Shown here in pieces: positions 1-64,000 of a stretch of 64,000 bases of DNA. The translations under genes and the position numbers were made by a program. Below the pieces are notes generated by a model. That model was not told the origin of the DNA, did not search any database, and saw nothing but the letters and a program-made list of their open reading frames with translations. The stretch is from Candidatus Caldarchaeum subterraneum (GTDB lineage Archaea > Thermoproteota > Nitrososphaeria_A > Caldarchaeales > Caldarchaeaceae): NCBI GenBank assembly GCA_937934305.1, contig CALHAG010000002.1, positions 142,192 to 206,191 of the forward strand. Direction: 5' to 3'. Positions within the stretch are counted from its first letter, which is position 1. Every line of letters begins with the position of its first letter.

Positions 1-1091
1 GCGCCTTCTAGGCCTGTCACCTGTCTGCCCAGCTCCGCTAAAGAGTATGCAAGCCCTCCAATCATGGGGGTGTCTAAGAACTCTGCGTTTGGTATCTGTC
101 TATAGGTGAGGAGCACCACTATGGGTCCTGTGACCGGCCCTGCGCCGAGGCAGTTGTCTGAGACCGGTAACCCATAGGAGTCGGATGTCTTGAGAAAATG
201 CCTGTCCAGCTTTGTTCTGCATGTCAGCGTCAGGGTTGAGCCCGCGGCCACCCATGTCTGGTAGGCGCCTTTTACGAGGATTTCTTGACCGTTTATGGTC
301 ACAGGCGCCTCAGCGCCCTCGGCGATTACGGTGAGCCTGTATTCCGTGGCGTAGTTGACCTTGGCTAGGCTGAGCAACTGCTTGGGTATGGGCTTATCCA
401 TTGGGAAGGTTTTATCGGCCACGGTGTATGACTGAGGTATTTTTCTCTCGTTGTCGCTTACCCTGACCGGCTCAGCATTTATTGTTGTGAATTGGTCAAG
501 CGGGTAATATTCGTCGAGGAACTTCACGTACGTGTAGTAGTAGGCGGTTAAGTTGACGGAGCCTGGCGGTAGCTTGATGGTTATCTCTGGCTGGGAGTAT
601 ATGTTTCCGAGAGCCTCCGCATAGAGATAGATGTATTTGTTCTCGCCCAATATTATCTCGGGTGGGAAAACATAGCTTATGGTTTCGCCCACCCTCGCTA
701 CCAGGGGACCGGGGCGGAGCTCTTTCGGCAGAGATATGTTGAGGACGGGGTTGACGACGGCTCTCTCTATCACCTCTCCGCCCGGTCCTGTGTAGAGCCT
801 CTCGAAGACTGCTTTAGCCTCAAAGTCTCCGTCGATGTAGAAGAAGAACGGGTTGGCGGAGGTGTAGTTGAACGGCATGCCTTTGCTGATTACCCATCCC
901 ATGAACCTGCAGTTGGTCGTCGGCCTAGCCTCTATCCTCACCTGCGCGCCGGCGGGGTATCTGCCTGCGCCGGCTATGGAGAGGATGCAGTCTGACGGCT
1001 CCCCTGTCAATGTAACGCTGTAGCTCTCCTGCGCGTAGACGGGGAACATCAATAGAAACATCAATATCGTGAACAACAGGACCTGCTTCAT
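1..1091 (-). CDS. Secreted hypothetical protein, partial; the N-terminus is in the window and the C-terminus runs off the left edge
   Basis: ATG at 1089-1091 on the minus strand, immediately downstream of the platform gene. I translated MKQVLLFTILMFLLMFPVYAQESYSVTLTG..., which has a signal-peptide-like N-terminus. I checked positions 1-300 in this frame by hand and found no stop. It is not in the ORF track because it is truncated at the edge. Confidence 0.45.
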   Translation of the reverse strand, partial: MKQVLLFTILMFLLMFPVYAQESYSVTLTGEPSDCILSIAGAGRYPAGAQVRIEARPTTNCRFMGWVISKGMPFNYTSANPFFFYIDGDFEAKAVFERLYTGPGGEVIERAVVNPVLNISLPKELRPGPLVARVGETISYVFPPEIILGENKYIYLYAEALGNIYSQPEITIKLPPGSVNLTAYYYTYVKFLDEYYPLDQFTTINAEPVRVSDNERKIPQSYTVADKTFPMDKPIPKQLLSLAKVNYATEYRLTVIAEGAEAPVTINGQEILVKGAYQTWVAAGSTLTLTCRTKLDRHFLKTSDSYGLPVSDNCLGAGPVTGPIVVLLTYRQIPNAEFLDTPMIGGLAYSLAELGRQVTGLEG

Positions 1092-1095
1092 GTCT

Positions 1096-2916
1096 CTACA
1101 CCTGGCTTGGGAACAATGTGGCTCTCACCAGCTCGGACATCAGGGGGACAGAGTAGTAGGCGGGTATGAACAGGAACGCTGTGATGGCTACTCTATGTAG
1201 GCCGAATGGATGAGAGTCTATGGCGTAGCTGATGGTCAGCGCCATCGTCGATGCCGCTATAATCATCATCAGGAAGCCCATGTCTATCATCTGGGCTGCG
1301 AGCTCGGGGCTTGGGTTGAAGCTCGGCCCTCCCTGCGGAGCCTCGGGAAGCTCAAGGTTTGTGCCGCCGAACGCTGTGCCGGCTATGAGTGGATGAACCA
1401 TGCCGAACATCATCGAGGCTATGAATGGCGTGGCGTATGTCAGGTATAGGAAGAGCTTGGTTCTACCTCTCTGGGCTTCTCTGGCGGCGCTGTAGTATGT
1501 CAACGCTGTAATAACCTTCTCCATTAGCTGGGGGCTTGCTCCCCCCAGCCTGTCCACCATGTCTATGAGCCAGAGAATCACGCGGGTGAGCCAGCTACGC
1601 GCGGTGGAGGCTGCATGGTATATTCCGAGGCCCATTGTCAGCCTTGTGGAGAACCCTTTGACGAATGCTTGGAAGTGCCGGCTGTACCGCTGTGCCGCGG
1701 CGGTCTTCAGGCTATGATACATGGTTTTCCCGGCTTTTCTCTCCTCGACCGCTATCCTCACAAACCGTTTCAGCTCCCTCTCAGCCTCTTCTATCTCACC
1801 CACCTGATGGCGCATGGATGCGTAGACAAGGAGAGCCGTGACGCCTACTCCCGCCGCTATTATGACTGGATACGGAACCGGTATACCCGCTGCCTGAACC
1901 ACATAAGCAATGGCGGCTGAAGCCGCGGCAACGGATAAAGCCTTCGCCAAGGTGGCCGTGTCTAGGGATATTCTATTAGGTATCTTCGGCATAGCGTTCC
2001 TGACTGCTAGCAGTAACACGAGGCCGAGGAACGGTGTGATGAAGGTGTTTAGAAGCACCATTCCCTGCGTGGATTCTCCGCCGACTATCACGGTGAGGCT
2101 CATCCCCAGAGGCAGTAGAACAAGTGCGGTGAAGAGGATTTCGATATAGGCGGCTATTGATGACGTGAATCTTTCAAACTTCTCTGTCATGTATTTCAGC
2201 GCCTCTTCCGCGAGGTCCTCCAGCGTAGACACCATGTCCCCGCCTGTTCTCCAGACGCTTGTCGTCGTCAGCAGCGCCCGGCTGAACTCTTCATGCGGTA
2301 TGGTTTCGGCGTGGGCTTCCACGCTCTTGACCGCCCCCACCCCTGCGAAGACCGCTTTCCGCTCAATCTCTGCAGCCTCTTTGCTGACCTGCTTAAAGAC
2401 ATCCGTCGCTTTTTTGACATGCTGCAGCGCCATGTAGATGGTGCCGCCGCAGTAGGCGACTATGCTGCTGAAAACCATGAAGAAGGGATACTCGGTGGAG
2501 AGGGCTGTCTTCCTGTTTGAGGCTGAGTTCGAGGCGGATAGCATCGTCATGAATATTGGAGCTGCCGCGGGGCCGAAGCCCGCTAAAACAAGCGGGTTAA
2601 AGGAATGTGTAAATAGCGAGATAAGCGCCACGGCCGCAATAACCAATACTGAGGCAATGGATGCGCCTATCGCCGACGATATTTTCTCCGCGAGCTCGTA
2701 GGAGGATACACGCTTCATCGAGGCCCTGGCCACTTTAACCGCGTATCCCTCAAATCTTGCCGAGAATTTTTTGCCAAGTGATGAGCCGGCGAAAGCGGCG
2801 ACAGGCGCTGTGACCGCTCCCACCATCATCGGAATATTTCCAGAAAAGACGGCTAAAGGCCCTATTATCCCGGCTGAGAGTGCTGGGATGATGGACATGA
2901 CTGTGCCGTCCTGCAT
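1096..2916 (-). CDS. Type IV pilus/archaellum-type assembly platform membrane protein (FlaJ/TadC/GspF-like, polytopic)
   Basis: 606 aa with multiple hydrophobic helices separated by charged cytoplasmic domains. Its start overlaps the stop of the upstream secretion ATPase (position 2916). Pairing a platform protein with a FlaI/PilB ATPase is the canonical type-IV-filament core. Confidence 0.6.
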   Translation of the reverse strand: MQDGTVMSIIPALSAGIIGPLAVFSGNIPMMVGAVTAPVAAFAGSSLGKKFSARFEGYAVKVARASMKRVSSYELAEKISSAIGASIASVLVIAAVALISLFTHSFNPLVLAGFGPAAAPIFMTMLSASNSASNRKTALSTEYPFFMVFSSIVAYCGGTIYMALQHVKKATDVFKQVSKEAAEIERKAVFAGVGAVKSVEAHAETIPHEEFSRALLTTTSVWRTGGDMVSTLEDLAEEALKYMTEKFERFTSSIAAYIEILFTALVLLPLGMSLTVIVGGESTQGMVLLNTFITPFLGLVLLLAVRNAMPKIPNRISLDTATLAKALSVAAASAAIAYVVQAAGIPVPYPVIIAAGVGVTALLVYASMRHQVGEIEEAERELKRFVRIAVEERKAGKTMYHSLKTAAAQRYSRHFQAFVKGFSTRLTMGLGIYHAASTARSWLTRVILWLIDMVDRLGGASPQLMEKVITALTYYSAAREAQRGRTKLFLYLTYATPFIASMMFGMVHPLIAGTAFGGTNLELPEAPQGGPSFNPSPELAAQMIDMGFLMMIIAASTMALTISYAIDSHPFGLHRVAITAFLFIPAYYSVPLMSELVRATLFPSQV

Positions 2917-4754
2917 CAGGCGACACCCGCCACTGTGTAGTAGCGCTGTTTGAGGAATTCGTGGTACTCGAGCGCGTCTGATATGTTTTTCTCGATTCCT
3001 TCGACGATTACCGCCGCCTTTCTCTCAATATCGGCTATTATCTTCTCCTCGGATGCCCCGAATCTATCGACCAGGATGTTGAGTTTAGCGCTCTTCTTGA
3101 AAGCTTCCTCGGGGCTGTCGGGTTCGAACGTGTCTGACGACTCCCTCCATCTAAACACCTGATGAATCCTGAAGCCGGTGGCTGAACTGTCTGGAACTAT
3201 CTCCGCTATCTCCATCATGCGCCTCAGCCTGCCGTTGGGTGTGTCGGTGTAGGACATTATGCCGCAGCCCCAGAAGAAGCTGAGCAGGCTCTCGCTGAGG
3301 TCGGCTTTTCTCAACATGATGGCGAGCCTGCTGAAGAAGGCTGAGGCGGAGTCGGCGTGGAACGTGAACCCTCCGCCATGGCCTGTGAAGGCGGCGTTCA
3401 ATAGATGGTATATCGCGTCCTCGCTTCTCACCTCGCCTACCACGATGTAGTCAGGCCTCATACGTAGAGCCATTTTTATCAGCTCGGCTTCTGTGACCTG
3501 CACTTCTCTAGCGGTCATCATGCTCGGCCTCTTCACGGTCATGGCTCTCCAGCCGCGGGCGGGCAGGTAGAGCTCGTACGTGTCCTCGATGGTGTAGAAC
3601 ATGCTGTTGGGGTGGAGGCATGCAAGCAATGCGTTGAAGAGGCTTGTCTTACCGCTTCCCGTGGGGCCGGCCAGCCCGACGATAGCCTTCTGCTCTAGAG
3701 CATACCATAGATAAGCAGCCATTAACGGCGATAGCACCCCGCTTTTGACCATATGTGGCAGGCTCCATGGCATGACGGCGAATTTTCTGATGGTGAATCC
3801 CGGGCCTCTAGCGGCTATGTCTCTGCCGAATATGCCTGCGAACCTGTCTCCGCTCGGTAAAGCGAAGTCGCCGTATGGCTTTGCGACTGTTAGCCCGTGC
3901 CCAACCGCGTGTGCGAGCTTGTTCATGAAGTCGTTTACTTCGTCGTCGTCTCTGAAGTAGGCGTTTGACCATAGCCAGCGGTAGTGGCTGAAGCTTCTAT
4001 GGTAGACCCCGATGTATAATCCCGGGCCTATGCAGTTGATGTCCTCGATTTCAGGGTCCTCGACCATGATGTTTAGCACACCGTATCCGAAAAGCTCTCT
4101 CGCGATGTAGTATGTGACCTTCGTCCTTGTCTCGTCGTTGTCTATCCCAAGTGTTTTGAGCGCTGAGCGTATATGGGGTTCGAGGGCTTGGCTCAGGTTT
4201 ATGCTGGCTTTCTTGACGACGACATCTGTTCTATGGCTTCTTTTTGAAAGCGTCGTGACAACGTCTTCGGGGATTTCAGCCTTCATGTAGATGTTCTCGA
4301 GGGCCATGCTGTATCCCAGTATATCCTCCGGCTCCAGCTCAGGCTCTGAGACGAAGTATCTGCCTGTCATCCCCTCGGCGGCTATCCTTATGCTGGCGAG
4401 GCCTATCCTGTAGCTCTTCAACGTGACCCCTGTCCCAGGGTCTCTTAGGACAAGCGGTATCCTGGCGGCTGAGGAGAGGAACCTCTCCAGTAGCTTGAGG
4501 CGTTCCTGAGCCTTGGCCAGTATCTTCTCCTCTTTCTTGTCGAGCTGCTTGGCTGGTAGCCTGATGACCGGTGGCGGAGCCGCGGGCTCCTTGTCCGCCT
4601 TATCCTGTTTACGTGTCTTCTTTGCCTCAGGCTCTATTGCTTCTACTGTTTTCGTTTTCAGCGACTCTCCGCAGTTGGGGCAATGTAGTAGCTGTATCCC
4701 TTCTTCCTCTATGATGGGGGGCAGTTTTTCGCCGCATGCTGGGCACTTATCCAC
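2916..4754 (-). CDS. Type II/IV secretion-family ATPase (FlaI/PilB/VirB11 family) with an N-terminal C4 zinc ribbon and a Lys/Glu-rich linker
   Basis: Walker A is GLAGPTGSGKTSLFNALL. Walker B-like is PDYIVVGEVRSEDA. The N-terminus carries CPACGEKL...CPNCGESL. The gene sits next to the platform gene and the pilin genes. Confidence 0.8.
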   Translation of the reverse strand: MDKCPACGEKLPPIIEEEGIQLLHCPNCGESLKTKTVEAIEPEAKKTRKQDKADKEPAAPPPVIRLPAKQLDKKEEKILAKAQERLKLLERFLSSAARIPLVLRDPGTGVTLKSYRIGLASIRIAAEGMTGRYFVSEPELEPEDILGYSMALENIYMKAEIPEDVVTTLSKRSHRTDVVVKKASINLSQALEPHIRSALKTLGIDNDETRTKVTYYIARELFGYGVLNIMVEDPEIEDINCIGPGLYIGVYHRSFSHYRWLWSNAYFRDDDEVNDFMNKLAHAVGHGLTVAKPYGDFALPSGDRFAGIFGRDIAARGPGFTIRKFAVMPWSLPHMVKSGVLSPLMAAYLWYALEQKAIVGLAGPTGSGKTSLFNALLACLHPNSMFYTIEDTYELYLPARGWRAMTVKRPSMMTAREVQVTEAELIKMALRMRPDYIVVGEVRSEDAIYHLLNAAFTGHGGGFTFHADSASAFFSRLAIMLRKADLSESLLSFFWGCGIMSYTDTPNGRLRRMMEIAEIVPDSSATGFRIHQVFRWRESSDTFEPDSPEEAFKKSAKLNILVDRFGASEEKIIADIERKAAVIVEGIEKNISDALEYHEFLKQRYYTVAGVA

Positions 4755-5460
4755 CCTGCTCCACCTCCCCAGCCGCTTCCTCTATCGACCAGGCCCCTCC
4801 ATATGGCACTACGCCGCTTACCTGTACGTCTTGTATGTGTCGGCCTTCTGAGTCAAGTATCTTGAATTGTAGGGTTATTTTGCCTACGTCTCTCATCCAG
4901 TTGACGAAGCTGTATAGGTCTGTGACGGGTACTATGACTGTGACGCTTGCTTCGAAGTTATTCGGCCTGATAACTATCCTGCCCTGTGAATCGGTTGGAA
5001 AACCATCCAATATCTCGGCTGACGTGGCTAGCCCAGGGGTCAGCACTATTACTTTTTCTCTAGGCGAGATGTAGCTGTTCTGTGTCCCAAGCTCTGTGAA
5101 CTTGACGATTATTGTCACGGATTTTTCGTTTGGCGGCGGGCATCCTTTAGGGATGTTGAGTGTCTCGTTTTCCTGTGGGGGCCCGCCTTTTATTCCGCAT
5201 GTATAGATGGCATAGGCGGAGAAGGGGGCTGGCTGATTGGTTTTCTGGACAGTTGTCGCCGCTATGGACACGGTTTGTGTTATGGTTTGTCCCTGGATGA
5301 CTGTTATTGTTTGAGAGGGTTTGGAGGCCGCTGGACTCGCTAGATATCCTAGGATAAATCCTGTTAGGAGGAAGACTGCTGCCGTGGCCGCCGCCGTCTT
5401 GAGATTTTTAGGACCAATACCGCCGCGGAACATGCCGCGGCTATGAAAACTATCGTCCAT
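4747..5460 (-). CDS. Membrane-anchored hypothetical protein in the pilus operon
   Basis: N-terminal hydrophobic segment KTAAATAAVFLLTGFILGYLA followed by a Thr/Gln-rich extracellular region. The ORF overlaps the upstream 914-aa gene by ~97 nt, so the true start is uncertain. Confidence 0.35.
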   Translation of the reverse strand: MDDSFHSRGMFRGGIGPKNLKTAAATAAVFLLTGFILGYLASPAASKPSQTITVIQGQTITQTVSIAATTVQKTNQPAPFSAYAIYTCGIKGGPPQENETLNIPKGCPPPNEKSVTIIVKFTELGTQNSYISPREKVIVLTPGLATSAEILDGFPTDSQGRIVIRPNNFEASVTVIVPVTDLYSFVNWMRDVGKITLQFKILDSEGRHIQDVQVSGVVPYGGAWSIEEAAGEVEQGG

Positions 5461-8108
5461 GTAGATAAAGGAATAACTATGGTTGCTTCTGTGGCGTCGG
5501 CTGCTAGGGCTGTCTCCCCTCCTCCCAATGGGCTTGAAGCCTTTATTGTTGTTTCGGTGGGGGGTGCCGCCGGCAGCTTGGCTTGGCCGTCATAGGCTGT
5601 GGTGGCCCTGATGTCGGGGTATATCCACGCCTCTGTGAAGGGCGCGGGAATGCCTAGCACGTCTACGGCCTTTATCCTCACCGTTTTCAGCCCTGTCCTG
5701 AGCCTGTATTCTCCCGGCCCCTGTATAGATACTGTCTGTTCTACGTTGACCTCTGCTTCACGGTACCTTATGGAGACGGTTCTCCATGTTCCGCTGTCTA
5801 TGTATGCCATGGGTGGGGTGTATACTCTCGTTTCCCCGCCTCCTTCGAGGACCACGTTGTCAGGCTCGGCCAGGTATCCTTCGCCAGCCTCCAAGGCCAT
5901 TGATACAAGGTACTGGGGCAGGTATTCTACGCGGATATGCATCGGCTTGCTGACCGTTATCAGCCACGACCCTGTCCTAGCCCCGTCCACGTAGACGGCT
6001 TTAAGCGCCAGCCTAGTGGCGTTCCCCAGCTCAACGGTCTCGGGAAGCCATCGCCTAACATCTATCGATGAGCCGTTCTCAACCCTCTCCTCAAAGCTCT
6101 TGACAACGCTATCTACACGTATTGTCTGGAGTATTCTCCACTCAACCTTGACAGTGGCTGGCTGTGTCAAGGTATACTTCACCATAGCCATGTTCCCCCG
6201 GCTTAGGGACTGGTTCCACGTGGCTAGGACAGCCCCGTCCTGACCATATACGGTCATGTTCCTCAGCTCCACCACTGTCCCGTTCCCGAACTCCTGAACA
6301 ATGGGCATGAGGGTGTAGAGGGTCTCATTGGCTGTGAAGTACTTCTCCTCACTCAGGATATACCTGCTCTCTATCCTCACCTTGTGCTGCCTCTCCCAGA
6401 TGGGCTTGAGGGTCAGCGGCTTGTCCACAACTATCTCGGTTCCGTTGTATCCCTCGAACCCCTTGAAAACAAGCCTTGTACCGTTTCCAAGGTCAACTAC
6501 ATCCTTCTCCGGATGTATCTGCACCGTTGAGCCCTTGTCAACCCAGACGCTCTTGAACAATCCGCTGTATAGGCCCTCAACCCTTACGAGGTACTGAGGC
6601 TTCCAAAGCCTGTCCACAAGGTTCATAGGCGATGTGACGTTCACCACAGCATCCTGCCCGCGCCAAACCATTCTCACATCCTCGGATAACTGGAAGGATT
6701 CAGCCGCCGGCGCGAGCTTCACGACACTTTTCCTCAGAGCCCATACGTGTTTGCCGTCGTGGTAAGCCCAGCCTGACACGGCTTCTACCTTGACAGGGCC
6801 AGCCTCAAGCCTATACGCCCTCTCAAACCTAAGCTCAGCCAAGAGCCTGTCCTTGAGGCTCTCGAAGCATAGGCTCTGACCATTCATGGTCAAGGCTGTG
6901 AAGTTATCCCAGCCGGGGCCTATGCCGTCGTAAATAAGTATACGGTATACATTGGATTCGTTGATGTAGGGCATGACGTACTTCAGCAGCTTTTTAGGCA
7001 CTAAGGTGTAAGTGTAGTAAGTCTGCGATGAGCCGCCTACTCTGGTGACCTCCTCGGTCAACGTAACCCTCTGAACATCGTATGAGTGGAGAACGAGCCT
7101 AGTCCCGTTACCATAGTCAGATACAAACGGGAGATTTTCGCCAGACTTATCCTTGAAAGGCTTGATACATAGCGTCTCGCGGTAAATACCTTCGGTGACG
7201 GTGATGGGTGCGATGGGATAGGATAGACTAATCCAACCCTCCCCCTCGTCAAAGACGTTGTAGTGATACACCCATACCTCACCCGGCATGCTTATAACAG
7301 TGAGGTTGCTGGGCGGGCTGAGCCAGCCGCCGCCAAACTTCAGCACATCGTCGGCGGAGGCGTTTCTTAGTGAGCTAAACCTAACAGCCAATGCGTAGAG
7401 AACAAATGTATCTGGTGGACCAAATATTGGATAAGGTCGCCAAGCGTCGCCGGGATACCAGCCGCCTATTCTGAACCCTCTCCAGTCAAAACCATATTGA
7501 TAGCTTCGTGGGTATCCATCGTTATGGCCGAGGCCTATGGCGTGGCCAAACTCATGAGATAAAAACGCAAGGTTGCCTAAAACCTTCACATATGGTTCCT
7601 CGAGAGTCGCAGAGATTGTGCAAGCACCGTTCCCGCAACGACGTGTGGGGTCTATAATTATGTCGGGTGTAGGTATTGTTTCGTTTACACCTTCTATGTA
7701 GAATTTGAACCTTATTTTTGGGAGGTGTCTAGCCCATTCATAGTGTTCTGCGGCGTATTGTAACGCGGCTTGCCACGTTCTAACCACCCTCGATGCAAAC
7801 AACACATGCTCCCAGCCATACTCTGTTTGGATGACCTTAATCCTACTATAATCAAGATACTCTATGGTGGTTCCGGGCCTGTACTTGAGCAGTATGTTGT
7901 ATGTGTATCCTCCGTCCTCCTCCACGGTCTGCCTCGGGTTCCACCACTGGTTTATGGGGAAAACCTCTATTCTCTGCGTCAGCCTATCTCCTTTGAAGTC
8001 GTTGACCCATGTCACCTCCCAGCCCGGGTACTGGAACTCTTCACCATGTATGGGCAGGAGGACAAACAGTATGCAGACGGTTGCAAGCGCTGCTAACGCA
8101 GCCCTCAT
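5364..8108 (-). CDS. Large secreted, C-terminally anchored surface protein with a metzincin-type zinc-metalloprotease motif
   Basis: N-terminal signal MRAALAALATVCILFVLLPIHG. LSHEFGHAIGLGHND matches the metzincin HExxHxxGxxH(D/N) zinc-binding consensus. The C-terminus is a hydrophobic helix followed by an RRRRPRQQ tail. Confidence 0.6.
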   Translation of the reverse strand: MRAALAALATVCILFVLLPIHGEEFQYPGWEVTWVNDFKGDRLTQRIEVFPINQWWNPRQTVEEDGGYTYNILLKYRPGTTIEYLDYSRIKVIQTEYGWEHVLFASRVVRTWQAALQYAAEHYEWARHLPKIRFKFYIEGVNETIPTPDIIIDPTRRCGNGACTISATLEEPYVKVLGNLAFLSHEFGHAIGLGHNDGYPRSYQYGFDWRGFRIGGWYPGDAWRPYPIFGPPDTFVLYALAVRFSSLRNASADDVLKFGGGWLSPPSNLTVISMPGEVWVYHYNVFDEGEGWISLSYPIAPITVTEGIYRETLCIKPFKDKSGENLPFVSDYGNGTRLVLHSYDVQRVTLTEEVTRVGGSSQTYYTYTLVPKKLLKYVMPYINESNVYRILIYDGIGPGWDNFTALTMNGQSLCFESLKDRLLAELRFERAYRLEAGPVKVEAVSGWAYHDGKHVWALRKSVVKLAPAAESFQLSEDVRMVWRGQDAVVNVTSPMNLVDRLWKPQYLVRVEGLYSGLFKSVWVDKGSTVQIHPEKDVVDLGNGTRLVFKGFEGYNGTEIVVDKPLTLKPIWERQHKVRIESRYILSEEKYFTANETLYTLMPIVQEFGNGTVVELRNMTVYGQDGAVLATWNQSLSRGNMAMVKYTLTQPATVKVEWRILQTIRVDSVVKSFEERVENGSSIDVRRWLPETVELGNATRLALKAVYVDGARTGSWLITVSKPMHIRVEYLPQYLVSMALEAGEGYLAEPDNVVLEGGGETRVYTPPMAYIDSGTWRTVSIRYREAEVNVEQTVSIQGPGEYRLRTGLKTVRIKAVDVLGIPAPFTEAWIYPDIRATTAYDGQAKLPAAPPTETTIKASSPLGGGETALAADATEATIVIPLSTWTIVFIAAACSAAVLVLKISRRRRPRQQSSS

Positions 8109-8172
8109 ACCTTGGACACATTATTCGCAGGAATATAAACGGAGAAGGCCTGAAAAAATGTATGGGTGTTTA

Positions 8173-10125
8173 TTAAAGGTCGCAGTCTGTGATTATTGTT
8201 GCACCCGGTGGAACATTGCATGTTATGGTGTTCCCGTTCTTGCTACATTGATACACTTCGTTCTTGCTATATGTCCCGGCTCCGGGCGCCACAAAGGCGT
8301 TGCATTTGCCTGGATTGCTTGTGCCAAAGGAGACGGATATGGAGTTCGGCGGCGGGCTATCGCATGGCACGTTTACTCCTAAGCCGCTGTTGGTCCATAC
8401 TTGGGTTCCTACGTCGCTGCTCTCGCATATGCCGACGACGTAGCTCTTCATGCATGGGGGCGAGCTGGGCGGCGGTGGCGGCGGTGGCAGCCGTTCAATT
8501 GTTCTGTCGTAGGTGTATACTGCTACTATGCCTAATGGGCGGTCTGCGTAAACCCTCAGCGTGCCGTTGGTGGAGTAGGCTACGATGTTGGTGGTGTTCC
8601 AGAGGTCTACGACCGCCACGTAAGCCAGCTTGTGGATGGCTGTTGAAAAGTAAGATGTTTCGACTAAGTAGTAGCTATAATAATTTCTCTCTACATAAAA
8701 CCGACTGTGCCACTCAAGTGTGGTCGGAAAACTCACCTCCCCATAGTACCTACGGGGCTGGGAGAGGTATGTGTACTGGACGTATACATCGACCGTGTTG
8801 CCTGAAACAACTGTATACGTAACCGTGAGCGGACTCCCGTTGTCGAGGGGGATGCTCACGTCCTGAGAGAGTGTTACCGAAGAGCTTCTGGAATTAGCAT
8901 CACTTATCGTCAGACTGACCGGGCTGGTGATGCCTCCATTAATGAGCCAATAATAACAATAACCACCCCATGAGTAGGAGCAGCTTGAGCTGGTGATTTT
9001 GACTGTTATTTTCCTGACTGTTATTGGGTAGCGGTCCGCGGGGAAGGTTATGTCCACGCTGCCTGCTCCGGTTAAGCCTGTTACCGATGCGGTGTCTGTA
9101 AGCGTATCTTGTACCAGATTGTCCATGTTCCGTAGGCTGTTTTCAGGGAAGAAGTACTCCTGCCCACCTACCGGGATAGCTCCTCTACCTCCATATCCAT
9201 TACATACACTTACCGTTTCATAGTTTACAGCCACGAATCGTGGGCCATAGTCAGAGGATGGTGTAGGGCGCCATATCGAAAACGGAGTATATGGGTCACT
9301 CCACGCTCTTCTATCGCATGGATCCCAATAACTTACCGACCCCTGTCTGTAGCCCTTTTTATATGTCATGGTGAACTGGGGTATCTTTATGACGGATGAG
9401 TCGGTGACGTTCACTATTCTATTGCTGGGGTCTTTGGCCTGTAGACCGGGTAGCAGACCCCACGACGGGAATGTAACGTCTTCTCTATACGCTCCTCTCG
9501 GGTAGGCTACGCCGGTGTATACTTTGATGGGCCAGTGGCTCGGGTTGTCTATTATGACTGTCGCCGTCCAACTGGTCAATGTTTGTGTGGTCTCGACCAC
9601 TGTTAGCGACTCGGTGGATGTTACCTGCGAGGTCAGAGTTGTTCTGCTGGTTTCATAGGCCGCCACCTCCACCACCGGCGGCGCGAGGTACCTGCTGCCG
9701 TACACTCTTCCCCTGAATGTTTTGAAGTAGGCTGCTGATAATGAGCTATAGGTGTCATCATATGTTCTGTATTCTTCTCCCGCTAATGTGGCGAAGGGCA
9801 TTGTCCTATACTGCTGTGGGCTAAGCTTCAACGTCTCGTTGAGCTTAACAGCCTTCACGACGCCGCCGGCCCTGTCGACAAGCACTATATCGGTTACCTC
9901 GAGCGCCACCTTGCCCGCGTTCCTCAGCGTAAGCAGCGTGTTGTTGGTTGACACGTCGCGGTAAACATAGGCGTGAAGCAGCTCAGACGACGCCTCAGCC
10001 TCTAGAGCAGACTCCCTAAGCTCAGCCGCCTTCACCGCGTAGACGTTTAGATACGTCAGCGACGCCGCCGAGAACCCGGCCAGCAGCACCAGAACCGTGA
10101 GCAAAGCGCTAACCGACGAGTTCAC
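8173..10125 (-). CDS. Large secreted protein with a poly-Pro linker and a C-terminal Cys-rich module (putative adhesin/tip protein)
   Basis: N-terminal hydrophobic leader MNSSVSALLTVLVLLAGFSAAS. Contains PPPPPPPSSPP. The last ~100 aa carry 8 Cys, suggesting a disulfide-knot-like domain. It is embedded between pilin-like genes. Confidence 0.5.
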   Translation of the reverse strand: MNSSVSALLTVLVLLAGFSAASLTYLNVYAVKAAELRESALEAEASSELLHAYVYRDVSTNNTLLTLRNAGKVALEVTDIVLVDRAGGVVKAVKLNETLKLSPQQYRTMPFATLAGEEYRTYDDTYSSLSAAYFKTFRGRVYGSRYLAPPVVEVAAYETSRTTLTSQVTSTESLTVVETTQTLTSWTATVIIDNPSHWPIKVYTGVAYPRGAYREDVTFPSWGLLPGLQAKDPSNRIVNVTDSSVIKIPQFTMTYKKGYRQGSVSYWDPCDRRAWSDPYTPFSIWRPTPSSDYGPRFVAVNYETVSVCNGYGGRGAIPVGGQEYFFPENSLRNMDNLVQDTLTDTASVTGLTGAGSVDITFPADRYPITVRKITVKITSSSCSYSWGGYCYYWLINGGITSPVSLTISDANSRSSSVTLSQDVSIPLDNGSPLTVTYTVVSGNTVDVYVQYTYLSQPRRYYGEVSFPTTLEWHSRFYVERNYYSYYLVETSYFSTAIHKLAYVAVVDLWNTTNIVAYSTNGTLRVYADRPLGIVAVYTYDRTIERLPPPPPPPSSPPCMKSYVVGICESSDVGTQVWTNSGLGVNVPCDSPPPNSISVSFGTSNPGKCNAFVAPGAGTYSKNEVYQCSKNGNTITCNVPPGATIITDCDL

Positions 10126-10131
10126 ACACCA

Positions 10132-11988
10132 TCACCATGGAAGGCAATACACCAAATACTTGACAATGACGCCGAATCCCACACCGGAGCCGCCTCCTCC
10201 GCCAGAGCTGCCTCCACCATCTCCGCCGCTCGATCCTCCGCCAGTCACAGGTACCGTAACAGAAACAGCCGTCACATCACATGTAGGAGGGGGGTTAAAC
10301 GTGCAGCTCTGACCGGGACCGCAGGAGCTGGTCGGGCCCATGTACACCCCTGACGGAGCGGGGGGCGATGGCGTGTAGATGTTGCATTCGACCTTGTCCA
10401 CGTAGTAGTACCTGTGAATTGTGTAGCTGTTCTCGGTGACTTGGAAGTGGTTGACGTAGACCGGGTTCTCCGGGCCGACTGTATAGGTTGGCAGGGCTGA
10501 TATCCGGGCCTGCCAAGCGTACCATGCGCGGTCTCCATAGGCGGTGGTGACGGGTGCTGTTCGTGTTGTCACCACCATATTGACCGGGTGGTGGGGATTG
10601 TCTCCCGGCCTGACGAACCTCGTCCCACTGTATAGGAGGGCGGCGGTGAAGGTTCCACGGTAATAGTTGTTGAATGTGAGTGCTGGGCCTGCCGGGTACA
10701 CACGAGTCCCGTATAATGTTGTGACATATTGCCTCCCCCATTCATCCCAGTCTGTTCTCACTGCTGTTGGCCATGTATATGTGGTTGGATAATGCGTCAT
10801 GGACACGTATTCTCCCTGCCGCATGTACGTGGCCGTGGGTGTGGGGTAGTTGGGCGGGGCGGGCTGTACATCTACTCTCCGCAGACTATACACCGCTGTG
10901 CATAATGAGTTGATTGCGGCTATGTTTATCGACACGATTAGGGACCTTGGCGCGTTTATGTTGGTGTAGTAGGTGCCTCTCTCCACGTAGACGGTTTTCG
11001 TGTCATCCGATGCGTCGGCCCAGCCGCCGGCAGGCTGCCAAGCCCATAGCAGGTAGTACCACCCGTTATAACCCCACGGCGGGACCTCCCACTGGACGTT
11101 TATGGCGTTTCTCCAGTCGGGTAATGGTGCTGACGGTGAGCCGTCCTCGGGGAGTCCTGTCACCGAGGCTGAGTAGTAGATGCCTCCTCCTGCAGGCAGC
11201 CCCCTCGCCAGTATGTTGATTTTCTCGAAGTGGTTTACGGCCCGTATGGTTGAGTAGGTTATAGGCGCTGGAGGGTTGAGGGTTATGGTCCTGTTCACGT
11301 AGAAGGTGTTGTTTATAGTGGTGAAGGATGGTACCTGCCATACTTCTGTGGTTGTGTAGTTGTATGTGGTTACGGTGGTTGCGCCTACTAGGTTGTCTTC
11401 GCGCGGGTAGCCCCATGTGCTGCCGAAGCTGTTGCCGGCGTCGGTGTATGCTATCAACGCCGCCATGTTGCCTGCGAGCTGTCGGAAGCTTGTGAAGCTG
11501 AGCCCTAGCTGCTCCGGGCTAAGCGTAACCTTTGTGCCCGGCGGAACAATTATCTGCCTGCTTATCTCTATGACTTGCCTGTTTTGGCTGGGCTGCGGCC
11601 TGTACACCGCCAGTAGCTTGGTTATGTTTGTCGGGAAGCCCCATGCGTTGACTATCGTTATTCTCGGTGGGCTGTTGATGTCTGAAGAGTTTTCGGCGTG
11701 GATGTATATGCGTATAAGCTCCTGGTCCTTGGCCGCCTGCCTCCTCAGCTCCTCCATCATCTGCCTGTTCTGGGCCGAGTACGTGTTTGAGACATAGGTT
11801 GTTGCGAGCACTCCTGCTGTGACTACAGCCATCACCATTATGGCCGCTATTACGCCGGATAACCCGGATGAGCTTTTCCTTTTCAAGGCATCAGAGAGAA
11901 AAAGAGCTGATGCATATAAGGCGATAAACCTCCCCGACCAATCTTGGTCAGGGAGGGGCATACACAGCTTCAACAAAATAATGGTCAT
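10132..11988 (-). CDS. Large pilin-like protein (class III signal peptide) with a Gly/Ser-rich C-terminal tail
   Basis: N-terminus KRKSSSG|LSGVIAAIMVMAVVTAGVL matches the archaeal prepilin (PibD) cleavage pattern G|[LIV]S shared by five neighbours. 618 aa with C-terminal GGGSSGGDGGGSSGGGGGSG. Confidence 0.55.
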   Translation of the reverse strand: MTIILLKLCMPLPDQDWSGRFIALYASALFLSDALKRKSSSGLSGVIAAIMVMAVVTAGVLATTYVSNTYSAQNRQMMEELRRQAAKDQELIRIYIHAENSSDINSPPRITIVNAWGFPTNITKLLAVYRPQPSQNRQVIEISRQIIVPPGTKVTLSPEQLGLSFTSFRQLAGNMAALIAYTDAGNSFGSTWGYPREDNLVGATTVTTYNYTTTEVWQVPSFTTINNTFYVNRTITLNPPAPITYSTIRAVNHFEKINILARGLPAGGGIYYSASVTGLPEDGSPSAPLPDWRNAINVQWEVPPWGYNGWYYLLWAWQPAGGWADASDDTKTVYVERGTYYTNINAPRSLIVSINIAAINSLCTAVYSLRRVDVQPAPPNYPTPTATYMRQGEYVSMTHYPTTYTWPTAVRTDWDEWGRQYVTTLYGTRVYPAGPALTFNNYYRGTFTAALLYSGTRFVRPGDNPHHPVNMVVTTRTAPVTTAYGDRAWYAWQARISALPTYTVGPENPVYVNHFQVTENSYTIHRYYYVDKVECNIYTPSPPAPSGVYMGPTSSCGPGQSCTFNPPPTCDVTAVSVTVPVTGGGSSGGDGGGSSGGGGGSGVGFGVIVKYLVYCLPW

Positions 11989-12745
11989 CCATTAACAGGT
12001 TGAGCGGGTTTAAGCCATATGTAACCGTGTCCCTGTAGCCTGTGAAGCTCACCTCCCAGTGCTTGAAAACATACTGCGTGTTACCTATCGTTATCGCCGG
12101 CTCCGCCTCTATACGGGCTATCTCATAGGGTGAGTAGTTGCGGTTTCCGGGAGGCGGGTTAACGGCTGACGAGCATGAGCCGCACACCTGCCTGCCAGAA
12201 CCGGTTTCCAGCAAAACCCTTATGTTGACCGTGTATACACCGGGTCTTTCAGGCGGGTCGCGCCCACATGGATAAACCTCGTCAGGCTCGACCCAGCTCC
12301 TCTGATAGGCTTTACCCACTGCGCCGCTGGAGAAGTGGATGACTATGCTCGTGTTGGCGTAGCCGTTGATAGACCTCGGCAGCCCCAGCCTCTCCAGCCT
12401 GATTATCCTACAGGCTCCGGCGTCGAATACCTCGTTTATTCTAGCCGACGTGACAGAGCCCATCCGGTCAACTAGGATATCGAGCAATGTGTCGCCCTCG
12501 CCGCTGTCTTCATGGATTAGGAGATATGCTTTCGGACTCCAGCCGGGAGGTATCCCCGGCATCAATGTGGCTCTCACCTCATGCTTGCCTCTGTCATATA
12601 ATTCCTCCAAGTTTCTCCTCGCCGTGAAAGTGTTTGAGAAGGCTGAGACAGAGAGATAGGCGGCTACGGTGGTCATCATGACTATGGCGAGGGCGAAGAC
12701 TATCACAGACGCTGAGGATACTCCCCGCCTCCTCATCTTGTCCAC
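11948..12745 (-). CDS. Type IV pilin-like protein (class III signal peptide)
   Basis: MDKMRRRG|VSSASVIVFALAIVMM. 265 aa. Confidence 0.55.
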   Translation of the reverse strand: MDKMRRRGVSSASVIVFALAIVMMTTVAAYLSVSAFSNTFTARRNLEELYDRGKHEVRATLMPGIPPGWSPKAYLLIHEDSGEGDTLLDILVDRMGSVTSARINEVFDAGACRIIRLERLGLPRSINGYANTSIVIHFSSGAVGKAYQRSWVEPDEVYPCGRDPPERPGVYTVNIRVLLETGSGRQVCGSCSSAVNPPPGNRNYSPYEIARIEAEPAITIGNTQYVFKHWEVSFTGYRDTVTYGLNPLNLLMDDHYFVEAVYAPP

Positions 12746-13134
12746 TCCTTTGTCAGGACATGAAGCGCTCCGGAAGATGTTTTAACAGCTAATGCCGAGC
12801 CGCTGGGTAGGCTGAAGACCTGCATCTGTCTAGGCGCTAATGTGGCGTTCCCCGACCATGCAAGGTTGGCGTCCACATATATCTGGATAACCGTGACAGG
12901 GTCTGGGCCGTCGTTAGCTATCCATGCTCTGCCGTCGCTGGCCCAGTAGACAAGCGTGAGCCTCTCAGATATCTTGACAGCCTGGTTTCCCGACTCTTTC
13001 TCAAAACCTGCCACGGCGGCGGATGTGTTTCTAGCGTATATTCCATAGGCAGCCAGGGCCACGGCTAATGCGACCAGCAGAGCCGCCGCCGCTGCCGCTG
13101 CCTCGCTTATCCCACTGCGGCTACGGTGAACCAT
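12733..13134 (-). CDS. Type IV pilin-like protein (class III signal peptide)
   Basis: MVHRSRSG|ISEAAAAAAALLVALAVALAA. 133 aa. Confidence 0.6.
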   Translation of the reverse strand: MVHRSRSGISEAAAAAAALLVALAVALAAYGIYARNTSAAVAGFEKESGNQAVKISERLTLVYWASDGRAWIANDGPDPVTVIQIYVDANLAWSGNATLAPRQMQVFSLPSGSALAVKTSSGALHVLTKEWTR

Positions 13135-13547
13135 GCTGAAGCACCCTCCACGGTCCTAACAGTTAGATAATATTTCTCGCCGAGGGTAACCGGTGCACAG
13201 CGATACGTGAACTCAACCGATTCAGATGGCTTCACATTGGTGGAGCCTCTCACATGCGTAAGCGTGCATACAGGGTTTCCCGCTCCCTGTATAGATAGAC
13301 CGGAATAGGTAACGGGCTCGGAGCCCTTGTTCGTCACCGAGAAGGTGAGGAGATAGCTGCTCCCCAATGCTCTGACGAGCTGGGCCGAGGAGATGGATAT
13401 GCTGTATGACTTGGAATGGGGGCCTAGCCAGCCGGAGGCCAGAGAGCCCACGAGGATTACAAGCGCGACACTCACTATAGCGAGCACCGCGACGGTTGCC
13501 GCGGGTGATAAACCCGAGACAACGCGTTGAGCCAAGCACATCACCAA
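13107..13547 (-). CDS. Type IV pilin-like protein (class III signal peptide)
   Basis: QRVVSG|LSPAATVAVLAIVSVALVIL. 146 aa. Confidence 0.6.
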   Translation of the reverse strand: MVMCLAQRVVSGLSPAATVAVLAIVSVALVILVGSLASGWLGPHSKSYSISISSAQLVRALGSSYLLTFSVTNKGSEPVTYSGLSIQGAGNPVCTLTHVRGSTNVKPSESVEFTYRCAPVTLGEKYYLTVRTVEGASAWFTVAAVG

Positions 13548-13563
13548 AAAAGGTGAGGAGGTT

Positions 13564-14034
13564 TTAGGTTACTGGAACAGAGCGCTGGTGGCTTGTGCTT
13601 CCCCCCGGGATGTTGCCGCTCACCCTGATGGTCAGCATGTCGCCGCGCCCTATGCCGGACGCCGCTGCACAGCCGCTCGCCGAGCCGCTGGAGCCCGGGT
13701 TAAGAGAGGCTGGGAAACCGCTCAATGGCACCGCTACAGGAGCGGTTTGAGCGGTTATGCTGGTGACAGGGCTTCCGCCGGTGTTCTTCACCTGCACCGT
13801 TACGCAGAGCTGCTGGCTTCCCAGCGGGCCCACCAAAGCCGCAGAGACATCTTCTATGATTATGCCTTCTTTTCTAGCCCATCCGCCAAGCTGGCCTCCC
13901 ACAATGCTTCCCACAAGGAGGGCGAGCGATACACCGACTATCACGAGAATCAGCACCACAACCGTCTCGCTTAGCCCCTTGCGGCTAAGGTTCTTGGATT
14001 TTCCAAAAAAATGAAGAGGGTTTTTAGCGGCCAT
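13564..14034 (-). CDS. Type IV pilin (class III signal peptide)
   Basis: LSRKG|LSETVVVLILVIVGVSLALLVGS is a textbook archaeal prepilin N-terminus. 156 aa. Confidence 0.7.
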   Translation of the reverse strand: MAAKNPLHFFGKSKNLSRKGLSETVVVLILVIVGVSLALLVGSIVGGQLGGWARKEGIIIEDVSAALVGPLGSQQLCVTVQVKNTGGSPVTSITAQTAPVAVPLSGFPASLNPGSSGSASGCAAASGIGRGDMLTIRVSGNIPGGSTSHQRSVPVT

Positions 14035-14050
14035 GGTTTCTCATCCCCGT

Positions 14051-14500
14051 TTAGGTGTGGGCTACCCCGGTCTTGGTGTCGCTTACTGTCTGTCCGTTGG
14101 GCGCGGTGCACTGAACCCTGAAAGTGTAGACATCGCCGAGAACCGTGCCCGCTACGTTGTCCGCGGTGAATGTCTGGCTTCTGCCAGCGGCTATGTCCTG
14201 GCTAGTCGGGTCGAATATAGCGCCTGGGAGGTTGATTGCGGTTACTTGGCAACCAGTTAGAACTGAGCCTCCTGCATTGCGCACATCTACTGTGATGAAG
14301 CCGTTGCCGTTTGTGTCAACTAGGATGTCCACCTTCTCTATGCTGACTTTTGGCGCGGCACCCCATCCGAAGAGGAAGCCGCCGGCGATGCTGGCTGCTA
14401 CAAGGGCTAGGGCTACGCCGACCACTAGGAGGATTAAGGCGAGGATGGGCCCGCTGAGCGCCTTGTTGTCGGGTTTCTTCACAAGGTTTTTCACTTTCAT
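14051..14500 (-). CDS. Type IV pilin (class III signal peptide), first gene of the pilus operon
   Basis: KKPDNKA|LSGPILALILLVVGVALALVAASIAGG. 149 aa. Confidence 0.65.
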   Translation of the reverse strand: MKVKNLVKKPDNKALSGPILALILLVVGVALALVAASIAGGFLFGWGAAPKVSIEKVDILVDTNGNGFITVDVRNAGGSVLTGCQVTAINLPGAIFDPTSQDIAAGRSQTFTADNVAGTVLGDVYTFRVQCTAPNGQTVSDTKTGVAHT

Positions 14501-14584
14501 GGCGTCTAAGACAACTAATCATCATGCATTTATTTCAATAATCTGATTAGGCTGAGGAGACTTCCTGTAGGGCCTTCGGAGAGG

Positions 14585-14870
14585 GTGAAGCTCAGACAAT
14601 GTTTATCAAGCCTATACGATATGTTGTGGTTAGAGCAGGCATGTATGGCTGCCCATATATGGTCAAACCCTATTCCCAGAAAGCCGAAATTTTGGCGAAT
14701 TAGGCCCGATTATCTGGTGACCGAAAATACCCGAAAAGTATTACCGCTTTTTGACCATATATGGTCAACCTGCCTCCGTAGAAGCGGGAAATTTCCGGGA
14801 ATTAGACCCAATTTCTTCCTGACCGAAATTATTCAAATCGTCATACCGGTTATTTGATTATATGCAGAGT
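14585..14870. repeat. Two tandem copies of a composite intergenic repeat unit (palindrome TTGACCATATATGGTCAA + GAAATTTYCGGGMATTAG box + GACCGAAAATACYCGAAAAGTATTAC hairpin box)
   Basis: Perfect 18-bp palindrome at 14749-14766 and a partial one at 14654-14666. The same unit recurs at 22262-22535, 36588-36720 (inverted), 56366-56440 and 56636-56760. Confidence 0.7.
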
Positions 14871-14883
14871 TGTTTCATAATAA

Positions 14884-15405
14884 GTGGTGAAGTGTAGAGG
14901 GTGCGGGGTTAGCCTGCCCCGTGATGCGCGGTACTGTTTCAACTGCGGCTCAAGGGTGGGTAGACGTGGGATACTCGCCAAGCTTGTGCCAATTTTCCTT
15001 GTAATAGCCCTGCTCATGTTAGCCTTGGGGAGCCCGTTGACTAACGGGGGCAACGTTGTGCTGGAGAGGGTTAGGGCTGCGGGGTTCAACGCAATGGTTG
15101 AGCGCGGCGGCTACGTGGCTGTAGTCGCCGACCATACATGGTCGGTTGTTGATTTCGTATCATTGGAGAAGGTGCTTAAAGAAATAGACGCGAGGTGGGT
15201 TATTCTTAGAAACATGGTTGAGCGCGGCGATGCCGACAAGGCTCAGAAGGTGGCGGACATGGTTAACGGACTAGAGGATGTTCGGGGTGTTTACAGAGAC
15301 GGTGGGCTGGTGATGGTGACGGTTAAGACACCCTCAGCGCAGCTTCTCCACATGATTTTCAAGCTTGCGGGGCAGGATGTGGCTCTGGTCATCAGGTTCT
15401 CCTAG
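14884..15405 (+). CDS. Zinc-ribbon membrane protein, hypothetical
   Basis: N-terminal CRGCG...CFNCG zinc ribbon, then one TM helix LVPIFLVIALLMLALG, then a soluble domain. Confidence 0.4.
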   Translation: MVKCRGCGVSLPRDARYCFNCGSRVGRRGILAKLVPIFLVIALLMLALGSPLTNGGNVVLERVRAAGFNAMVERGGYVAVVADHTWSVVDFVSLEKVLKEIDARWVILRNMVERGDADKAQKVADMVNGLEDVRGVYRDGGLVMVTVKTPSAQLLHMIFKLAGQDVALVIRFS

Positions 15406-15437
15406 CCTGTATACTGTTTTATCCCCCGTGGAATATC

Positions 15438-15896
15438 ATGGGCTGCATGAGCTATGTGGAGGTGCCCTTCGAGGTCTTGAAAGAACAGTGGAACACTTAC
15501 TATTTGGAGGATGGTGCGCGAATCAGGGCCCGTGTCATTCTTCTCAAGGTAATCCTTGAACCTGTGGATGACAATGTGAGGCTTAGGCTTGACGCAAACA
15601 ACATAATAGTTGTCAGCGCGCCTCCGAACCTATGCGGGGAGGCCGGCAGCCCTCTCACCATGGAGGAGATGCTGAGTTTTGCGCGGCATGGTGTCGCGGT
15701 GAAAGTGCTGAAGGCTGATGAGAGATACAATGTCTACAAAATCTTGCCCAGAGGACCGGTTTTCAAAACCAAGCTGGTCGCATCCGATATGGCATTCAGG
15801 CTGGTGAATAGATATGATGAGGATGGCCAGCCGGTTTACCTGCTCGGCACCACATTGGCTGTCATGATGCCGCATAACTATCATGTATTAGGCTGA
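15438..15896 (+). CDS. Hypothetical protein
   Basis: 152-aa ORF directly downstream and co-directional with the zinc-ribbon protein. No recognisable motif. Confidence 0.3.
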   Translation: MGCMSYVEVPFEVLKEQWNTYYLEDGARIRARVILLKVILEPVDDNVRLRLDANNIIVVSAPPNLCGEAGSPLTMEEMLSFARHGVAVKVLKADERYNVYKILPRGPVFKTKLVASDMAFRLVNRYDEDGQPVYLLGTTLAVMMPHNYHVLG

Positions 15897-15899
15897 AGG

Positions 15900-16223
15900 C
15901 TATGAGCGCCACCTAGCCAACGCCAGAGCAAGGCCTATCCCGGCGCCTACCACGAAGCCTAGTGCGCCGTAGGGGCGTGAAGCCAGCAGCCCCGCAAACA
16001 TCTCCAGCCCCTTCACAACAGCGTCTAAGATGTTTTCAGGAGTGATTGGGAGGCTCAAACCCATGAACGCGAGCGCCACCGGCGCAAGAAAAGCGGCCAC
16101 CAAACCTATCAGAATGATTTTCCACAGCCTGATAAGGGCGAGGCCTGTCCCGAACCCTATGAAAAACCATAGAATAGTGAGAATGGTCTCCCTCTCCGCA
16201 ACGACGTCGAGCAGGGAGGTCAT
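15900..16223 (-). CDS. Small membrane protein, hypothetical
   Basis: 107 aa with three hydrophobic helices. Confidence 0.3.
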   Translation of the reverse strand: MTSLLDVVAERETILTILWFFIGFGTGLALIRLWKIILIGLVAAFLAPVALAFMGLSLPITPENILDAVVKGLEMFAGLLASRPYGALGFVVGAGIGLALALARWRS

Positions 16224-16229
16224 CCGGAT

Positions 16230-16763
16230 TCATCCATACTTGATTAGATAAGCCATGTTAAGCGCTGAAGCCGCTGTCAACACGGCTCCAACCGCTATGA
16301 AAGCTGTTCTCCATCTTAGGTTCATGTATTTAGCGTCGCTGCTCCGCGGGGCGCCTGACAGGGCCACGGTTATCGAGAGGAGCAACGCGACCGTGGAGAC
16401 TGGTTTAAACCATTGCGAGAGAACGAGCGCGGCAACTGTGTATGCGATAGTCACCAAGGGCCCTGCAACCGCTCCCTTCAAAGCCTTACCCGGGTCCACG
16501 GGCTCGGGCACCCTAACCGCTCCGCCGAATGAGAATATGAAGCTCAGGGGCGACGCTATGACGGCGTTCACGCCCTGCTTTCTAAAAGCAGCCCTATGAC
16601 CAAGCTCATGGGCCAGAGGAGCCGAGGCCAACAAAAGCCATGCGAGAGCCAGCCCATCCGCGTCCATGAGCCAGGGAGTCCTAGCCACCATCATGGTCAG
16701 GAGTATGAGCGAGAAGAACGCCGACGACGCGAGAGTTATGATTATTGACCTAACCTCACTCAC
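16230..16763 (-). CDS. Putative intramembrane zinc metalloprotease-like protein (HExxH in a TM helix)
   Basis: Polytopic 177-aa protein with LAHELGHRAAF inside a hydrophobic segment. I did not find a second conserved LDG-type motif, so the assignment is weak. Confidence 0.35.
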   Translation of the reverse strand: MSEVRSIIITLASSAFFSLILLTMMVARTPWLMDADGLALAWLLLASAPLAHELGHRAAFRKQGVNAVIASPLSFIFSFGGAVRVPEPVDPGKALKGAVAGPLVTIAYTVAALVLSQWFKPVSTVALLLSITVALSGAPRSSDAKYMNLRWRTAFIAVGAVLTAASALNMAYLIKYG

Positions 16764-16989
16764 GGCTGGATATGCATCCGCCGTGGATAAAAAAATATAC
16801 CCATTTTCGGGCTGCTCTCACCCAGCGATGGTATCCGGATAAGCGTCTTCTGACCCCGCTCCTTATCGTGTTTTGGATGGAGTTCGTTCTCGTGTCTGAC
16901 GTGTTAGAAAATGTGAGAGATTCTGCGGGTACCCCTTCTCACCATCATGCCTCCTCTATTGTTTCAATGAGGAATGTGAGCCGTAAATC

Positions 16990-17006
16990 CTAGTTTTTTA
17001 AAGCTT
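16990..17006 (+). promoter_or_regulatory. Candidate archaeal TATA/BRE promoter for the R-M gene
   Basis: AGTTTTTTAAAGCTTAAAT lies ~30-45 nt upstream of the ATG at 17036. AT-rich TATA-like elements about 27 nt upstream of the start are typical of crenarchaeal promoters. Confidence 0.35.
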
Positions 17007-17035
17007 AAATCGCATAATCATTTTCATCAGCGTGG

Positions 17036-20000
17036 TTGAGTAGGGAAGCCGTATTTCAAGACAAGCTTAAGGAGCTTATTCAAGCTGCTTCTAAATTCCG
17101 ATTCGATGGTTTAGAGGTCTCTAGGGTTGAAAGGGACCATCCTGTAGATTCTAGGGAGGTGGACATAGCGGTATTCATTAGAGGGGGCTTGCCGTTCCTG
17201 CTCATAGAGACAAAGAAAAAAGCTGAGGGGAAAAGGGATAGGGGGCTTTTCGACCCCCTCGCTTTGGCGGTCGTAGGCCAGGCGATAAGCTACGCCGCTC
17301 TATATGGGAGAAGGGGACTTCACGTACCATATTTTGCCACCGCTAACCCAAAGTCAATCGCGGTTTTCAAAACACCTAAGGATTTGAACGAGTACGTGAA
17401 TTATGCGAAGATAGAGAAAAGAGACTACAGCAATGTAATTAGGCAAGAGAAGTTCAGCGACCTGATTAAAAACTATCTGATAATAAGAGAGGAGCTGAAG
17501 TTAACAGAGGAATACATCCAAAATCTGCTTGACAGATTAGCCAAAGACTTTCTAGAGAAAAGGGCTCTAAAAGTAGAGCTCTCTTTCGCTTTAATAAACC
17601 AGTTCAGGTCGTTTGTAGAGGACCTGAGTGAACAGTGTAGGGACTTGCTTGAGCTGAAAATGAAGGATGACCTCGCGTTAAAAACAGAACTTGATAAGAT
17701 GGAAAAAGAGCTGGGTTACAAGCCATCTTCAGAAGAGCTGGTCAGGATGATGTCCTATGTTTTGATGAACAAGCTGATATTTTACAAAGTATTGGAGGAG
17801 AAGTACAAACTACGTAGGTTGACGGATTTGGATACGTCTTCCAGTACAAGCTTCCGAGAGCAACTCTTAAAGTATTTTGATGAAGCCGTGAATGCCACTA
17901 AAGACTTCGAGCCAGTATTCAAGACAGGCATCTACGATATGCTCCCCATTCCCGACGACCCGAACGTCATGGAGAGAATCAACGACTTCATATCCTTTCT
18001 CGATAACGTAAAAGTCGAGGAGGTAGGAGACTTAGCTGGCTACATTTACGAAGAGCTGATACCCCCTGAAGAAAGGCACAGGCTAGGCCAGTTCTATACC
18101 CCTCCAGCTATATGCGAGCTGATAACCAAGTGGACCATAAGGAGTCCAGAAGATATTGTATTGGACCCTGGGTGCGGCAGCGGGGGCTTTCTCCTACAGG
18201 CCTATAGAAGGCTGCTTAAGCTCAAAACTGGCAGAGACGTTTTACCTGCATCAAAAGAAGTTCATGAAAGGATTTTAAATCAACTGTATGCTGTGGATAT
18301 CAACCCCTTCCCAGCCCATTTAACGGCGGTCAACCTCTCTATGAAGAACGTCAGGGCGCCATCGAGTCAGATGAACGTGATAGTCCAGGACTTTTTCTCA
18401 ATCATGCCCGGTCATGAACTCATATTACCGTACAGAATTAAGACGGCTGCAGGAGAGGTTGAGCGTAAAATTACGATGCCGAAAAAAGCGGACGCCATAG
18501 TGGGCAACCCTCCTTACACGAGATGGGTGGAGATTCCCGAGAAAACGAAGAAACAAGTCTTGGAGCGTCTAAGAAGGGGAAGGGACTTGATTGGTATGTA
18601 CGGCTTGACGCCTCAGGTATCCAGAGGGGTTGAGCCCGGAATATACACCTACTGGATAATGCATGCTACGGGCTTCCTCAAGGACGGGGGAAAGCTTGGA
18701 ATGATTATATCCAATCTATGGATGCAGACGGATTATGGGATAGGTTTCGGGAAGTTCCTATTGGATAACTATAAGGTAAAGGCGATTATAGACTTCACTC
18801 TCCGCCTCTTCACCGCACTCATTTCAACCTGTGTAATCCTTTTGGAGAAGGAAAAAAATCAAGAAAAGAGGCTTAACAACGAGGTGGTCTTCATCCACAT
18901 ACCTGGCACAATCGAGAGCGTGAACGTAGAAGAAATCCTTGAAGTAGTAGAGAGTAAGAAGTCGGATAAGTTCTACGTTAAAGTAATGAAGCAAGGCGAA
19001 ATACCTGCTGATAGAAAGTGGATGGACGTTTTCTTCGGGAAAAAGGAGGTCTACGAATCCAACCTTCTCGTGAAATTGAGTGAACTTTTCGACGCATCAT
19101 ACGGTAACATCAAATATCTCGTATTGGTCTCTACAGGTAAGTTAAGGGGGGTTCGAAACCCTGGTGCAAGTGAGTTCCATTATCTCACACCCTCAAAGGT
19201 CAAGGAATTCAAATTAGAGAAATATGCGTATCCTAATTCTGATTTAAAGGACGCTTTAATCTGGCCTGCAATAACGAGTGCGAGGCAGGCGGAGTTCTTC
19301 ACGTTTACGGAGGACGATTGGAAACAAATGTATGGGAATGATGAGAAGTGCTATATGTTTATAGGACATAAGCCGAGGAGCAAGCTACCTGAGGAGGTCA
19401 GGAAATATGTAAAGTGGGGAGAAACGGAATGTGTAACTAGGATTAGGGAGAGCAGAGGAGGAGGTAGGCTGGCTAACCAGACGGAGTCGGCTAAGGTTAG
19501 GGCTGGTTCGAAGGAGTTCTATGGCTGGTATGATTTGGGTGGAGTAGTTCCAGCACCTATATTTGCTATCTACCAAGCTTGGTACAAAACTAGGTTCATT
19601 TTGTGTAGATTTCCAGTAGCTATGTACCACGCATTAATAACCCTCGTGCCACGAAATAGTGTCTCTTTAAACGAGGAACAGGTAAACGCGCTTCTCGCTT
19701 ATTTGAATTCTTCATTCATACAATACTATGTAGAGACTCATGGACGGAGAAGCGGGGGTGGAATAATCGGTCTCGAAATCAACATCGCTAGGGACATGCC
19801 GGTTCTGGACGTCAGAAAACTAACTAAGGAGCAGGTCGAAAGCCTAGCCCATAAATTCGGCGAGCTTGAAGCCGAGGCGAGAAGAATAGGAGGGGCTTCA
19901 ATGAAGGAGCAGATAGAGAAGCTCAAACCAAAAATATATGAAATCGACCACATTATAGGCGAAATCCTAAGTTTAAAGCCGGAAGATGTGGAAGATATGC

Positions 20001-20182
20001 AGAAAACAGTTGAAGACTTGGTTGAAAGACGTATCATGGGAGCTAAGGAAGCTATGCCGGAATCCGTTAAAGGAGAAGCAGAATTAAGGATTAAACCACC
20101 CAAAAAAGCTAAAAGAAAAAAGGAGAAAAACGCAACAACAAAACAACTTGATGAATTCTTTGAAGGTTTACAGAGTAAATAA
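17036..20182 (+). CDS. Type IIG restriction-modification fusion enzyme: N-terminal PD-(D/E)xK nuclease plus gamma-class N6-adenine DNA methyltransferase plus C-terminal specificity region
   Basis: N-terminal EVDIAVFIRGGLPFLLIETKKK looks like a PD-ExK nuclease. Motif X/I is QFYTPPAICELITKW...LDPGCGSGGFLL. Motif IV is IVGNPPYTRW (NPPY). 1048 aa. The gene is much more AT-rich than its surroundings. Confidence 0.75.
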   Translation: MSREAVFQDKLKELIQAASKFRFDGLEVSRVERDHPVDSREVDIAVFIRGGLPFLLIETKKKAEGKRDRGLFDPLALAVVGQAISYAALYGRRGLHVPYFATANPKSIAVFKTPKDLNEYVNYAKIEKRDYSNVIRQEKFSDLIKNYLIIREELKLTEEYIQNLLDRLAKDFLEKRALKVELSFALINQFRSFVEDLSEQCRDLLELKMKDDLALKTELDKMEKELGYKPSSEELVRMMSYVLMNKLIFYKVLEEKYKLRRLTDLDTSSSTSFREQLLKYFDEAVNATKDFEPVFKTGIYDMLPIPDDPNVMERINDFISFLDNVKVEEVGDLAGYIYEELIPPEERHRLGQFYTPPAICELITKWTIRSPEDIVLDPGCGSGGFLLQAYRRLLKLKTGRDVLPASKEVHERILNQLYAVDINPFPAHLTAVNLSMKNVRAPSSQMNVIVQDFFSIMPGHELILPYRIKTAAGEVERKITMPKKADAIVGNPPYTRWVEIPEKTKKQVLERLRRGRDLIGMYGLTPQVSRGVEPGIYTYWIMHATGFLKDGGKLGMIISNLWMQTDYGIGFGKFLLDNYKVKAIIDFTLRLFTALISTCVILLEKEKNQEKRLNNEVVFIHIPGTIESVNVEEILEVVESKKSDKFYVKVMKQGEIPADRKWMDVFFGKKEVYESNLLVKLSELFDASYGNIKYLVLVSTGKLRGVRNPGASEFHYLTPSKVKEFKLEKYAYPNSDLKDALIWPAITSARQAEFFTFTEDDWKQMYGNDEKCYMFIGHKPRSKLPEEVRKYVKWGETECVTRIRESRGGGRLANQTESAKVRAGSKEFYGWYDLGGVVPAPIFAIYQAWYKTRFILCRFPVAMYHALITLVPRNSVSLNEEQVNALLAYLNSSFIQYYVETHGRRSGGGIIGLEINIARDMPVLDVRKLTKEQVESLAHKFGELEAEARRIGGASMKEQIEKLKPKIYEIDHIIGEILSLKPEDVEDMQKTVEDLVERRIMGAKEAMPESVKGEAELRIKPPKKAKRKKEKNATTKQLDEFFEGLQSK

Positions 20183-20280
20183 GCCATCAGTATTCCACGC
20201 AGGTGAATAAAGATTCGTATCCGGAGACTACCACTACCAACCACCAAAAATCTTAATACATCTTCTCCATAGATTAGGCA

Positions 20281-20568
20281 TTGTCCCAGGCAGATGAGCA
20301 TGTTGTGTATGTGGGCAATAATCATCCAGAGTATTATGTTAAGGAGATGAGGAAAGGCCTCGATAATGGCGCCAAGAGAATTATCCTCAGGGCTAGGGGA
20401 AGGGCAATCAGCAGAGCTGTCGACGTCTCGCAGGTGTCTTCAAGGATTCTAGGACTACGGGTCGACTCCATAAAAATCGACACAGAGAGGAAGAGGCTGA
20501 AGGATGGAAGAGAAATTGGCATAAGCACTATCGAGATAACTATGGAGGTCGCTACCCCCTCTCTATAG
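20281..20568 (+). CDS. alba: Alba (Sso10b-family) chromatin/nucleic-acid-binding protein
   Basis: AKRIILRARGRAISRAVDVSQVSSRIL...EIGISTIEITME matches the Alba KARGRAIS...STIEI signature. Confidence 0.85.
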   Translation: MSQADEHVVYVGNNHPEYYVKEMRKGLDNGAKRIILRARGRAISRAVDVSQVSSRILGLRVDSIKIDTERKRLKDGREIGISTIEITMEVATPSL

Positions 20569-20666
20569 AGGCCGCGGCTCCATGAGCTGTTACCAGAACT
20601 ACTCCGTCGAAAACCTCGGTTGTTCCAAAGTCAACGCCGACGCTCGCCTCCTACAAGACAAAGTCA

Positions 20667-21026
20667 TCAGTTTTTTCTCCAAACCCAGAGCCTACTGGTC
20701 AGATAATTTACCAGGGTTCCTGCAAAGATTCCGACAAGGTTGGAAAACAGGTAGAATATTCCCAGCTCCGTGAAGAGGTATAGGATGGCCAGGGACATGA
20801 TTGAGCCGGCAACCCTCGACACATGAAACTTAAGCATCCTCTCAAACACCCCAACCGATTCCGTTAAGTCTCTGAATGTCCAGCGCTCATTTAGAACAAA
20901 ATTGCTGATTATCGCGGCTTCTAGGCCTATGACCGCGGCGACCATGTATAGTCCCGCCCCGAGGACATAGCCTGTTAACAGGTATAGAATACCCGTGTTG
21001 ACTAGGATTCCCGAGCCTCCGACCAT
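20667..21026 (-). CDS. GtrA-like small membrane protein
   Basis: 119 aa with four TM helices, VGGSGILVNTGILYLL and IISNFVLNERWTFRD. This is typical of the GtrA family. Confidence 0.55.
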   Translation of the reverse strand: MVGGSGILVNTGILYLLTGYVLGAGLYMVAAVIGLEAAIISNFVLNERWTFRDLTESVGVFERMLKFHVSRVAGSIMSLAILYLFTELGIFYLFSNLVGIFAGTLVNYLTSRLWVWRKN

Positions 21027-21091
21027 GCAGAAAACCTGACGAGCTCGGCTCTGCTTAGCATATCAAAAAAAGGTGATGAGAGTTTGATGCT

Positions 21092-21679
21092 CTACCGTGC
21101 CGTGAGCTGGGCCCTTACCTCTCCGCTTGGAAACTTCTCCGTGTCTATCTGTATGTAGAGCGAGTTATGCATCAGCAGGGTCATGAACCCTTCAAAGTCC
21201 CCCGCCTCGACACCCTGTACGCCCTGTATCTCCTCAGCCTTCAGGTAAAGCGGCGGAACAACGTTGTATGTTATTTCGCCCCATGTCTTCGGCGGGCAGG
21301 CGGGCTTGTCTCCGCCTCCGCATAGCCAGACGATTACCGGCCCCGTCTGCCCCTGTTTACCCACCGCGATGTAGATTTTCGTTGGCGGCGAGCTCAGCCT
21401 CATCCACGAAAGCGTGTAGTACACCTCGTAGCCATAGTTTCCGTCTTCTCCCCTGACCCTTCTAGCGGTCATCTCTAGATGCGCCATGGCGTCGCTGTAC
21501 ACCGGGGGCACGACCTCGAAAGGCGTCAGAGTAACATTTATCCTAGTGCCTGTGTTGCCCAGCGGCAGGTATGGGGAGGAGGCGAATGCTGTTAGCATGA
21601 CTGCTACGGCGACGGTGGCAGCAAGCCCAGCTAGCCAGAAACCTTTCAACTTCATTGCATCAGAAGAATTTCGGGGCAT
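21092..21679 (-). CDS. Secreted hypothetical protein
   Basis: Signal-like N-terminus LKGFWLAGLAATVAVAVMLTAFASS. 195 aa. Confidence 0.4.
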   Translation of the reverse strand: MPRNSSDAMKLKGFWLAGLAATVAVAVMLTAFASSPYLPLGNTGTRINVTLTPFEVVPPVYSDAMAHLEMTARRVRGEDGNYGYEVYYTLSWMRLSSPPTKIYIAVGKQGQTGPVIVWLCGGGDKPACPPKTWGEITYNVVPPLYLKAEEIQGVQGVEAGDFEGFMTLLMHNSLYIQIDTEKFPSGEVRAQLTAR

Positions 21680-21702
21680 TCATTTATCTCGATAAAGAGA
21701 CG

Positions 21703-21990
21703 TTATTTCTTCCCAGTTTTCCGGGGCTCGAGGGTTATCTCCATCGTGCTTACGCTCACTTCTTTGTCTCCCTTGTTCAGCTTCTGTGTACCTATGTCGA
21801 CTTTGGATACCTGGATATGTGGGGCAAGTCTGGTGACAAGCTGGGACACGTTCACGGCATCGTTTATCCTAGCTCCACGCGCCTTCAGGATAACCGACTT
21901 GTACCCGCTTGCGAACGCAGCTATGCAGCCCAATGCGTAGAAGCTTATCCTCCTCTTACCTATCGGAATCTCGTGAACATCCTTTGTCAA
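21703..21990 (-). CDS. alba: Alba paralog (Sso10b-family)
   Basis: SVILKARGARINDAVNVSQLV...EVSVSTMEITLE. Second, divergent copy 1.1 kb from the first and in the opposite orientation. Confidence 0.85.
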   Translation of the reverse strand: MTKDVHEIPIGKRRISFYALGCIAAFASGYKSVILKARGARINDAVNVSQLVTRLAPHIQVSKVDIGTQKLNKGDKEVSVSTMEITLEPRKTGKK

Positions 21991-22261
21991 ACCTGAGCCA
22001 CCTCCATCTCGGGCAGACTTCCTCTGATTATAATCCTCCTATGCCTGCCCCCTTTAATCCGGCTGACCTCCAGAACATCAACCGTCCCCGTGTCGTGCCG
22101 AAGCCCGTCAACATAGTCCCGCATATGCTTTTTACACAGCTCCAGTATGACATGGGTTGTCAGGTTCTCAACCCTGTAGACAGCTCTTCGCCTGCAGCCA
22201 CCCGCCCACAGACAATGCATAACCCTACCTACGCCGGCTTGGATTAAACAGTATAGAACGG

Positions 22262-22535
22262 GTAAGTTGACCATATATGGTCAACCCCTCCCTGTAGAAA
22301 GCCGAAATTTTGGCGAATTAGGGCGCTGTAATACCTGACCGAAAATACTCAAAAAGTATTACGCCTAAGATAAATGCTTGACAATATATGGTCAACTCAC
22401 TTTCCCAGAAACCCGAAATTTCCGGGAATTAAGCCCAATTTATCCCTGACCGAAAATACTCGAAAAGTATTACCTCTGTTGACAAAATATGTTCAAACAC
22501 TTCTCTAGAAACCGGAGATGTTATTTGGCTGGAAT
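22262..22535. repeat. Two and a half tandem copies of the composite palindrome-containing repeat unit
   Basis: Palindromes at 22267-22284 (perfect), 22378-22395 (1 mismatch) and 22479-22496 (degenerate). Each is followed by the GAAATTTYSGG..ATTAG box and the GACCGAAAATACTCGAAAAGTATTAC box. Confidence 0.7.
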
Positions 22536-22537
22536 TA

Positions 22538-24616
22538 TCATCTTCTCGCAATCAGTTTTTTGAAAACGAGGACGGCGCCTATGGCGGCTATTCCGAAGAG
22601 GGCTAGGAGCTGTATGTCCGCTGGTAATGCTATGGGCTGGGCTTGTTGATTGCCTGTGCCGGGTTTAGCGATGTTGATGGCTATGCTGGTTGACCGGCCT
22701 TGGTACAGCAGGTTTACCGCAGCAGAGCCCTCTGGAGCCTCTGGATACGCTGAGAGCTCTAGTGAAGCCTTGGATGGGCATAGCGGGTCTAAAGTGGCTG
22801 AAAGTATTCGGGGATTCACCGATAGATACTGGCCTAGGCCTGTGGCTGATATGCTTATCTCAGCCTTGCCCGAGTACCCGTATCTCGGGAGAAGCGTGAG
22901 CTCGATTTTCCGCGACGAGCCTGAGAAGACATCCATGTTTCTCGGAGCCTTCACCTCGAAGAACGGGTTGGGGAGGCCTAGCTCAACCAGCCTGTAAACG
23001 GCTTTGGAGGTGGCTATGATAGCCGTGCGCTCATCTATCCATGCTATCGCCCTGACCTCCTCAGGCAGGGCTGTGGGAAGAACCGTGGCATTGTAGCCAT
23101 CATACATAACCAGCTCACCCTTCATGCCGCCTGCCAATGCATAGGCTCCCCGTGGGTTGACAGATACGGTTGTGAGTTTAGGCTTGCCTGCGACTTGAGA
23201 CTTTGTTATCGAGTCTTTCCTCAGGTAGACTACTTCTCCTGAGTCGGAGACGGCTATCGCACCACATGCCGTTGACTGTACGTCCACCAGCTTAGATTCC
23301 TGTTTAGAGACCCTTGTCTCAGGCCCAAGCATCACAGCCACCTTGTCTCCTACAGCGAATCCTCTGGTGACGGCTAGTAGGTTGTTTGTGGTTGGCTGCT
23401 CCGTGGAAAGCTCGCCTCCCCTACCCACCTCGGCTACTTTTCCTCCGGCGCCGACAAGTGTTACCCAGAGAGTGGAAGAAGGAGCTATGTCATTGAAGTC
23501 CTCGGCCCTGACAGCCGCCTGAACCGCCTTCAACTCACCCCTATCGAAAACCCATAGACCCTGCCTACCCAGGATAACTATGTCTCCGTAGACAAGCGCC
23601 ATCGCCTTCGGCTGGTCACCCATCAGATAGGCTGTGAAGACCCCGTCACGATAGTGGAGAAGCGAGCCTGTCTTCGATGCCACTAATACTCCTCCGCCGC
23701 CGTCCGAGACCGCTGCCGCATACTCCATCATAGGAGCCGCTAGCCTCCGCTCAACACCTTCTTCCACAATCGCTAGATAGCCTGAGGGGCCTACGGCAAC
23801 AAACGCTTCACCATAGGCCACTATGTCGCTAGCTTTCTGGAGAAGGTTGGCTACAGTGTATAGTTTACGGTCTATGACGTCGTAGAAGCTTACTAGCTGG
23901 TCTCTGTATAGGATGAAGCCCCTTGGAACAGGCTTCATTCCTGAGAACTGGCCGGGAAGCGTTAGGTTGCCGTCAACCATTAAGCCCTTGTCCGTGAGAA
24001 CCCACAGCCGGCCATTTATGTCATAGACATTAACCATCTTCATGTTTTTGTTCTCCATGAGCAGCTTTGACGAGCCTGTTTCAGGGTCGAGCGAAAGTAT
24101 CCTGCCTCCCGCCGCTACAAGGACCTCGGAGCCGCGCCACGTTATAGAGGACACGTCCGCCCCCACATCTATCGTCCGTGAGATGACGCCTCCGAGCCTG
24201 TAGATTAGAACCTCTGTCCGAGCCGCTATGGCCGCTGTTCCCCCGCTTAACGCGGCCCTCGACAAATCCTTCTGAGAAACCGTGTAAGACCTGTATGTTT
24301 CAGCATGTGGGTCTATCTCGGCTACCACTCCTTTAGCCCCTACCGCCACGCATATCCTCTCCATGCATGAGATGGAGAGGAGGTCGCTCTGCGACACGGA
24401 GAAAATAGACAACCTATCATGTCCCCATATCACGACAGAGCCTGACCTGCCCACCGCAACTACCCTATCCTGAGACAATGCGGCCGAGTAAAGGTCTCCA
24501 CCAATGGTCAGAGGCTCTATCCGGATTTTGAGAAACGGCTCCTCCGAGGCCGATACATGGGTAATCAATGTCGAGAAAAGCAGAGACAATGATATGAGAA
24601 AGACTATGCTCCTCAT
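22538..24616 (-). CDS. Secreted, C-terminally membrane-anchored surface protein (possible beta-propeller/repeat architecture)
   Basis: N-terminal signal MRSIVFLISLSLLFSTLITHVSA and C-terminal TM LLALFGIAAIGAVLVFKKLIARR. Gly/Val-rich repeats. Its start overlaps the stop of the upstream 833-aa gene. Confidence 0.45.
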   Translation of the reverse strand: MRSIVFLISLSLLFSTLITHVSASEEPFLKIRIEPLTIGGDLYSAALSQDRVVAVGRSGSVVIWGHDRLSIFSVSQSDLLSISCMERICVAVGAKGVVAEIDPHAETYRSYTVSQKDLSRAALSGGTAAIAARTEVLIYRLGGVISRTIDVGADVSSITWRGSEVLVAAGGRILSLDPETGSSKLLMENKNMKMVNVYDINGRLWVLTDKGLMVDGNLTLPGQFSGMKPVPRGFILYRDQLVSFYDVIDRKLYTVANLLQKASDIVAYGEAFVAVGPSGYLAIVEEGVERRLAAPMMEYAAAVSDGGGGVLVASKTGSLLHYRDGVFTAYLMGDQPKAMALVYGDIVILGRQGLWVFDRGELKAVQAAVRAEDFNDIAPSSTLWVTLVGAGGKVAEVGRGGELSTEQPTTNNLLAVTRGFAVGDKVAVMLGPETRVSKQESKLVDVQSTACGAIAVSDSGEVVYLRKDSITKSQVAGKPKLTTVSVNPRGAYALAGGMKGELVMYDGYNATVLPTALPEEVRAIAWIDERTAIIATSKAVYRLVELGLPNPFFEVKAPRNMDVFSGSSRKIELTLLPRYGYSGKAEISISATGLGQYLSVNPRILSATLDPLCPSKASLELSAYPEAPEGSAAVNLLYQGRSTSIAINIAKPGTGNQQAQPIALPADIQLLALFGIAAIGAVLVFKKLIARR

Positions 24617-27114
24617 TTCTTTAAGAGCGCCTCCGCTTTCTTCCTAGCTTTTGAGAAGAGCAGCAGAGCGGCTACAGCCACGCCGACCGCGACAAGCGGT
24701 GTGATGATTGTCTGTAGCTCAGCCAATGAAAGCGGCACACCTAAGACAGCGGCGACGGGTAAAGTGATGCTAGCCTCGTTCACGGGCTTGTCTAAAACAA
24801 CCTGCTTCTCTGCGCTCTTCGTCCCATAACTGGCGCGTATGATGTAGGCGCCTGAGGGAAGGTTGCTGAAAACCGCTTCGGCCCCGCTATGTTTAGCCAC
24901 AAGCCTTCCACCTCTCACAAGCTCTATCTCGACCTCGAGAGGAGAACCCAGCTCGTTGACAGCTTTCACCACAAGCCTAGTCAAAAGAATGGTTACCTTA
25001 GCGGGGGAGCCGGGGGTGAGGGTTCCAGTCGCCGCCTCAACCCCGTTGTACAGCACTCTGTAGGGGTAGCTGCGTATGGGGACCTGCTGGAAAACCGCTG
25101 AACCATCTGCGGCCGTGGCTGCTTTGGCTAAGCCTACAACCTCGGCCTCGGCGTTGGGTATAGGTGCTCCGCTCTGCTCGACAACCGTCACGACAGGCCT
25201 TGCTACATCGACTGTTATGGTTGTCTCAGAAGAGGCTATGCTGACCTGCCCCCTGAAGACCTCAGCCCCCATATACCTGACCGTGGCAGGGTATCCGCCC
25301 TCAGGGAGATAGGCTTGAGAAGGCTTGCCATCCTTTATCTGGAGACTTGTCGGCTTTCCAGACACCTCTATAGTTACTTCGCCTGATGCGAGAGGCTCAT
25401 CATCCCTCGTGGTCACCAAAATCTTGAGCGGATGAATCTTCAGCCTCACCTCTACGTCTGGAGAAGAGATGTCAACTGCTTCGTCGAAAACAGCGACGCC
25501 CATGTAGGTCACGCTTATCCTATACCGTCCAGCGGTTATGCCGTAGAGCGTCGCATAGCCGCCTGCCACGGAAAACTCTTCACCCTCTATGACGGCTTTC
25601 TCGACGGGGGCCGGCGACCCGTCCGAGGCCACCGGCTTGACTCTGGCGTCGAATATGGCTAGCCTCGCTTCATGCTCCCCATGGTTATCCGGTATGCTGA
25701 AGACATACCTGCCGACCTCGACATCTTTCTTTAACAGCCTGTTATAGGCCGTGGCTGACAAGATATACTCGCCTCTAGGCAGCATGGTGAAGACGGCTGT
25801 ATCCGAGGCGGTTACGGTCTCACCTGCTGGCTGAATGGTTACCGTAACATTTGTTCCAAGCCTTCTGCCGAGCGTGTCTCTTAGGTGAAGCACGATGTCT
25901 CCCACCTCAACTGTGGCCTCTAGCAAGCCGCCGGGGCTTGGTCTGGCGAGCGGCTCATCCACCGAAACGCTTCCCTGAAAAACCTTTACTCCACGCCAGT
26001 AAGCCTCCACCCTATACTGTCCCCTCGGCACGTTTCTGAAAACCGCAACAGCCTCGGAACGGGTGTCTGAGGCCTGCGCAATCTCCGCCACCTGTTTCAC
26101 GTTGCCAAGATACACCTCCGCTTCAACAGGTTTACCCGATAGAGACTTCACCTTCACATGGGCCTCGTAGAGCTTGTTCCTTATCACAGGGTTGGCTGCA
26201 AGGTCTGCGAGGACAGGGGAGAGCATATTGACCATCGTCTTCTCATTTGTGTAGGGAGAGTCATAAAGCACCGTCAACCTGTAAGCTCCTTCAGGTATCC
26301 TCTGTAGAAGAACAGCTCCTGAACCATTTGCCTTGAACACATACTGGCCCCCTGTCAAGCTGCTCTCCAACACAAGCGTTGCATTCGGAACCACGTTAAT
26401 CCCCCAGTAGTCAAGCAGTTGGACGACCATGGTCCTATAGCTCTGCACCATGACGTAGCCAAGGTCGGAGATTATTGTGAGGGGGCCCAAGGCTCTGCCG
26501 TCTGGCTGCCTATACGTAGCCTTCAAACGCAGCTCAGCCTTCAGCCTACCCGTGGGCGAGTCCTGAGGAGGCGCCACCGTCATGTTGAAGAACTTCTCAA
26601 CCTTCTCCAGAACAGCTCCCGAAGGCATATCCAATCTGGATATGGGGCTGTTGTAACCGGCCACCCATATCTCCAGCCTAGTTATGTTGAAGACCCCGTC
26701 TTCGAGGTTTTTCAGCTTGAGCATTGCCCAGCCTCTTCCACCAGCGTGTATGTCGCCCTGCCACATTGTGATTTCTGACACAATGTTCCAGAAGCCCTCC
26801 GTGGCTTTGAAGAGGCAGATGCTGAAGACCATGCCGGCTGTGAAACGGGCTTCTCCGCCCCTCGTCCTATACCCCTGCATCGAAACATAGTAGCTGTAAT
26901 CGCCGGCAGGTAGGTTGATATATGCATGCCCCGTGGCATTGGTTGACGCGACATCGGCAGATGCTCCACGCAGAACCGCTACAATGGCTCCTACAATCGG
27001 CGCCCCTGTCTCGCAATCCGTTACGTGGAAATAGAACCCTCTCCCAGCTTGGGCGAATACAACAGGTAGCAAAGCCATCACAGCAACAATGAAAACCAGG
27101 ATACGGGTCATCAA
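24613..27114 (-). CDS. Large secreted, C-terminally anchored surface protein with repeated beta-sandwich (CarboxypepD_reg/Ig-like) modules
   Basis: Signal MMTRILVFIVAVMALLPVVFAQA. Repeated ~80-aa segments. C-terminal TM plus KARKKAEALLKK tail. Confidence 0.45.
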   Translation of the reverse strand: MMTRILVFIVAVMALLPVVFAQAGRGFYFHVTDCETGAPIVGAIVAVLRGASADVASTNATGHAYINLPAGDYSYYVSMQGYRTRGGEARFTAGMVFSICLFKATEGFWNIVSEITMWQGDIHAGGRGWAMLKLKNLEDGVFNITRLEIWVAGYNSPISRLDMPSGAVLEKVEKFFNMTVAPPQDSPTGRLKAELRLKATYRQPDGRALGPLTIISDLGYVMVQSYRTMVVQLLDYWGINVVPNATLVLESSLTGGQYVFKANGSGAVLLQRIPEGAYRLTVLYDSPYTNEKTMVNMLSPVLADLAANPVIRNKLYEAHVKVKSLSGKPVEAEVYLGNVKQVAEIAQASDTRSEAVAVFRNVPRGQYRVEAYWRGVKVFQGSVSVDEPLARPSPGGLLEATVEVGDIVLHLRDTLGRRLGTNVTVTIQPAGETVTASDTAVFTMLPRGEYILSATAYNRLLKKDVEVGRYVFSIPDNHGEHEARLAIFDARVKPVASDGSPAPVEKAVIEGEEFSVAGGYATLYGITAGRYRISVTYMGVAVFDEAVDISSPDVEVRLKIHPLKILVTTRDDEPLASGEVTIEVSGKPTSLQIKDGKPSQAYLPEGGYPATVRYMGAEVFRGQVSIASSETTITVDVARPVVTVVEQSGAPIPNAEAEVVGLAKAATAADGSAVFQQVPIRSYPYRVLYNGVEAATGTLTPGSPAKVTILLTRLVVKAVNELGSPLEVEIELVRGGRLVAKHSGAEAVFSNLPSGAYIIRASYGTKSAEKQVVLDKPVNEASITLPVAAVLGVPLSLAELQTIITPLVAVGVAVAALLLFSKARKKAEALLKK

Positions 27115-27157
27115 GGTTGAACCAGGTCTTCAAGCATAAAAACAGATGAGGCCTATT

Positions 27158-28207
27158 CTATACCTGTCTATGGTTTAAACCAATCGGAGCAGCCCTGTAA
27201 ACAGTCATCCACATGCCTATGAGTGCCGCAGCCCTTAGAAGAGACATGGTCTGGGGAGGGGTCCAAGGCATTATTGGAGAGTCTGTGGCGAACCATGTCA
27301 GGATGATTCCAGCGTTAGCGGCTTCCAAAAGAGGTAGCCATAGCCAAAGCCGGGTATTAGCCGCGATTAACGGTATGAGCCAGAGAACCATCTGCGGAGT
27401 AAACGTTGGCGAGCCTATGAGAAACCCTGAAAGCACGAGAAAAGCCTTGGACTCATACGATGCCGATGCGCCATAGGCCCTGAAAACGAGAATAGCCGCT
27501 GTGAGAAAACCTAGGAACTTGGAGGATGGTGAGAAGGGGTTGTTTGACAGCCAGATAATCCAAGAGTTTTCAAGGCCCCAAGATGCATGGAAAGATAGAA
27601 AGTCGGGCAGCCATCTAGGGTTTAGCAGGAGAACAGGCAGCCAGAAAGGCAGAGCGCCGGCGATGAAGTGGAAAAGGACGTGAAGACGCCTCCTCCACTC
27701 ATTCACTTCGGCCAATAAAATGGGGAGAAGCAGAACAGTGAAGAGCTTAACCGAGAAGCCCAGCCCGAGGAAAAATGCTGAGACACCTATTCTGCCACGG
27801 GTGTATGCTAGTAGCGAGGCTATTAGAAAAACCGACAAAAAATGGTCAAAGTTATAGACCCCGTAAAGCACCATGCTGGGAGCTATGATGAATAATGAGG
27901 CGGTTAATCCTGCAAACCTTTTCAGAGTCAACGCAATACCTATGTATGCTGGCAGACTCAGAAGCGAGAACACCACGTAGTAGCCGACGAGCCCACCTCC
28001 ACCCAGCATTCTAGAAACATACGTGATGAGGCATGAGGCGGGAGGATACTCGAAGAAATACTGGAGACAAGGAATAAGGCTGGCTTGGAGACGCGGCTCA
28101 CGATGCCAGAACGAGACGATGTCGCTGTAAACGCTGCCCTCAACCATTGGATGATGGATGTAGAAGCTAATCAGCCAGCTAGAGAAAGCCATAGCCAATA
28201 CAAGCAA
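27158..28207 (-). CDS. Polytopic membrane protein, possible GT-C-type glycosyltransferase/mannosyltransferase-like
   Basis: 349 aa with ~9 TM helices and W/L/P-rich loops. Upstream of the surface-protein genes. Assigned from topology only. Confidence 0.3.
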   Translation of the reverse strand: MLVLAMAFSSWLISFYIHHPMVEGSVYSDIVSFWHREPRLQASLIPCLQYFFEYPPASCLITYVSRMLGGGGLVGYYVVFSLLSLPAYIGIALTLKRFAGLTASLFIIAPSMVLYGVYNFDHFLSVFLIASLLAYTRGRIGVSAFFLGLGFSVKLFTVLLLPILLAEVNEWRRRLHVLFHFIAGALPFWLPVLLLNPRWLPDFLSFHASWGLENSWIIWLSNNPFSPSSKFLGFLTAAILVFRAYGASASYESKAFLVLSGFLIGSPTFTPQMVLWLIPLIAANTRLWLWLPLLEAANAGIILTWFATDSPIMPWTPPQTMSLLRAAALIGMWMTVYRAAPIGLNHRQV

Positions 28208-28327
28208 ATCATCTAATCACCTCACCACGAATTCAAACAATCCTTCTCAGCCATTTAAGAGAAAAACTGGATGTGAGAGACAGTATTCATCTAAGGATAT
28301 ATTTAGGTCATTTATCTATGAAAAGAC

Positions 28328-29959
28328 ATGGATTTCTTGCTTGGAGATTTGATGCCAAAGCTTGAACAAGGGGAGTACATTGTCCCCGACATACAGAGGC
28401 CTTTTGTGTGGCGGAACAACCAGATACTTGAGCTCGCGGATTCTATTTATAACCGTTTCCCGATAGGGTCGATATGCGTTGCCGAGATACCGCCACAGGT
28501 GCGGGATGAGCTGGAGTCAATTTTCAGGCCAATCGCAGATGACATGAGTATGAAGAACGGTCGCTACATACTAATAGATGGGAGGCAGAGGCTGACATCA
28601 CTCCTCCTGATAAAGCATGGTGAAATCAAAATCAACAACGAGGTAAAGCGGATTAACCTTCTATTCGATGCGTTGAATGAGAAATTCGTTCTCGGACGGG
28701 GCAAGGCAAGGCCAAGCAGTTATACTTACAGCGTAGCAGAGGTTTTGCAGGTAAACGACCTTTCTGAAATTTCTGAATCTTATCAGAAACTGCCCGAGCA
28801 GACGCCGAAAATAACTCAAAACCTGATGAGGCTTTGGACAAACTTCTACCACTATAGAGTCACCTTCATGGAGGTATCGGTAAACTGGAACGTGATTGAC
28901 CATCTCGAGCCTTTCGAGAGAATATCGAGAATGTTTGTGGCGTTGAACAGGCAGGGCACCAAGGTGAAGCTACACGACCTCGTCCTAGCTCTCCTTTCCG
29001 GCAAAATCATACGTGAACAGGGTAGGAGGTTTAGGGACCAGTTTGAAGATTTGCTGAATCGTCTGCAAAACAGGGGCTATGATGTCGACGCCCCGCCGCT
29101 TATACGGGCCTACCTAGCAATCTCAACCGGTCAGATAAAGTTTAAGCAGGCTCTAGCTGAGCTGGAGAAACATAATGCAGAGACATTACTCGGATATCTA
29201 AACAGTACATCGGAGGCTTTCCAAAGGGTTTTAGACATATTCCAGGAATACGGTGCCAGGCCCAAGTTCCTAGTATCACACTACCTTCCCGTCATGCCAG
29301 CCATAATTATGCATAACAGGTATCTAACGCCGAAAAAACAGGTTGACAAGAAGTTTAAACATGAACTGCTTAGATGGCTTGTGCTTGCATCATTCGAGGG
29401 CAGATATACCGGGAGACTAGAAAGCGACCTGCTAGAAGATTTGGAATCTGTGAAGGATGGTTGGGATATTAAACGCTTGATTGAAAACCTAAAGGTTAAG
29501 GAGCTATTGCCCGACTATTTAGAGCAGGAGTTTTCCAACGAGCATCGAACCCTATTATCCATTCTCCTCAAATTCTCTAATGCCCGTGACTTGGTTCACA
29601 GAGATTGGAGCACCAACGATAATCTGAAAACAAGTAAGATATGGGAGCTAGGCGACGAGAATATAAACGAGCATCATATCTTCCCACAATATCTTTTCAA
29701 AAAGAAGCTCTTGGACCCGGAGCTGGAGAATGATGCAGCTAACATTACATTTCTCTCACAACACACCAATAAAGCATTGAGAGACAAGGAGCCGTCAGAT
29801 TATCTCCCCAAACTCTACGAAGAAGACGCCTCCATGCTAGAGGAACACTGTATCCCACTTGAGTCCGAGCTATGGAAACGCGAAAACTATGGAGAATTCT
29901 TGAAGGAGAGAAGGAAGATTATACTCGACAGATGGAACAAATTCCTAGCGTTTATTTAA
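28328..29959 (+). CDS. GmrSD-family Type IV (modification-dependent) restriction endonuclease-like protein (DUF262 + DUF1524)
   Basis: N-terminal YIVPDIQRPFVWRNNQILELADSIYNRFPIGSI matches the DUF262 DGQQR-type signature. C-terminal NEHHIFPQYLF matches the DUF1524 His-Me finger. AT-rich relative to neighbours. Confidence 0.75.
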   Translation: MDFLLGDLMPKLEQGEYIVPDIQRPFVWRNNQILELADSIYNRFPIGSICVAEIPPQVRDELESIFRPIADDMSMKNGRYILIDGRQRLTSLLLIKHGEIKINNEVKRINLLFDALNEKFVLGRGKARPSSYTYSVAEVLQVNDLSEISESYQKLPEQTPKITQNLMRLWTNFYHYRVTFMEVSVNWNVIDHLEPFERISRMFVALNRQGTKVKLHDLVLALLSGKIIREQGRRFRDQFEDLLNRLQNRGYDVDAPPLIRAYLAISTGQIKFKQALAELEKHNAETLLGYLNSTSEAFQRVLDIFQEYGARPKFLVSHYLPVMPAIIMHNRYLTPKKQVDKKFKHELLRWLVLASFEGRYTGRLESDLLEDLESVKDGWDIKRLIENLKVKELLPDYLEQEFSNEHRTLLSILLKFSNARDLVHRDWSTNDNLKTSKIWELGDENINEHHIFPQYLFKKKLLDPELENDAANITFLSQHTNKALRDKEPSDYLPKLYEEDASMLEEHCIPLESELWKRENYGEFLKERRKIILDRWNKFLAFI

Positions 29960-30079
29960 ATGGCATTTTCTAATAGGGCTTGCCTTCACCACTGTCGGTG
30001 TAGTGCTGATACGTCTTGGAATGAAGAGGTAACGTTACGCCTGTTTACTGAGGATGCATCACCAAGCAAGCGCCTCCTT

Positions 30080-31027
30080 TTATCTTCGAATAGGTGGCTG
30101 TCTCGGAGGCCGCCACACATCACCGGCACGGTCAGCCTCAACCACCCTATATCTCTCGTCAACCCCCATAATCCATGCGAGGTGGTTGCCCAGCCTCAGC
30201 AGCAGAGTGTGAGGCGTCTGATGCAGCCAAACCATGCCGTTCACCTTCATTATGCCTAGGAGGCATGTTGACATTATGCGGAAGTAGGGGCTGTTGTCTA
30301 AACTGCTGGCTAACTTGATTTTCACCGCTATTAGGTAGATTACCTCGTTCTCATCCCCCCGGTCCACCTTATCCAGTATCTGAACCCCGGCTCTCCTTAT
30401 ACGAAGCATCTTCTCCAACTCCTTCGGAGGCCGGTAAAATATGAGCGTCCTCTTGGAGCTGTCGTACTCGAGCGAGTAAAACCGTCGAAACAGGGTCGTG
30501 TATTCGGTCTTAAGCCTAATCCCATAAAGTTCCAGCTCCTTTGCAAAAGTTTCTCTGGTGAGCAATAGAGGGTCGTTAGATTCTCTACCTATTCTCCCGA
30601 TAAACCTTCCATGTAGAAGAAAAACCAATTCGTCTTCAGTCACGGGAATAAACCTAAACTGCTTGCCGCAGCATTCGCATCGCACAATCCTGTAACATGT
30701 AAACCCCACAACCCGCCCATCCTCCATAAGCAGTTTATAGGGCCTAACTCTATAGAACGAGTGAGGGCCGACTGGATAAAGCCACGCGTTCACCCATCTT
30801 CTCAAACGCCGTGTAGATAATTCACCTATAAGCCCGCTGAACAGAACAAGGGCAGGGATGTATAATGGCGTTAAGAGCATGTAAAGAACAGGGTGTAACA
30901 CTAACATCGATGGTGTAGGAAGAAAGACGTATATGAGTAATCCAACTGTGATAGAGGCTGCGAGCCATACATAAAACGGCGCCAGCATAACATACCATGG
31001 ACGATGGATGAGCTTGACTATGCTCAA
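30080..31027 (-). CDS. Membrane protein with a cytoplasmic Cys-containing C-terminal domain, hypothetical
   Basis: N-terminal 3-4 TM helices, then CYRIVRCECCGKQF. Confidence 0.3.
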   Translation of the reverse strand: MSIVKLIHRPWYVMLAPFYVWLAASITVGLLIYVFLPTPSMLVLHPVLYMLLTPLYIPALVLFSGLIGELSTRRLRRWVNAWLYPVGPHSFYRVRPYKLLMEDGRVVGFTCYRIVRCECCGKQFRFIPVTEDELVFLLHGRFIGRIGRESNDPLLLTRETFAKELELYGIRLKTEYTTLFRRFYSLEYDSSKRTLIFYRPPKELEKMLRIRRAGVQILDKVDRGDENEVIYLIAVKIKLASSLDNSPYFRIMSTCLLGIMKVNGMVWLHQTPHTLLLRLGNHLAWIMGVDERYRVVEADRAGDVWRPPRQPPIRR

Positions 31028-31425
31028 TCAGAGACGGGCCTCCCGAGGTACCTGTCCAGGTTCTTTATGAAATCCTCCCTATCAAACTCCCTTACACGTG
31101 ACAATACATAGGCGCCGGGTGGAATAGTGAGAGGCATATGCTCAGGATGCTCCAAAACAGACTCCTCCTTCACCAAGACGTAGACCTGCCCGTTGGCGGA
31201 GTATGCCTCGTATCTTCCGACCAGCCTGTGAACATTACCTGTCTCGCCCTTTACAGCCACCTCCGCAACCCTTTCACCATTCCTTGGAACATGGAACGGG
31301 TGGATACGTCTCAAAAGAACATCGCCCTGCCGATAAACCAGCATACATCCGCAGACGACGCCACGCATATAAACAGATAAGGGCAGACGCATCATGTATG
31401 ATTGGGTTACAGGTTTGAGGGACAT
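31024..31425 (-). CDS. Hypothetical protein
   Basis: 133-aa ORF whose stop overlaps the start of the downstream gene. Confidence 0.3.
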   Translation of the reverse strand: MSLKPVTQSYMMRLPLSVYMRGVVCGCMLVYRQGDVLLRRIHPFHVPRNGERVAEVAVKGETGNVHRLVGRYEAYSANGQVYVLVKEESVLEHPEHMPLTIPPGAYVLSRVREFDREDFIKNLDRYLGRPVSD

Positions 31426-31507
31426 AACAATAAACCATTCTACAGCCGGCTAAAATCACTCACTTAAATTAATCAAATGCTTATATATCTACTGAAGGCT
31501 TGTAAGA

Positions 31508-32080
31508 TTGTTGAAGTTAAGCCTGATGAAGACTATTTTTCTATCTATCACATTAGTATTGATTGTTTTCGTCATTGTTTGGGTCACTCAATATAGTTAT
31601 GAGTCGGTTGAAGTTAGAACATTTTCGGAGCCAATAACTATAACACAAACGACCTTCATTAGGACAAGCTTCACTAAAGAAGGACATGGCTCTGTGTCTG
31701 GAAGGGACCTGAGTGAAGTAGCCGAGGCGGTTCATTTAGGTCCTATCAAAGCAGGAAGTGAGGTTTCCGTTAAAGTTATGGCATCGAATCCTGTATTGGT
31801 GCTCGTTACAGACACGGGTAGCGCCATCCTTTTCGACCTTTCGGGAGCCTATAGTGAAGAATATATCCTAGCAAGTGGATTGGGAACAGATGTGGATGTA
31901 AAATTGTTAATTACTGAGGATGGGAATTACTCCGTTGTAATTGGAAAAACTGCAGGCAATTACGGGGCCAGTTTTGTGGTGCAAGCCACGATTGTGGGGC
32001 TGCGCGAAACCACTATAACTACAACCACAGAAACTATGATAACCACAACTATAACCACTACAAAGAAACTTTTCTCATAG
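31508..32080 (+). CDS. Secreted/anchored hypothetical protein with a C-terminal poly-Thr tract
   Basis: N-terminal TM/signal IFLSITLVLIVFVIVWV. C-terminal TTITTTTETMITTTITTTKK. AT-rich gene. Confidence 0.35.
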   Translation: MLKLSLMKTIFLSITLVLIVFVIVWVTQYSYESVEVRTFSEPITITQTTFIRTSFTKEGHGSVSGRDLSEVAEAVHLGPIKAGSEVSVKVMASNPVLVLVTDTGSAILFDLSGAYSEEYILASGLGTDVDVKLLITEDGNYSVVIGKTAGNYGASFVVQATIVGLRETTITTTTETMITTTITTTKKLFS

Positions 32081-32153
32081 TAGACCAACGTTTCAACCCT
32101 CTAAAAGAAGGAAGGCAAAGTCGTCAGAAAAATATGATGGATAGAGCTTCTAT

Positions 32154-32777
32154 TTAGGTGACCTTCTCCACGGTGAGTTCCCAGTTGCAATTAGCAGAGA
32201 CTATTCTTATGTACCAATTGCCGGGTGGGATTGCTGCGGCGTAGAACTCGAACGTGCCCTGCTCCTCATCAACTGACCCGCGCTTATAGAAGATATCCTC
32301 ACCCACTCCATACAAGTACCACCACAATGCAACATAACGGAGGTTGGCTCTAGCGTTTATGGTGATTTTTATCTTCAGGTCCGAAGTTGCCTCTAGCGTA
32401 AAAGGCTGCGTCTCCTTATCGCCGCTACCCCTATCTCTAACCAACACAGTTCCAGAAACAGCAGGATAAACTGTTGACACCACTGTCGTGGTCGAAGTCG
32501 TGGTTAATGTGGCTGTGGTCTTGACGGTGGAGACGCTGGTGGTGGTTGAGGTCAACGTGGTCCGCATGGTGACAAAAAATGTGGTGAACCGTTGGAGCGT
32601 CTGGTATGAGGTCACAGTTACAGGTAGAGTTGTTGTCACGGGTTTAGTCTCTGTGCTTGTGCTTGTAACCGTATAAGTCTGGACCATGGTTCTAGTGAAG
32701 GCTAACGAGCCGCTTAAGAAACCAGCCAACAACCCTATAACAAGTAATAGGATAGGGAAAAACCTCAGAATGCTCAT
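32154..32777 (-). CDS. Secreted protein with a long Thr/Ser/Val-rich (likely O-glycosylated) linker
   Basis: Signal MSILRFFPILLLVIGLLAGFLSGSLA, then a ~100-aa T/S/V low-complexity stretch, then a C-terminal globular domain. Confidence 0.4.
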   Translation of the reverse strand: MSILRFFPILLLVIGLLAGFLSGSLAFTRTMVQTYTVTSTSTETKPVTTTLPVTVTSYQTLQRFTTFFVTMRTTLTSTTTSVSTVKTTATLTTTSTTTVVSTVYPAVSGTVLVRDRGSGDKETQPFTLEATSDLKIKITINARANLRYVALWWYLYGVGEDIFYKRGSVDEEQGTFEFYAAAIPPGNWYIRIVSANCNWELTVEKVT

Positions 32778-33288
32778 AATGTAGTTGGGATTTCGCGAGG
32801 TTTAAGCTTTTCAAAGAATGAATATTCTCTCATCTCACAGAGACACATAGGGGGCTGTCGTTGGTTATCATGAATACCTGGCTCATCATTTCTGGCCTAA
32901 ACAATTTTTATTCATCGGCTATTGATTATGCTCCATGAGCAAGCAGAAGAAAGTCCTCAAGGTGTTGCCTTCTCTGCCTCCGTCCGCGTTCTCAAGCCTT
33001 TTCCCAAACTTCTGTATACAGGTCTCGACCTCCTCTCTCGAGGAGCTTTCGACCGACGCAAGAAAGTATGATGACGTCATTGTCTATATCAGGCATTCGC
33101 CGACGGTTAAACTGTTGGAGAAATGGTTGCCAAGGTTCATGGTCGGGGATTCCGCGGAGGTCGGCGGAGAAAGGTTCTATGTTGTCTCAGCTCCGCAGAG
33201 AACTCCGGTCTCGGGACAAGACGTTCCAGTAGACGAGAAAAATGTACTGGTTCTGAGATGCGTGGCTGCGAAAGGTATCTGGCTTTGA

Positions 33289-34536
33289 CTATTTTTCGTC
33301 AAGGTAGTCTACAGGCAGGGCGAATCCTGAGCCTGTTTCGATGTCTAGGTATATTTTTTCTCCGCTCCATTTTCTGGGCTCGGTCCCGATGTGGATTATC
33401 GCTCTTCTGTCCCCTAGTCTGATGCTTTTTTTTCTGAGTAAGAGCAGGTGGTTAGGCCCCTCGCCCCAGACTTTTCGAAGCATTTTTGCGAAGAAAGAGT
33501 ACGACCTTGCGGCTAGAATGGTTGGGAAAAGGTCTTGGGGCGGGAGGATTCTTCTATATCTCGGCCTCTCCCCCTCATACCATAGCCAGAGATAGAGGCC
33601 TTCACCGCATAGTTTGGCGGCTTTTATCAGCAGTGGATAGTATTCTCCGGCCAGCTCCTCCAGAGCCTGAAACGCTTCTTCACTCTCTATTCTGTAGAGG
33701 TTTTCGCCAACTTTTGTGCCGTAGGTCTGTATCTTGACTATTGCTGCTCTGCCTCTGCTGTCGGGGACGACTCCATCACGCTCTCTATATATGCTGAGCA
33801 CTTCGCCGAAACGCTGGTCATACGGGGTAATGTATCCCAGATGCATATGCGTGGCTGGAGTCTTCGCACCTGAGCTGAAGTACACGCCTAGTGTTCCCGG
33901 CAGAAGCAGCGGGGACAGCATCTGGATAGGGTATCCTGTCCTCCTGTAGACAGAGGCCGCGTAGCCGTTCACGAGGCCCGCAAGCCTCAGATAATCGCCG
34001 TGAGATATTTTCCGGAACTTCTCAGCCATCTTCTCGGGGATACCGAGATAAGCCACATCTAATCTATCCGGTTTCTCGAGGTTAACATAATCTGTGAACC
34101 TGCCGCCTTCCTCCGCGTCGTCGAGCCTGATAAAAACACTATGATAGGGGCTTACAGTGTTTACCCAATGAGACATCTTGACATGTATCTGCCCCTCTAT
34201 GCGGTAGAGGAGAGGCGTTGGATTATTCATCCAATAGACTGGGTCAGGCGCGTTAACCACCTCGCCTGAGGCTTTCATGAACCTGATAAAGTCCTCGCCT
34301 TTGACGGGGAGTTGGCTCTCCTCCTCACCAAGGTCTTCGAAAAACTTGGCCACCAGAGCGTCCTCAAACCCCTGGTCGATAAGAGACTCGATGAACTTCA
34401 CGGTCTGCGCCAGAGCTGCAAGGTTCATGGCATGATACTGTGCACCGGGATATCCTTGTCTAAGAGTCTCCTCATACCATCCCAGCTCTTTTTGATGCAT
34501 TCGGAGTAATCTAGAGAGCTTAACCACAATAGCCAA
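33289..34536 (-). CDS. Hypothetical cytoplasmic protein (415 aa)
   Basis: Long ORF with no motif I can recognise. Confidence 0.35.
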   Translation of the reverse strand: MAIVVKLSRLLRMHQKELGWYEETLRQGYPGAQYHAMNLAALAQTVKFIESLIDQGFEDALVAKFFEDLGEEESQLPVKGEDFIRFMKASGEVVNAPDPVYWMNNPTPLLYRIEGQIHVKMSHWVNTVSPYHSVFIRLDDAEEGGRFTDYVNLEKPDRLDVAYLGIPEKMAEKFRKISHGDYLRLAGLVNGYAASVYRRTGYPIQMLSPLLLPGTLGVYFSSGAKTPATHMHLGYITPYDQRFGEVLSIYRERDGVVPDSRGRAAIVKIQTYGTKVGENLYRIESEEAFQALEELAGEYYPLLIKAAKLCGEGLYLWLWYEGERPRYRRILPPQDLFPTILAARSYSFFAKMLRKVWGEGPNHLLLLRKKSIRLGDRRAIIHIGTEPRKWSGEKIYLDIETGSGFALPVDYLDEK

Positions 34537-34579
34537 TTCACATAAACCATCTCATGCCAACGTAAAAATGCTTTCTGGC

Positions 34580-35710
34580 CTAGAAGCTCACTAGACCAAA
34601 GCGTCCATAGCTCAAACCCATGTTAGCGACAAGAAGAGCTATCGAGAGGCCCGAGAGGTAGTAGATGGCTGGGTTGACATGTCTGAAGCCCACGCGCTCG
34701 AGCAAAGCCCTCAGCATCAACTCGCCGTCGAGCATCTTTATCGGCAGCATGTTGAAGACCGCGACCCCTAGCGAGACAAGCTGCAGCCAGAAAAACACCT
34801 TGAAAACAACCTGGGAAATGAACGGCGGGGAATCAAACCTAGCCTGTACAAAGGGCTCCACATCAGCCACGCCCAGGGACCTGAGAACACTTGCGAGGTT
34901 CATCTCCCTCCCAACATGCTTTGGGTCAACGCTGTAGACCCTCTCCCCTCTATCAGTCTCCAGCTTTATCTCTGGGCGAAGAGTGATTGTTTTCATGATG
35001 GTCGAGCTCCGGACAGGCATGTCGTCTATGCTCTTCACCACCTCCCCCACCTGCACCACGGAGCCTGCGTCTATCTCGGAAACATAGAGGCCTGTCTCAG
35101 CCATTGTGAAGAATGATAATAGACAGGCTACGGCAACTAATCCGATGAAGAGGTTGGCGAAGGAGCCGGCGGCGGCTATCCTCATCCGCGCCCCGGGGCT
35201 AGCTGATTTGAAGGCTTTCTCATCAGGCTGCACGAATCCGCCGGGAAAAACAAATGCGAGAAACACGCCGGAGGACTTTACCGGAATACCCTCCAGCCTA
35301 GCTACCACTCCATGCATCCCCTCGTGAGTGGCCAGCACTATGACCAGCGCGATGAGTAGGTAGGGCAGGTTCTGTGGCTTGATGGTTATGCCGGGGATGA
35401 GGGGGAGGACAACGTTGCGGATAGAGGCTTCAGCAGGCCTGAACAGGTATGTGGAGAGGTTGTTGGAGAGCAGGTAGAAGGCGAAAAACATCATGCCGAA
35501 CCCAGCTATGACAGCAATCCTTGAAACAATTCTCCACAGCCTAGGCGAGGCCGACAGAATTCGGTCAAAAATACTCTGCAACGAGTAGAGGTGTAGGATG
35601 ACGAGGAAGGGATAAACCTGAAGCCTTCCACCTCTATACCTGCGTATAATGAGGGACGCCACTAACCAGACAACAGCCAATATTATGAATGCTTCTATCA
35701 CCGAATTCAT
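34580..35710 (-). CDS. Site-2 protease (M50 family) intramembrane zinc metalloprotease with a PDZ domain
   Basis: LATHEGMHGVVA is an HExxH in a TM helix. Polytopic. The central soluble domain (GSVVQVGEVVKSIDDMPV) is PDZ-like. Confidence 0.7.
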   Translation of the reverse strand: MNSVIEAFIILAVVWLVASLIIRRYRGGRLQVYPFLVILHLYSLQSIFDRILSASPRLWRIVSRIAVIAGFGMMFFAFYLLSNNLSTYLFRPAEASIRNVVLPLIPGITIKPQNLPYLLIALVIVLATHEGMHGVVARLEGIPVKSSGVFLAFVFPGGFVQPDEKAFKSASPGARMRIAAAGSFANLFIGLVAVACLLSFFTMAETGLYVSEIDAGSVVQVGEVVKSIDDMPVRSSTIMKTITLRPEIKLETDRGERVYSVDPKHVGREMNLASVLRSLGVADVEPFVQARFDSPPFISQVVFKVFFWLQLVSLGVAVFNMLPIKMLDGELMLRALLERVGFRHVNPAIYYLSGLSIALLVANMGLSYGRFGLVSF

Positions 35711-35732
35711 CTAAGCATCACACCCATCGTGG

Positions 35733-36299
35733 CTAGAAAGACAGCAGCTCCTCCATCGCGAAGCTCAGCATGTCGTAAGATTGCTCACCTGCTAGCATAC
35801 GTACAACGACTCCTTCAGGTGATATGAAGAAGTACGTTGGAGTCCCTCTCACACCATAGTCGAGAAACGTCTTCATGTCTGGGTCGTAGACAGATGTCCA
35901 GCTTATGCCATGTTTCTGGATGAATTCAGCAGACTTCTCTGGAGTTGTCCCCTGACTGCCTAAAACCGTTAGAAAGACCACCCTGTCACCATATTCTTGA
36001 TGCAGTTTCTTAACCGATGGCGCCATGTTGTTACAGTGTGGGCACCATTCGAACACAAACTCGATAAAAACAGGCTTACCTCTCAGGCTTGAGAAAGATA
36101 ATGTTCTGCCGGTTAAGCCATTGGCATCAAGCACCTCCAGCGTGAAGTCTGGAGCGCTGGTTCCCATGCTGCCCACCTGTGTCGGCGCCTGCGCTGGCAT
36201 CTGAGGAGGCGTCAGCATGAGAAAGATGATGAGGAAAGCGAGCAATGCGGCGGGCATGAAAGCCAGGTACCTAGTTTTCCCATGAGCTTTCTTAGGCAT
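35733..36299 (-). CDS. Membrane-anchored thioredoxin-fold thiol:disulfide oxidoreductase (TlpA/ResA-like)
   Basis: N-terminal TM followed by the FEWCPHCNNMAP CxxC active site. Confidence 0.7.
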   Translation of the reverse strand: MPKKAHGKTRYLAFMPAALLAFLIIFLMLTPPQMPAQAPTQVGSMGTSAPDFTLEVLDANGLTGRTLSFSSLRGKPVFIEFVFEWCPHCNNMAPSVKKLHQEYGDRVVFLTVLGSQGTTPEKSAEFIQKHGISWTSVYDPDMKTFLDYGVRGTPTYFFISPEGVVVRMLAGEQSYDMLSFAMEELLSF

Positions 36300-36587
36300 A
36301 CGGTATCCAAGGGCTGGGATGGATTTATCACGATAAGCTTTTAAGGCCAGCCTCAGCCCGCATCATGTGTTAGAAACCCTGACACATAGAAGACGAAACG
36401 GGAAAAAGCTGCTTAGTCCATACGCCAACGGATTCGGATACTGTTCAATGTGTAGAGAATATTATCCTGCGTATGAGGAGACATGCATATACCACAAAAT
36501 CAGGCTTCGGCTACGGGCGAGAACAAGGACAAAGAAAGAATATCCAAGAATAGTTGTGGAGTAATCCAAGAAAGTTCCGGAGCTTTA

Positions 36588-36720
36588 TAGGATGTACCAA
36601 ACCATACATGTTCGGAAAAGGTAATACTTACCAAGTAATTTTGGTCAGGGAGAAATCGGGCCTAATTCCTCAAAATTTTGGCTTTCTACGGAGGCGGGTT
36701 GACCATATATGGTCAACGCC
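36588..36720. repeat. Inverted-orientation copy of the composite palindrome-containing repeat unit
   Basis: GTAATACTTACCAAGTAATTTTGGTCAGG...GGCCTAATTC...CAAAATTTTGGCTTTC...TTGACCATATATGGTCAA, with a perfect palindrome at 36699-36716. It lies at the 3' end of the 15-gene array. Confidence 0.65.
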
Positions 36721-37522
36721 GGCTTCGGCTAGACTTGTTCTCGGGTGGAGAGCGGCGTGCTATGATGGTTAGCACGGTCATAGCCTGCTGTAGGTCGCCT
36801 CCATGCGCGTATCTAGCTACTCTCAGCACGTCTCTGGCGCTTCTGAAACCGTTGGCCCACATGGTTCTGGCTAGTGTTTTAGCCGACTGTTCGTCGAAGC
36901 CATGTTCCACGAATATTCGGAGAGCCACTTTCTCGAAGTCTCCAGCGTCGTATTGAGGCAGGTACAGTATCATGAAGCGGTCAAGGACTTCTGGAGGAAT
37001 CTTTTCGAGGTAGTTGGCGGTGGCCATGACCGTGGCGAGGCATGTTTTCTCGGCCTCGATGTTTCCTTTTAGTACAGTTATCCGCCCTGTCTGCATCAGG
37101 CTGAGCAATACGTCGTAGTCCGTCTTCCCCATCTTGTCCAGCTCATCTATCAGGACCAGCTCTATTTGGTCCCCGGCCATCAGCAACTTGTTCCGTAGAC
37201 CGGCTTTGCTTACTTGGCTGCCCAGCAGGAAGAGCCGCTTCTCCTGAGGCACCTCTTTCTCAACCGATAACAGCAGCATTGTTTTCGCTATTCCCGGCGG
37301 GCCGGCGAGCAGGACATGTATCCTCTGGTCTATGTTTGTCAGAATCGTCCGCCTCATCATCTCCATGCTCCGCTCCAGCACTATCTTCACGTCGTCAAAG
37401 CCCTCAACCATCTTGAAGTTCTGCCCCTCATAGCGTAGAGGAACCTGTGAAATAGCTGGAGCGGGGGAAGGTTTCTCCCTCTCCGGCTTCCCTCTCCTGA
37501 GAAAATCAAAGAGCGGCGGCAT
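36713..37522 (-). CDS. MoxR-like AAA+ ATPase (small)
   Basis: Walker A LLAGPPGIAKTMLL fits the GxPGxAKT MoxR-type P-loop. Walker B is ELVLIDELDKM. 269 aa. Confidence 0.5.
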   Translation of the reverse strand: MPPLFDFLRRGKPEREKPSPAPAISQVPLRYEGQNFKMVEGFDDVKIVLERSMEMMRRTILTNIDQRIHVLLAGPPGIAKTMLLLSVEKEVPQEKRLFLLGSQVSKAGLRNKLLMAGDQIELVLIDELDKMGKTDYDVLLSLMQTGRITVLKGNIEAEKTCLATVMATANYLEKIPPEVLDRFMILYLPQYDAGDFEKVALRIFVEHGFDEQSAKTLARTMWANGFRSARDVLRVARYAHGGDLQQAMTVLTIIARRSPPENKSSRSRR

Positions 37523-38138
37523 TCACCACCTCCTCCACCATCACAACCTCTTTCCCGACTAAGGTATCCATGGATTTCTCCAGATATATGGTCAGGTATC
37601 TGCCGCTTCTGCTGGTTCTGAGGACGACCGCCGGGTCAAGAGTTTGACCAAAATGCCCCCTTAGCTGCCACGATGTGATAATCACTGTCGCGCCCTGCCC
37701 GGTCAGAGAGCGGATAAAGTGGTTGAAGACGGCGTGTTTCTCACGCGCGTAGCCCGGGTTCTCGAGGTATAGCAGGTGGAACGGGGCTGAGGCGCTGTCT
37801 ACAACCACGAGGACTAGAGGAGGGTTTAGGTAACGGAGCCTGCTGTTTATCTCTGCGAGCTTCTCTAGGAACGGGTTAACCTCGTGGCACTCGTAGTAAG
37901 CGACGCCCTTTGGAGGCGATGTAATCTTCGACTCCGTGTCGAGGTAGAAGACCACGCCTCCCCGAGAAGAAAACAGCTTAGAAGATGCTATGCAGATGCT
38001 TGTCTTGAGGCTCGCTGGAGGGCCGTAGACCACATTAACCCTTCCTACCGGCCAGCCCCCCGCGAGCAGGCTGTCTAGCCTCTCGACCCCCGTCGGTATC
38101 TTCATCTGAGGCAACCACAACAGCCTCTTCTTCGACAA
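37506..38138 (-). CDS. KaiC/RadB-like RecA-superfamily ATPase (single domain)
   Basis: RVNVVYGPPASLKTSICIASS is a Walker A. VVFYLDTES is the KaiC-like motif. 210 aa. Confidence 0.55.
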   Translation of the reverse strand: MSKKRLLWLPQMKIPTGVERLDSLLAGGWPVGRVNVVYGPPASLKTSICIASSKLFSSRGGVVFYLDTESKITSPPKGVAYYECHEVNPFLEKLAEINSRLRYLNPPLVLVVVDSASAPFHLLYLENPGYAREKHAVFNHFIRSLTGQGATVIITSWQLRGHFGQTLDPAVVLRTSRSGRYLTIYLEKSMDTLVGKEVVMVEEVVNAAAL

Positions 38139-39006
38139 GCCTCCGCCTCATCTCGTTCTCAAGCCGCGTAGGCTTAGCCCCCTGCGCCGGGACTAGGCCT
38201 CTATCGGTTAGGCGCATGTACAACCCTATGTTGTCAGGCTTTTCTCGATGAGCCTCGATGACGAAAAACCTGAGGTCGCCCTGTAGCCTCCAAATCCTCG
38301 CTATTACTTTAGCTATGTATCCAAGAAAACGGCCGCCGATGTAGTCTTCACCATAGGTCCCCAACACGATGTCCAAATCTCTGACGTCTATGAGGCCTTT
38401 TTTCGCAGCCTTCTCAAGCTCCCTGATTTGATGCTGCTCGAAAGCCTTCTTAGCCTTGGACGCGCTCCATGAGGTGAAAAGAACCGTGGCTCCGCTGTTT
38501 TTTGCATAGTTTAGCAAGGTCTTGGTCTGAAGCTCCAGCTTACCCATAAGCTCTCTGGCCACAGACCCCACATGCTCCGTTGGCGCGTTCATGACACGCT
38601 GGTGATAATGCCAAGCTATGGAATCGATAACAAACATTCCAACCTCCGCTTTTTTCACAAGCCCTCCCCATTCATCCATGACGATTTTATGCTGTTCAGA
38701 CAGCTCCCCGGCTTGATAGATAAGCACATTCGAGATGAGCCTGTGTATCAGCTCCTGCTTCACACCCATCGCCGCCGCTAGATTGTATAGCCTAAGCTGG
38801 CTGACGCCGCCTGACTCCGTATCCAGGTAAAGGATTTGCCGGCCTTCTTCAGCAACCTTCAACGCGGCCTGCATAGCGAAAGTGGTTTTACCGGCTTTCT
38901 GGCTGCCGTATATCAGGGCTAAGCCCGCCCGCGGCAGGCCATACATGAGCTCGTCCAGCTCAGGCACGCCGGTTGTCCTGTAGAAGCGGCGAATCATCTC
39001 CTCCAT
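38035..39006 (-). CDS. KaiC-like RecA-superfamily ATPase
   Basis: LALIYGSQKAGKTTFAMQAAL is a Walker A. QILYLDTESGG is present. Walker B-like is GMFVIDSIA. 323 aa. Confidence 0.6.
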   Translation of the reverse strand: MEEMIRRFYRTTGVPELDELMYGLPRAGLALIYGSQKAGKTTFAMQAALKVAEEGRQILYLDTESGGVSQLRLYNLAAAMGVKQELIHRLISNVLIYQAGELSEQHKIVMDEWGGLVKKAEVGMFVIDSIAWHYHQRVMNAPTEHVGSVARELMGKLELQTKTLLNYAKNSGATVLFTSWSASKAKKAFEQHQIRELEKAAKKGLIDVRDLDIVLGTYGEDYIGGRFLGYIAKVIARIWRLQGDLRFFVIEAHREKPDNIGLYMRLTDRGLVPAQGAKPTRLENEMRRRLVEEEAVVVASDEDTDGGREARQPARGGLAGRKG

Positions 39007-39007
39007 G

Positions 39008-40138
39008 TCATTCTTCCTCTGGTTTCCAAATGTCCTTGTTCGGGAAACCGCATTCCAAACATGCTACAGGAGCCCCGTGCGCCAACCCTCTCAGAACAGA
39101 GGAGCAGCTTGGGCATAGAAGCACCCGAACATTGTCAAGCGGCGGGTTGAGGTTTACGACTGGATAATAGGAGGGGAAGGGTGAGGTGTCCGCGGATATT
39201 AGCTTCATGAAGGCTCTCGGGTTTCTCGGGATGCTCAGGATTGCTTCAGGGCGTTTGAGCACTTCATGCAGATACGGTCCCTGCTTCACGGCTTTGAAGA
39301 GGTGCGGCCGCCAATCCAGCATCTTTACAGCTTCTTCGGGGCTCGGCAGCGGCTCACGCCGCTCCTCCACAGGCTGAGAACCGGTGTCTTGTTTCTTGTC
39401 TTCAGGCTTTGCTTTTAGACGCTTCACCGCTTGGAAAAACTTCGTGGCAGTTGTTTTCTTGACTCCGTTGACGAGGTGTTTTTCCTTAGACCGCCTATCC
39501 ACCACATGTATGCCCTCTTCTTCAAGCAGCTTTCTGGCGTCGAATCTCTCGACCATTGAGCGAACAGTTTCGAAAGGCAGGTTAAGCGATTCTGCCACTT
39601 TTCTCCATGAGCCGAGGAATTTATGGAGAGCGACTAGGCCTTCATAGAACTCCTCCTCGCTTAGAGGCAGTGTCTTGCCTTCGTCGCTTAATGCCCAGAG
39701 AAGGGCCTCCTTATCGCTTAAATCGAAAACATAGCAAGGTATCTCCTGTATCCCTGCTATGCGTGCGGCTTCGACACGGCGGGACCCTCTGACCACTCCA
39801 TATGTCCCATCTGGAAGCGGCCTGACGGCCACTGCTGAGACGAAGCCATGTTTAACTATGTCTTCCACCAACGGTTTCAGGTCACCAAGATTCTCTCTCG
39901 GGTTCATTGGGTCTTTCACTAGCTTGCTCAACGGCAGGGTTACGAGCTTAGGCTCGATTACCTGACCCATCATATTATTGCTCTTCGGAGGTATATTAAA
40001 GGAGTCTGGGCCATTTTCGGTCATCTCTCTCTCACCACCTCCAGTACACGGGCAGCCGTGGATTGACCAATTATTTTCGCCAAATGTTCGGTGGATATCC
40101 GGCGGAGGTCTTCCACCCTCCTGATACCAGCGTTCCAT
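39008..40138 (-). CDS. ParB-like nuclease-domain protein with a C-terminal zinc ribbon
   Basis: VRPLPDGTYGVVRGSRRVEAARIAG matches the ParB/Srx GxRRxxAA box. C-terminal CPSCSSVL...CLECGFPN. The likely true start is the ATG at 40024, which would give an ATGA overlap with the hel308 stop. Confidence 0.55.
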   Translation of the reverse strand: MERWYQEGGRPPPDIHRTFGENNWSIHGCPCTGGGEREMTENGPDSFNIPPKSNNMMGQVIEPKLVTLPLSKLVKDPMNPRENLGDLKPLVEDIVKHGFVSAVAVRPLPDGTYGVVRGSRRVEAARIAGIQEIPCYVFDLSDKEALLWALSDEGKTLPLSEEEFYEGLVALHKFLGSWRKVAESLNLPFETVRSMVERFDARKLLEEEGIHVVDRRSKEKHLVNGVKKTTATKFFQAVKRLKAKPEDKKQDTGSQPVEERREPLPSPEEAVKMLDWRPHLFKAVKQGPYLHEVLKRPEAILSIPRNPRAFMKLISADTSPFPSYYPVVNLNPPLDNVRVLLCPSCSSVLRGLAHGAPVACLECGFPNKDIWKPEEE

Positions 40139-42063
40139 AGAGCCCTGGCCCTGACCCTTCCTATGCCCGGCAGCGAGCAGAGCGGGAGCAGCTCCTCTCT
40201 CACGCCATGCTTGATTCTTTCAGACAATACTAGGAAGGTTTTAGATGCCTGTCGCCGGCCGACCATGGCCGCAAGCTCCGAAGCAGCCTGAGCTATCCAA
40301 GAACCTGATTCGCTGAGGACATATATGTCCCCCGGAGCTGCTCCGAACCGGCTCTCTATAGTGGACTCCCCCATCTCCTCCACCCATGCCTTGAGGACAC
40401 TGGCTTTGGCGATGGCTGGGCCGTCGAAGTCTCCGTAGTCCCTGAACCAGTCGAGGGCAGGCTGTATATGGGATAGAAGCTCGATGTCGGGTGTGGAGCA
40501 GATGGTCAGGAGCGCAACGTCGTCAGCCTTCGGACCTGCTTTCTCAACATCCTCAAGCCTCGAAAGGATTATACGGGCCGACAGTGGGTCGATGTAGAGG
40601 TCCGCAACCCTCTTACCCAGCCTCGTCGCCCTCCATCCTCCGCCATCATGTTTTATGAACTTGGCCGCTTCGAGGTAAGACAATGCGCTGTCAACCTTTT
40701 CCATCAAGCCGCTATCCTGCCGCGACGCCAAGGTTTTCTCGAAGAAAGCCACAAGCTCATTATGGTCTGAGAAACCGCTTGATACAAGCCCCAGCGTATG
40801 AAACCTGAGCCTCCTCTGGTCGGAGAGCCTGCTTACAATCGGCTCAAGCTGCCCATGAACATATCTCCTCATCATCTCATTCCTCTGCCTAGAATTCTTC
40901 GCAATAATCACAGCCAGCCCCTCTTTATCGAAGCCAGGCCTCCCAGCTCGGCCGCATAACTGCTTATACTCCATCACGGACATATCTTCCCCACCTCGTT
41001 TGACATCGGGTATTATGACGGCTCGCGCAGGCAGGTTGACTCCGGCGGCCAGCGTAGGCGTCGCGACTATTGCCTTCAGCAACCCCGCACGGAAAGCATC
41101 CTCAACAGCTTTCCGCTGATGCGGATACAGCCCGGCGTGATGGAAGGCTGTGCCACGTCTAATGTATCTGGCTAGACGCGTGGAGCAGTCTCCCCCATCG
41201 TATACTGTTTCAGCCAAAGCCGAGAGCTGAGCAGCCTCTCCCCCAACTACTCTAAGGGCCGAGGCGAGGTCGTCAGCAATTCCTTCAGCGGCCCTTCTAC
41301 TAGAAGCGAATACCAGCACCTGCCCACCGATTGATACAATGTTTAGGACAAGGTTCTTCACCGGGTCGCTGCTCAGCCTAGGCAGCCTCTCGGATGAGCC
41401 GTCGGAGAAGAATAGCTCGTCCCTGTCTTGCTGATACACGGCTTCTCGGAGGGGCACGGGCCTCCAGCTCGAGGAAACTATGTCGGCGCCAGTATACTCA
41501 GCCAGGTCCTCGACGTTTCTAATGGTCGCGCTCAGCAAAAGAAACTGGGCATTCGGAAGCTCGGTTAACAAACGTGTTATAAGCACTTCAAGGGTTGAGC
41601 CTCTTTCCTCAGCCGCCAACATGTGTACCTCGTCTACCACAACAAGTGAAGTGGATTTGACCCATGAGGCGCTGTGCCTCAGCATGCTGTCCATCTTCTC
41701 ATTTGTCGAGACCACGATGTCGTAGCCTCTAAGCCACTCCTCAGGCTGGTCATAGTCCCTGCTGACGGCGGCCACCTTGTATCTATCGCCGAAAAGCTCC
41801 TCGAAAAACTGCTTCTTCTCACTGGTTATGGCTCTCAGAGGAGAAAGGTAAACCACTCTGCCTCCCCTATCCAAATGCTTGGACGCAGCCAAAGCAGCTA
41901 GAAGAGTTTTGCCGCTCGCCGTCGGAGTGGCCACCAGCAGGTTGCGGCCGTCCAGCAACCCTTTGGAAACGGCTTCAGCCTGAGGCGGGTACAGAGCCTC
42001 GACACCTATGCCCCGCAGCTTATCCACCAAGTAAGAAGGTATGGGGAGCTGGTTCACCATCAC
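40021..42063 (-). CDS. hel308: Hel308/Hjm-family Ski2-like DNA helicase
   Basis: Motif I is LLVATPTASGKTL. Motif II is VVDEVHMLAAEERGSTLEVLITRL. Motif III is LLSATIRNVEDLAEY. Motif VI is QLCGRAGRPGFDKEG. C-terminal HhH LPGIGRVRARALWNAGIRRVEDL. N-terminal ...RGIGVEALYPPQAEA is Hel308-typical. Confidence 0.85.
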   Translation of the reverse strand: MMVNQLPIPSYLVDKLRGIGVEALYPPQAEAVSKGLLDGRNLLVATPTASGKTLLAALAASKHLDRGGRVVYLSPLRAITSEKKQFFEELFGDRYKVAAVSRDYDQPEEWLRGYDIVVSTNEKMDSMLRHSASWVKSTSLVVVDEVHMLAAEERGSTLEVLITRLLTELPNAQFLLLSATIRNVEDLAEYTGADIVSSSWRPVPLREAVYQQDRDELFFSDGSSERLPRLSSDPVKNLVLNIVSIGGQVLVFASSRRAAEGIADDLASALRVVGGEAAQLSALAETVYDGGDCSTRLARYIRRGTAFHHAGLYPHQRKAVEDAFRAGLLKAIVATPTLAAGVNLPARAVIIPDVKRGGEDMSVMEYKQLCGRAGRPGFDKEGLAVIIAKNSRQRNEMMRRYVHGQLEPIVSRLSDQRRLRFHTLGLVSSGFSDHNELVAFFEKTLASRQDSGLMEKVDSALSYLEAAKFIKHDGGGWRATRLGKRVADLYIDPLSARIILSRLEDVEKAGPKADDVALLTICSTPDIELLSHIQPALDWFRDYGDFDGPAIAKASVLKAWVEEMGESTIESRFGAAPGDIYVLSESGSWIAQAASELAAMVGRRQASKTFLVLSERIKHGVREELLPLCSLPGIGRVRARALWNAGIRRVEDLRRISTEHLAKIIGQSTAARVLEVVRER

Positions 42064-42674
42064 TCGGCGACCACCTCAGGCCTTGACCAACCCAGCTCCG
42101 GAAGCTCCATGACCTCAACCATCCTAGCGTCTACGCTTTCGCCGGGCAGGAAGGAGAGGACCTTGGCGTAGAGGTTGCCCAGCATATCTCTAGAAAGGGA
42201 CACCACCTCTCCGACGTAGTAGGTTCTGCCGCCGCATTCAAGCTTTTTACCAGCGACGCTACATGGCCCAACCAAGGATTCATGGCTGTATGGATCCCTC
42301 CAGAAGACAACGGGCCTACCGGTTTCCCCACATCCAAGGCATGAATAGTCTTTCTGCAGAGATGTTTCTAGAACGGCTCCGCACTCTCTACATTTCATGG
42401 CCCAGAGACAGGGTAGGCGCCGGAAGATGCTGGGTTTTCCGCGGAAATGCTTAACCAGGTCATATTCCCTGCTGTTGATGAGAAGCCATAAAGAGCCTTC
42501 CCTGTCGATGTAGACGCGTTCCAGCTCGGGTAACGGAAGCCCGAGAGCGGGCTGGATACCGTGGGACGCCAGCTTCTCCCTGATTTTCTTATTGTGGACA
42601 ATAAAGTCCACGTACCGGTCTCTGTATATCCATGACGTGAAAGGCCCCACCATGAACCTGCCCAGCCTAGCCAT
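42060..42674 (-). CDS. Zinc-ribbon hypothetical protein, coupled to hel308
   Basis: CRECGAVL...CLGCGETG. Its stop overlaps the hel308 start. Confidence 0.35.
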   Translation of the reverse strand: MARLGRFMVGPFTSWIYRDRYVDFIVHNKKIREKLASHGIQPALGLPLPELERVYIDREGSLWLLINSREYDLVKHFRGKPSIFRRLPCLWAMKCRECGAVLETSLQKDYSCLGCGETGRPVVFWRDPYSHESLVGPCSVAGKKLECGGRTYYVGEVVSLSRDMLGNLYAKVLSFLPGESVDARMVEVMELPELGWSRPEVVAE

Positions 42675-44901
42675 CGCCGCTCACCTCTTCCGACAAATTC
42701 TGGTCAGCAAGCGTCTCCGAGAAGACCGCCACACGCTCGGCCAAGCTGATTAACAGCTCCGCCGCATCAGCCATCCTCTTCCTATCCTCCTCGGAGACCG
42801 GCTGGCCGTCCGCAACCTGTTTAGAGAGCCTCTTCGCCTCAATGTTTGCAGCATATAGTTTCCTAGCCTCTTCCTCAGATATCTTGAGAACACCTCTTTC
42901 AGCCGCTTTGGCTGCGAGGTCGGGTAAATGCCCCTTCTCCTCTCCGAGAAGCTTCTTGAGAGAGGTGACGGCGGCCTTGTACGCTATGCCAACAGCGGCT
43001 AGGCTATCGCCTCTGAGCAGGTGTTTCCTAGCCCTCGCCACAAGCGTGTCAACATCATGTATCTCGCGGGGTTTGCGCTGCTGCGTGTAGGAGCCGAGGC
43101 CCGTCTGCAAAGCGATGGCGGGCTGCGCCGAGCTCCCGCCAGCCTCGTCACTTGTTTTCTCCTCCCTCGACTTCGACTCCCAGTCCTTGAGGGCCTGCTC
43201 GCCCAGAGCCGTTAAACCCAGCACGCCGCCGGGGTCCACCATGAGGTATTGTTTCTCGAGAAGCATTTTCAAAGCCTTCCCAGCCTCGGGAAACAATTGG
43301 GAGACCGAGTCCGAGGTGGGTGACTGCAGCCTCTTCACCGTTCGAAGCAGGCTGTAGCAATGCTCGGCATAGTCTGCGAAATCGGCGTAGAGAAGCGTGT
43401 CGCGATAGGCTCCGAGCAGCTCCTCCCTTAGAAGCGATATTTTTCTCTCGGCCTCGGCTTCTAGAGCCTTCAGGTCGCATACAGGGGACTGGAGAAGCTC
43501 TCCCTCGAAAAGGTAGCTGCGGCCATCCGGTGTAGCCCGTGTATAGACCAGGGCGTATCCAACCGGTATAGACGAGGGGTTGACCTCGACACCTATTCTC
43601 TCCGACAGCTCCCTTCTAACATGGGACGGGCCTCTCGTGACAATATATGTCCCAGCCAAGTCGAGAAGCTCGGGAGCAAGCAACCCGGTGCTGCTGGATA
43701 TCACGAATCCTCCACAGCCCCTAAGCCTCTCCACCGTCTTCAGAGTCCTCAGCCACACATGCCTAGCATCGTATGGCAGAAGCTGCAGCTCCGGTAGGCC
43801 CAGCTCAGCGCTGTCAAAAACTATGACACAGCCTTGGAAGAGGCGGGGAGCATCGTAGAGCAGGTACATGCCTATGAAGAGCTGGCTGGCTTGGCTGAGG
43901 TTTCGAAGGTCTATCACCAACTGCTGCCAATCGCCTGCGAAGAGCTTGTCAGGCTCCGGATAGCCCTCTCCAAAGAACTGCGTCAACATGCCGAGTGCGT
44001 CTTTCAGCCTAGCCGAGCCCGTGGGCCCATACTCGGCGACAAGCTTGTCTACGTCGTCGGGCAACACCCTTGAGCCTCTAAACTTCTCCAGAAACCGTAT
44101 CACCATCCCAGCCTCAGCCGTGTCAAGCCCAGCGGCCACGGCAAGGGGCACAGCGATGTTCTCGGCCCAGCGCCTCAGACCGAACTTGTCGGAGGAAGAG
44201 GGCTTGAGAACATTGATGGAGGTTTTTCCAAGCGGTACATAATGTGTCTTGGCATGTGATGCAGCCATGTATGGTGAGCCTATCACCACCACTCTCCGGC
44301 CAAGTTTCAGCATCGCGTCGACGAGAACCCGGGCGGCGGGTATCGAGGCTTCGCCGAACACTATTACGCCGCTGTCGAACGCCTGTCTGTATATACAGCC
44401 TCTCGAGCGGCCAAACCATCCACCGGGCCTAGACACTATGCATACATCAGCTTTCTTGGGGGAATCCTGTATAACCTGGCTACCCTGCTTAGACACCACA
44501 GGGGATGGTTTAGAGCCTTTCCCCACCGCTATGCTGCGTGTGGCTGTGACAGGGGCGCTTGTTTTTGTAAAGCTTTTCACAGCCAATAAGCCTGCCAAGC
44601 CGCCTATGAGGAAGGCTAGCAACATGCCTGCAGCGGGTCCAGCGATTAGAGAGGCTCCTGTTACAAGCAAAGCCGCCAGCGACAGCGCGGCGAACGGCGC
44701 AATGAATCTCCTGAAAAAGCCTGTAAATGTTCTGACGCCGGAGAAGATAACCCATCCCCCGGGCAGCAATATGGTGACGACAACCAGAAGCAGTAGGGCG
44801 ACTATGCCTATTAGCGCGAGCTGTGCGAGAATCGGCTGGACAACCATGAAGCCTAGGCCGCCAAGTATGAAGGCGAGGATATCTCTAGAATTCATGCCCA
44901 A
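42667..44901 (-). CDS. Membrane-anchored P-loop NTPase-like protein with a degenerate Walker A (putative inactive HerA/VirD4-like paralog)
   Basis: Three N-terminal TM helices. A P-loop-like VVVIGSPYMAASHAKT lacks the GK[ST] lysine context. Walker B-like is CVIVFDSAELG. 744 aa. Confidence 0.4.
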   Translation of the reverse strand: MGMNSRDILAFILGGLGFMVVQPILAQLALIGIVALLLLVVVTILLPGGWVIFSGVRTFTGFFRRFIAPFAALSLAALLVTGASLIAGPAAGMLLAFLIGGLAGLLAVKSFTKTSAPVTATRSIAVGKGSKPSPVVSKQGSQVIQDSPKKADVCIVSRPGGWFGRSRGCIYRQAFDSGVIVFGEASIPAARVLVDAMLKLGRRVVVIGSPYMAASHAKTHYVPLGKTSINVLKPSSSDKFGLRRWAENIAVPLAVAAGLDTAEAGMVIRFLEKFRGSRVLPDDVDKLVAEYGPTGSARLKDALGMLTQFFGEGYPEPDKLFAGDWQQLVIDLRNLSQASQLFIGMYLLYDAPRLFQGCVIVFDSAELGLPELQLLPYDARHVWLRTLKTVERLRGCGGFVISSSTGLLAPELLDLAGTYIVTRGPSHVRRELSERIGVEVNPSSIPVGYALVYTRATPDGRSYLFEGELLQSPVCDLKALEAEAERKISLLREELLGAYRDTLLYADFADYAEHCYSLLRTVKRLQSPTSDSVSQLFPEAGKALKMLLEKQYLMVDPGGVLGLTALGEQALKDWESKSREEKTSDEAGGSSAQPAIALQTGLGSYTQQRKPREIHDVDTLVARARKHLLRGDSLAAVGIAYKAAVTSLKKLLGEEKGHLPDLAAKAAERGVLKISEEEARKLYAANIEAKRLSKQVADGQPVSEEDRKRMADAAELLISLAERVAVFSETLADQNLSEEVSGDG

Positions 44902-45232
44902 TCCTCCTCGGCTCCCTCCTCTTTCTCCGCCTAGCTAGGGCAAGCATGCTGGCAAACAGGGTGGCTAAGGGCAAAGTGACCACGAGCATCGAAGGGTTGA
45001 CAACAGCCGTAGCCATCGCCGTGAAGACGATGATGTAGAAAACAGACTTGGCCGATAGAATCCCTTTGCCAACCTCGTCAGCACCCTGCTCTTCTCCATG
45101 TTTCCTCCGTGGAGGAGCTCTTGTCTGGGCTTCATGATAATCAGGCTCATATGCCGGCGGCTGCGATGCCATGCTCTCGTAAATCCTCTGGTTGATAATG
45201 TATTCATCCAAATAGCTGTCATCAGATGACAT
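44885..45232 (-). CDS. Small membrane protein, hypothetical
   Basis: 115 aa with one central TM (VFYIIVFTAMATAVV). Overlaps both neighbours by 11-17 nt. Confidence 0.3.
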   Translation of the reverse strand: MSSDDSYLDEYIINQRIYESMASQPPAYEPDYHEAQTRAPPRRKHGEEQGADEVGKGILSAKSVFYIIVFTAMATAVVNPSMLVVTLPLATLFASMLALARRRKRREPRRIGHEF

Positions 45233-47387
45233 ATTGCTTCATCTCCTCGAAATGCTTCAGCAATAGAATTCCGGGAATAGTCTTCTTATACCTCGTTCCA
45301 TCCATCCAAACTAGGCCATACTTGATGTAGTCATGAATGGAGGACTTGTCTTTCCAATTGCGGCAGAACCTGACAGCCACCGATGTGGGCAGTTTTCTAA
45401 GAATCTCGGCAGCCTCCTTGTTGATGGTTCTCTTTATCGCTAACTCTTTAGCGGCTATAACGTTGGACAGAAGCTCAAACTCCTCCGGGTCAAATTCTTG
45501 TGTATCGGTTTTTCTAGTCTCCTGCTTCTCTTCTACAGGTTCTTCTCCCGTGTTCGTTGCCTTGACTAAAGTCCTCTCCTTTGTCTCCTTTTCCTGTTTC
45601 TTCTTTTCAACATGTTTTCCGAGACAGCGACCATCGCTGGTCAGCACTCTGCCGCATTCGCTGCATGGCTTCGGCAGCCCGGGAGCCTTGTCTCCGCCAA
45701 GTTTCTCCCTCCGCATTTTGAAGATATAGCCATCCACGATGATTCTGGCCGGGTCTTGCCGGGACAGTGTCCTTATCCTCGCCGGCGTGACGAACCTGAT
45801 GTATGCCTCGCCTATCCCCAGCTCTGTTATCACGCGTCTGATGCTCTCGGGCGAGGTTTGGGAAAGAACCCACACATCCTCTGGAGAGGAGGTGTTGAAC
45901 ACGACCCACCGGTAGCAGGACTGTCTAATTCCGTCGGCTATGTCCGACAGCCTCTGCGTGACAAGAATCAACGCGACGGCGTAGCTTCTAGCGGTTCTGG
46001 CTATGTCTTCGAGCTTGCTACGGCTCCCCGAGTCCCTGCCGCCTCTGAGCTGGATAGGCTTGGTGACTAGGTACGCCTCGTCTATGACGACCACGACAGG
46101 CTTTTCTCTAGTGAAAGCCAGCGGCCCACGTTTCAGCATCATCTTGGCAAGCTTCCTAAGCAGGAACTCTAGGACTATTGCTCTGGTTTTCTCGTTCACA
46201 TCAGCCATGTTGAGCACCACGAGAGAGGGGCCATCCGCCGCAAACAATGGGCTATAGAGGTCGGAGACGCCGTAGGCATCTGTTTTAAAGACCGTCTTCA
46301 GGTCATACATCTTGTCGTAGATGCCTTCTATGGCGTCTTTGGTCTGCGGCCCATACTTCAGCTTCCCCTCCATTATTTCCCTCTCCACCTTCTCCAGTTT
46401 ATCCATCAGGTTTTCATACGTCAACTCGATGTTGGCGTGGCGCAGCTCGGCGTAGGCCACTCTGATGAAGTGAGCCTGCTTAGAGCCAACCTCCTCCAGA
46501 ACAGATATGCTGTCCATGAGGTCCTCAACCATCTGAGGCTCCGTCTCCCCCTCAAGGGCCTTGAACGGGTCTATGCCCGTGTGTGAGACCATGTAAATAG
46601 CCGCTCTCCCGTCGTCCACGTATCCGAGCTTGTAAAACGCTTCGGTGAAGTCGCCTTTGACATCGAAGAGCAAAACCTTGTAGCTCCCCATTAGCTGGGT
46701 GACTAGGCTAAACACTGTAGTTGTCTTGCCCGCCCCGCTCGCGCCAGCTATTATCATGTGCGGGTTGAACTCCCGCTCGCTCACGACCGGGGAATACCTC
46801 AGCTCTATGTTTCCGGGAATGGTGCGTACGAGGATATGGGTCTTGAGCTGAGCATCTTCATTGGTTTCGCGGTAGGGCTGCTCAACCATTCTCACGCTTT
46901 TGGAGACGGTGCCGAGGACGGCTGAGGACTCCTTGTTACCGGTTTCGACGTCTCTTCTAACCCTTCTGATTGTTGATGCCTGCTCAGCCACCGCGACTAT
47001 CGACGCTATGGTCGTCACCATCGGTATCGAGGGGAGGTTGGCTAGGACGATTGTGAAGGCTTTATGATATTCGAGCTGGGCGAAAACGGCTGCGATAACT
47101 AGGTCCAGCACAAGGCTTAGTATGAAGTAGTAGGCGCCCAAGCTCTTGGCGGCATACGCTATCGGAGCCGCGATGGAGGCGGGTCCCGAGCCTATCGGCC
47201 CCCAAGCCATCAAAGCCAGCATGATGGCGAAAAACACTCTGCCGACAATGAGTGCGCGAAGGCTCTTGACGGGCTTTATCTCAGGCGCGTTGCCTTCCCT
47301 AACCATGTAAAGGAATATGAAGGCTAGGATGTAGTTTAGGGCAAGGGCCGATGCTCCTAGGAAAGTTATCTCCATGTCACCATACAC
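45222..47387 (-). CDS. Membrane-anchored HerA/FtsK/VirD4-like P-loop ATPase with a C-terminal zinc ribbon
   Basis: N-terminal ~150-aa polytopic region. Walker A is MIIAGASGAGKTTTVFSL. Walker B is PVVVVIDEAYLV. C-terminal CSECGRVLTSDGRC. Confidence 0.6.
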   Translation of the reverse strand: MYGDMEITFLGASALALNYILAFIFLYMVREGNAPEIKPVKSLRALIVGRVFFAIMLALMAWGPIGSGPASIAAPIAYAAKSLGAYYFILSLVLDLVIAAVFAQLEYHKAFTIVLANLPSIPMVTTIASIVAVAEQASTIRRVRRDVETGNKESSAVLGTVSKSVRMVEQPYRETNEDAQLKTHILVRTIPGNIELRYSPVVSEREFNPHMIIAGASGAGKTTTVFSLVTQLMGSYKVLLFDVKGDFTEAFYKLGYVDDGRAAIYMVSHTGIDPFKALEGETEPQMVEDLMDSISVLEEVGSKQAHFIRVAYAELRHANIELTYENLMDKLEKVEREIMEGKLKYGPQTKDAIEGIYDKMYDLKTVFKTDAYGVSDLYSPLFAADGPSLVVLNMADVNEKTRAIVLEFLLRKLAKMMLKRGPLAFTREKPVVVVIDEAYLVTKPIQLRGGRDSGSRSKLEDIARTARSYAVALILVTQRLSDIADGIRQSCYRWVVFNTSSPEDVWVLSQTSPESIRRVITELGIGEAYIRFVTPARIRTLSRQDPARIIVDGYIFKMRREKLGGDKAPGLPKPCSECGRVLTSDGRCLGKHVEKKKQEKETKERTLVKATNTGEEPVEEKQETRKTDTQEFDPEEFELLSNVIAAKELAIKRTINKEAAEILRKLPTSVAVRFCRNWKDKSSIHDYIKYGLVWMDGTRYKKTIPGILLLKHFEEMKQYVI

Positions 47388-47901
47388 CTCTTCTCAAGAC
47401 ATACACCATGCTGCTGACCATTGCGCTGAAGCTGGTCACGGCGACGAAGGTCCACAGCCTGCTCTCCACGTTGAAAACCCGCTCCACAACGTCTCCATGG
47501 CTGGTCTCCATCCTCACTATGAACGTGGCCCTCGGGTAGGAGAATATGCGCCAAGAGGTTTCAGCGACACCTGATTCATCTGTGGAAACCTCTATAGATT
47601 CTCTAAACTCGGCATACTGTATCCTCAGCCTAGTGTTCGCAACGGGTCTGCAGACCGATGCATCCATTATTGTTGTCCCGTTGTCGAGAACCTTCCAGCA
47701 CCTCCCCCCGCTTCCAACCAGGTCTTCCACAACCAGTATCCGGAAAGTATATGGCCATAGGAAGTGAGCCTCCTGGGTTCTGTCGAAGAAGATTACGACC
47801 TTGGTGGGGTTGAAGCCGTCGGTGTTTTCATCGCCTATAGCCAGTGGCGCGGCCAGAGCCAGCAGCGCCAGAGACAATAGAAGAAGGTTAAGCGGTTTCA
47901 T
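47377..47901 (-). CDS. Secreted hypothetical protein
   Basis: Signal MKPLNLLLLSLALLALAAPLAIG. 174 aa. Embedded between the two ATPase genes. Confidence 0.35.
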   Translation of the reverse strand: MKPLNLLLLSLALLALAAPLAIGDENTDGFNPTKVVIFFDRTQEAHFLWPYTFRILVVEDLVGSGGRCWKVLDNGTTIMDASVCRPVANTRLRIQYAEFRESIEVSTDESGVAETSWRIFSYPRATFIVRMETSHGDVVERVFNVESRLWTFVAVTSFSAMVSSMVYVLRRGVW

Positions 47902-50683
47902 ACAGCATCTCCCTCCTGCTCATCCTCCTGCTCACCAGGGCCCTCTTGTCAGGCTCTATGCGGAAGAACAGCGGCCTGGGGTCGACGCTCCACTTGAGGA
48001 AGGCCTCGCCTGTCCCGAAGCCCTCCAGCCTCCTCCTCTCCTCGTCTGTCAGGTTAAGCAGCCTCTGGGCGTTCAGGGCCTCGCCCGGGTTACCGTAGCC
48101 GAAGGCAATCGTTGTGGAAACGAGTGCCGCCACGGTCGGGACACCTCTTCTCTTAGCCATGTCAGCCTCCTGAAGCAGGTCGTCGAGCAGATGCGTTATC
48201 ATGACGTAGCTGGTGCCGAACTTTCTCTCCTCCCTGAGGTGGGTACCGAGAGGGACTTCGCCGGCTTTTCCCAGCAAGAACTTGTGGCCCTCGTCGATTA
48301 TCACCATAAGCCTCACACCCTCCTTAACCTCTTGGCTGAGCATGTAATCATGTATGTGCTCGAGAATGCTCCAAGTGATTAGCCTCTGCATGTCGTCGCT
48401 CATACGCACCTGCCCGCCGCCAGACTGGGCGCGGAAACTCACTATCACGACACCTCCCTCCACCAGCAAATCCTTCAACATCACATCGGTCCTATCAAGC
48501 GCGAAAGCGCCCTCCGCATAGGGCCTCAGCCTCCTCTCTAGGTCAAGCAGCAGCGTTACGGCTGCGTCGAGCTCAGGCGAGCCTCCCCGCGAGATAACCA
48601 GCTTCTCAGCCTCTCTTCTCCTCCACGCAACATATGCATAGAGCTGGGCCATAGTACATTTAGACAGGTTCTCATCCCTCCATGTGGAGGGGTCTGAGTC
48701 ATCAACTCCGCCTATCCTCTTGTACATCAGCTTAAGCCCTTGGTAGAGTATGCTGGATTGGGTGGGCTGAAGCGGTATAGCATTGGGCAAAACCGCGTCC
48801 ACGAATCTGCTTATCCTCTGCTCGGGCGCTAGGCCTGAGAGAAGCAACGGGTTGTATTTCTTGTTGCAGAGGTCTACGACGGTGACCTTCAAGCCCATGG
48901 AGCGGAGCTCGTCAGCCTCGGCGGCGTATTCTCCGGCCGGGTCTATTATGATGACGGCGGGAGGCTTCCCCGTGCCAGAGTATTTGCTGAGGCCATCTAT
49001 CCTGAAGAGCAGCGTCTTTATCAGGGTGGACTTGCCGGTGCCGGGCGAGCCTAGCACAAGCATATGCGGGTTATGCAGCATCGACGGGTTCCAGTACACA
49101 GGCCTGCCATACTCGTCTCTGCCGAGGTATACGCCGTCCTTGGGCATTATTGGCCGGCGTCTGAAAGCCAGCGGGCTGACGGCCACGAAGTCCCTCGTCA
49201 ACGCTTTGACAACCGGTATCGGGTTGGGGTCGAAGACGGCTCTACGCGGCTGAGGAAGGTACATGAACCTGTGGCACAGCGCCGCTCCCCAGCCGTCTCC
49301 AACCACCTTTGTCGTGAAATTCATTGTGTCGAGGAGGCTGCGGGCCTCGTGAAGCTCCTTATCCAGCTTATCCAACTCTCTCCAGGAAACGTCTCCCGAG
49401 GCTCTAGCCCTAACCTCTACAACAAGGCTCATCAGGTAGGGCCTCTCCCCATGAGTTATTCTATCCGCCACATTCATGCTGCGGCCCGCTTTCAAGTAGC
49501 CGGACACGGCGCCGCCGACCTGAGCATCCATGCCGTACAGGTCAGCCCTTGCCATGGCGAGCTTGATTGTGTCGCCCACGGGCTGGGGAACTATGTGGAG
49601 AACAACCCTGAAGTCTTTGAGGGTGTAGATGAGGTTGTTGAAAGATGCGAGATACATGGCCAGCCTCCGCTCAATGTCTTCGGATGACAGGTCTCTGTTG
49701 TTGTTTCCAGTGACGGATAGATACTTCGATGCAATGGTCTCGCCATTGACGCGTCTAACCAATACGCCGTCCTCAAGGATGGAGTATTCCCCGCCTCCAA
49801 GGCTCCAGTGGGTATGTCTACCGGACAGCTTGCAGGTGGCTTTGGATACGCTGTTCGCCGCCCTGACGGTTAGTAGGAGGCCGATTATCCCGCTGATGAG
49901 GATTGTTGTCCCCAGTATTCCCAGCCCCGTGCTGAGCATTGATGTAAACAATGTCGCAAACGATGCGCTGCCGAGGATTATCACATGGTGCTTGGAGGGC
50001 TTGTAGGCGGCCTCGTCGCTGACGGCTATTTGATGACCCATGTATGACGCGTCGTCTATCACAACCGTTCCAATGCCTTCCATGCTTGTTGCAAGCGTTT
50101 TAGCAGCGGCCTCGACAGCGTGTACAGCGCCCTCCTCATCGCCCTCAACCACCTCGGAGTAGAGAACTATGTACGCGTATTCTCCTTGAGGCGACCTATC
50201 GATGATAAGCTTCGCCTCAACGTCGGCGAGGCCCTCTACAGCCTTCACCATTCTATCTAGTAGAAGCATCCTCTCATGCGCCGTCGTTGTTTCATAGTTT
50301 TTCTGCACGTCGGCTATCTTCAGCATCTTGACGGCGTAGCCTCTGCGCCTCCTCCTATCCTCGAAGAGCAGGGTTACTTCGCCGGGTTTTCTGGGGCCCT
50401 CGAAGAGCCTTATCTTGGTGGGCACACGCAGAGAATATGGGATATCAGGTGCGACGGCGAACCAGAAAGCCGTGGATGGAACGTTTTTCCTAAGGTATCC
50501 GACGGCGGCTGGATAGCTTCTCCTAGCGGCCAGCAGGGCTAGAAACACCGCCGGAAACAGGATAGCCATGTAGGGGGTATACGGAGCCAGTTGAGGGCTT
50601 AAGCCTATTATAGCTAATGTAACCAGTATAAGCCCGCCGAAGAAAAGCGGCCCGATGCCCAGAACCTTAGCAAGAACCCCCAT
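47888..50683 (-). CDS. VirB4/TrbE/CedB-like conjugation-type ATPase with N-terminal TM helices
   Basis: Walker A HMLVLGSPGTGKSTLIKTLL in the C-terminal half. Walker B is RLMVIIDEGHKFL. N-terminal hydrophobic helices. 931 aa. Confidence 0.65.
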   Translation of the reverse strand: MGVLAKVLGIGPLFFGGLILVTLAIIGLSPQLAPYTPYMAILFPAVFLALLAARRSYPAAVGYLRKNVPSTAFWFAVAPDIPYSLRVPTKIRLFEGPRKPGEVTLLFEDRRRRRGYAVKMLKIADVQKNYETTTAHERMLLLDRMVKAVEGLADVEAKLIIDRSPQGEYAYIVLYSEVVEGDEEGAVHAVEAAAKTLATSMEGIGTVVIDDASYMGHQIAVSDEAAYKPSKHHVIILGSASFATLFTSMLSTGLGILGTTILISGIIGLLLTVRAANSVSKATCKLSGRHTHWSLGGGEYSILEDGVLVRRVNGETIASKYLSVTGNNNRDLSSEDIERRLAMYLASFNNLIYTLKDFRVVLHIVPQPVGDTIKLAMARADLYGMDAQVGGAVSGYLKAGRSMNVADRITHGERPYLMSLVVEVRARASGDVSWRELDKLDKELHEARSLLDTMNFTTKVVGDGWGAALCHRFMYLPQPRRAVFDPNPIPVVKALTRDFVAVSPLAFRRRPIMPKDGVYLGRDEYGRPVYWNPSMLHNPHMLVLGSPGTGKSTLIKTLLFRIDGLSKYSGTGKPPAVIIIDPAGEYAAEADELRSMGLKVTVVDLCNKKYNPLLLSGLAPEQRISRFVDAVLPNAIPLQPTQSSILYQGLKLMYKRIGGVDDSDPSTWRDENLSKCTMAQLYAYVAWRRREAEKLVISRGGSPELDAAVTLLLDLERRLRPYAEGAFALDRTDVMLKDLLVEGGVVIVSFRAQSGGGQVRMSDDMQRLITWSILEHIHDYMLSQEVKEGVRLMVIIDEGHKFLLGKAGEVPLGTHLREERKFGTSYVMITHLLDDLLQEADMAKRRGVPTVAALVSTTIAFGYGNPGEALNAQRLLNLTDEERRRLEGFGTGEAFLKWSVDPRPLFFRIEPDKRALVSRRMSRREMLYETA

Positions 50684-50687
50684 GCTT

Positions 50688-51089
50688 TCACCTCCTCATC
50701 TTCACAACCAGCGCCACGGCGAAGGTGGACACGCCCACGATTAACGCGGCGAGCAGATGACCACTTATAGCCAGAACACCTGTGAACACGCCGCCGATTA
50801 TCAGGTATTTGCGCAGGCCAGCGTCGTAGGACACTTTCCTAGACGAGGGGCGCCTGCCACCTTTCTTGAGCAGGTCGACGGGCCTGCCGTTTTCATCCCT
50901 GATGTATGGGTCGTCGGGGTCTCTCGGCGTAGCCTCCTCCTCTCTTCGCCAGCCTCTCCTCAAGCCAAACTCATCTTCCTCACTCATTTTTCTCCTCACC
51001 ATTTTTCTTGTTTGAATTCTCCCCAGCCTGCCTCCATTCGGGAGGCATCTGGGACTCGGTATCGCCCACATCATTCTCCTTTTTTCCAA
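50688..51089 (-). CDS. Small C-terminally TM-anchored protein (VirB3-like position immediately upstream of the VirB4-like gene)
   Basis: C-terminal TM YLIIGGVFTGVLAISGHLLAALIVGVSTFAVALVV. The likely real start is the internal MSEEDEF, because the annotated N-terminus overlaps the upstream gene. Confidence 0.3.
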   Translation of the reverse strand: MEKRRMMWAIPSPRCLPNGGRLGRIQTRKMVRRKMSEEDEFGLRRGWRREEEATPRDPDDPYIRDENGRPVDLLKKGGRRPSSRKVSYDAGLRKYLIIGGVFTGVLAISGHLLAALIVGVSTFAVALVVKMRR

Positions 51090-54000
51090 AGTCTCCCCAA
51101 CTCATGTGTTCCGAAACATCCTGCGGCTCGGCGCTGGGCTCGCTTCCCGCCGTCCACCACGGCACCTTGAACTCGCCATCTGATTCGGAGCCAACCCGTT
51201 CAACAAAAGAGGCAGCGTCCTCCCTCTTTCCCAGAGAGTCGGCTACGCTGAAGAACTCGTCCAGAGTCCTCGGGTCATCGGCACCGGAGAAAATCTTCTC
51301 CCTGAGGCTATCCATGTACTGCTGCTGGGCCTCGGCCACGCCGGGGTCCGGCTGATAATCCGCTGGAGAGACATCGTAGCCCTTCGCCGGAGCAGCATGG
51401 GACATGCGCGCCCCCATCTCCTCCATCACTTTCATGAACTCGTCCAGCTCGTTCTTCGACACCTCGTAGGTCCCCATGTTCGTCTCCACGACAACCCTGT
51501 CGCCGCCGTCCACGAGGTTGGTGAGCCTGAAGTCAGGGTCATACGGGTTGGCGACAATCCACATATACTCGCCGATTCTCTCCTCGAATCTTCTAAAGTC
51601 CTCGGGCGTGCCGTAGGACCTGTGCATGTCGTAGGCGTGTTTGACGTCCGATGGGTCTCCTCCATAGTCATGCTGCTTTATGACGGGCTGCTCAGCCGTC
51701 CCCGCTGGGTGAAGTATGCCGGTCCTGAACTCAGGAACATAGGCAGGCGTCACCAACGGCCTAACGCCCTCGGGGGTGAAGGGGTTGTTATCCGCGGCGA
51801 GGCTGAACGCCGCCGGAGCCCTTATCTTTCCGTCGAGCTGGTCAGATATGTATCCGAAGAAGGCGCCGGCGCTTACATGGCCTGAGGCTGACAGCCTCGT
51901 GCTCATCCAGTCAGCAGCCTTCCCAACCGTTGGGGAGAGGATGCCCTCGACAAGGGATGCGCCAACAACGTGTTTGCCGAAGTCGCTTTTCGCGAAGCTG
52001 TCAACCAAGGCAATTCTCTCCGACATTGTTGAGGACTTGAGCATGTTTGCGAAGCCTTGCGCCACCTTCTCTGGACGCGCCTCAACCATCCTGCTCTGCT
52101 TAGCCCATCCTATCAAGAGGTCAGCCTTACGCATGGCCTCCTCCTGTGAATAGCCTTTCATCATGAGCCTCTCCGCATAGGCGTTTCTCACGGCTTCGGC
52201 GAACTTCGGGTCGCTTCTGACAGCGGACATGGCGACATTGGCGGTGTAGCTCCTTGTCATCACTCCGAGAACCAGCCTCTCAGCCCTTGCGACAATGCCT
52301 CTCTTGCCCTCAAGCTCCCGCTTCTTGTCCAGCATCCGCTCCATGACGCCGGAGAACCTTGTCCTCTCAGCGAATTTTTCCCACGACGCCCTGTTCCTCT
52401 CCCTCGCCTCTGTGGCGGCTTTGAGAAGCTGGTTCTCCTGCCTCCTCTGAATCCATCTAGCGATAAAGTCCACCCGGGACATCCGCTTAACCGCTGAAGC
52501 ATATGTTGTGAAGAACTTGGCCGCATGAGTGATGTTGCCAACCTTTGAGAAGAAGAAATGCATCATCACGCTTTGACCACCTACAAGCGACTGGAAAGTA
52601 TCTATGATGAGGGCTAGAAGACCAACAGCGATGCCTATGGCGAACGCCTGCCCTATCAATTCAGAGAGAGGCTTCAGAATAGCGACGCTCCCCGACCCAA
52701 CCATCAGGATGGGCAGAGTAGATATCGGAATATTGCTTCCAGCATACGCTCCATACGCGTTTCTGTAAAACGTCTCCGAAATGGTTCTGGCGAGAGGAAT
52801 GTTGGTGTCGAACACTGTGGCGTTAGTCTCCCAGTTCTGCTCCCTGTATGTGAGGAGGGCTGCGTTTATTCTCCGTGTAGCCTCATGACTAGGCCCATCC
52901 CTGTAAAGCCCCTGCCTAAAGTTCTGGTACCTAGCCCACTCGCCTCTAAAATTGTCCACGGAAATGCCTAGAATATTGTCGGGCACGTAGCCTCCCGACG
53001 CGAGCTGCCGAGTATACTCCCTGTCCTCGTCGAACTTGTGCCACTCTACCGGAGGCAGGTAAGGCATGGACTCGGAGGCCGTGAAGATGACCCTGAAGCT
53101 GTAGCTTAGGCTGTCGGGGACCTCTGGATAGCCGTCGTAGCTATCCCTTATGATTGTCTGGTTAGCTGTCACGAAGACTTTCTTCTGCTGGGTTGGGGCA
53201 TTCAATTCAAGAGGCTCGTTGCGGTCGATTGCTTCTACGCTCTGCGGCAGAGTGTAGGGGCCGTATCCATCTATGAAGCCCGCCGCCATAATCTCCTCGA
53301 AGCTTGAATCCAGAACGGTATGGTTCCATGTAGGTGGGTTTGATGTGGACGGCCTAAACTCGTAACTCCATGATGGTGTGCCGAGGCGTCTCTCGCATAC
53401 GTCGGTGCCGTTGACCGGGCCTCCATATATCGGGTCTATATGCCAGCAGACATCATAGTCATCCATGTTGAGGTAGACGAAGTATACGCTCTTGTTTCCG
53501 CTATAGTCGCCGCGGGTGTAGTAGTGCCAGCGCCAACAAGTCTCGGTGGTGGAGGAGTTGCCATCGGTCTCGCATGTGTATGTCTCGTTAACCGCCCACC
53601 TAAGCTCCCTCACCTTGGGCAGGGTTATACCATATATGTTCAGGTCCTCTTTCTTGGTTCCCCATGGCTGCTCCGTGAACCAGACGAAGGTTGTGTTCCT
53701 GTTGGCGGCCACCATCCAGAGACTTGTCTCGTTGTACAGGCTCGTGGACCTCCAGAAACTTTCCCACCTCTCTTTCCAAATCAGGTACGGGTTGCAAGAG
53801 ATTGAGCCATCGTCCCATCCGCCGAAGAAGAACTCCCGGTCAGGGTCAGTTCCGGTGCAGGCCATGGCGCTAGGGTCAGGGTCCTCGGGAACCTTGTGAA
53901 CTGTTATGTTGCGTGGAGAAGTGTCGTAGAGGGTCACCCACATGTTCAGGAACCAGACGCGCCTCGCGTAGGTGCCGTTAATCAGGGACATGCGGTAGCC

Positions 54001-55077
54001 CTCATCATAGGCGTTGTAGTATCCTCCGCCACCTGTGTCAAATATGGTCTTCTGAGGAGTCTTCAAAACATCTCTCATTATTTCTATTATTTGTTCGCAG
54101 GTCAGGTTGCCTCCGCGGGGCAGGTTAGCGCATACCTTGTCCCTATCTATCTCAGGAGGCTGAGTAAACTCGGCTGTTAGAAACGGGTACCACAATGTGT
54201 CGTTCTCCCTGTCATAAACCGTGTACCTCACGCCTCCCTCCATTTCGCCAACGCTCCTGCTGGCTATGCTAAGCTTCTGGATATCAGCGGCCTCCATGAT
54301 GCTGTTCTCAGCATAGCCCGGCGGAGGAGAAGCGGCTACAATGGCTACTGGGAGAGCGATGGTGAGGGTTGCACCGAGAACCATGAAGGTTTTGCCGACG
54401 CGCCTAGCGAAGGGTATCGCGAAAAGTACCAGGCCTATGGTGAATATGGCTGGGGCTACGAACTTAGCGAAGGACACGAATGCCACAACCCCCTCCATGA
54501 AGAGGACCACGCCGCTAAGCACCTTCGCTATAAACTGCAGCATGGCGAAGACGGCTCCGAAGATGAAGCTCGCTATCGCTGAGAGAAGTATTCCCACGCC
54601 CGATATCCAAGCCGGCAGAAGAGCCAGCATCATGATTGACTGGAGGGTGCCGAGAGCTATCGCCGCGTATGAAACCGCCTTCATCCACTCGAAAGCCATG
54701 TCCCTGCTGGCGCGAGCGGATGCGATGGCGTCGTCGAAGGTGGCTGTAAGCGGGAAACTGTATCCAAGGGAATGTAGGTAGCTTGAGACAATTGGTTTGA
54801 TGAGAGCTATGCTTCCTACAACGGCTAGAACCGCCACGGTTGACCAGCTATGCATCATCGCTGTGAAGCCCCAGCGCCTGAACTGGAGAATCGGGAGCCT
54901 GAACAATGCTATGCCAGAGGCATACACCAGCGCAGCCAAGCCGAAAACAATCTCAGCCTCCATAGCCATCACCCAAACCCGAGCGAAGCAGCCACCCCGC
55001 CTATGCCCTTTGAAAGGGCCGCGGCCGCAGCCGTCACTATCCCCCATCCCGCCAGCGAGCCTAACGCGAACCTCCAC
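50980..55077 (-). CDS. Giant (1365 aa) membrane protein: N-terminal polytopic domain (VirB6/CedA-like?) plus ~1000-aa extracellular W/Y/N-rich domain
   Basis: ~7 TM helices in the first ~330 aa, then ASPPPGYAENS, followed by many NxT/S sequons (NDTL, NGTY, NITV, NETS, NRTT, NGTD...). The likely real start is the internal MAMEAEIVFGL. Confidence 0.5.
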   Translation of the reverse strand: MEVRVRLAGGMGDSDGCGRGPFKGHRRGGCFARVWVMAMEAEIVFGLAALVYASGIALFRLPILQFRRWGFTAMMHSWSTVAVLAVVGSIALIKPIVSSYLHSLGYSFPLTATFDDAIASARASRDMAFEWMKAVSYAAIALGTLQSIMMLALLPAWISGVGILLSAIASFIFGAVFAMLQFIAKVLSGVVLFMEGVVAFVSFAKFVAPAIFTIGLVLFAIPFARRVGKTFMVLGATLTIALPVAIVAASPPPGYAENSIMEAADIQKLSIASRSVGEMEGGVRYTVYDRENDTLWYPFLTAEFTQPPEIDRDKVCANLPRGGNLTCEQIIEIMRDVLKTPQKTIFDTGGGGYYNAYDEGYRMSLINGTYARRVWFLNMWVTLYDTSPRNITVHKVPEDPDPSAMACTGTDPDREFFFGGWDDGSISCNPYLIWKERWESFWRSTSLYNETSLWMVAANRNTTFVWFTEQPWGTKKEDLNIYGITLPKVRELRWAVNETYTCETDGNSSTTETCWRWHYYTRGDYSGNKSVYFVYLNMDDYDVCWHIDPIYGGPVNGTDVCERRLGTPSWSYEFRPSTSNPPTWNHTVLDSSFEEIMAAGFIDGYGPYTLPQSVEAIDRNEPLELNAPTQQKKVFVTANQTIIRDSYDGYPEVPDSLSYSFRVIFTASESMPYLPPVEWHKFDEDREYTRQLASGGYVPDNILGISVDNFRGEWARYQNFRQGLYRDGPSHEATRRINAALLTYREQNWETNATVFDTNIPLARTISETFYRNAYGAYAGSNIPISTLPILMVGSGSVAILKPLSELIGQAFAIGIAVGLLALIIDTFQSLVGGQSVMMHFFFSKVGNITHAAKFFTTYASAVKRMSRVDFIARWIQRRQENQLLKAATEARERNRASWEKFAERTRFSGVMERMLDKKRELEGKRGIVARAERLVLGVMTRSYTANVAMSAVRSDPKFAEAVRNAYAERLMMKGYSQEEAMRKADLLIGWAKQSRMVEARPEKVAQGFANMLKSSTMSERIALVDSFAKSDFGKHVVGASLVEGILSPTVGKAADWMSTRLSASGHVSAGAFFGYISDQLDGKIRAPAAFSLAADNNPFTPEGVRPLVTPAYVPEFRTGILHPAGTAEQPVIKQHDYGGDPSDVKHAYDMHRSYGTPEDFRRFEERIGEYMWIVANPYDPDFRLTNLVDGGDRVVVETNMGTYEVSKNELDEFMKVMEEMGARMSHAAPAKGYDVSPADYQPDPGVAEAQQQYMDSLREKIFSGADDPRTLDEFFSVADSLGKREDAASFVERVGSESDGEFKVPWWTAGSEPSAEPQDVSEHMSWGDFGKKENDVGDTESQMPPEWRQAGENSNKKNGEEKNE

Positions 55078-55811
55078 ATCTTCATCAAAGTGTTGTTTTC
55101 AGGGTTGAGGAGCCACGCAACCAAGTCGAAGACGTTCTGCGGATTGGGTAGAACAAAGTCAGCCAGACTACATGCGTTTGCCTCTCCGGCTCCGCATGCG
55201 AGCAACCCTATAGCGGGTATGTAGGGCCCTGCGGCCACGAAAGCTATTGAAGCCGCTATAAACCATGCGCCTATTCCCCTGAGCTTTCCTCCGGGGACAG
55301 CCAGCAGGGCCACGCCAAGGGGAGCGAGGACCACTGCTAGCGAGCCGAAGACCGTTAAAAACACCATCAAGGTGAAGCTTGTTATAAGCGTCACGGAGAG
55401 GGCTAGACCCGGCAGAGAGGCGATTACGCTAAAGATGTTGGCTATCGCCGGCCCCACTATAGGTATCAGAGCGGTCCCCATTCCTATCCCCGTAATGATG
55501 GCCAGCAGCGAGAAGGCCTTATTGCCTACAGTCAAATACAGCGTTGGAAGGTCAGAACACTCAATCCTCGGAGCGGCTATAGAAGATGAAACAATATTGA
55601 TTAAACCATTGATAGAATTGGCTACGCCTAGGACGGCTACGACGCCGGCAGCCACGAGGCTGTATGAGATTAGGTGACCGCCCCATGAGCTGCCGCTTCC
55701 GCCCGGCAAAGGGGTTCTATGCAGGGCTAAGCCAACCGCATAGCCCAGGCTGACAAGGGCCCAGGCGACGGCGGCGTATTCACCCAACCCCGCGTAGGTA
55801 CAGCTAATCAT
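54969..55811 (-). CDS. Polytopic membrane protein (CedA/VirB6-like candidate)
   Basis: 280 aa with ~7 hydrophobic helices. Sits between the pilin candidate and the giant membrane protein. Confidence 0.4.
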   Translation of the reverse strand: MISCTYAGLGEYAAVAWALVSLGYAVGLALHRTPLPGGSGSSWGGHLISYSLVAAGVVAVLGVANSINGLINIVSSSIAAPRIECSDLPTLYLTVGNKAFSLLAIITGIGMGTALIPIVGPAIANIFSVIASLPGLALSVTLITSFTLMVFLTVFGSLAVVLAPLGVALLAVPGGKLRGIGAWFIAASIAFVAAGPYIPAIGLLACGAGEANACSLADFVLPNPQNVFDLVAWLLNPENNTLMKMWRFALGSLAGWGIVTAAAAALSKGIGGVAASLGFG

Positions 55812-55848
55812 CTAAACCGCCTCAAAAAAAGGAGGGGGGATGTGGTGT

Positions 55849-56373
55849 TCAACTTGGCACGTCCCAGGGACCGCCTATAGGTATAGACGAGCCCTGCCCT
55901 GACGCTGCCACAGCCACGTCGGCTGCGAATTTTATGATGTAGAGGCCCAGCGCGGTCAGCCCGCCGACTATCAGCGCGCTGTCAATCAGTTGTCCGGCGC
56001 CCTCCTTGGTCCTGTGAGACCCTAGAGGCAGGAACTTTATCGCTATCCCCGCGCCCAGCAGAGCCATCGCAATCAGCAGGAGAAGCTGCTGAAACCCTTG
56101 CAACGGCTCCCTAATCAAGTTTGCAACCCCTCCCGCGCCCGCTGCGTGAACCGTCTGAGACGCCAGAGCCGTCGCCGCCAGTTGCACAGCCGTCAATGCC
56201 GCAGGCCTGAGCCGTGCCAACACCTTTCCCATTCTCCAAGCCTTGTGGGTTTTCATGGTCGCTTCGAGACCGTCTCCGAACATGATAATAGATAAACTTT
56301 TGGTGGCAAACCTGAACGAGAACTGAACGAAAGTTGAACGTAAGTTGAACGAGGAGAAACTATTTTCGGTCAA
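55849..56373 (-). CDS. VirB2/TrbC/CedA1-like pilin candidate; the probable true start is the ATG at 56256
   Basis: From the internal Met: MKTHKAWRMGKVLARLRPAALTAVQLAATALA (signal-like), then two hydrophobic helices separated by a short charged loop (GSHRTKEGAG). The annotated N-terminal 39 aa read through the promoter/repeat region. Confidence 0.4.
   Translation of the reverse strand: MTENSFSSFNLRSTFVQFSFRFATKSLSIIMFGDGLEATMKTHKAWRMGKVLARLRPAALTAVQLAATALASQTVHAAGAGGVANLIREPLQGFQQLLLLIAMALLGAGIAIKFLPLGSHRTKEGAGQLIDSALIVGGLTALGLYIIKFAADVAVAASGQGSSIPIGGPWDVPS
56282..56300 (-). promoter_or_regulatory. Candidate TATA-like promoter for the 15-gene minus-strand array
   Basis: The minus strand reads AAAAGTTTATCTATTATCATG ~27-45 nt upstream of the ATG at 56256. 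It lies immediately next to the TGAACG array. Confidence 0.3.
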
Positions 56374-56481
56374 GGTATCTGTGAAGTGGCTGAATTTTGG
56401 CGAATTAGGCTGACCATAATTACTCGGCCGTCGTTCAATTCTCGTTCAGTTTACGTTCAACTTTGCCACCAAAAATTTATA
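56295..56481. repeat. ~55-bp inverted repeat (arms 56295-56354 and 56428-56481) carrying TGAACG boxes at exact 11-bp phasing
   Basis: Left arm TTTTGGTGGCAAACCTGAACGAGAACTGAACGAAAGTTGAACGTAAGTTGAACG has TGAACG at 56313, 56324, 56335 and 56346. Right arm CGTTCAATTCTCGTTCAGTTTACGTTCAACTTTGCCACCAAAAA has CGTTCA at 56432, 56443 and 56454. A third direct copy of the right arm is at 56880-56934. Confidence 0.7.
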
Positions 56482-56635
56482 TAGGGTTCTTCATGATGTC
56501 AACTAGGCTATTTAAAGGTAAATGGTTAATGCCATGTAAAAAATCGGCTTATTTCGCCATAACTCGCCAATCCAGAAGAAATGGTGGAAGAGACGGAAAA
56601 AGCCCAGTTTTAGTGGATTGACGTAATGCAAGCTC

Positions 56636-56760
56636 GTTTTTGACAATATTTGGTCAACCCCCATCCGTGGAGAGGCGAAATTTCCGGGAATTAGGGCGGA
56701 TTATATGTTGACCGAAATTAGTCAGAGTTTGGTATTACGCCCCGTTTCTAGAGCCTAGAG
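56636..56760. repeat. Copy of the composite palindrome-containing repeat unit (degenerate palindrome TTGACAATATTTGGTCAA)
   Basis: TTGACAATATTTGGTCAACCCCCATCCGTGGAGAGGCGAAATTTCCGGGAATTAGGGCGGATTATATGTTGACCGAAATTAGTCAGAG. Confidence 0.6.
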
Positions 56761-56879
56761 AGGATGAGTTTCGGGTCTTTAAGTCTACGGATTCCGCAAA
56801 ACAGACAAATATTAAGACATTTGACGAAAAAATGGATATGATGAGTGATGGTTTTAGACGGTGACCGAAATTACTCAGC

Positions 56880-56934
56880 CGTCGTTCAAATCACGTTCAA
56901 TTCTCGTTCAAGTTTGCCACCAAAAATTTATAAG
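56880..56934. repeat. Direct repeat of the right arm (CGTTCA x3 at 11-bp phasing + TTTGCCACCAAAAATTTATA)
   Basis: ~90% identical to 56428-56481. CGTTCA at 56882, 56893 and 56904. Confidence 0.65.
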
Positions 56935-56989
56935 CCATCAGTTTTGAGACAGTCCCAGACCAAGCCCTTAACCGAGGGGTTTGGTCCCA

Positions 56990-57410
56990 TAAACCCTACG
57001 TGAAATACCGATGAGGCCCTGTTGCGGCAGGGCTGAGCTGGAGAGGCGCATGCGGAGCGTCCCGTGACGGGGTTCGTCAGATACCTCGTCACCCGAGGGC
57101 TGGGAGCCGGCATGCCTGGCCCAAGGCCCCGGACACTCACGTAGGGTGTGCCGAAGCCGGCGATGCATAGGTGCTGCGGACGCTTGGTAGAGGGGCACCC
57201 CCGCCACCGAAGCGACCAACGGACCCACAAGGCTTGGAGGTGGATGCAGGGATGCCCCATAGGGAGGAGAATAAGCCTCCTTATAGGGCTTCCCACCCTC
57301 TCCAACGCCTACGAGAAGAGCTACCGGTGACTATAAGGGGTACTAACGGGACTGGTGACATGCGGTGTCCGGTGACCTATGTAGGTCTCCGAAGTGACTA
57401 AGGGGCAGGC
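56990..57410. ncRNA. GC-rich hairpin-dense non-coding segment (candidate structured RNA of unknown class)
   Basis: No coherent ORF; the tracks show only Arg/Pro-rich spurious frames. There are many local hairpins (GCCCTGttgcggCAGGGC, CCCGtgaCGGG, GGCATGCC). A 10-bp perfect inverted repeat CCCTACGTGA (56993) / TCACGTAGGG (57141) closes a ~140-nt domain. I compared it to RNase P and SRP RNA motifs and the resemblance was partial and inconsistent. Confidence 0.25.
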
Positions 57411-57490
57411 TTAGGGGTTGGATAGATTATCCAAGAGGGCTCTAAGGAGACGGCTGAGGTGTTGGATAGATTATCCAAGGGGGTTGGATG
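57408..57490. repeat. Three copies of the palindrome TTGGATAGATTATCCAA spaced 44 and 22 bp apart (iteron/operator-like)
   Basis: Copies at 57408-57424, 57452-57468 and 57474-57490 (the third is TTGGATGGATTATCCAA). Each is flanked by G-runs. The spacings are multiples of 11 bp. Confidence 0.7.
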
Positions 57491-57916
57491 GATTATCCAA
57501 GGGGCTGGCTACGACAACTTGGGGGTGGCTAAGGGGTTGGTAACAAGAATTGTTCTAACCCATTAGAACCCTCTACCATGCGTGTAATGGGCTTCCGCGC
57601 CCGGGCTGACCATGCGCCCAAAAGGCCTCCGAAAAGGGAAATCCCCGGAACCGCAGCAGGGGAGAAGAGGCCGAAGACATGGCAACAGACCCGGGACAAG
57701 GGGGAGAACGGTTGGCTGACTCTCCCCGCCATCCCGGAGCCCACTCCCGGGAAACTCTTCCCGGCAACGCCCGTTCACGCGGGCGGGGGGCTCAACAACA
57801 CATGCCCCCCGAAGATGCCAGAAGAAAGGCCGGGATGGGCTCCGGCCATCGACGACAGGCGGGGGGAGAACTCCCCGGTGGCCCGCCGGGGAGGAGGTGA
57901 AAAGAATGAAGAGGAG

Positions 57917-58165
57917 TTGTTAGCACTCATAAACGGTGGCGCCATTGGGTCACAAATTGCTTCTGCTATACGCGAGATTGTGATGCTGGTGTTCGAAATC
58001 TTGACGCCGATTGTCAACATCCTAGGTGTCGCCATGATTGCGATAGGACTGTTGATTGCATTGGGATTGAGACAAGAGTTTTTGGGGTTCCGCTTGGTAA
58101 TTGGTGGAGCCTTAGCACTGGCCACAGTCCACTTGATTGTACCGCTACTGCTTACATACATCTGA
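57917..58165 (+). CDS. Small two-helix membrane protein (VirB2/CedA1-like pilin-like); uncertain start (TTG 57917 or ATG 57983)
   Basis: ...MLVFEILTPIVNILGVAMIAIGLLIALGLRQEFLGFRLVIGGALALATVHLIVPLLLTYI has two hydrophobic helices around a short charged loop. A GGAGGAGGTGA Shine-Dalgarno-like run sits upstream of the TTG. The long annotated N-terminus (57578 onward) is low-complexity and probably not translated. Confidence 0.3.
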   Translation: MLALINGGAIGSQIASAIREIVMLVFEILTPIVNILGVAMIAIGLLIALGLRQEFLGFRLVIGGALALATVHLIVPLLLTYI

Positions 58166-58599
58166 CGACTTCGATTGACCAACCCAACCCCCCTCCTTTT
58201 TTTCCATGGAGGCTTTCTCCCCCCTCTCTCTTTTCCTCTTTCCCCGCCCGCGAGGGCGGAGCCTCTTTGACTCCCCGAGTCCGGGAGGCGCCGCCCTTGT
58301 GGGGGAGAGGGGCGGAAGCCTCCCGGCGGGAGGGGATGGCGAGCGAGTTCCAACGCATCTGGGGGAACGAGACTAACTATATCCGCGCCCAGAGACGTCA
58401 CCGCCGCGGTGAACGCGGCGATGGGGAGTGGATGGAGTTAGTCTCGTTCCTACTAAACCAGCTTTTCTGAGTTTCTGAGCTGGCTGCTCAACGCCAGCCA
58501 GCCAAACACCCCTAATTTTTTTCCCTTGTCAAATAACTTCTACGCCTGAAACATGGCGTCCACCCCGTTTAATGATTGTGGGGTGGCGGGGGTGGTTGG

Positions 58600-58870
58600 C
58601 TGGCTCGCGCCTGGCTCCATGCGCATGTGCTGGAGCTGCGTAGTCCTTGCGCATGTGCGGGTCTATGCATCCTGCGCCCTATACACCGGCCATCCCCGCA
58701 GGGTCTTGCGCATGTGCAGGCCCTGTGATGAGCTCGCGCATGAGCGGCTCCGGTGTATGGGGGGCCTGCTCGCGTATGTGCGGCGGGCGCGGCCACTTGC
58801 GCATGTGCAGTGGCTGCCGCAGGCAGGCGCTTGAGGCGGGTGACAGGTGTGTCTCCTGCGCCATGTGTCT
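58600..58870. repeat. Cluster of seven GCGCATGTGC-like 10-mers arranged as three doublets (27-28 bp within a doublet)
   Basis: Copies at 58621, 58649, 58708, 58736 (GCGCATGAGC), 58772 (GCGTATGTGC) and 58799, plus a weaker one at 58858. All three forward frames and several reverse frames are open, which is typical of a GC-rich non-coding repeat. Confidence 0.55.
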
Positions 58871-59596
58871 GCCGGACTTGCCCGTGAGCGGTCCGCATAC
58901 ATGTGGGGAGCCTTCCTGCCCGTGCGCGGTTGGCTCCAGCGGGAGACACCCAAGCAGACGACATACAGACGATGTTCAGAGGTTGTTCAGATGCTCCGCC
59001 AGAGGAGTTCAGGAGCCATCTTATCCGTGGGAGAGGCATGGTGTCTCTTCCATGGGTTTACTCTATCAGGGCGCCATGGAGGCGTTTTGATGGAGAGGCT
59101 CCTAGCCCTGTTGGCGGAGACAGGTGAACAATGGTTTACTGATGTTTCGAGGATTGACACTGGTTCTATGGATTAAGCAACCGATTCAATAACACCTTGG
59201 AGATACAGGGGTTCATGGTATTCTGATGAGCATCAGATGATATGTGGCTGAAAAGGTCCGATGATTCTAGATATCTACGATGGTCTCAACAGGTCTCTAA
59301 TAAACGCCGACAAAAACAGGTCAAGAAACATCGACGACACTTAGCACCTCCCTCGGCGGGCCATACCTCGGGAACAGGGGCTGGGAGGATGCGGAGACTC
59401 TCCCGGGCCGCATAGGCCCGCCTCCCCACAAAAACACGGGGAGGTGAAAAAGAAATGAGGTCTGTATCCTCCTTCCCCTGGATCCCGGGGGTAAGGTCGC
59501 CCACTGGGCATTTGACCAGGGACCGCCTGCGGCCTGTGTTCCCGAGGGCCGTGGGCGGACTCTGCCCATCGGGGAGAGGAAGAGAGGTGTAGAGCG

Positions 59597-59773
59597 ATGA
59601 CTAGTAGAATGCTGGGGCCAGCATTAATAGCCGTTGCCTTGGTTCATGCAATCAACGCAATCATCGAGGGGCGGATATTCGAAGGCGTACTGCTGGTTGT
59701 CCTTGGTCTTGCTGGCGGACTTTACGTCGAGTACTTGTTTGCGAAGCTCCAAGAGAAGCCCCGACGGGTCTAA
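59597..59773 (+). CDS. Small (58 aa) two-helix membrane protein immediately upstream of the VirD4/HerA-like ATPase
   Basis: ATG at 59597. MTSRMLGPALIAVALVHAINAIIEGRIFEGVLLVVLGLAGGLYVEYLFAKLQEKPRRV. Below the ORF-track size cutoff. A GGGAGAGGAAGAGAGG purine-rich run lies upstream. Confidence 0.3.
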   Translation: MTSRMLGPALIAVALVHAINAIIEGRIFEGVLLVVLGLAGGLYVEYLFAKLQEKPRRV

Positions 59774-59787
59774 GAGGGTGTGCAGGC

Positions 59788-61216
59788 ATGTGGGCTAGAG
59801 TTTTTGTGACACTGATAATCATCTTTGGCTTCATGGCTTACGCCTATGTTGCCGCGCTGAATGCTGCCACCCAACTATACAACAGAGGTATACTGAAGAC
59901 CCCACCACCTGCTTTAATCAACGTTGCGGATTTGACATGGGGGTCTATCATGGTGGTTTCAGCGATAGTCGTCATCACGCTAATCATCTCATTAGCGATG
60001 GCTATCTCTAGGTCACGGCGGTTGCTCGGAATAATCCCCGTCAACGATTTCCGAAGACACCTGCTGCTACTCGGACCCACTGGGTCCGGGAAAACAAACG
60101 CAGCCAAGAAGGCTATATCGCTGGCTATCCGCAGAGGTGTCAAGGTCATCGTCATCGACTGGAAAGCCCTCTCCTCCCCGCCAATATTTTTACATCTCTC
60201 ACGGGACGTCTGTAGAGTCGCATGGTGGAGCTGGGAGGGCCCAGAGAGGTGAATACGTTAACTTCGTCAAGGGAGCCACCGTTATCCGGAAGGTGAATCC
60301 GTGGGACAACGGAGGCTACACAGCGCGTCAGAGAGCTGTAATCGCTGTCGAAATGCTACGAGAAATCACCAGAGACATCGCTGACGTTTCTTCAGCATCT
60401 TCCGCAGTTCTCCTCCGAGAATTAATCAAGCTCTACGGAAAGGGGGTTCCGAAGAGCTCCGATGTCGTCAACAGGCTCGAGGAATTTTTCAGGACGGCGA
60501 TGATGGAGAGGCGTCTCGCAGAGGCTAACATGGCAGCGGCTTTGCTGCGGAGGCTGCAGTGGCTTGTCATCGATGAACAAAGAACAACAAAAAACGTCAT
60601 GGGTTCTGACGCCATTGTTATCTATGACCTATCAGAAATCCACAGCGTTTACTTGAAAACGTTATATGCGTTGACAGTGTTTCACAAAAACTACTACGAA
60701 GCTATGAGAGAGGGGTTGACAAACAGGCTGACGACTCTTCTGGTGGCCGAGGAATGCCAGAACTATGTCCACCCTCGACGTTTCGATGAACCACCCTCTC
60801 TTGGTGAGAGGGTGGTCAACGAGCTCAGAGGTTATGGCGTAGGAGTTCTGATGATATCGCCCGACCCGCTACAGATACCGATTCATTTACCACGTGATGT
60901 TGGCGCTGTGGCTTGCTTCGGAGCGCAGGCAGTTCCCGACTTCATCAGAGACATGCTGAGGGTGCTTCCACGTCAGCCAAAGATGGGAGAAGCCATCGTC
61001 TACCACAACGGCAGAATCAAGACAGCTAGGCCTCCGAAGAGGCCTCCTAAGACAATAGACCTGAAGACTGAGACAAAGGAGGTGATTGAAGAGGCTAAGC
61101 CTGAGGAGGCTGTCGAAACTCCTGCTACAATTCAACAACCTCAGGCGGAGGATGCTCAGACAAACCCGATAGAGCAGGAAGAGCCTTTGGAGGAGGCCCA
61201 GAGAGGCTCGAAATAG
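59788..61216 (+). pseudogene. Frameshifted membrane-anchored VirD4/TraG/HerA-like P-loop ATPase (two overlapping ORFs, 59788-60252 and 60137-61216)
   Basis: ORF 1 has two N-terminal TM helices plus Walker A LLLLGPTGSGKTNAAKK and then VKVIVIDWKA. ORF 2 (+1 frame) continues with a Walker B-like TLLVAEECQNYVHP. The frames overlap at 60137-60252 and there is a TATTTTT run at ~60190-60198. Confidence 0.5.
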
Positions 61217-61469
61217 AGAGCCGGGGAAACCTCCTCTAAGGTTCGAAGAAGACGAAGAACCCGAGACTGAAGAAGAACAGCCAGAAACTGAGGAGCTGGA
61301 GGCTGAGGCCCCGCATGGGCGCATACCCCCACGGGAGGGAGTCCCGCCAAGATGATGTGGTGGTGGCTGTGGGCGCCCCGGGAGAGCCGAGCCTCCAACA
61401 CCTCAGCAAACAGCAGAGGCTGTTCCAGAAGAGTCTGCTGAGGGCTTCCCCCTCCACGGCCACATAGTC

Positions 61470-62021
61470 GTGGAGGAAGAGGGGGCCCTACGATGCGTCA
61501 GATGTCATGCCTCGGTATCTCTGACCGAGGCGCCGACATTGGCGGAGATGCGATGTAGTAACGATGACAGCAAGAACAATGAGGTGTTGAAGTGTCAAGC
61601 CTGCAGAAGGCCGGCCACTCAAAAGCTTCCGCTAATTAACTTCAAGGGGGAGTTCGAGGACTTCAATGCATGCGATGCCTGCTCTAATGACTACCTTAGA
61701 CTGTTACGTCAGGGGCCTTCCCTTGGTCATGGCAAGGGAAGACTACCGCCAGACAGCTACTACTTCGACTCTCTCCGAACCGTTTTCCAGAGGCTTGGCG
61801 GGGTTTTCCCATGTCCTGCTTGCGATGAATTCTTCGACGACTTGCACTCTGTGGTCAAACATTTCTATGATAAACACCACGACAAACCACGGTCATTAGA
61901 GATGGACATTGATGGGGTGCCGGTCCTGAGGACATGGCAGTACATCTGGTGCAAGAGGTGTTTGAAGTGGTTCGAGAACGAACGTCACTTCCGCTCCCAC
62001 ATCAGAGAGCACATGGGGTGA
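61470..62021 (+). CDS. C2H2-type zinc-finger protein (plus N-terminal CxxC pairs)
   Basis: CPACDEFFDDLHSVVKHFYDKHH and CKRCLKWFENERHFRSHIREH. N-terminal CVRCH...CQACRRP. Confidence 0.5.
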   Translation: MEEEGALRCVRCHASVSLTEAPTLAEMRCSNDDSKNNEVLKCQACRRPATQKLPLINFKGEFEDFNACDACSNDYLRLLRQGPSLGHGKGRLPPDSYYFDSLRTVFQRLGGVFPCPACDEFFDDLHSVVKHFYDKHHDKPRSLEMDIDGVPVLRTWQYIWCKRCLKWFENERHFRSHIREHMG

Positions 62022-62425
62022 AGTCATTGAAGTTCAGCGGCAAAGTTTACGTGGACGGTAGAGGGCGACTCAAGATAGTCTTCAACAAACCCGTCCCACG
62101 TGGGAGGGCGACCCTGATACTGACGAAGGTGGACGGTAAAACCGCTGAAATCCGATTCGATACAACCATTACCAATAACGACTTTAAGAGACTCAAATGC
62201 AAAATTCCACCGTTCCCGGGGCTGAGGCCCGGGGCGGTGGTCGAGGGGTTCATCGAAGACGAGCTAAGATGCCGATGGTGCGGAGCCAAGTGCTCCGCGC
62301 TTATCAACAACCTCTGCGACCATTGTTTCGAGGTATTCTACAGCCCCTACAAACCCCTTCTCTATGAAGGGTTGGGGATGGCTGACGTAGACCATCGGCC
62401 AAAAACCCCAACCTCCGGGCGGTGA
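61934..62425 (+). CDS. Hypothetical protein; overlaps the 3' end of the zinc-finger gene in another frame, so the start is uncertain
   Basis: 163-aa ORF with a CRWCGAKCSALINNLCDHC Cys cluster. Possibly a programmed or accidental frame change relative to the upstream gene. Confidence 0.25.
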   Translation: MAVHLVQEVFEVVRERTSLPLPHQRAHGVKSLKFSGKVYVDGRGRLKIVFNKPVPRGRATLILTKVDGKTAEIRFDTTITNNDFKRLKCKIPPFPGLRPGAVVEGFIEDELRCRWCGAKCSALINNLCDHCFEVFYSPYKPLLYEGLGMADVDHRPKTPTSGR

Positions 62426-62464
62426 CCCGGGCTAGCAAACCGGGCGCCCCCGGCTATTTTTTCC

Positions 62465-63439
62465 ATGGGGCGTGTCCCGTCGGGAGAGCTCCCGGCGGGG
62501 CATGCGCCCCTTGGCCGGGAGGCTCCCTCAGAGGGCCGCTCCGGAGGTAAGAGAATGGATGAGAAATGGCGTAGACATCTGCCGGTGGTCTATGTGCCGT
62601 GGTGGGATTATGATGACCTTCTCGAGGTTGTCGTCGAGGATGAAGAGATTGCTGGATTCTATGTTGTCTACTGCTGGTTCTACTGGAGCCATGACTGGAG
62701 GATACCAACACTTGATAGGCCGGAATATGAGCCGCTAGCGATAGCTTATAGAGATGGAGTGGCTATAATGGCCTTCTGGCGTCCCCATGATAGACTTAAG
62801 TACGGTGCCCCACTACGTGATGACGGTAGACCTATTGTCTACGTCTCGCCTTTTGGGCATCCGCCGAGGGCGACGAGGTCTTGGGCGATACTATCCATGC
62901 TTGCTGAGCCGCTGATAACCTTCAACATCCACATCTTCCATAGAAAGGTCGAGTGGGAGAAGTTCGTCTACGGCCATCCGCCTGATAGTGCAGACATCTG
63001 GAAGGGGCGGAGCTTCAAAGAGTTCGTTAGACTATGCTTGTCAAGGCCTGAAACAGATAAAAACACCGTCAGCAAAGGTTGGCTTGGGAAGTTGCTGAGG
63101 TTTCTCTGGCACATCACAATGGCCTCACGAGCGGCCAGAAGAGGAGACTTGAAAACCTTCTACAGACGGCTCATAAAAGCCTTCCTGACGATGCCCTCAA
63201 GCTATCGGATGACGACCCTAGGCTGCGAAACCGTTAAAGACATACTAGGCGCCAAATACTACCTGAGCAATAACATAGAGATGGACCAGCGTCTCAGAGA
63301 GAAGATGACATGGAAATACAGCCCATTAACCCTGCTCACCACATTACCAGAACTATTCGCGGAACTCTTCGAAAAACCACATACAGAATGCTTCGAGAGA
63401 CACCTCAAAGACCTCAGAGACATATCGAAAACAGCTTAA
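62465..63439 (+). CDS. Hypothetical protein (likely real start at MDEKWRRH, ~62555)
   Basis: Long ORF. The N-terminal 30 aa are Gly/Arg/Pro-rich and probably untranslated. No recognisable motif. Confidence 0.35.
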   Translation: MGRVPSGELPAGHAPLGREAPSEGRSGGKRMDEKWRRHLPVVYVPWWDYDDLLEVVVEDEEIAGFYVVYCWFYWSHDWRIPTLDRPEYEPLAIAYRDGVAIMAFWRPHDRLKYGAPLRDDGRPIVYVSPFGHPPRATRSWAILSMLAEPLITFNIHIFHRKVEWEKFVYGHPPDSADIWKGRSFKEFVRLCLSRPETDKNTVSKGWLGKLLRFLWHITMASRAARRGDLKTFYRRLIKAFLTMPSSYRMTTLGCETVKDILGAKYYLSNNIEMDQRLREKMTWKYSPLTLLTTLPELFAELFEKPHTECFERHLKDLRDISKTA

Positions 63440-63810
63440 CCCAAACCCTTTTTCCCAAACCACATGGTCCCGTCTGGGGTTTTCCCTGGGCGGGGCCATG
63501 TGGCTCCGCTCCGGGGGAGGCTCCATGATGGGTTGCGGCGTCCAACGCCCCTGTGACATGCCCCGAGGCGTGTGAGCGCGTAGGGGATGAGGGGCGAGGG
63601 CCTGGCCGCACAATCCATGTGGAGGCCGGGGTCTTTTTCCAGTCCCCTGACCCTCGGGCGCCATGCAGAGGGTTTGAGAGAGGTGTGGCTGAACACCGTG
63701 TCCCTATTCCCCTCATCTGGGAGGGGTGTCGGGATGCGGCTAGTAGGCCATGCTTCCTCAAATTCCTCTGCGTGGTTGTCGGAAAAAGGGGCTGGGGAGG
63801 TGATTTGAAG

Positions 63811-64000
63811 ATGGAGTTCCTAGTTTCGCTATTTACTGACAAAGAGCTTTTGAAAAAACTGCTGACCCCAAAGGTTGTCATTAATGATTATGGTTACACG
63901 ATTGTTCCGGCTAGGCTTGAATGCAGCCACTGTGAGCAGAAACTGCCTGTGAGGGAACCGGGAGGCTTTGCCCTCTTTGACACGGAGGGGACTCTATGGG
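63811..64000 (+). CDS. Hypothetical protein, partial (3' end runs off the right edge)
   Basis: ATG at 63811 preceded by GGGGAGGTGATTTGAAG, a Shine-Dalgarno-like GGAGGTGA 8 nt upstream. The frame stays open to the window edge. It contains CSHCEQ. Confidence 0.35.
   Translation, partial: MEFLVSLFTDKELLKKLLTPKVVINDYGYTIVPARLECSHCEQKLPVREPGGFALFDTEGTLW

What the first reader, a model, noticed from the sequence alone, without database searches (positions are those of the whole stretch)
1096..14500. Unusually elaborate type-IV-pilus-like operon: six class-III-signal proteins, two giant secreted proteins and a metzincin
Twelve co-directional genes encode a FlaI/PilB-type ATPase, a FlaJ/TadC-type platform and five small pilins. 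They also encode one 618-aa class-III-signal protein, a 650-aa Cys-rich secreted protein and a 914-aa metzincin-motif protein.

All six class-III-signal proteins share the same prepilin cleavage context G|[LIV]S (RKG|LSE, NKA|LSG, VSG|LSP, RSG|ISE, RRG|VSS, SSG|LSG).

The described crenarchaeal pili (Aap, Ups) have one or two pilins and no protease. Here the combination of five minor pilins, two giant accessory proteins and a protease suggests a specialised adhesive or degradative filament that does not obviously match a described archaeal pilus type. No prepilin peptidase (PibD) gene is in the window.
Basis: partly seen in the sequence, partly recalled or inferred. Interest (0 to 1): 0.7.

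Follow-up and report, generated by a model that had tools for sequence, protein, structure and literature searches.

The report
Caldarchaeal type IV pilus gene cluster
This is a hot-spring archaeon's operon for building an adhesive type IV pilus, with a two-gene cassette for a cell-surface zinc protease inserted into it; it is a lineage-specific variant of a known kind of machine, not a new kind.

Summary
Twelve tightly packed minus-strand genes (1-14500) encode a FlaI/GspE-family ATPase, a TadC/FlaJ platform, three PilA-family pilins and four further pilin-like proteins. They also encode a 914-aa surface protein with an invariant HExxHxxGxxH site.

Corrections:
- g6 most likely starts at a TTG, giving 584 aa rather than 618.
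- The 650-aa protein is a paralogue of g6 and a seventh pilin-like protein. Its reading frame starts at the mature +1 position, with no leader.
- The twelfth gene is cut by the window edge, so the operon continues beyond it.
- The host is a Caldarchaeum-like aigarchaeon, not a member of Thermoprotei.

The g1 model (pLDDT 89) matches solved archaeal pili best. g8 is a divergent matrixin (M10) relative that has lost the Met-turn methionine. It has a Sec signal and a C-terminal anchor, so it is not a filament subunit. With g9 it forms a cassette that also occurs without pilus genes next to it. In more distant relatives of the locus, a PMT glycosyltransferase sits between the pilin block and the ATPase instead.

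The family is not Ups, Aap, Bas or archaellum. Complex TACK pilus loci with many minor pilins and large surface proteins are already described. Verdict: new variant of a known kind, of moderate interest.

The parts
14051..14500 (-). g1: PilA-family type IV pilin (149 aa; MKVKNLVKKPDNKA|LSGPILALILLVVGVALALVAAS...). Candidate major pilin.
   Evidence: 54 homologues with a nearly invariant N-terminal helix and two conserved Cys. AF2 model has pLDDT 88.8, with helix 17-43 followed by a 7-strand beta-sandwich. The top six Foldseek PDB hits are solved archaeal pili or an archaellum: 8q30 Aap, 8fk7, 6w8u, 5tfy, 6nav, 8tib. The family profile hits 8q30 at 5e-5, and that mature chain starts LSGAIVALIL, aligned to g1 L15.
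13564..14034 (-). g2: pilin paralogue of g1 (156 aa; ...SRKG|LSETVVVLILVIVGV...)
   Evidence: 36% identical to g1 and in the same BLAST family (F1). Orthologues in L004-L007 keep the motif.
13107..13547 (-). g3: UpsA-like pilin (146 aa; ...RVVSG|LSPAATVAVLAIV...)
   Evidence: NCBIfam UpsA 5.9e-10, 39 bits, below the 130-bit cut-off. Belongs to family F1 with g1 and g2.
12733..13134 (-). g4: small minor-pilin-like protein (133 aa; MVHRSRSG|ISEAAAAAAALLVAL...)
   Evidence: Class III motif conserved in L004, L005, L006 and L007. Separate family F3, present in 1-2 copies in every complete locus.
11948..12745 (-). g5: minor-pilin-like protein (265 aa; MDKMRRRG|VSSASVIVFAL...) with a C-terminal B-repeat-like motif (YVFKHWEV)
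   Evidence: Motif and orthologues in L004 and L005. No Pfam hit above noise.
10132..11886 (-). g6: giant pilin-like protein. Probable TTG start at 11886 gives MKRKSSSG|LSGVIAAIMV... and 584 aa; the longest ORF, from 11988, gives 618 aa. Candidate tip adhesin.
   Evidence: The start is inferred from the L005 orthologue MNRKSIRG|LSG and from the DNA sequence. Family F2 with g7. No Pfam or PDB sequence match.
8173..10125 (-). g7: second giant pilin-like protein (650 aa), a paralogue of g6. The frame begins at the pilin +1 position (MNSSVSALLTVLVLLAGF) with no leader. It has a poly-Pro linker at 547 and a C-terminal domain with 7 Cys.
   Evidence: The L004 orthologue has MKGKNSLG|VSGTVSALLTV. It is in frame with g6 after a TGA and two codons, and the same GTG start is present in L005. 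Cys map. No PDB sequence match.
5364..8108 (-). g8: membrane-anchored surface protein (914 aa). It has a Sec signal, a divergent matrixin-like zinc-protease domain (HEFGHAIGLGH at 185-195), a roughly 600-aa stalk of repeats (GN[GA]T motifs at 333, 541, 608, 695; 15 N-glycosylation sequons) and a C-terminal TM segment with a basic tail.
   Evidence: The zinc site and the YP are invariant in the six clusters of the family. The family profile hits archaemetzincin 2x7m at 0.002, then ADAMs and MMPs. Relatives found by a full HMMER search score as Pfam Peptidase_M10 up to 40 bits (gathering cut-off 24) and carry InlB B-repeats. A motif series shows the Met-turn Met replaced by W/V/I/D/E. TM segments.
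4747..5460 (-). g9: small N-terminally anchored protein (237 aa as the longest ORF; other gene calls give 174-228 aa). It is the partner of g8 in a two-gene cassette.
   Evidence: A homologue follows the g8 homologue in L005 and also in L010, where no ATPase follows. No Pfam or NCBIfam hit.
2916..4754 (-). g10: assembly ATPase (612 aa) with an N-terminal zinc ribbon
   Evidence: T2SSE 2e-25. NCBIfam FlaI 240 bits (cut-off 550) and BasE 201 bits (cut-off 1000). Best PDB matches are 2oap afGspE at 2e-52 and FlaI 4ii7 at 8e-42. ATPase motifs.
1096..2916 (-). g11: polytopic platform protein (606 aa, TadC/FlaJ/UpsF-like)
   Evidence: T2SSF 6e-6. NCBIfam UpsF 1.7e-47, 162 bits (cut-off 400), and BasF 6e-31. 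Eight hydrophobic segments.
1..1091 (-). g12: N-terminal 363 aa of a bitopic accessory protein (Sec signal MKQVLLFTILMFLLMFPVYA, then an InlB B-repeat ectodomain). It is cut by the window edge.
   Evidence: Translation. Pfam Flg_new_2 9e-6. Orthologues of 767-783 aa follow the platform gene in L003, L006, L007, L008 (BLAST). They have a TM segment near residue 370 and a roughly 390-aa cytoplasmic domain.
14501..14883 (.). Divergent intergenic region upstream of g1. It holds an AT-rich TATA-like stretch about 20-35 nt before the g1 ATG and two copies of a dispersed 60-nt repeat ending in the palindrome TTGACCATATATGGTCAA.
   Evidence: Sequence. Repeats. The repeat is absent upstream of the L005 orthologue.

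Best explanation
The region is the main part of a Caldarchaeales-specific type IV filament (TFF) operon that assembles an adhesive surface pilus.

Shown:
- An intact hexameric-type secretion ATPase (g10) and a polytopic platform (g11) are encoded together with seven proteins that have pilin-type N-termini.
- g1, g2 and g3 are PilA-family pilins. g1 has the fold and the cleavage-site register of solved archaeal pilins.

Inferred mechanism:
- A PibD/FlaK-type prepilin peptidase encoded elsewhere removes the short basic leaders after G/A.
- g10 and g11 extract the mature pilins from the membrane and polymerise g1 (perhaps with g2 and g3) into the filament through their conserved hydrophobic helices.
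- g4, g5, g6 and g7 (133, 265, 584 and 650 aa) act as a minor-pilin set that primes assembly and ends up at the tip. This would present the large C-terminal domains of the paralogues g6 and g7 as adhesins. The analogy is with bacterial GspH-K and FimU/PilVWX.
- g12, and the next gene seen in relatives (about 930-1060 aa, with a cytoplasmic zinc ribbon), are bitopic membrane proteins with B-repeat ectodomains and large cytoplasmic domains. They travel with the ATPase and platform in every family member whose downstream region could be read. They probably form the envelope and cytoplasmic scaffold or the regulatory part of the machine.

The g8-g9 cassette:
- g8-g9 is a separable two-gene cassette inserted between the pilin block and the motor block.
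- g8 is a Sec-exported, C-terminally membrane-anchored, heavily glycosylatable stalk protein. It displays a matrixin-like zinc protease domain at the cell surface.
- It is co-transcribed with the pilus but is not a filament subunit.
- The most likely role is proteolysis at the attachment site, either for peptide acquisition or for remodelling or release of surface proteins.
For: Gene content and order.

Class III motif: clustered in six consecutive genes out of 145 ORFs and conserved in orthologues.

g1 as a pilin: 54 homologues with an invariant N-terminal helix, a pLDDT 88.8 model, top fold matches to solved archaeal T4P, and a profile match to 8q30 whose mature N-terminus aligns with the predicted cleavage site.

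Synteny: the architecture is conserved across loci whose ATPases are 41-82% identical to g10. The order is F1 pilins x2-3, F3 x1-2, F9 or F11, F2 x2, a variable slot, ATPase, platform, F7, F8.

g8: invariant zinc ligands and catalytic Glu. Homology to Pfam-positive matrixins through intermediate sequences. A signal peptide and a C-terminal TM segment.

Cassette independence.

Variable slot: occupied by a PMT glycosyltransferase in L006, L007, L008 and L012.

Stand-alone prepilin peptidase in the reference Caldiarchaeum genome.
Against: - No filament has been observed, and the organism is known only from MAGs.
- For g4-g7, pilin status rests only on the N-terminal motif, its conservation and operon position. 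There are no fold models and no PDB or Pfam matches.
- Three leaders (g3, g4, g6) have Ser at position -2 rather than the K/R/D/E of a strict FlaFind-type rule.
- g7 has no leader at all.
- The g8 protease domain could not be modelled (pLDDT 34).
- g8 itself scores below Pfam thresholds and lacks the Met-turn methionine, so activity is inferred from ligand conservation only.
- The prepilin peptidase and the 3' end of the operon are outside the window, and the source contig could not be retrieved.
Confidence: 0.7

Rival explanations
1. It is a bindosome-like or T2SS-like pseudopilus. The machinery builds only a short membrane-proximal structure. Its job would be to display or release the large class-III-signal proteins (g5-g7), and possibly to organise g8 and g12 in the envelope, rather than to make a long adhesive pilus.
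For: Weak NCBIfam similarity of g1 to BasC (9e-4), g4 to BasA (0.02), the ATPase to BasE (3e-59) and the platform to BasF (6e-31). There are many cargo-sized proteins with class III signals. The 2026 survey by Sivabalasarma and Albers argues that TFF bases are widely used to display class-III-signal proteins.
Against: All Bas scores are far below their cut-offs, and FlaI and UpsF score higher than BasE and BasF. No substrate-binding-protein domain or ABC transporter is present in the operon. g1 has the sequence conservation pattern and fold of filament-forming major pilins.
Confidence: 0.12
2. The metzincin g8 would be functionally integrated with the pilus, either carried on or at the filament or acting as a dedicated pilin or adhesin maturation or release protease.
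For: g8-g9 lies inside the operon between the pilin and motor blocks in three lineages: the window, L005 and L004. In other family members the same slot holds a pilin-modifying type of enzyme, a PMT glycosyltransferase. Surface peptidases linked to archaeal T4P loci have been noted before and proposed to process pilins.
Against: g8 has a Sec signal and a C-terminal TM anchor, not a class III signal. The g8-g9 pair occurs with no ATPase or platform gene after it in L010 (its upstream side is cut by the contig end), and a distant relative sits among housekeeping genes in L009. The L004 copy is split into three ORFs while the rest of that locus is intact.
Confidence: 0.12
3. It is a Ups-like DNA-exchange pilus. 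The pilus would mediate species-specific cell aggregation that feeds a Ced/Ted-like DNA import or conjugation apparatus.
For: The best named NCBIfam matches for the pilin g3 and the platform g11 are UpsA and UpsF. The same window carries HerA/VirB4-like ATPases, a 1365-aa 8-TM protein, ParB, a helicase and RecA/KaiC-like genes at 36-56 kb.
Against: The Ups matches are well below equivalog cut-offs. No UpsX-like gene was recognised, and Ups has two pilins and a simple locus. The conjugation-like module is more than 20 kb away, separated by a low-GC restriction-modification island. It is not seen next to the related loci.
Confidence: 0.05
4. It is an archaellum, that is, a motility filament.
For: The ATPase's best NCBIfam hit is FlaI (6e-71), and many database homologues are auto-named 'flagellar protein FlaI'.
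Against: The score of 240 bits is far below the FlaI cut-off of 550. No hit to FlaH, FlaG/F, FlaX, FlaC/D/E or an archaellin family was found. The reference Caldiarchaeum genome has a separate canonical archaellum locus.
Confidence: 0.01

Closest known systems
Complex T4P loci of Thermoproteales (Makarova subclades 4B, 4E, 4G; PMC4858521)
   Same: Many predicted minor pilins besides PilA-family major pilins. One large signal-peptide protein interpreted as an adhesin or minor pilin. One large protein with a C-terminal TM anchor, described as S-layer-like. Conserved cysteines. Extra membrane proteins.
   Different: The hallmark MinD/FleN ATPase of 4G was not found in the operon. The host is Caldarchaeales. 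The C-terminally anchored protein carries a matrixin-like domain. The family-specific bitopic proteins F7 and F8 and the CetZ-like neighbour are not part of those descriptions. The ATPase was not placed on the reference tree here.
Ups pilus of Sulfolobales (subsystem 4I)
   Same: Best named matches: g3 to UpsA (5.9e-10) and g11 to UpsF (1.7e-47). The order pilins, then ATPase, then platform is shared.
   Different: Scores are far below equivalog cut-offs (39 vs 130 bits; 162 vs 400 bits). Ups has two pilins plus UpsX, whereas this locus has seven pilin-like proteins, a protease cassette and bitopic accessory proteins.
Aap pilus of Sulfolobus acidocaldarius (PDB 8q30)
   Same: The g1 model and the g1 family profile match the Aap filament subunit best (Foldseek 9.8e-6; hmmsearch 5e-5). 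The mature N-terminus is in the same register, LSGAIVALIL versus LSGPILALIL.
   Different: 26% identity and low TM-scores (0.41), because the helix-to-head angle differs. No AapX-like Fe-S protein was recognised in the operon.
Subsystem 4F (mainly Halobacteria; Makarova 2016; Sivabalasarma and Albers 2026 preprint)
   Same: The ATPase has an extra N-terminal Cys-rich or zinc-ribbon domain. The locus co-localises with a tubulin-family CetZ-like gene, seen here in relatives L003, L006 and L012.
   Different: 4F pilins are of euryarchaeal type, and the lineage is different. The tubulin gene lies outside this window and could not be checked for this genome.
Bacterial T4P/T2SS minor-pilin tip complexes (GspH-I-J-K; FimU-PilV-W-X with PilY1)
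   Same: A fixed-order set of four or five pilin-like proteins of increasing size sits next to the major pilin genes, with the largest plausibly at the tip. This is an analogy from established knowledge.
   Different: No sequence homology was detected. Archaeal machines lack a secretin and PilMNOP. The roles of g4-g7 are inferred, not shown.
Matrixin family (MEROPS M10; MMPs, karilysin) and archaemetzincin
   Same: HExxHxxGxxH with the catalytic Glu. Relatives of g8 reach the Pfam Peptidase_M10 gathering score and have a canonical (L/V)MYP Met-turn followed by a PSTLDxYAL helix. Profile hits to 2x7m, ADAMs, MMPs and karilysin.
   Different: In the g8 clade the Met is replaced by W/V/I/D/E, and a DWRGW-containing insertion precedes the turn. 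g8 itself has no significant Pfam hit. The domain sits on a roughly 600-aa B-repeat stalk with a C-terminal membrane anchor.

Membership tests
Archaeal type IV filament (TFF/T4P) systems | VirB11/GspE-family secretion ATPase with intact nucleotide-binding motifs | tested here: met
   T2SSE 2e-25. PDB 2oap 2e-52 and FlaI 4ii7 8e-42. Walker A GPTGSGKT, Asp box and His box present.
Archaeal type IV filament (TFF/T4P) systems | Polytopic TadC/FlaJ-type platform protein encoded next to the ATPase | tested here: met
   T2SSF 6e-6, NCBIfam UpsF 1.7e-47, eight hydrophobic segments. The gene overlaps the ATPase stop by 1 nt.
Archaeal type IV filament (TFF/T4P) systems | [quoted passage not shown] | tested here: met
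   g1 model has pLDDT 88.8, with the best fold hits to solved archaeal pili. The profile match to 8q30 is in cleavage-site register. The motif is conserved in g1-g6 and their orthologues.
Archaeal type IV filament (TFF/T4P) systems | Class III signal (prepilin) peptidase, family A24 | not testable with these tools
   No A24 hit in 45 window ORFs scanned with Pfam. The source contig could not be retrieved. The reference Caldiarchaeum genome has a stand-alone FlaK/PulO gene.
Ups pilus (UpsX-E-F-A-B) | Equivalog-level UpsA/UpsB pilins and UpsF platform | tested here: not met
   UpsA 39.4 bits against a cut-off of 130. UpsF 162 bits against a cut-off of 400.
Bindosome assembly system (BasABC-E-F) | Equivalog-level BasA/B/C, BasE and BasF | tested here: not met
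   BasC 19 bits (cut-off 260), BasA 15 bits (cut-off 230), BasE 201 bits (cut-off 1000), BasF 108 bits (cut-off 1300).
Archaellum | FlaI equivalog together with FlaH, FlaG/F and archaellins | tested here: not met
   FlaI 240 bits against a cut-off of 550. No FlaH, FlaG, FlaF or FlaB hits among the operon proteins.
Aap pilus | AapA/B pilins with AapX (Fe-S domain protein), AapE and AapF | tested here: inconclusive
   The g1 fold and profile are closest to the Aap filament 8q30. No Fe-S or AapX-like domain was found in the operon. No Aap-specific HMMs were available.
Makarova subclade 4G systems | Dedicated MinD/FleN-family ATPase (arCOG05608) and the diverged ATPase arCOG05609 | tested here: not met
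   No ParA/MinD-type domain in any of the twelve operon proteins. arCOG assignment as such was not tested.
Metzincins / matrixin family M10 | Extended zinc-binding motif HExxHxxGxxH with catalytic Glu | tested here: met
   HEFGHAIGLGH at 185-195. H185, E186, H189, G192 and H195 are invariant in the six clusters of the family.
Metzincins / matrixin family M10 | Conserved Met-turn methionine beneath the zinc site | tested here: not met
   The aligned position is W in g8 and V/D/I/E in its close relatives. Only the following YP is kept. Distant relatives have (L/V)MYP.
Metzincins / matrixin family M10 | Significant match to the family profile | tested here: inconclusive
   g8 alone gives only Peptidase_M57 at 0.07. 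Homologues P0126, P0202, P0201 and P0210 reach Peptidase_M10 at 30-40 bits (cut-off 24). The g8 family profile hits archaemetzincin at 0.002.
Metzincins / matrixin family M10 | Metzincin catalytic-domain fold | tested here: inconclusive
   The AF2 model from six sequences has pLDDT 34. The order of secondary-structure elements (long helix, strands, HExxH helix, C-terminal helix) is compatible but not reliable. No fold search was run on this model.

The most novel reading that the evidence does not exclude
The locus may represent an undescribed Caldarchaeales-specific TFF subsystem.

Its defining parts would be two bitopic proteins with large cytoplasmic domains (F7 = g12, and F8 with a zinc ribbon), a 4-TM protein, and a CetZ/FtsZ-like tubulin gene directly downstream. 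In one relative a small Arf/Ras-like GTPase takes that position instead. This would couple pilus assembly or positioning to a cytoskeletal or GTPase module.

In the window's subclade this machine would also have recruited a surface matrixin cassette and evolved a leaderless 'pre-cleaved' giant pilin (g7). Together these would give an attach-and-digest appendage.
Probability: 0.15. Interest if true: 0.7.

Novelty: new variant of a known kind. Interest (0 to 1): 0.4.

Why it matters
Aigarchaeota (Caldarchaeales) are uncultivated hot-spring archaea, and nothing is known experimentally about their cell surface.

This locus family is absent from the reference Caldiarchaeum genome, and no section of the two archaeal T4P surveys that was read here describes a locus of this kind. 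It offers:
- a defined candidate major pilin;
- an ordered minor-pilin set with two giant paralogues;
- conserved bitopic accessory proteins.

It also shows how a variable slot between the pilin and motor blocks is filled by different surface-modifying modules, a matrixin cassette here and a PMT glycosyltransferase elsewhere.

It gives testable candidates for adhesion and extracellular proteolysis in these organisms. It is also a natural case of a metzincin that has lost the Met-turn methionine. It does not change the general picture of archaeal type IV filaments.

Tried and rejected
1. Structure of the g8 protease domain. AF2 on a 6-sequence alignment gave pLDDT 34, so no fold search was run on it. 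Homology was argued from sequence instead.
2. Retrieving the source contig and the operon's 3' end. Exact-protein look-ups for g10 and g11 returned only a 5-kb Logan contig. The genome-contig scan returned one 3.8-kb contig. The downstream part was therefore inferred from L003, whose ATPase is 80% identical.
3. The bacterial sigma-70 and terminator scan is at background level and irrelevant for an archaeon.
4. PDB sequence searches for g6 and g7 gave only Gly-rich noise or nothing.
5. The divergent 173-aa zinc-ribbon gene (14884-15405) was considered as a conserved regulator. L005 has a 173-aa gene in the same position, but tblastn finds no similarity. Rejected.
6. The palindromic 60-nt repeats upstream of g1 were considered as a conserved operator. 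They are absent from L005 and from the 10 loci fetched by then (L001-L010), so this is a genome-specific dispersed repeat.
7. The archaellum reading was rejected on gene content.
8. Placing the ATPase in Makarova's subclades was not possible, because no reference sequences were available in the tools. Only NCBIfam and PDB proxies were used.
9. A strict FlaFind-like rule ([KRDE] at position -2) fails for g3, g4 and g6. These were kept as class III candidates because the orthologues have R/K/G/A there and the rest of the motif is conserved.

Full report
**What is there**

Positions 1-14500 hold twelve minus-strand genes. Neighbouring genes overlap, or are separated by at most 64 nt. In transcription order they are:

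| Gene | Coordinates | Size |
|---|---|---|
| g1 | 14051-14500 | 149 aa |
| g2 | 13564-14034 | 156 aa |
| g3 | 13107-13547 | 146 aa |
| g4 | 12733-13134 | 133 aa |
| g5 | 11948-12745 | 265 aa |
| g6 | 10132-11988 | 618 aa as the longest ORF |
| g7 | 8173-10125 | 650 aa |
| g8 | 5364-8108 | 914 aa |
| g9 | 4747-5460 | 237 aa |
| g10 | 2916-4754 | 612 aa |
| g11 | 1096-2916 | 606 aa |
| g12 | 1-1091 | at least 363 aa; runs off the window |

The window contains no tRNA gene and no Rfam match.

**Host**

The closest named ATPase homologues (80% and 70% identity) come from 'Candidatus Caldarchaeum sp.' MAGs. Proteins at least 90% identical to g8 (same cluster) are deposited as Ca. Caldarchaeum sp. 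/ Caldiarchaeum subterraneum proteins. The organism is therefore an aigarchaeon (Caldarchaeales), not a member of Thermoprotei.

**Motor**

- g10 is a T2SSE-family ATPase (2e-25). It scores 240 bits on NCBIfam FlaI (cut-off 550) and 201 bits on BasE (cut-off 1000).
- Its best solved relatives are Archaeoglobus GspE 2oap (2e-52) and FlaI (8e-42).
- Walker A, Asp box and His box are present, and an N-terminal CxxC...CxxC zinc ribbon precedes the core.
- g11 is a polytopic T2SSF protein. It is closest to UpsF (1.7e-47, 162 bits, cut-off 400).

**Pilins**

I searched for a basic stretch, then [GA]|[LIV]S, then 18 hydrophobic residues. This is found in 7 of 145 ORFs of at least 80 aa in the window. 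Six hits are g1-g6, and the seventh is an antisense ORF inside g6. The motif is retained in the orthologues of related loci.

g1, g2 and g3 form one BLAST family. g3 matches NCBIfam UpsA at 5.9e-10.

g1 has 54 homologues. They share a nearly invariant N-terminal segment ([KR][AG]|LS.PILALIL.VVGVALALVAAS.AGGFLFGWG) and two conserved cysteines.

- Its AF2 model has pLDDT 88.8, with a helix at 17-43 and a seven-strand sandwich.
- The six best PDB matches are the S. acidocaldarius Aap filament, the P. calidifontis and P. arsenaticum pili, the M. hungatei archaellin and two S. islandicus pili.
- The family profile also hits 8q30 by sequence (5e-5). The mature chain of that structure starts at LSGAIVALIL, aligned with g1 L15, which is exactly the predicted cleavage site.

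1. g1 has Ala at position -1.
2. g6 most likely starts at the TTG at 11886, just after the g5 stop. This gives MKRKSSSG|LSG and 584 aa, like the L005 orthologue MNRKSIRG|LSG.
3. g7 is a paralogue of g6 (family F2). Its L004 orthologue has a normal leader (MKGKNSLG|VSGTVSALLTV). In the window and in L005, the frame begins with GTG at the position equivalent to +1 (MNS[ST]VSALLTV), two codons after the in-frame g6 stop.

There are therefore seven pilin-like proteins, one of them leaderless. Only the C-terminal 95 residues of g7, behind a poly-Pro linker, are Cys-rich.

**Conserved architecture**

Contexts of ATPase homologues at 82, 80, 67, 59, 55, 43 and 41% identity were fetched. The encoded proteins of the first loci fetched (L003-L008) were clustered; L011 and L012 were compared by gene order, size and Pfam hits.

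The family order is: F1 pilins x2-3, F3 (g4 type) x1-2, F9 or F11, F2 (g6/g7 type) x2, a variable slot, ATPase, platform, F7 (g12 type, 767-783 aa), F8 (about 870-1100 aa).

- F7 has a Sec signal and an InlB B-repeat ectodomain (Pfam Flg_new_2). It has a TM segment near residue 370 and a roughly 390-aa cytoplasmic domain.
- F8 is also bitopic, with a long cytoplasmic part that contains a zinc ribbon.
- A 4-TM protein of 190-205 aa (F10) is present in L003, L007 and L008.
- A tubulin/FtsZ-family gene follows F8, directly or after one or two genes, in L003, L006 and L012. Its best PDB match is 3zid, deposited as a tubulin/FtsZ-family GTPase (which I recall to be the Methanosaeta CetZ), at 2e-13.
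- In L011 a small Arf/Ras-like GTPase lies a few genes downstream instead, and the pilin block is elsewhere.

The window therefore ends inside the operon. By analogy with L003, the rest of g12, F8, F10 and possibly the CetZ-like gene lie beyond position 1.

**The metzincin**

g8 has a Sec-type signal, HEFGHAIGLGH at 185-195, and a long repeat region with four GN[GA]T-containing modules and 15 N-glycosylation sequons. It ends in a C-terminal TM segment with an Arg-rich tail.

The word-indexed search found only six clusters. All keep H, E, H, G, H and a downstream YP. The most distant member (23% identity) is a Pfam Peptidase_M10 hit with a canonical LMYP Met-turn.

A full HMMER profile search found 1084 proteins. 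Most match the stalk repeats. A subset matches the N-terminal domain as well. Of the ten relatives scanned, seven reach the Peptidase_M10 gathering score (up to 40 bits, cut-off 24), and four also carry InlB B-repeats at E below 0.01.

The motif series shows canonical relatives with HExGHxLGLxH...(L/V)MYP...PSTLDxYAL. The g8 clade instead has HExGHAxGLGH...DWRGW.GG[WVIDE]YP...PPDTFVLYAL. The Met-turn methionine is lost and a segment is inserted, while the zinc ligands and the catalytic Glu are invariant.

The g8 family profile hits archaemetzincin 2x7m (0.002), then ADAMs, MMPs and karilysin. The AF2 model of residues 1-330 was unusable (pLDDT 34).

My conclusion is that g8 is a divergent matrixin-type protease. 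It is probably active, and it is displayed on a stalk at the cell surface.

**Is the protease part of the pilus?**

g8-g9 lies between the pilin and motor blocks in the window, in L005 and in L004, where the copy is split into three ORFs. Three observations argue against integration with the pilus:

- In L010 a g8 homologue (35%) followed by a g9 homologue (33%) is followed by unrelated genes, with no ATPase.
- The distant relative P0126 sits among housekeeping genes.
- In L006, L007, L008 and L012 the same slot holds a PMT-family glycosyltransferase.

g8-g9 is therefore a separable cassette recruited into a variable slot. g8 lacks a class III signal. The idea of a 'degradative filament' is not supported. 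Co-expression of a surface protease with an adhesive pilus is the conservative reading.

**Comparison with what is known**

Makarova, Koonin and Albers 2016 (PMC4858521) describe Thermoproteales loci with several minor pilins, a large signal-peptide adhesin or minor pilin, a C-terminally anchored S-layer-like protein, conserved cysteines and extra membrane proteins. They note additional S-layer or adhesin components in thaumarchaeal loci. They also describe surface transglutaminase-like peptidases linked to T4P loci, which they suggest may process pilins.

Their table for Ca. Caldiarchaeum subterraneum lists only a stand-alone FlaK/PulO peptidase, a simple clade-4 locus (ATPase, zinc-ribbon protein, TadC, one pilin) and an archaellum locus. 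In their tree file the clade-4 ATPase pairs with a Metallosphaera sequence on long branches, with weak support (0.200). The family found here was therefore not in that census.

The 2026 preprint of Sivabalasarma and Albers keeps the same twelve subsystems. It stresses subsystem-specific N-terminal domains of the ATPases and reports 4F loci next to CetZ2. It does not mention Caldarchaeales or a protease.

Membership of Ups, Bas, the archaellum and 4G was tested and not met. Membership of Aap is inconclusive. Details are in the membership table.

**Verdict**

This is a lineage-specific variant of the known complex TACK type IV pilus loci, with three notable features:

- seven pilin-like proteins, including two giant paralogues, one of them leaderless;
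- conserved bitopic accessory proteins, with a CetZ-like neighbour in relatives;
- an inserted matrixin-like surface protease cassette.

Interest is moderate.

Noticed in passing
window 14647-14707(-), 14751-14810(-), 22266-22322(-), 22378-22436(-), 36658-36717(+), 56640-56695(-): A dispersed intergenic repeat of about 60 nt, with consensus GGGCCTAATTCCCCAAAATTTCGGCTTTCTGCGGAGGCGGGTTGACCATATATGGTCAACC. It ends in the perfect palindrome TTGACCATATATGGTCAA. The 13-mer core has 14 matches with at most 1 mismatch, against 0.05 expected. Two copies lie upstream of g1. It is absent from the 10 related loci fetched by then (L001-L010). It could be a REP/MITE-like element, a regulon operator or a small hairpin RNA.
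   Followed up: partly
window 36713-55811 (minus strand): A module that looks like an integrated conjugative element or a Ced/Ted-type DNA-transfer system. It contains an MCM/AAA protein, two KaiC/RecA-like proteins, a ParB_N protein, a DEAD/Hel308-like helicase and two HerA/DUF87/TrwB/FtsK-like ATPases (721 and 931 aa). It also holds a 1365-aa protein with 8 hydrophobic segments and a 280-aa protein with 7, both without Pfam hits.
   Followed up: no
window 17036-29959: A low-GC island (0.45-0.50, against 0.52-0.57 for most of the rest of the window). It carries a 1048-aa type IIG-like N6_Mtase/Eco57I/MmeI enzyme (17036-20182) and a GmrSD_N protein (28328-29959). A similar Eco57I-type gene also lies upstream of the pilus locus in L012.
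   Followed up: no
L003 10155-11174; L006 21163-21992; L012 18539-19504: A short (about 320-340 aa) tubulin/FtsZ-family gene follows the F8 gene of the pilus locus in three lineages. Its best PDB match is 3zid, deposited as a tubulin/FtsZ-family GTPase (which I recall to be CetZ), at 2e-13. NCBIfam ftsZ scores only 37-49 bits against a cut-off of 295. In L011 a small Arf/Ras-like GTPase (21389-21752) lies a few genes downstream instead. This suggests a cytoskeletal or GTPase partner of this pilus family.
   Followed up: partly
L006 8669-9985; L007 7227-8540; L008 5986-7299; L012 8680-9990: In more distant members of the locus family, a PMT/PMT_2 (dolichyl-phosphate-mannose-type) glycosyltransferase sits just upstream of the ATPase, or a few genes upstream in L007 and L008. 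That is the slot occupied by the g8-g9 protease cassette in the window. It may be a pilin-glycosylating enzyme.
   Followed up: no
window 16230-16763(-); L006 495-1508; L012 1484-2461: A Peptidase_M50 (site-2-protease-like) membrane protein lies a few genes upstream of the pilin block in three lineages. The window copy is short (177 aa, HELGH motif, Pfam E=5e-4). This could be plain genome synteny or a functional link. A second, full-length M50 gene is at 34580-35710.
   Followed up: no
window 10123-10134; L005 4960-4990: g7 and its L005 orthologue start with GTG at the residue equivalent to the mature +1 position of the L004 orthologue. This is two codons after the in-frame stop of g6, and it makes g7 a leaderless, 'pre-cleaved' pilin-like protein. 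Stop-codon read-through or a g6-g7 fusion was not examined.
   Followed up: partly
L004 6639-9005: In the 67%-identity relative, the g8 orthologue is split into three consecutive ORFs (590, 167 and 44 aa), while the surrounding pilus genes are intact. This points either to a decaying protease gene or to assembly errors.
   Followed up: no
window 21092-27114 (minus strand): Another set of surface-protein genes: an 833-aa protein with CarboxypepD_reg, Big_3_5 and Y_Y_Y domains (24613-27114), a 692-aa protein without Pfam hits (22538-24616) and a CHRD-domain protein (21092-21679). Two copies of the 60-nt repeat lie between the last two genes.
   Followed up: no

What the first reader, a model, noticed from the sequence alone, without database searches (positions are those of the whole stretch)
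5364..8108. Metzincin zinc-protease motif (HEFGHAIGLGHND) in a 914-aa surface protein inside the pilus operon
The HExxHxxGxxH spacing with a following Asp is the catalytic zinc site of metzincins. Here it lies ~230 aa from the N-terminus of a secreted, C-terminally anchored protein.

The gene sits between the pilin genes and the secretion ATPase. A protease co-transcribed with a pilus could process pilins or adhesins, or be displayed on the filament or cell surface to degrade proteinaceous substrates.
Basis: seen in the sequence. Interest (0 to 1): 0.65.

Follow-up and report, generated by a model that had tools for sequence, protein, structure and literature searches.

The report
Pilus-operon zinc protease lacking Met-turn methionine
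This hot-spring archaeon gene encodes a membrane-anchored surface zinc protease related to matrix metalloproteinases; it is a conserved part of a type IV pilus operon and has lost the methionine that gives metzincins their name.

Summary
ORF 5364-8108 (-) encodes a 914-aa protein with HEFGHAIGLGHND, but at residues 185-197, not ~230. It has a Sec-type signal peptide, a C-terminal membrane anchor with an RRRR tail, and 15 N-glycosylation sequons where 3.6 are expected. The organism is a Candidatus Caldarchaeum MAG, and public records call the protein hypothetical.

The window's clade has a conserved D-W-R-G-aromatic insert. The Met position is hypervariable (W/V/D/I/E/T/K/H/R/A), and residues 2-273 of this protein contain no Met.

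The gene order is pilins, two giant pilin-like proteins, protease, 237-aa membrane protein, FlaI-like ATPase, UpsF-like platform. It is kept in many metagenomic loci down to 33-43% protease identity. A more distant lineage that keeps the Met (37% ATPase identity) keeps the core: giant pilin-like protein, protease, small membrane proteins, ATPase. Canonical relatives are not linked to pilus genes.

One stand-alone homolog has lost the zinc motif.

Verdict: a real, probably active protease, a new variant of a known kind. Its substrate is unknown.

The parts
5364..8108 (-). Whole gene: 914-aa surface-anchored matrixin-like zinc metallopeptidase. Public records call it a hypothetical protein of Candidatus Caldarchaeum sp.
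   Evidence: ORF and translation. Identical protein in NCBI and UniRef. dN/dS 0.16 against the 82%-identical ortholog.
8043..8108 (-). Sec-type signal peptide, aa 1-22 (MRAALAALATVCILFVLLPIHG)
   Evidence: Kyte-Doolittle peak over aa 1-25. It does not look like a class III prepilin signal, which has a short charged leader followed by G/A then L/I-S. This is read from the sequence; no signal-peptide predictor was available.
7329..7931 (-). Catalytic domain, about aa 60-260: beta-sheet, helix A, active-site helix B, helix C
7524..7556 (-). Zinc-binding and catalytic motif H185-E186-F-G-H189-A-I-G192-L-G-H195
   Evidence: Invariant in 19/19 motif-bearing clade members.
7452..7523 (-). Clade-specific insert (aa 196-219) with conserved D208-W-R210-G211-F212, ending in W217-Y218-P219. 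W217 occupies the Met-turn methionine position.
   Evidence: Alignments A1, A2 and A4. hhalign register. Position 217 is W/V/D/I/E/T/K/H/R/A across the clade. AF2 confidence here is low, pLDDT 54-65.
7368..7418 (-). C-terminal helix of the catalytic domain (PPDTFVLYALAVRFSSL), matching 'PSTLDLYALAVAYSWL' of canonical relatives
   Evidence: Alignment A4. Helix at model residues 212-227, pLDDT 91-94.
5709..7151 (-). Stalk of about 480 aa of beta-rich repeats carrying four G-N-G/A-T-x-hydrophobic-x-hydrophobic motifs (aa 333, 541, 608, 695). Probably divergent InlB B-repeat-like (Flg_new_2-like) domains.
   Evidence: Profile positions 447-895 match more than 1000 proteins, mostly large multi-repeat surface proteins. 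Relatives P0035 and P0058 hit PF18998. The window protein itself has no Pfam hit. Motif positions.
5529..5696 (-). Probable carboxypeptidase-regulatory-like (prealbumin-fold) domain, aa 805-860
   Evidence: Relative P0040 hits PF13620 at E 6e-9. One clade member hits weakly, E 0.047. The assignment to this segment rests on the sequence pattern V.V.D..G.P...A......T..DG and is an inference.
5403..5462 (-). C-terminal transmembrane anchor, aa 883-902
   Evidence: Hydropathy peak over aa 874-904.
5367..5402 (-). Short Arg-rich cytoplasmic tail SRRRRPRQQSSS. By the positive-inside rule the bulk of the protein is outside the cell.
   Evidence: The topology is an inference.
8132..8139 (-). TATA-like TTTATATT centred about 27 nt upstream of the ATG, in the 64-nt gap after the upstream gene. 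Possible internal promoter giving a leaderless mRNA.
   Evidence: Sequence only, not tested.
8173..10125 (-). p650: giant pilin-like protein with an N-terminal hydrophobic helix, a poly-Pro linker and a Cys-rich C-terminal module. It is the neighbour most consistently found directly upstream of the protease.
   Evidence: Homolog directly upstream of the protease in L002, L005, L016, L018, L020, L021, L023-25, L027, L029, L031, L033 and L036. No PDB or Pfam match.
10132..11988 (-). p618: second giant pilin-like protein (…SSG|LSGVIAAIMVMAVV…)
   Evidence: Conserved in L002, L016, L018, L023, L027 and L029.
11948..14500 (-). Five small pilin-like genes with class-III-signal-like N-termini: 11948-12745, 12733-13134, 13107-13547, 13564-14034, 14051-14500
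   Evidence: Weak UpsA, BasC and Pilin_N matches for 14051-14500. Conserved order in L002, L016 and L018.
4747..5460 (-). p237: single-pass membrane protein of unknown function, found directly downstream of the protease in most loci with enough flank. Its ORF overlaps the protease 3' end by 97 nt.
   Evidence: Homologs downstream of the protease in 18 loci, including the stand-alone L004.
2916..4754 (-). FlaI/BasE-like T2SSE secretion ATPase with an N-terminal zinc ribbon
   Evidence: PF00437 at E 2e-25. NCBIfam FlaI 5.9e-71 and BasE 3.4e-59.
1096..2916 (-). UpsF/BasF-like polytopic platform protein (T2SSF)
   Evidence: NCBIfam UpsF 1.7e-47. PF00482 at 6e-6.

Best explanation
The gene encodes an extracellular, N-glycosylated zinc endopeptidase of a Caldarchaeum archaeon. 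A C-terminal membrane helix tethers it to the cell, and about 600 residues of beta-sandwich repeats hold the catalytic domain away from the membrane.

The catalytic domain descends from an archaeal matrixin-like (MEROPS M10-like) metzincin family and should use the standard zincin chemistry. His185, His189 and His195 would bind zinc, and Glu186 would act as general base on the zinc-bound water.

The domain differs from all classical metzincins in one respect. The Met-turn methionine has been lost: it is Trp217 here and hypervariable in the clade. A conserved D-W-R-G-aromatic insert lies between the third His and the Y-P of the former Met-turn. I infer that this insert, or its aromatic residues, took over the hydrophobic support under the zinc site.

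The gene is a long-conserved accessory component of a Ups/Bas-like type IV pilus operon. It is always next to a giant pilin-like protein (p650) and usually followed by a small membrane protein (p237) and the assembly ATPase.

The most likely role is proteolysis at the cell surface in the service of this pilus machine. That could be maturation or trimming of the giant pilin-like or adhesin proteins, or local clearing of the surface layer where the filament emerges.

Shown: the motif and its conservation, the homology, the topology features, the synteny, the Met loss and purifying selection. Inferred: catalytic activity, the role of the insert, and the substrate.

The confidence of 0.6 is for the statement as a whole. 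Taken separately, I put about 0.85-0.9 on the identity (a metzincin-derived zinc peptidase linked to the pilus operon) and about 0.35-0.4 on the pilus-service role.
For: - Motif and conservation.
- Homology to matrixins:
  - Relatives P0006, P0019, P0034 and P0035 pass PF00413.
  - An N-domain profile search finds proteins that NCBI calls 'matrixin family metalloprotease'.
  - The family profile hits MMP-14, MMP-9, MMP-12, MMP-3 and karilysin at E 3e-10 to 3e-9, with collinear N-terminal strand, helix A, motif and Met-turn segments.
  - hhalign of the clade against canonical relatives gives 99.15% probability, E 3.9e-19.
- Extracellular location: signal peptide, C-terminal TM segment, RRRR tail, and 15 of 30 Asn in N-x-S/T sequons against 3.6 expected.
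- Met loss: no Met in aa 2-273. The aligned position is hypervariable.
  - P0031 keeps both the insert and the Met, so it is an evolutionary intermediate.
- Operon: ATPase, platform and pilin assignments.
- Synteny:
  - Kept at 33-43% protease identity in L016, L018, L023, L025-27 and L030-32.
  - Kept in the distant L036 lineage, where the ATPase is 37% identical.
  - Nine loci of canonical-Met relatives have no pilus genes in up to 10 kb of flank on each side.
- Purifying selection: dN/dS 0.16 for the whole gene and 0.24 for the catalytic domain.
- Precedents in the literature:
  - Surface peptidases of another family are linked to archaeal T4P loci (PMC4858521).
  - An M23 metallopeptidase is needed for gonococcal piliation (PMC3735123).
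  - MMP-2 tolerates Met-to-Leu or Ser replacement (cited in PMC1266349).
  - A zincin family replaced the Met-turn with an aromatic residue (PMC3890501).
Against: - No Pfam, NCBIfam or PDB sequence model reaches significance on this protein alone.
- Foldseek finds no match at E<=0.001. The best are fragilysin at 0.03 and MT1-MMP at 0.06.
- The segment that should show how the zinc site is supported (aa 199-228) is modelled with low confidence, so the replacement role of the insert is conjecture.
- The literature describes the Met as invariant in metzincins (PMC1266349). Some Met replacements in serralysin compromise kinetics, so activity could be reduced.
- One clade member (L028) has lost the whole zinc motif but stays an intact 958-aa ORF. 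The scaffold therefore has some value without catalysis.
- Some loci (L004, L017, L019, L022, L028) carry the gene without adjacent pilus genes.
- A TATA-like element in front of the gene weakens the co-transcription argument.
- No substrate evidence of any kind.
Confidence: 0.6

Rival explanations
1. It is a nutritional or scavenging exoprotease. The enzyme digests environmental proteins for a peptide-using heterotroph, and its place in the pilus operon reflects co-regulation with an adhesive filament that holds the cell on proteinaceous substrates. It does not act on pilus components.
For: - Canonical relatives of the same family are stand-alone genes among housekeeping genes, which fits a general surface protease.
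- Caldarchaeales genomes are reported to carry many peptide transporters and some extracellular peptidases (PMC10547907).
- The long stalk puts the active site far from the membrane.
- Loci L004 and L017 keep the gene, with p237, but without pilus genes.
Against: - The adjacency p650, protease, p237, ATPase is kept from 82% down to about 20-28% protease identity and 37% ATPase identity. That is more than co-regulation usually preserves.
- The pilus-linked clade has its own derived catalytic-domain features (insert, Met loss, N-terminal EDGGYT extension). These suggest specialisation away from the general enzyme.
Confidence: 0.22
2. It is mainly a structural or adhesive component of the pilus machine. 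The matrixin-like domain would serve as a binding module and catalysis would be dispensable or lost, making it a pseudoenzyme or one on the way to becoming so.
For: - The defining Met is lost.
- The L028 homolog has replaced HELGHALGLGH by FTLAFALGWGG while the other 950 residues stay conserved and open.
- P0032 has Gly to Lys in the motif, and P0029 has the third His replaced by Asp.
- Two thirds of the protein is non-catalytic repeat stalk, shared with many large surface proteins.
Against: - In the window protein and 19/19 non-redundant motif-bearing clade members, all three His, the Glu and the Gly are intact despite 60-65% overall divergence.
- His-to-Asp at the third ligand is a known functional variant (Asp-zincins, PMC3890501).
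- The one degenerate copy (L028) has no detectable pilus-gene neighbours in its short flanks (1-1.6 kb), so it may be a decaying paralog.
- dN/dS in the catalytic domain is 0.24.
Confidence: 0.13
3. The motif is a chance HExxH-type match in an unrelated surface protein, and there is no protease.
For: No curated family model hits this protein above threshold. Foldseek is not significant.
Against: - Profile and HMM-HMM homology to matrixins.
- The motif is invariant.
- The flanking elements are collinear: the W in helix A, the D-I/V strand, and helix C with Y-A-L.
Confidence: 0.02

Closest known systems
Matrixins (MEROPS M10A, Pfam PF00413): vertebrate MMP catalytic domains and bacterial karilysin
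   Same: - HExxHxxGxxH zinc motif on the active-site helix.
- Collinear N-terminal strand, helix A with a conserved Trp, a 'D-I/V-x-I/V' strand, Y-P after the Met position, and a C-terminal helix.
- The family profile matches MMP-14, MMP-9, MMP-12, MMP-3 and karilysin at E 3e-10 to 3e-9.
   Different: - No Met-turn methionine: Trp217.
- An insert of about 17-20 aa with D-W-R-G-aromatic after the third His.
- Asn instead of Ser after the third His.
- No cysteine-switch propeptide: no Cys between aa 13 and 157.
- PF00413 does not score this protein.
- The C-terminal architecture is InlB-B-repeat-like domains plus a TM anchor, not hemopexin.
Archaeal 'matrixin family metalloprotease' surface proteins of Caldarchaeales and Nitrososphaerota with a canonical Met-turn (P0006, P0028, P0034, P0035; loci L001, L007-L013)
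   Same: - Same overall architecture: signal peptide, N-terminal matrixin-like domain, about 600 aa of repeats with G-N-x-T-R-x-x-F-x-G-W/F motifs, and a C-terminal TM segment.
- Homologous over the full length: E 1e-20, E 3.9e-19 by hhalign.
   Different: - They keep 'D-L-M-Y-P' and lack the DWRG insert and the N-terminal EDGGYT extension.
- They pass PF00413.
- They are stand-alone genes with no pilus genes in up to 10 kb of flank on each side.
Transglutaminase-family surface peptidases linked to euryarchaeal type IV pilus loci (arCOG02164, arCOG09555, arCOG03450; Makarova, Koonin and Albers 2016, PMC4858521)
   Same: They are surface peptidases consistently encoded in archaeal T4P gene neighbourhoods. 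Their role is unknown, and the authors suggest processing or degradation of pilins.
   Different: They belong to a different catalytic class and fold (cysteine peptidase-like transglutaminase), to different archaeal lineages and to a different T4P clade. That survey does not mention metallopeptidases or Aigarchaeota.
Neisseria gonorrhoeae NGO1686/Mpg, an M23B zinc metallopeptidase required for full piliation (PMC3735123)
   Same: It is a zinc metallopeptidase whose activity supports type IV pilus elaboration, acting on the cell envelope (peptidoglycan) and not on prepilin signal peptides.
   Different: It is an unrelated family (M23, LAS fold), it is bacterial and periplasmic, and, from my own knowledge and not checked here, it is not encoded in the pilus operon.
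Minizincin family of Acel_2062 (PMC3890501)
   Same: It is a zincin lineage inferred to have lost the Met-turn, with an aromatic residue (Tyr113) occupying the methionine's place under the zinc site.
   Different: It is a tiny single-domain protein whose third ligand is Asp and which has almost no sequence after the motif. It is not a matrixin relative and not pilus-linked.

Membership tests
Metzincin clan (MEROPS MA(M)) | Extended zinc-binding consensus HExxHxxGxxH/D | tested here: met
   HEFGHAIGLGH at aa 185-195. Invariant in 19/19 motif-bearing clade sequences.
Metzincin clan (MEROPS MA(M)) | Met-turn: a conserved methionine in a 1,4-beta-turn beneath the zinc site | tested here: not met
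   - The position aligned with Met of 'LMYP' is Trp217.
- It is W/V/D/I/E/T/K/H/R/A in the clade.
- There is no Met anywhere in aa 2-273.
- Whether the turn geometry persists cannot be judged, because the model has pLDDT 54-65 there.
Metzincin clan (MEROPS MA(M)) | Catalytic-domain fold: upper subdomain with a five-stranded sheet and helices A and B, lower subdomain with helix C | tested here: inconclusive
- Against: Foldseek is not significant.
- Caveat: the MSA included canonical relatives.
Metzincin clan (MEROPS MA(M)) | Zinc-dependent endopeptidase activity | not testable with these tools
   Needs biochemistry.
Matrixin family (M10A, PF00413) | Scores above the Pfam gathering threshold for Peptidase_M10 | tested here: not met
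   - No PF00413 hit for the window protein at E<=0.1.
- One of 10 clade members hits at E 0.017.
- Canonical relatives pass: P0034 36 bits, P0035 34 bits, P0006 30 bits, against a cutoff of 24.
Matrixin family (M10A, PF00413) | Demonstrable sequence homology to MMP catalytic domains | tested here: met
   - Family profile A4 against PDB sequences: MMP-14, MMP-9 and MMP-12 at E 3e-10, karilysin at 2.8e-9.
- That profile includes canonical members. The clade is linked to them at hhalign probability 99.15%.
Matrixin family (M10A, PF00413) | Cysteine-switch propeptide (PRCGxPD), found in most MMPs | tested here: not met
   No Cys between aa 13 and 157. The Cys pair C158/C163 lies inside the catalytic domain and is conserved as a pair, probably a disulfide.
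Archaeal type IV pilus-like system (Ups/Bas-like) gene cluster | [quoted passage not shown] | tested here: met
   - ATPase: PF00437 at 2e-25, FlaI at 5.9e-71.
- Platform: UpsF at 1.7e-47, PF00482 at 6e-6.
- Pilins: seven upstream ORFs have (K/R/S)(G/A)|(L/I/V)S-hydrophobic N-termini. Only one has weak UpsA/BasC/Pilin_N hits.
- No prepilin peptidase was looked for.
Archaeal type IV pilus-like system (Ups/Bas-like) gene cluster | The protease gene is a conserved member of the cluster and not an incidental neighbour | tested here: met
   - The same order holds in more than 10 independent metagenomic loci at 33-43% protease identity and in L036 at about 20-30%.
- Exceptions are L004, L017, L019, L022 and L028.
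Archaeal type IV pilin / pilin-like protein | Class III signal peptide with an N-terminal hydrophobic helix retained in the mature protein | tested here: not met
   The N-terminus looks like a cleavable Sec-type signal, and the anchor is C-terminal. The protease is therefore not itself a pilin.

The most novel reading that the evidence does not exclude
The Met-less matrixin, the giant pilin-like proteins p650 and p618, and p237 form, with the ATPase and platform, a distinct archaeal type IV filament machine. Its purpose would be extracellular proteolysis or protein display: a 'proteolytic bindosome', or a functional analogue of bacterial type II secretion. In this reading the protease is the effector of the system and not a helper of an ordinary adhesive pilus. 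The conserved DWRG insert would be a new structural solution that replaces the otherwise universal Met-turn.
Probability: 0.12. Interest if true: 0.75.

Novelty: new variant of a known kind. Interest (0 to 1): 0.55.

Why it matters
- **A natural test of the Met-turn.** The literature describes the Met-turn methionine as absolutely conserved across metzincins, and its role has been debated from mutants. Here a natural clade keeps the zinc motif under purifying selection but lets the Met position drift freely after gaining a conserved insert. An intermediate (P0031) has both features. This is a ready-made evolutionary experiment on what the Met-turn is for, set in a thermophile.
- **A new accessory gene for archaeal pili.** Archaeal type IV pilus systems have many uncharacterised accessory genes. 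A metallopeptidase conserved at a fixed position in one such operon gives a concrete, testable candidate for post-export processing of pilus-associated proteins or for envelope remodelling.
- **Annotation.** The protein and its clade are annotated as hypothetical and escape Pfam, so the assignment is a useful annotation gain.

Tried and rejected
- Direct Pfam and NCBIfam scans of the 914-aa protein gave nothing above threshold. The best was Peptidase_M57 at E 0.07.
- phmmer of aa 1-330 against PDB sequences gave only motif-level MMP-9 hits at E~0.5.
- The first AF2 run used 15 sequences including full-length relatives. It gave pLDDT 53 and was unusable past residue 195, so I replaced it with a trimmed 31-sequence alignment.
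- Foldseek against the PDB gave no significant match. The afdb50 library was unavailable.
- The exact-sequence contig look-up for the window protein found nothing. The organism came from cluster members instead.
- Rfam found no RNA families in the window.
- PDB sequence searches of p650 and of the stalk region gave nothing.
- I checked whether another Met could serve as the Met-turn. Met274 is the first internal Met and is not conserved (R, Q or E in relatives), so I rejected it.
- I considered a cysteine-switch prodomain and rejected it, because there is no suitable Cys.
- I considered that the protease might itself be a pilin-like substrate of the prepilin peptidase. I rejected this because the signal looks Sec-type and the anchor is C-terminal.
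- Tallant et al. 2010 on the Met-turn is not in the held library.

Full report
**Observation.**
The minus-strand ORF 5364-8108 encodes 914 aa. It is the only HExxHxxGxxH among eight HExxH matches in the six-frame translation of the window.

The protein starts with a hydrophobic Sec-type signal (aa 1-22). It ends with a hydrophobic segment (about aa 883-902) followed by SRRRRPRQQSSS. Fifteen of its 30 Asn lie in N-x-S/T sequons, against 3.6 expected from composition. These features fit an N-glycosylated ectodomain tethered by a C-terminal anchor.

An identical or near-identical protein is deposited as 'hypothetical protein' from Candidatus Caldarchaeum sp. MAGs and as an uncharacterised Caldiarchaeum subterraneum protein in UniRef. 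The window therefore comes from a hot-spring Caldarchaeales (former Aigarchaeota) genome.

**Is it a protease domain?**
Direct scans fail. No Pfam or NCBIfam model passes threshold, and phmmer against PDB sequences gives only motif-level MMP-9 matches at E~0.5. Homologs settle the question.

- A word-indexed search found six relatives. The most distant (P0006, 23% identity over the full length) carries PF00413 matrixin and a textbook 'HEFGHALGLDHTENSADLMYPY'.
- A profile of the N-terminal domains reached further proteins, which carry PF00413 and which NCBI names matrixin family metalloprotease.
- An exhaustive profile search of 1.8 billion representatives returned 1084 hits. Most match only the C-terminal repeats. 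Several dozen share the N-terminal domain, nearly all with HExxHxxGxxH followed by [DE][LIV]MY and 'PSTLDLYALAVAYSWL'.
- A 31-sequence N-domain profile hits solved MMP-14, MMP-9, MMP-12 and MMP-3 at E 3e-10 and karilysin at 2.8e-9. The matches are collinear in the first strand, helix A, the zinc motif and the Met-turn.
- With that alignment AlphaFold2 gives pLDDT 77 and pTM 0.77, with a confident sheet, helices A and B, and a C-terminal helix.
- Foldseek is not significant, so the structural evidence is supportive but not strong. The sequence-profile evidence carries the assignment.

**The missing methionine.**
In the window protein and its closer relatives, the stretch after the third His differs from the canonical family. 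It contains an insert with conserved D208, R210, G211 and an aromatic at 212 ('DWRGF/W'). It ends in x-Y218-P219, where Y-P aligns with the Y-P of 'LMYP'.

An HMM-HMM alignment compared 19 non-redundant clade sequences with 37 canonical ones. It gave probability 99.15% and E 3.9e-19, and it puts position 217 opposite the Met. That position is W, V, D, I, E, T, K, H, R or A across the clade, so it is unconstrained.

The window protein has no Met at all between the initiator and residue 274, and Met274 is not conserved. The literature calls this Met 'absolutely conserved' and 'invariant in all metzincin proteases' (PMC1266349).

P0031 has the insert and still has the Met ('IDFRGNKFELMEY'). The likely order of events is therefore insert first, Met loss later.

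In vitro, MMP-2 tolerates Leu or Ser at this position, while serralysin mutants are impaired (summarised in PMC1266349). A minizincin family is thought to have replaced the Met-turn with an aromatic side chain (PMC3890501). My inference is that the conserved insert does the same job here. The model is unreliable in exactly this segment (pLDDT 54-65), so this is untested.

**Is it still an enzyme?**
All three His, the Glu and the Gly are intact in 19/19 motif-bearing clade sequences at 33-43% overall identity. dN/dS against the 82%-identical ortholog is 0.16 overall and 0.24 in the catalytic domain.

There are variants:
- P0029 has Asp as third ligand, which is an Asp-zincin-type motif.
- P0032 has Lys for the motif Gly.
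- One stand-alone homolog, L028, has replaced the whole motif ('LSFTLAFALGWGGA') while remaining an intact, otherwise conserved 958-aa ORF.

So catalysis is the rule, but the scaffold can persist without it.

**The rest of the protein.**
Residues ~320-800 contain four G-N-G/A-T-x-hydrophobic-x-hydrophobic motifs (the GNGTRL type). They are homologous to repeats in more than 1000 mostly large surface proteins. Relatives hit PF18998 (divergent InlB B-repeat) and PF13620 (CarboxypepD_reg), but the window protein itself does not. I describe this region as a stalk of beta-sandwich repeats. The domain names are inferred through homologs.

**Context.**
All genes from 14500 down to 1096 are on the minus strand, with gaps or overlaps of -97 to +64 nt. 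In order they are:
- five small proteins and two giant ones (618 and 650 aa) with class-III-signal-like N-termini;
- the protease;
- a 237-aa single-pass membrane protein;
- a FlaI/BasE-like ATPase with an N-terminal zinc ribbon;
- a UpsF/BasF-like platform protein.

This is an archaeal type IV pilus-like cluster of the Ups/Bas kind.

**Synteny.**
I tested whether the protease belongs to the cluster by fetching related loci and searching them with all eleven window proteins.

- The full order recurs at 82% identity (L002, L003, L014, L015).
- It recurs at 33-43% identity in L016, L018, L023, L025, L026, L027, L030, L031 and L032.
- p650 lies directly upstream wherever enough flank exists (also L005, L020, L021, L024, L029, L033).
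- The distant Met-retaining P0031 locus (L036) has a p650-like protein, the protease, two small membrane proteins, and an ATPase only 37% identical to the window's.
- Nine loci of canonical-Met relatives (L001, L007-L013, L035) show no pilus genes in up to 10 kb of flank on each side.
- The exceptions are as follows.
  - L004 has the protease and p237, then unrelated genes.
  - L017, L019 and L022 lack pilin genes upstream; in L017 a type I restriction-modification island lies there.
  - L028 is the degenerate copy.

The linkage is therefore old and specific to this clade, but not obligatory.

A TATA-like TTTATATT centred about 27 nt before the ATG suggests the gene may also have its own promoter. 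Co-transcription is unproven.

**Mechanism.**
The parts shown here are an ectodomain with an intact, selected zincin site, a stalk and anchor, and fixed membership of a pilus cluster next to p650. From established zincin chemistry, Glu186 would polarise the zinc-bound water and His185, His189 and His195 would hold the metal.

The role is inferred. I favour surface proteolysis serving the pilus machine. Candidate actions are:
- trimming the giant pilin-like proteins, both of which carry Pro-rich linkers before Cys-rich C-terminal modules;
- opening the surface layer where the filament exits.

There are two precedents. Makarova et al. noted transglutaminase-like surface peptidases linked to other archaeal T4P loci and suggested pilin processing (PMC4858521). 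The gonococcal M23 peptidase Mpg is needed for full piliation through envelope remodelling (PMC3735123).

The rivals are a nutritional exoprotease co-regulated with an adhesive pilus, and a mainly structural or adhesive protein. I cannot separate these without experiments.

**Novelty and score.**
The fold, the chemistry and the idea of a pilus-linked peptidase are all known. Three things are new:
- a natural matrixin-derived clade without the Met-turn methionine, with an identifiable intermediate;
- its conserved place in a Caldarchaeales type IV pilus operon;
- the annotation itself, since Pfam misses the clade and the sources call it hypothetical.

I rate it a new variant of a known kind, with interest 0.55.

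Noticed in passing
window 8132-8139 (- strand): TATA-like TTTATATT centred about 27 nt upstream of the protease ATG, in the only sizeable gap (64 nt) inside the gene cluster. It may be an internal promoter giving a leaderless transcript.
   Followed up: no
window 14647-14667 and 14750-14770: Perfect palindrome TTGACCATATATGGTCAA (14751-14768), with a 90% matching second copy 82 nt away. Both lie in the divergent intergenic region between the first pilin gene and a zinc-ribbon membrane protein gene (14884-15405). They are candidate regulator binding sites for the pilus operon.
   Followed up: partly
window 5364-5460: The protease 3' end (TM anchor and RRRR tail) overlaps the start of the p237 ORF by 97 nt in another frame. 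tblastn similarity of p237 to the ortholog extends back to residue 1, so the overlap may be real and not a miscalled start.
   Followed up: partly
L028 875-3751: A stand-alone homolog (958 aa) in which the zinc motif is replaced by FTLAFALGWGG while the rest of the protein, including the DWRGW insert, is conserved. This is a natural pseudoprotease within the clade.
   Followed up: partly
P0029 aa 183-193; P0032 aa 162-172: Motif variants in relatives: HELGHALGIGD (third His replaced by Asp) and HEIGHSFKLGH (Gly replaced by Lys). Neither has the Met-turn Met.
   Followed up: no
L017 241-9661: In L017 the pilin genes upstream of the protease are replaced by a type I restriction-modification island (HsdS-like, AAA ATPase, HsdR-like, DUF45-like). 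In L019 and L022 the pilin genes are likewise absent upstream.
   Followed up: partly
window 17036-20182 and 28328-29959: Two low-GC patches (0.45-0.49 against about 0.55) carry defence genes: an Eco57I/MmeI-like N6-methyltransferase fusion (1048 aa) and a GmrSD-like endonuclease. They are probably acquired islands.
   Followed up: partly
window 16230-16763 (-): A 177-aa polytopic membrane protein with HELGH and a weak Peptidase_M50 (site-2 protease) match. It is the second HExxH protein near the operon.
   Followed up: no
window 24613-27114 (-) and 21092-21679 (-): An 833-aa surface protein with two CarboxypepD_reg domains plus Y_Y_Y and Big_3_5 matches, and a CHRD-domain protein. A CHRD protein also lies next to the pilin genes in the orthologous locus L002.
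   Followed up: no
window 8173-10125 and 10132-11988 (-): Both giant pilin-like proteins end in Cys-rich modules preceded by Pro-rich or Gly/Ser-rich linkers (PPPPPPPSSPP; GGGSSGGDGGGSSGGGGGSG). The middle of p650 is variable between loci, while its N- and C-termini are conserved.
   Followed up: partly

What the first reader, a model, noticed from the sequence alone, without database searches (positions are those of the whole stretch)
14585..14870. Composite intergenic repeat family built around the perfect palindrome TTGACCATATATGGTCAA
A ~100-130-bp unit recurs at five or more intergenic loci in this window: 14585-14870 (x2), 22262-22535 (x2.5), 36588-36720 (inverted), 56366-56440 (partial) and 56636-56760.

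Each unit contains an 18-bp perfect or near-perfect palindrome. It also contains a GAAATTTYCGGGMATTAG box and a small hairpin box GACCGAAAATACTCGAAAAGTATTAC (AATACT/AGTATT stem).

It is not a CRISPR array, because the sequences between palindromes are themselves conserved and the period is irregular. The options are a MITE-like mobile repeat or a shared operator for a transcription factor.

Copies sit at the boundaries of the pilus operon and the DNA-transfer array, and upstream of alba and of the thioredoxin/S2P genes.
Basis: seen in the sequence. Interest (0 to 1): 0.6.

Follow-up and report, generated by a model that had tools for sequence, protein, structure and literature searches.

The report
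Composite protein-binding DNA repeats, Caldarchaeum
A real but rare family of ~100-bp intergenic DNA modules, each built around an 18-bp palindrome, marks the edges of a pilus and DNA-transfer gene cluster in an uncultured hot-spring archaeon; it most likely serves as docking sites for DNA-binding proteins and is not a jumping element, an RNA gene or a CRISPR array.

Summary
Six full ~102-nt units, one truncated unit and several isolated modules occur at the four stated loci. Each unit is P (TTGACCATATATGGTCAA), 19 nt, box2 (GAAATTTYSGSGAATTAG), 14 nt, box3 (TGACCGAAAWTA), 9 nt, GTATTAC.

The host is Candidatus Caldarchaeum (Aigarchaeota). Related units occur in at least four other lineages, so the family is not unique to this window. 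It is low-copy: collection-wide scans found only a handful of contigs.

Four blocks are conserved, the linkers are free, and spacing is fixed (no indels over 87 columns). There is no conserved RNA fold (SCI 0.1 on both strands), no Rfam hit, no coding signal, no terminal inverted repeats or target duplications, and no insertion polymorphism among strains. One strain-level gene-conversion patch exists.

Box3 also sits upstream of three paralogous iteron promoters and on the start codon of a ParB/Noc-like gene. Sister genomes with a different ParB allele carry a different palindrome instead.

Best reading: DNA-level protein-assembly or regulatory sites of an ICE/Ced-like gene cluster. The binder is unproven.

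The parts
14649..14750 (+). Unit U1 (imperfect palindrome CTGCCCATATATGGTCAA; box2 type A; box3; GTATTAC)
14751..14852 (+). Unit U2 (perfect palindrome; box2 type B). Its 3' end merges into the TATA-like element (14856-14863) upstream of gene 14884.
22267..22368 (+). Unit U3 (perfect palindrome; type A). The ATG of the called ORF 21987-22274 (- strand) lies inside the palindrome.
22378..22478 (+). Unit U4 (TTGACAATATATGGTCAA; type B)
22479..22521 (+). Unit U5, truncated and degenerate (palindrome TTGACAAAATATGTTCAA plus linker only)
36615..36716 (-). Unit U6 (perfect palindrome). The stop codon of the MCM-like AAA gene (36713-37522, - strand) lies in the palindrome. Other strains carry a converted variant here.
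56640..56744 (+). Unit U7 (TTGACAATATTTGGTCAA; long form). Similarity to the L084 copies continues to about 56830.
56385..56425 (+). Partial unit (box2 + box3, without the 14-nt linker) forming the upstream end of promoter module Pb
56296..56372 (-). Promoter module Pa of the 20-kb operon: box3 (TGACCGAAAAT, 56372-56362), then 4 CGTTCAR iterons at 11-nt period, then GCCACCAAAAGTTTAT
56411..56483 (+). Promoter module Pb: box3-like TGACCATAATT, then 3 CGTTCAR iterons, then CCAAAAATTTATATA
56862..56933 (+). Promoter module Pc: box3 TGACCGAAATT, then 3 CGTTCAA iterons, then CCAAAAATTTATAA
40013..40067 (-). Unit-like motifs at the start of the ParB-like gene: TTGGTCAA about 40 nt upstream, and an exact box3 core overlapping the start codon (ATGACCGAAAATGG)
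286..301 (.). Stand-alone TGACC-N6-GGTCA palindrome inside a pilus-cluster gene
6241..6256 (.). Stand-alone TGACC-N6-GGTCA palindrome inside the 914-aa gene
6877..6892 (.). Stand-alone TGACC-N6-GGTCA palindrome inside the 914-aa gene
39008..40026 (-). ParB/Spo0J/Noc-like gene (GSRR box, HTH, C-terminal Zn ribbon): candidate binder
36367..36564 (+). Orphan 65-aa Zn-ribbon ORF convergent with U6. The same pairing is seen in L103. Weak candidate partner.

Best explanation
The units are DNA-level assembly sites for one or more sequence-specific DNA-binding proteins.

Each ~102-bp unit presents four conserved blocks at fixed spacing:
- a dyad, TGACC-N6-GGTCA;
- an AAATTT-centred box2;
- a third TGACC half-site, box3;
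- GTATTAC.
The dyad, box2 and box3 centres lie about 3 helical turns apart, so they face the same side of the helix.

The units act as cis-regulatory or architectural sites (operator-like or parS-like) for an ICE/Ced-like cluster of pilus and DNA-transfer genes in Candidatus Caldarchaeum. Single modules are reused on their own. Box3 heads three paralogous iteron promoters and overlaps the start of the ParB-like gene. The bare dyad occurs inside pilus-cluster genes.

Copies arose by segmental or tandem duplication and exchange sequence by gene conversion, not by transposition.

Shown here: the anatomy, the block conservation, the fixed spacing, the low copy number, the lineage distribution, the absence of RNA and coding signals, and the module reuse. 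Inferred: protein binding, and the identity of the binder. The best candidate binder is the operon's ParB/Noc-like CTPase (about 0.25). Another transcription factor or the small Zn-ribbon protein remain possible.
For: - Block-wise conservation. Mean pairwise difference is 0.08-0.16 in the four blocks and 0.47-0.65 in the linkers. There are no indels over 87 columns in 10 units that are only 61-82% identical. Twenty-eight columns stay invariant across 15 units from about 5 lineages.
- Sub-families cross species. U3 is 82% identical to L56A, and U7 is 77-79% identical to L84a/b.
- Conserved position. The arrangement AAA-gene stop, then P, box2, box3 is kept in the window, L084, L104 and L103, although flanking intergenic DNA cannot be aligned.
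- Motif specificity. TGACC-N6-GGTCA is enriched only at spacing 6: 6 perfect sites, against 0-2 at every other spacing. Thirteen sites at up to 1 mismatch compare with 2.0 expected.
- Module reuse. The exact box3 core occurs 8 times against 0.06 expected. Two of these are in promoter modules Pa and Pc, and one is on the ParB start codon.
- Candidate binder nearby. A ParB/Spo0J/Noc-like protein with an HTH is encoded in the operon that is flanked by inverted units U6 and U7.
- Allele correlation. Genomes with a 35%-identical ParB allele lack the unit. They carry five GTCAAC-N2-GTTGAC palindromes instead, one just upstream of parB and three where U6 sits in the window. A third ParB class has TTAAACATGTTTAA 25 nt upstream of parB.
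- Gene context. The cluster encodes T2SSE/T2SSF, two VirB4/HerA-like ATPases and a CedA-like protein. This matches thaumarchaeal ICEs, which carry ParB-like genes (PMC6563490).
Against: - No binding data exist, and no recognised transcription factor is encoded in the window.
- Orientation and distance to neighbouring genes are not uniform: divergent upstream at loci 1 and 2, at a gene's 3' end at locus 3.
- Outside this species and L056 the dyad is often asymmetric (GACA...GGTC, GGCC...GGTC), and only one lineage shows a compensated change.
- The L056 genome has the class II ParB yet holds two intact units 64 kb from the operon.
- Recombinant strains L099 and L102 combine a class II ParB with a window-type unit.
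- Weaker intragenic GACC-N6-GGTC sites are not conserved at orthologous positions.
- A genome-wide census was not possible.
Confidence: 0.55

Rival explanations
1. A selfish, non-autonomous mobile repeat (MITE-like or REP/BIME-like mosaic) that spread through intergenic DNA and is now decaying. The conserved blocks would be the sites its transposase needs.
For: - Copies occur at several intergenic loci in both orientations.
- The unit is present after the AAA gene in the window, L084, L104 and L103, but absent at the same place in L086-L088.
- L089 holds a decayed relic.
- L056 carries units in a non-syntenic context.
- Modules combine in mosaic fashion, as in BIMEs.
Against: - No inverted repeat joins the two ends of a unit.
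- No target-site duplication is visible on reading the flanks.
- The units form head-to-tail tandem arrays.
- Copies are only 61-82% identical, with block-wise rather than uniform divergence and no indels.
- A composite-pattern scan of 241 million metagenome records found 3 contigs. The genome-collection scan found one related locus.
- There is no copy-number or insertion polymorphism among about 20 same-species contigs at 96-99.6% identity.
- No transposase domain was found among the window ORFs scanned.
- Plasmid, phage and viral collections hold no relatives.
Confidence: 0.2
2. Recombination sites (att-like or cassette-boundary sites) for a site-specific recombinase. The dyad with its 6-bp AT-rich centre would be the core, and box2 and box3 the accessory arm sites. 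They would mark places where cargo genes are inserted or where the operon is exchanged or inverted.
For: - Downstream of the AAA gene, two direct units bracket unrelated cargo in different lineages: a 305/286-aa ORF in L084/L104, and 112+304-aa ORFs in L103.
- In L084 and L104 the second copy drags along a fragment of the AAA 3' end.
- U6 and U7 flank the 20-kb operon as inverted copies, palindrome inward.
- The parB-containing part of the operon has been exchanged between lineages: L099 parB is 100% identical to that of L088.
- A gene-conversion patch lies inside U6.
Against: - No integrase or recombinase domain was found among the ORFs scanned in the window or next to the L084/L103 units.
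- The paired units are 22% diverged, so they are not fresh duplications.
- The recombination breakpoint in L099 lies inside the KaiC-like gene, not at a unit.
- Tandem dimers and trimers, and box3 embedded in promoters, are not expected of att sites.
Confidence: 0.12
3. Each unit encodes or is part of a small RNA (sRNA, terminator or 3'-UTR stabiliser) in which the palindrome and the 'hairpin box' act as RNA hairpins.
For: - The perfect palindrome would form a 7-bp hairpin.
- U3 folds with a z-score of -3.1.
- U6 lies directly after a stop codon.
- T5-T6 runs precede the palindrome in U2, U7 and L56B.
Against: - No Rfam family matches, even at E = 10.
- The RNAalifold consensus is -3.9 kcal/mol with a covariation term of -0.1.
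- The SCI is 0.10-0.11 on both strands for 15 units.
- Most single units fold no better than shuffles, with z from -0.2 to -1.9.
- Arm changes are mostly uncompensated.
- The units contain no BRE/TATA.
Confidence: 0.05
4. The units encode a 23-aa micro-ORF (TTG...TGA; LTIYGQPASVESRNFRELGPISP), or are fragments of a coding repeat.
For: - The frame from TTG (in the palindrome) to TGA (in box3) is open in 8 of the 10 units read by eye.
- There are no indels.
- Third-position variability is slightly higher: 0.40 against 0.28-0.30.
Against: - Synonymous positions in the conserved blocks are invariant, and the conserved blocks are palindromic at the DNA level.
- Linker codons change radically.
- Gene callers do not call these ORFs.
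- L84a has an in-frame stop.
- All three intragenic palindromes share one reading frame, but only two frames are stop-free, so p is only about 1/8.
Confidence: 0.03

Closest known systems
KorB-OB operator network of IncP plasmid RK2 (ParB-family CTPase; PMC11790492)
   Same: A short palindrome is present in several copies across a ~60-kb conjugation-type gene cluster, both near and far from promoters. A ParB-family protein is encoded inside the cluster. The cluster holds pilus and DNA-transfer operons.
   Different: Here the palindrome is embedded in a ~100-bp four-block unit, often in tandem. The host is an archaeon. No binding, CTP dependence or partner protein (KorA-like) is known. The link between ParB allele and palindrome type is only suggestive.
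Composite or tandem plasmid centromeres (P1 parS with box A, box B and an IHF site; F sopC 43-bp repeats). From my own knowledge, not checked here.
   Same: These are multi-box sites with fixed internal geometry, or head-to-tail repeats that each hold a dyad. They lie next to the par genes.
   Different: The period here is 101-120 bp rather than 43 bp. No ParA-type partner was found in the operon. The units sit on a chromosome at four separate loci.
REP/BIME mosaic elements of enterobacteria (PMC3733652)
   Same: They are extragenic and palindrome-containing, with mosaic combinations of modules, and often lie at the 3' ends of operons.
   Different: There is no GTAG/CGTC head on the palindrome. 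Copies number fewer than about 10 rather than hundreds. No RAYT was seen. The units are direct tandem copies rather than alternating inverted REPs.
MITEs (e.g. Sulfolobus SM1-4). From my own knowledge.
   Same: Size of about 100 bp, intergenic location, and patchy presence among related genomes.
   Different: No terminal inverted repeats and no target-site duplications. Low copy number, high divergence between copies, and no strain-level insertion polymorphism.
Sulfolobales DNA-damage response element bound by Orc1-2 (ANTTTC; consensus AATAGTTTCRGWDTACTCWS; PMC6061795)
   Same: Box2 (GAAATTTC) and the reverse complement of box3 (A[AT]TTTCGG) contain ANTTTCRG. The regulated genes in Sulfolobus are Ups pili and the Ced DNA importer, which are analogous to the flanking operons here.
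   Different: In Sulfolobus the element lies 23-55 nt upstream of the start codon. Most units here are 150-310 nt away or at gene 3' ends. The motif is short. No Orc1-2 orthologue was examined.

Membership tests
MITE | Terminal inverted repeats at the two ends of the element | tested here: not met
   The inverted-repeat search at all four loci finds only the internal palindrome and palindrome-to-palindrome pairs between neighbouring units.
MITE | Target-site duplications flanking each copy | tested here: not met
   No shared short direct repeat is visible on reading the flanks. In tandem arrays the units abut each other.
MITE | Many similar copies, with insertion polymorphism between strains | tested here: not met
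   Copies are 61-82% identical. The composite pattern found 3 contigs in 241 million metagenome records. About 20 same-species contigs all keep the same copies.
MITE | A cognate autonomous element with a transposase in the genome | not testable with these tools
   No transposase domain was found among the window ORFs scanned. The whole genome could not be fetched.
REP/BIME | A 20-40-bp imperfect palindrome headed by GTAG or CGTC | tested here: not met
   The palindrome is TTGACC-ATATAT-GGTCAA. A variable GTAG/CCAG/GTGG lies 9 nt downstream, not at the head. The definition is taken from PMC3733652.
REP/BIME | High copy number (tens to hundreds per genome) | tested here: not met
   Searches found only a few loci across whole collections.
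CRISPR array | Short identical repeats separated by unique spacers of similar length | tested here: not met
   The sequence between palindromes is itself conserved. The period varies: 101, 102, 111 and 120 nt.
Known RNA family (Rfam) | A match to a covariance model | tested here: not met
   There are no hits at gathering score in the window. At E <= 10 on loci 2 and 4 there is only chance-level noise.
Structured non-coding RNA (any) | A conserved secondary structure supported by covariation | tested here: not met
   The consensus energy is -3.9 kcal/mol and the covariation term is -0.1. The SCI is 0.10-0.11 on both strands.
parS / KorB-OB-type ParB binding site | A short palindrome in multiple copies on the replicon, with intragenic copies allowed | tested here: met
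parS / KorB-OB-type ParB binding site | A cognate ParB-family protein with an HTH encoded nearby | tested here: met
   Gene 39008-40026 (- strand). ParB_N scores 5e-12. Spo0J 1vz0 scores 2e-13 over residues 65-185. TIGR00180 scores 1.7e-11, below its cut-off.
parS / KorB-OB-type ParB binding site | The site co-varies with ParB specificity | tested here: inconclusive
   Class I ParB goes with the units (window, L084, L104). Class II goes with the GTCAAC-N2-GTTGAC palindrome, and class III with TTAAACATGTTTAA. Against this, L056 units sit in a class II genome, and L099 is a recombinant.
parS / KorB-OB-type ParB binding site | Demonstrated specific binding and CTP-dependent loading | not testable with these tools
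   This requires an experiment.
Sulfolobales DDRE (Orc1-2 site) | ANTTTC located 23-55 nt upstream of the start codon of damage-induced genes | tested here: not met
   The motif is present in box2 and in the reverse complement of box3. Only U3's box2 lies in that range (28-35 nt from the ATG at 22274). The others are 150-310 nt away or at gene 3' ends.

The most novel reading that the evidence does not exclude
An archaeal counterpart of the KorB/ParB-CTPase regulatory network. The ParB/Noc-like protein of a domesticated ICE/Ced-like DNA-transfer cluster would load at the TGACC-N6-GGTCA dyads. The composite ~100-bp units would be loading or roadblock stations, with box2 and box3 bound by partner proteins. 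This would coordinate the pilus operon, the Ced-like operon and its three iteron promoters over about 56 kb. Different ParB alleles would have co-evolved with different palindromes (P, GTCAAC-N2-GTTGAC, TTAAACATGTTTAA).
Probability: 0.2. Interest if true: 0.75.

Novelty: new variant of a known kind. Interest (0 to 1): 0.45.

Why it matters
If the units are protein-loading or operator stations, they give a concrete cis-regulatory handle on how an uncultured aigarchaeon controls its pili and its conjugation-derived DNA-transfer machinery. No regulator of these systems is known outside Sulfolobales.

The apparent pairing of ParB alleles with different palindromes offers a testable natural experiment in ParB-site specificity in Archaea. 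Recombinant proteins and short oligonucleotides would be enough to test it.

If the units are only decaying repeats, the value is limited to annotation: they explain spurious ORF calls.

Tried and rejected
- Pseudo-protein search. I tried to harvest more copies by searching the protein database with a concatenated six-frame translation of the units. Nothing scored. The GGGG linkers I used probably saturated the word filter, and gene callers do not call these ORFs anyway.
- Homologues of the type IIG R-M protein as a synteny anchor. Uninformative: the protein is horizontally mobile, with top hits in Methanomethylicia and other groups.
- Extending the window through its edge genes. Only 3-5-kb contigs came back.
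- Viral, plasmid and phage collections. Only chance matches.
- Zn-ribbon protein as a conserved partner. The window ORF has one relative among 1.84 billion cluster representatives, the syntenic L103 gene at 59% identity. The L056 Zn-ribbon genes are only generically similar (26%). The association is therefore weak.
- Same reading frame of the three intragenic palindromes (xTxxGQ). Because TGA forbids one frame, p is only about 1/8.
- ANTTTC/Orc1-2 resemblance. Kept as a lead only.
- Box2 as a hairpin or palindrome. Inconsistent between variants.

Full report
**What is there**

The 18-bp palindrome TTGACCATATATGGTCAA has 10 matches at up to 3 mismatches, against 0.01 expected. Repeat finding and alignment define a ~102-nt unit:
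- P (18 nt), then a 19-nt stretch ending in GARAGCC;
- box2, GAAATTTYSGSGAATTAG;
- a 14-nt linker;
- box3, TGACCGAAAWTAYTC;
- about 9 nt, then GTATTAC.

Full copies lie at 14649, 14751, 22267, 22378 and 56640 (+ strand) and at 36716-36615 (- strand). A truncated third copy starts at 22479. Box2 has 7 copies against 0.18 expected. The exact box3 core has 8 copies against 0.06 expected.

Two details need correcting. The 'hairpin box' is conserved as sequence, not as a hairpin. The stretch 56366-56440 belongs to a promoter module, not to a decayed unit.

**Organism and context**

Source names for homologues of a flanking protein identify Candidatus Caldarchaeum (Aigarchaeota). The window encodes, in order:
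- a type-IV-pilus-like operon with T2SSE and T2SSF;
- a type IIG R-M enzyme, two Alba genes and a GmrSD-like gene;
- a 20-kb operon with two VirB4/HerA-like ATPases, a Hel308-like helicase, a ParB_N protein, KaiC/RadA-like proteins and an MCM-like AAA protein.

One product of the 20-kb operon resembles CedA/CedE (E = 8e-8, below the cut-off). This gene content matches Ced/Ted systems and thaumarchaeal ICEs, which also carry ParB-like genes (PMC9905601, PMC6563490).

**Distribution**

A scan of 185,579 species genomes with the palindrome gave about 66 hits. That number is what chance predicts, and nearly all hits are bacterial. The exception is L056, a Nitrososphaerota/Caldarchaeum MAG with two units 120 nt apart in a different gene context.

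A composite pattern scanned over 241 million metagenome records found only three contigs. Two are the same species as the window. The third, L084, comes from a lineage whose proteins are 60-76% identical to the window's.

Look-ups around homologues of the AAA protein added units in L104 and L103 and a decayed relic in L089. L086-L088 (the genome that also holds L056), L090, L091, L105 and L106 have none. Viral, plasmid and phage collections hold no relatives.

The family is therefore real and not unique to the window, but it is narrow and low-copy. About 20 same-species contigs (96-99.6% identical) keep every copy with no copy-number change.

**Mode of conservation**

Units are 61-82% identical to each other. 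Sub-families cross species boundaries: U3 is 82% identical to L56A, and U7 is 77-79% identical to L84a/b.

Divergence is block-wise. Mean pairwise difference is 0.15 in P, 0.14 in box2, 0.16 in box3 and 0.08 in GTATTAC, against 0.47-0.65 in the linkers. Ten units show no indel over 87 columns. Fifteen units keep 28 invariant columns, with a single 1-nt indel before the box3-GTATTAC spacer, confined to the two L103 units. The centres of P, box2 and box3 are 32 and 30.5 bp apart, about three helical turns.

The order 'AAA-gene stop, then P, box2, box3' is kept in four lineages, although the surrounding intergenic DNA cannot be aligned.

Within the species, locus 3 carries a 15-difference patch confined to linker 1 and box2, against a background identity of 98.8%. 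This is gene conversion between copies.

**What it is not**

- Not a known RNA. Rfam gives nothing.
- Not a structured RNA. The alignment fold is -3.9 kcal/mol with no covariation. The SCI is 0.10-0.11 on both strands. Single units mostly fold no better than shuffles.
- Not coding. A 23-codon frame is open in most units, but synonymous positions in the blocks are invariant and codon periodicity is weak.
- Not a MITE. There are no terminal inverted repeats, no target duplications visible on reading the flanks, and no strain polymorphism.
- Not REP/BIME. The palindrome has no GTAG/CGTC head, and copies number a handful rather than hundreds.
- Not CRISPR. The 'spacers' are conserved.

**Modules used on their own**

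TGACC-N6-GGTCA is enriched only at spacing 6, with six perfect sites. Three of them lie inside pilus-cluster genes.

The control region 56290-56960 holds three paralogous promoters, Pa, Pb and Pc. Each consists of box3, then 3-4 CGTTCAR iterons at an 11-nt period, then GCCACCAAAARTTTAT. Pa drives the 20-kb operon, whose real start is probably the ATG at 56283.

An exact box3 core overlaps the start codon of the ParB-like gene (ATGACCGAAAATGG), with TTGGTCAA about 40 nt upstream.

**The ParB lead**

The ParB_N protein aligns with Spo0J, ParB and Noc through the GxRR box into the HTH region. Its alleles fall into classes that are about 35% identical to each other.
- Class I (window, L084, L104) goes with units downstream of the operon.
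- Class II (L086-L088) lacks the unit there. It has five GTCAAC-N2-GTTGAC palindromes instead: one directly upstream of parB and three where U6 sits in the window.
- Class III (L105) has TTAAACATGTTTAA 25 nt upstream of parB.

Two observations count against this lead. L056 holds two units in a class II genome. Strains L099 and L102 combine a class II parB (100% identical to L088) with a window-type unit. The few lineages are also not independent. I rate ParB as the binder at about 0.25.

**Verdict**

The units are most likely DNA-level protein-assembly or regulatory sites of an ICE/Ced-like gene cluster (0.55). Rivals:
- a decaying mobile repeat (0.2);
- recombination or cassette-boundary sites (0.12), supported by unrelated cargo ORFs bracketed by two units in L084/L104 versus L103;
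- RNA-level elements (0.05);
- a micro-ORF (0.03).

No publication holding the palindrome sequence was found in the searchable library.

Noticed in passing
window 56950-57400 (+): Downstream of promoter Pc lies a GC-rich stretch with no credible ORF. It folds far better than shuffles (MFE -216.9 kcal/mol, z = -5.1) and has no Rfam match. It is a candidate novel structured RNA of about 450 nt, expressed from the same promoter type as the Ced-like operon.
   Followed up: partly
window 56296-56372 (-), 56411-56483 (+), 56862-56933 (+): Three paralogous promoter modules carry 3-4 CGTTCAR iterons at an 11-nt period immediately upstream of GCCACCAAAARTTTAT. This is probably an operator array for a separate regulator. 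The first gene of the 20-kb operon probably starts at the ATG at 56283, not at the TTG at 56373.
   Followed up: partly
window 57398-57507: Three 22-nt repeats, each holding the palindrome TTGGATAGATTATCCAA, lie upstream of gene 57578 (+).
   Followed up: no
L088 4703, 7407, 10892, 10951, 11011 (also L086, L087; L099/L102 407): In genomes with the class II ParB allele, the palindrome GTCAAC-N2-GTTGAC occurs five times in 20.8 kb of the orthologous operon. One copy is directly upstream of parB and three are downstream of the last gene.
   Followed up: partly
L099 and L102 versus window 38627-40522: Some strains of the window's species carry a helicase/ParB segment whose ParB is 100% identical to that of a species with only 78% identical AAA protein. 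This points to recent horizontal replacement of part of the operon, with the breakpoint near position 1902 of L099, in the KaiC-like gene.
   Followed up: partly
window 54969-55811 (-): A 280-aa protein with no Pfam domain gives sub-threshold NCBIfam matches to CedA, CedE and CedA1 (E = 8e-8 to 3e-4). This suggests that the operon is a Ced/Ted-like DNA-transfer system in an aigarchaeon.
   Followed up: no
window 58620-58841: Three copies of a TGCGCATGTGC-containing 44-nt repeat lie at about 90-nt spacing. The region 58335-59131 differs in the 97.9%-identical strain L085.
   Followed up: no
window 11925-11955: An extended inverted repeat, CCTCCCcGACCAATCTTGGTCaGGGAGG, lies at the junction of two pilus-operon genes. 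It contains a GACC-N6-GGTC core.
   Followed up: no
L069, L070, L075 (contig ends): Three independent assemblies of the same species end inside unit U3 of locus 2. The cause could be an assembly break at the repeat or local strain heterogeneity.
   Followed up: no
window 36367-36564 (+); L103 2448-2717 (-): An orphan 65-aa Zn-ribbon ORF, called as a gene in several MAGs, has only one relative among 1.84 billion protein-cluster representatives. In both lineages it lies convergent with a unit.
   Followed up: yes
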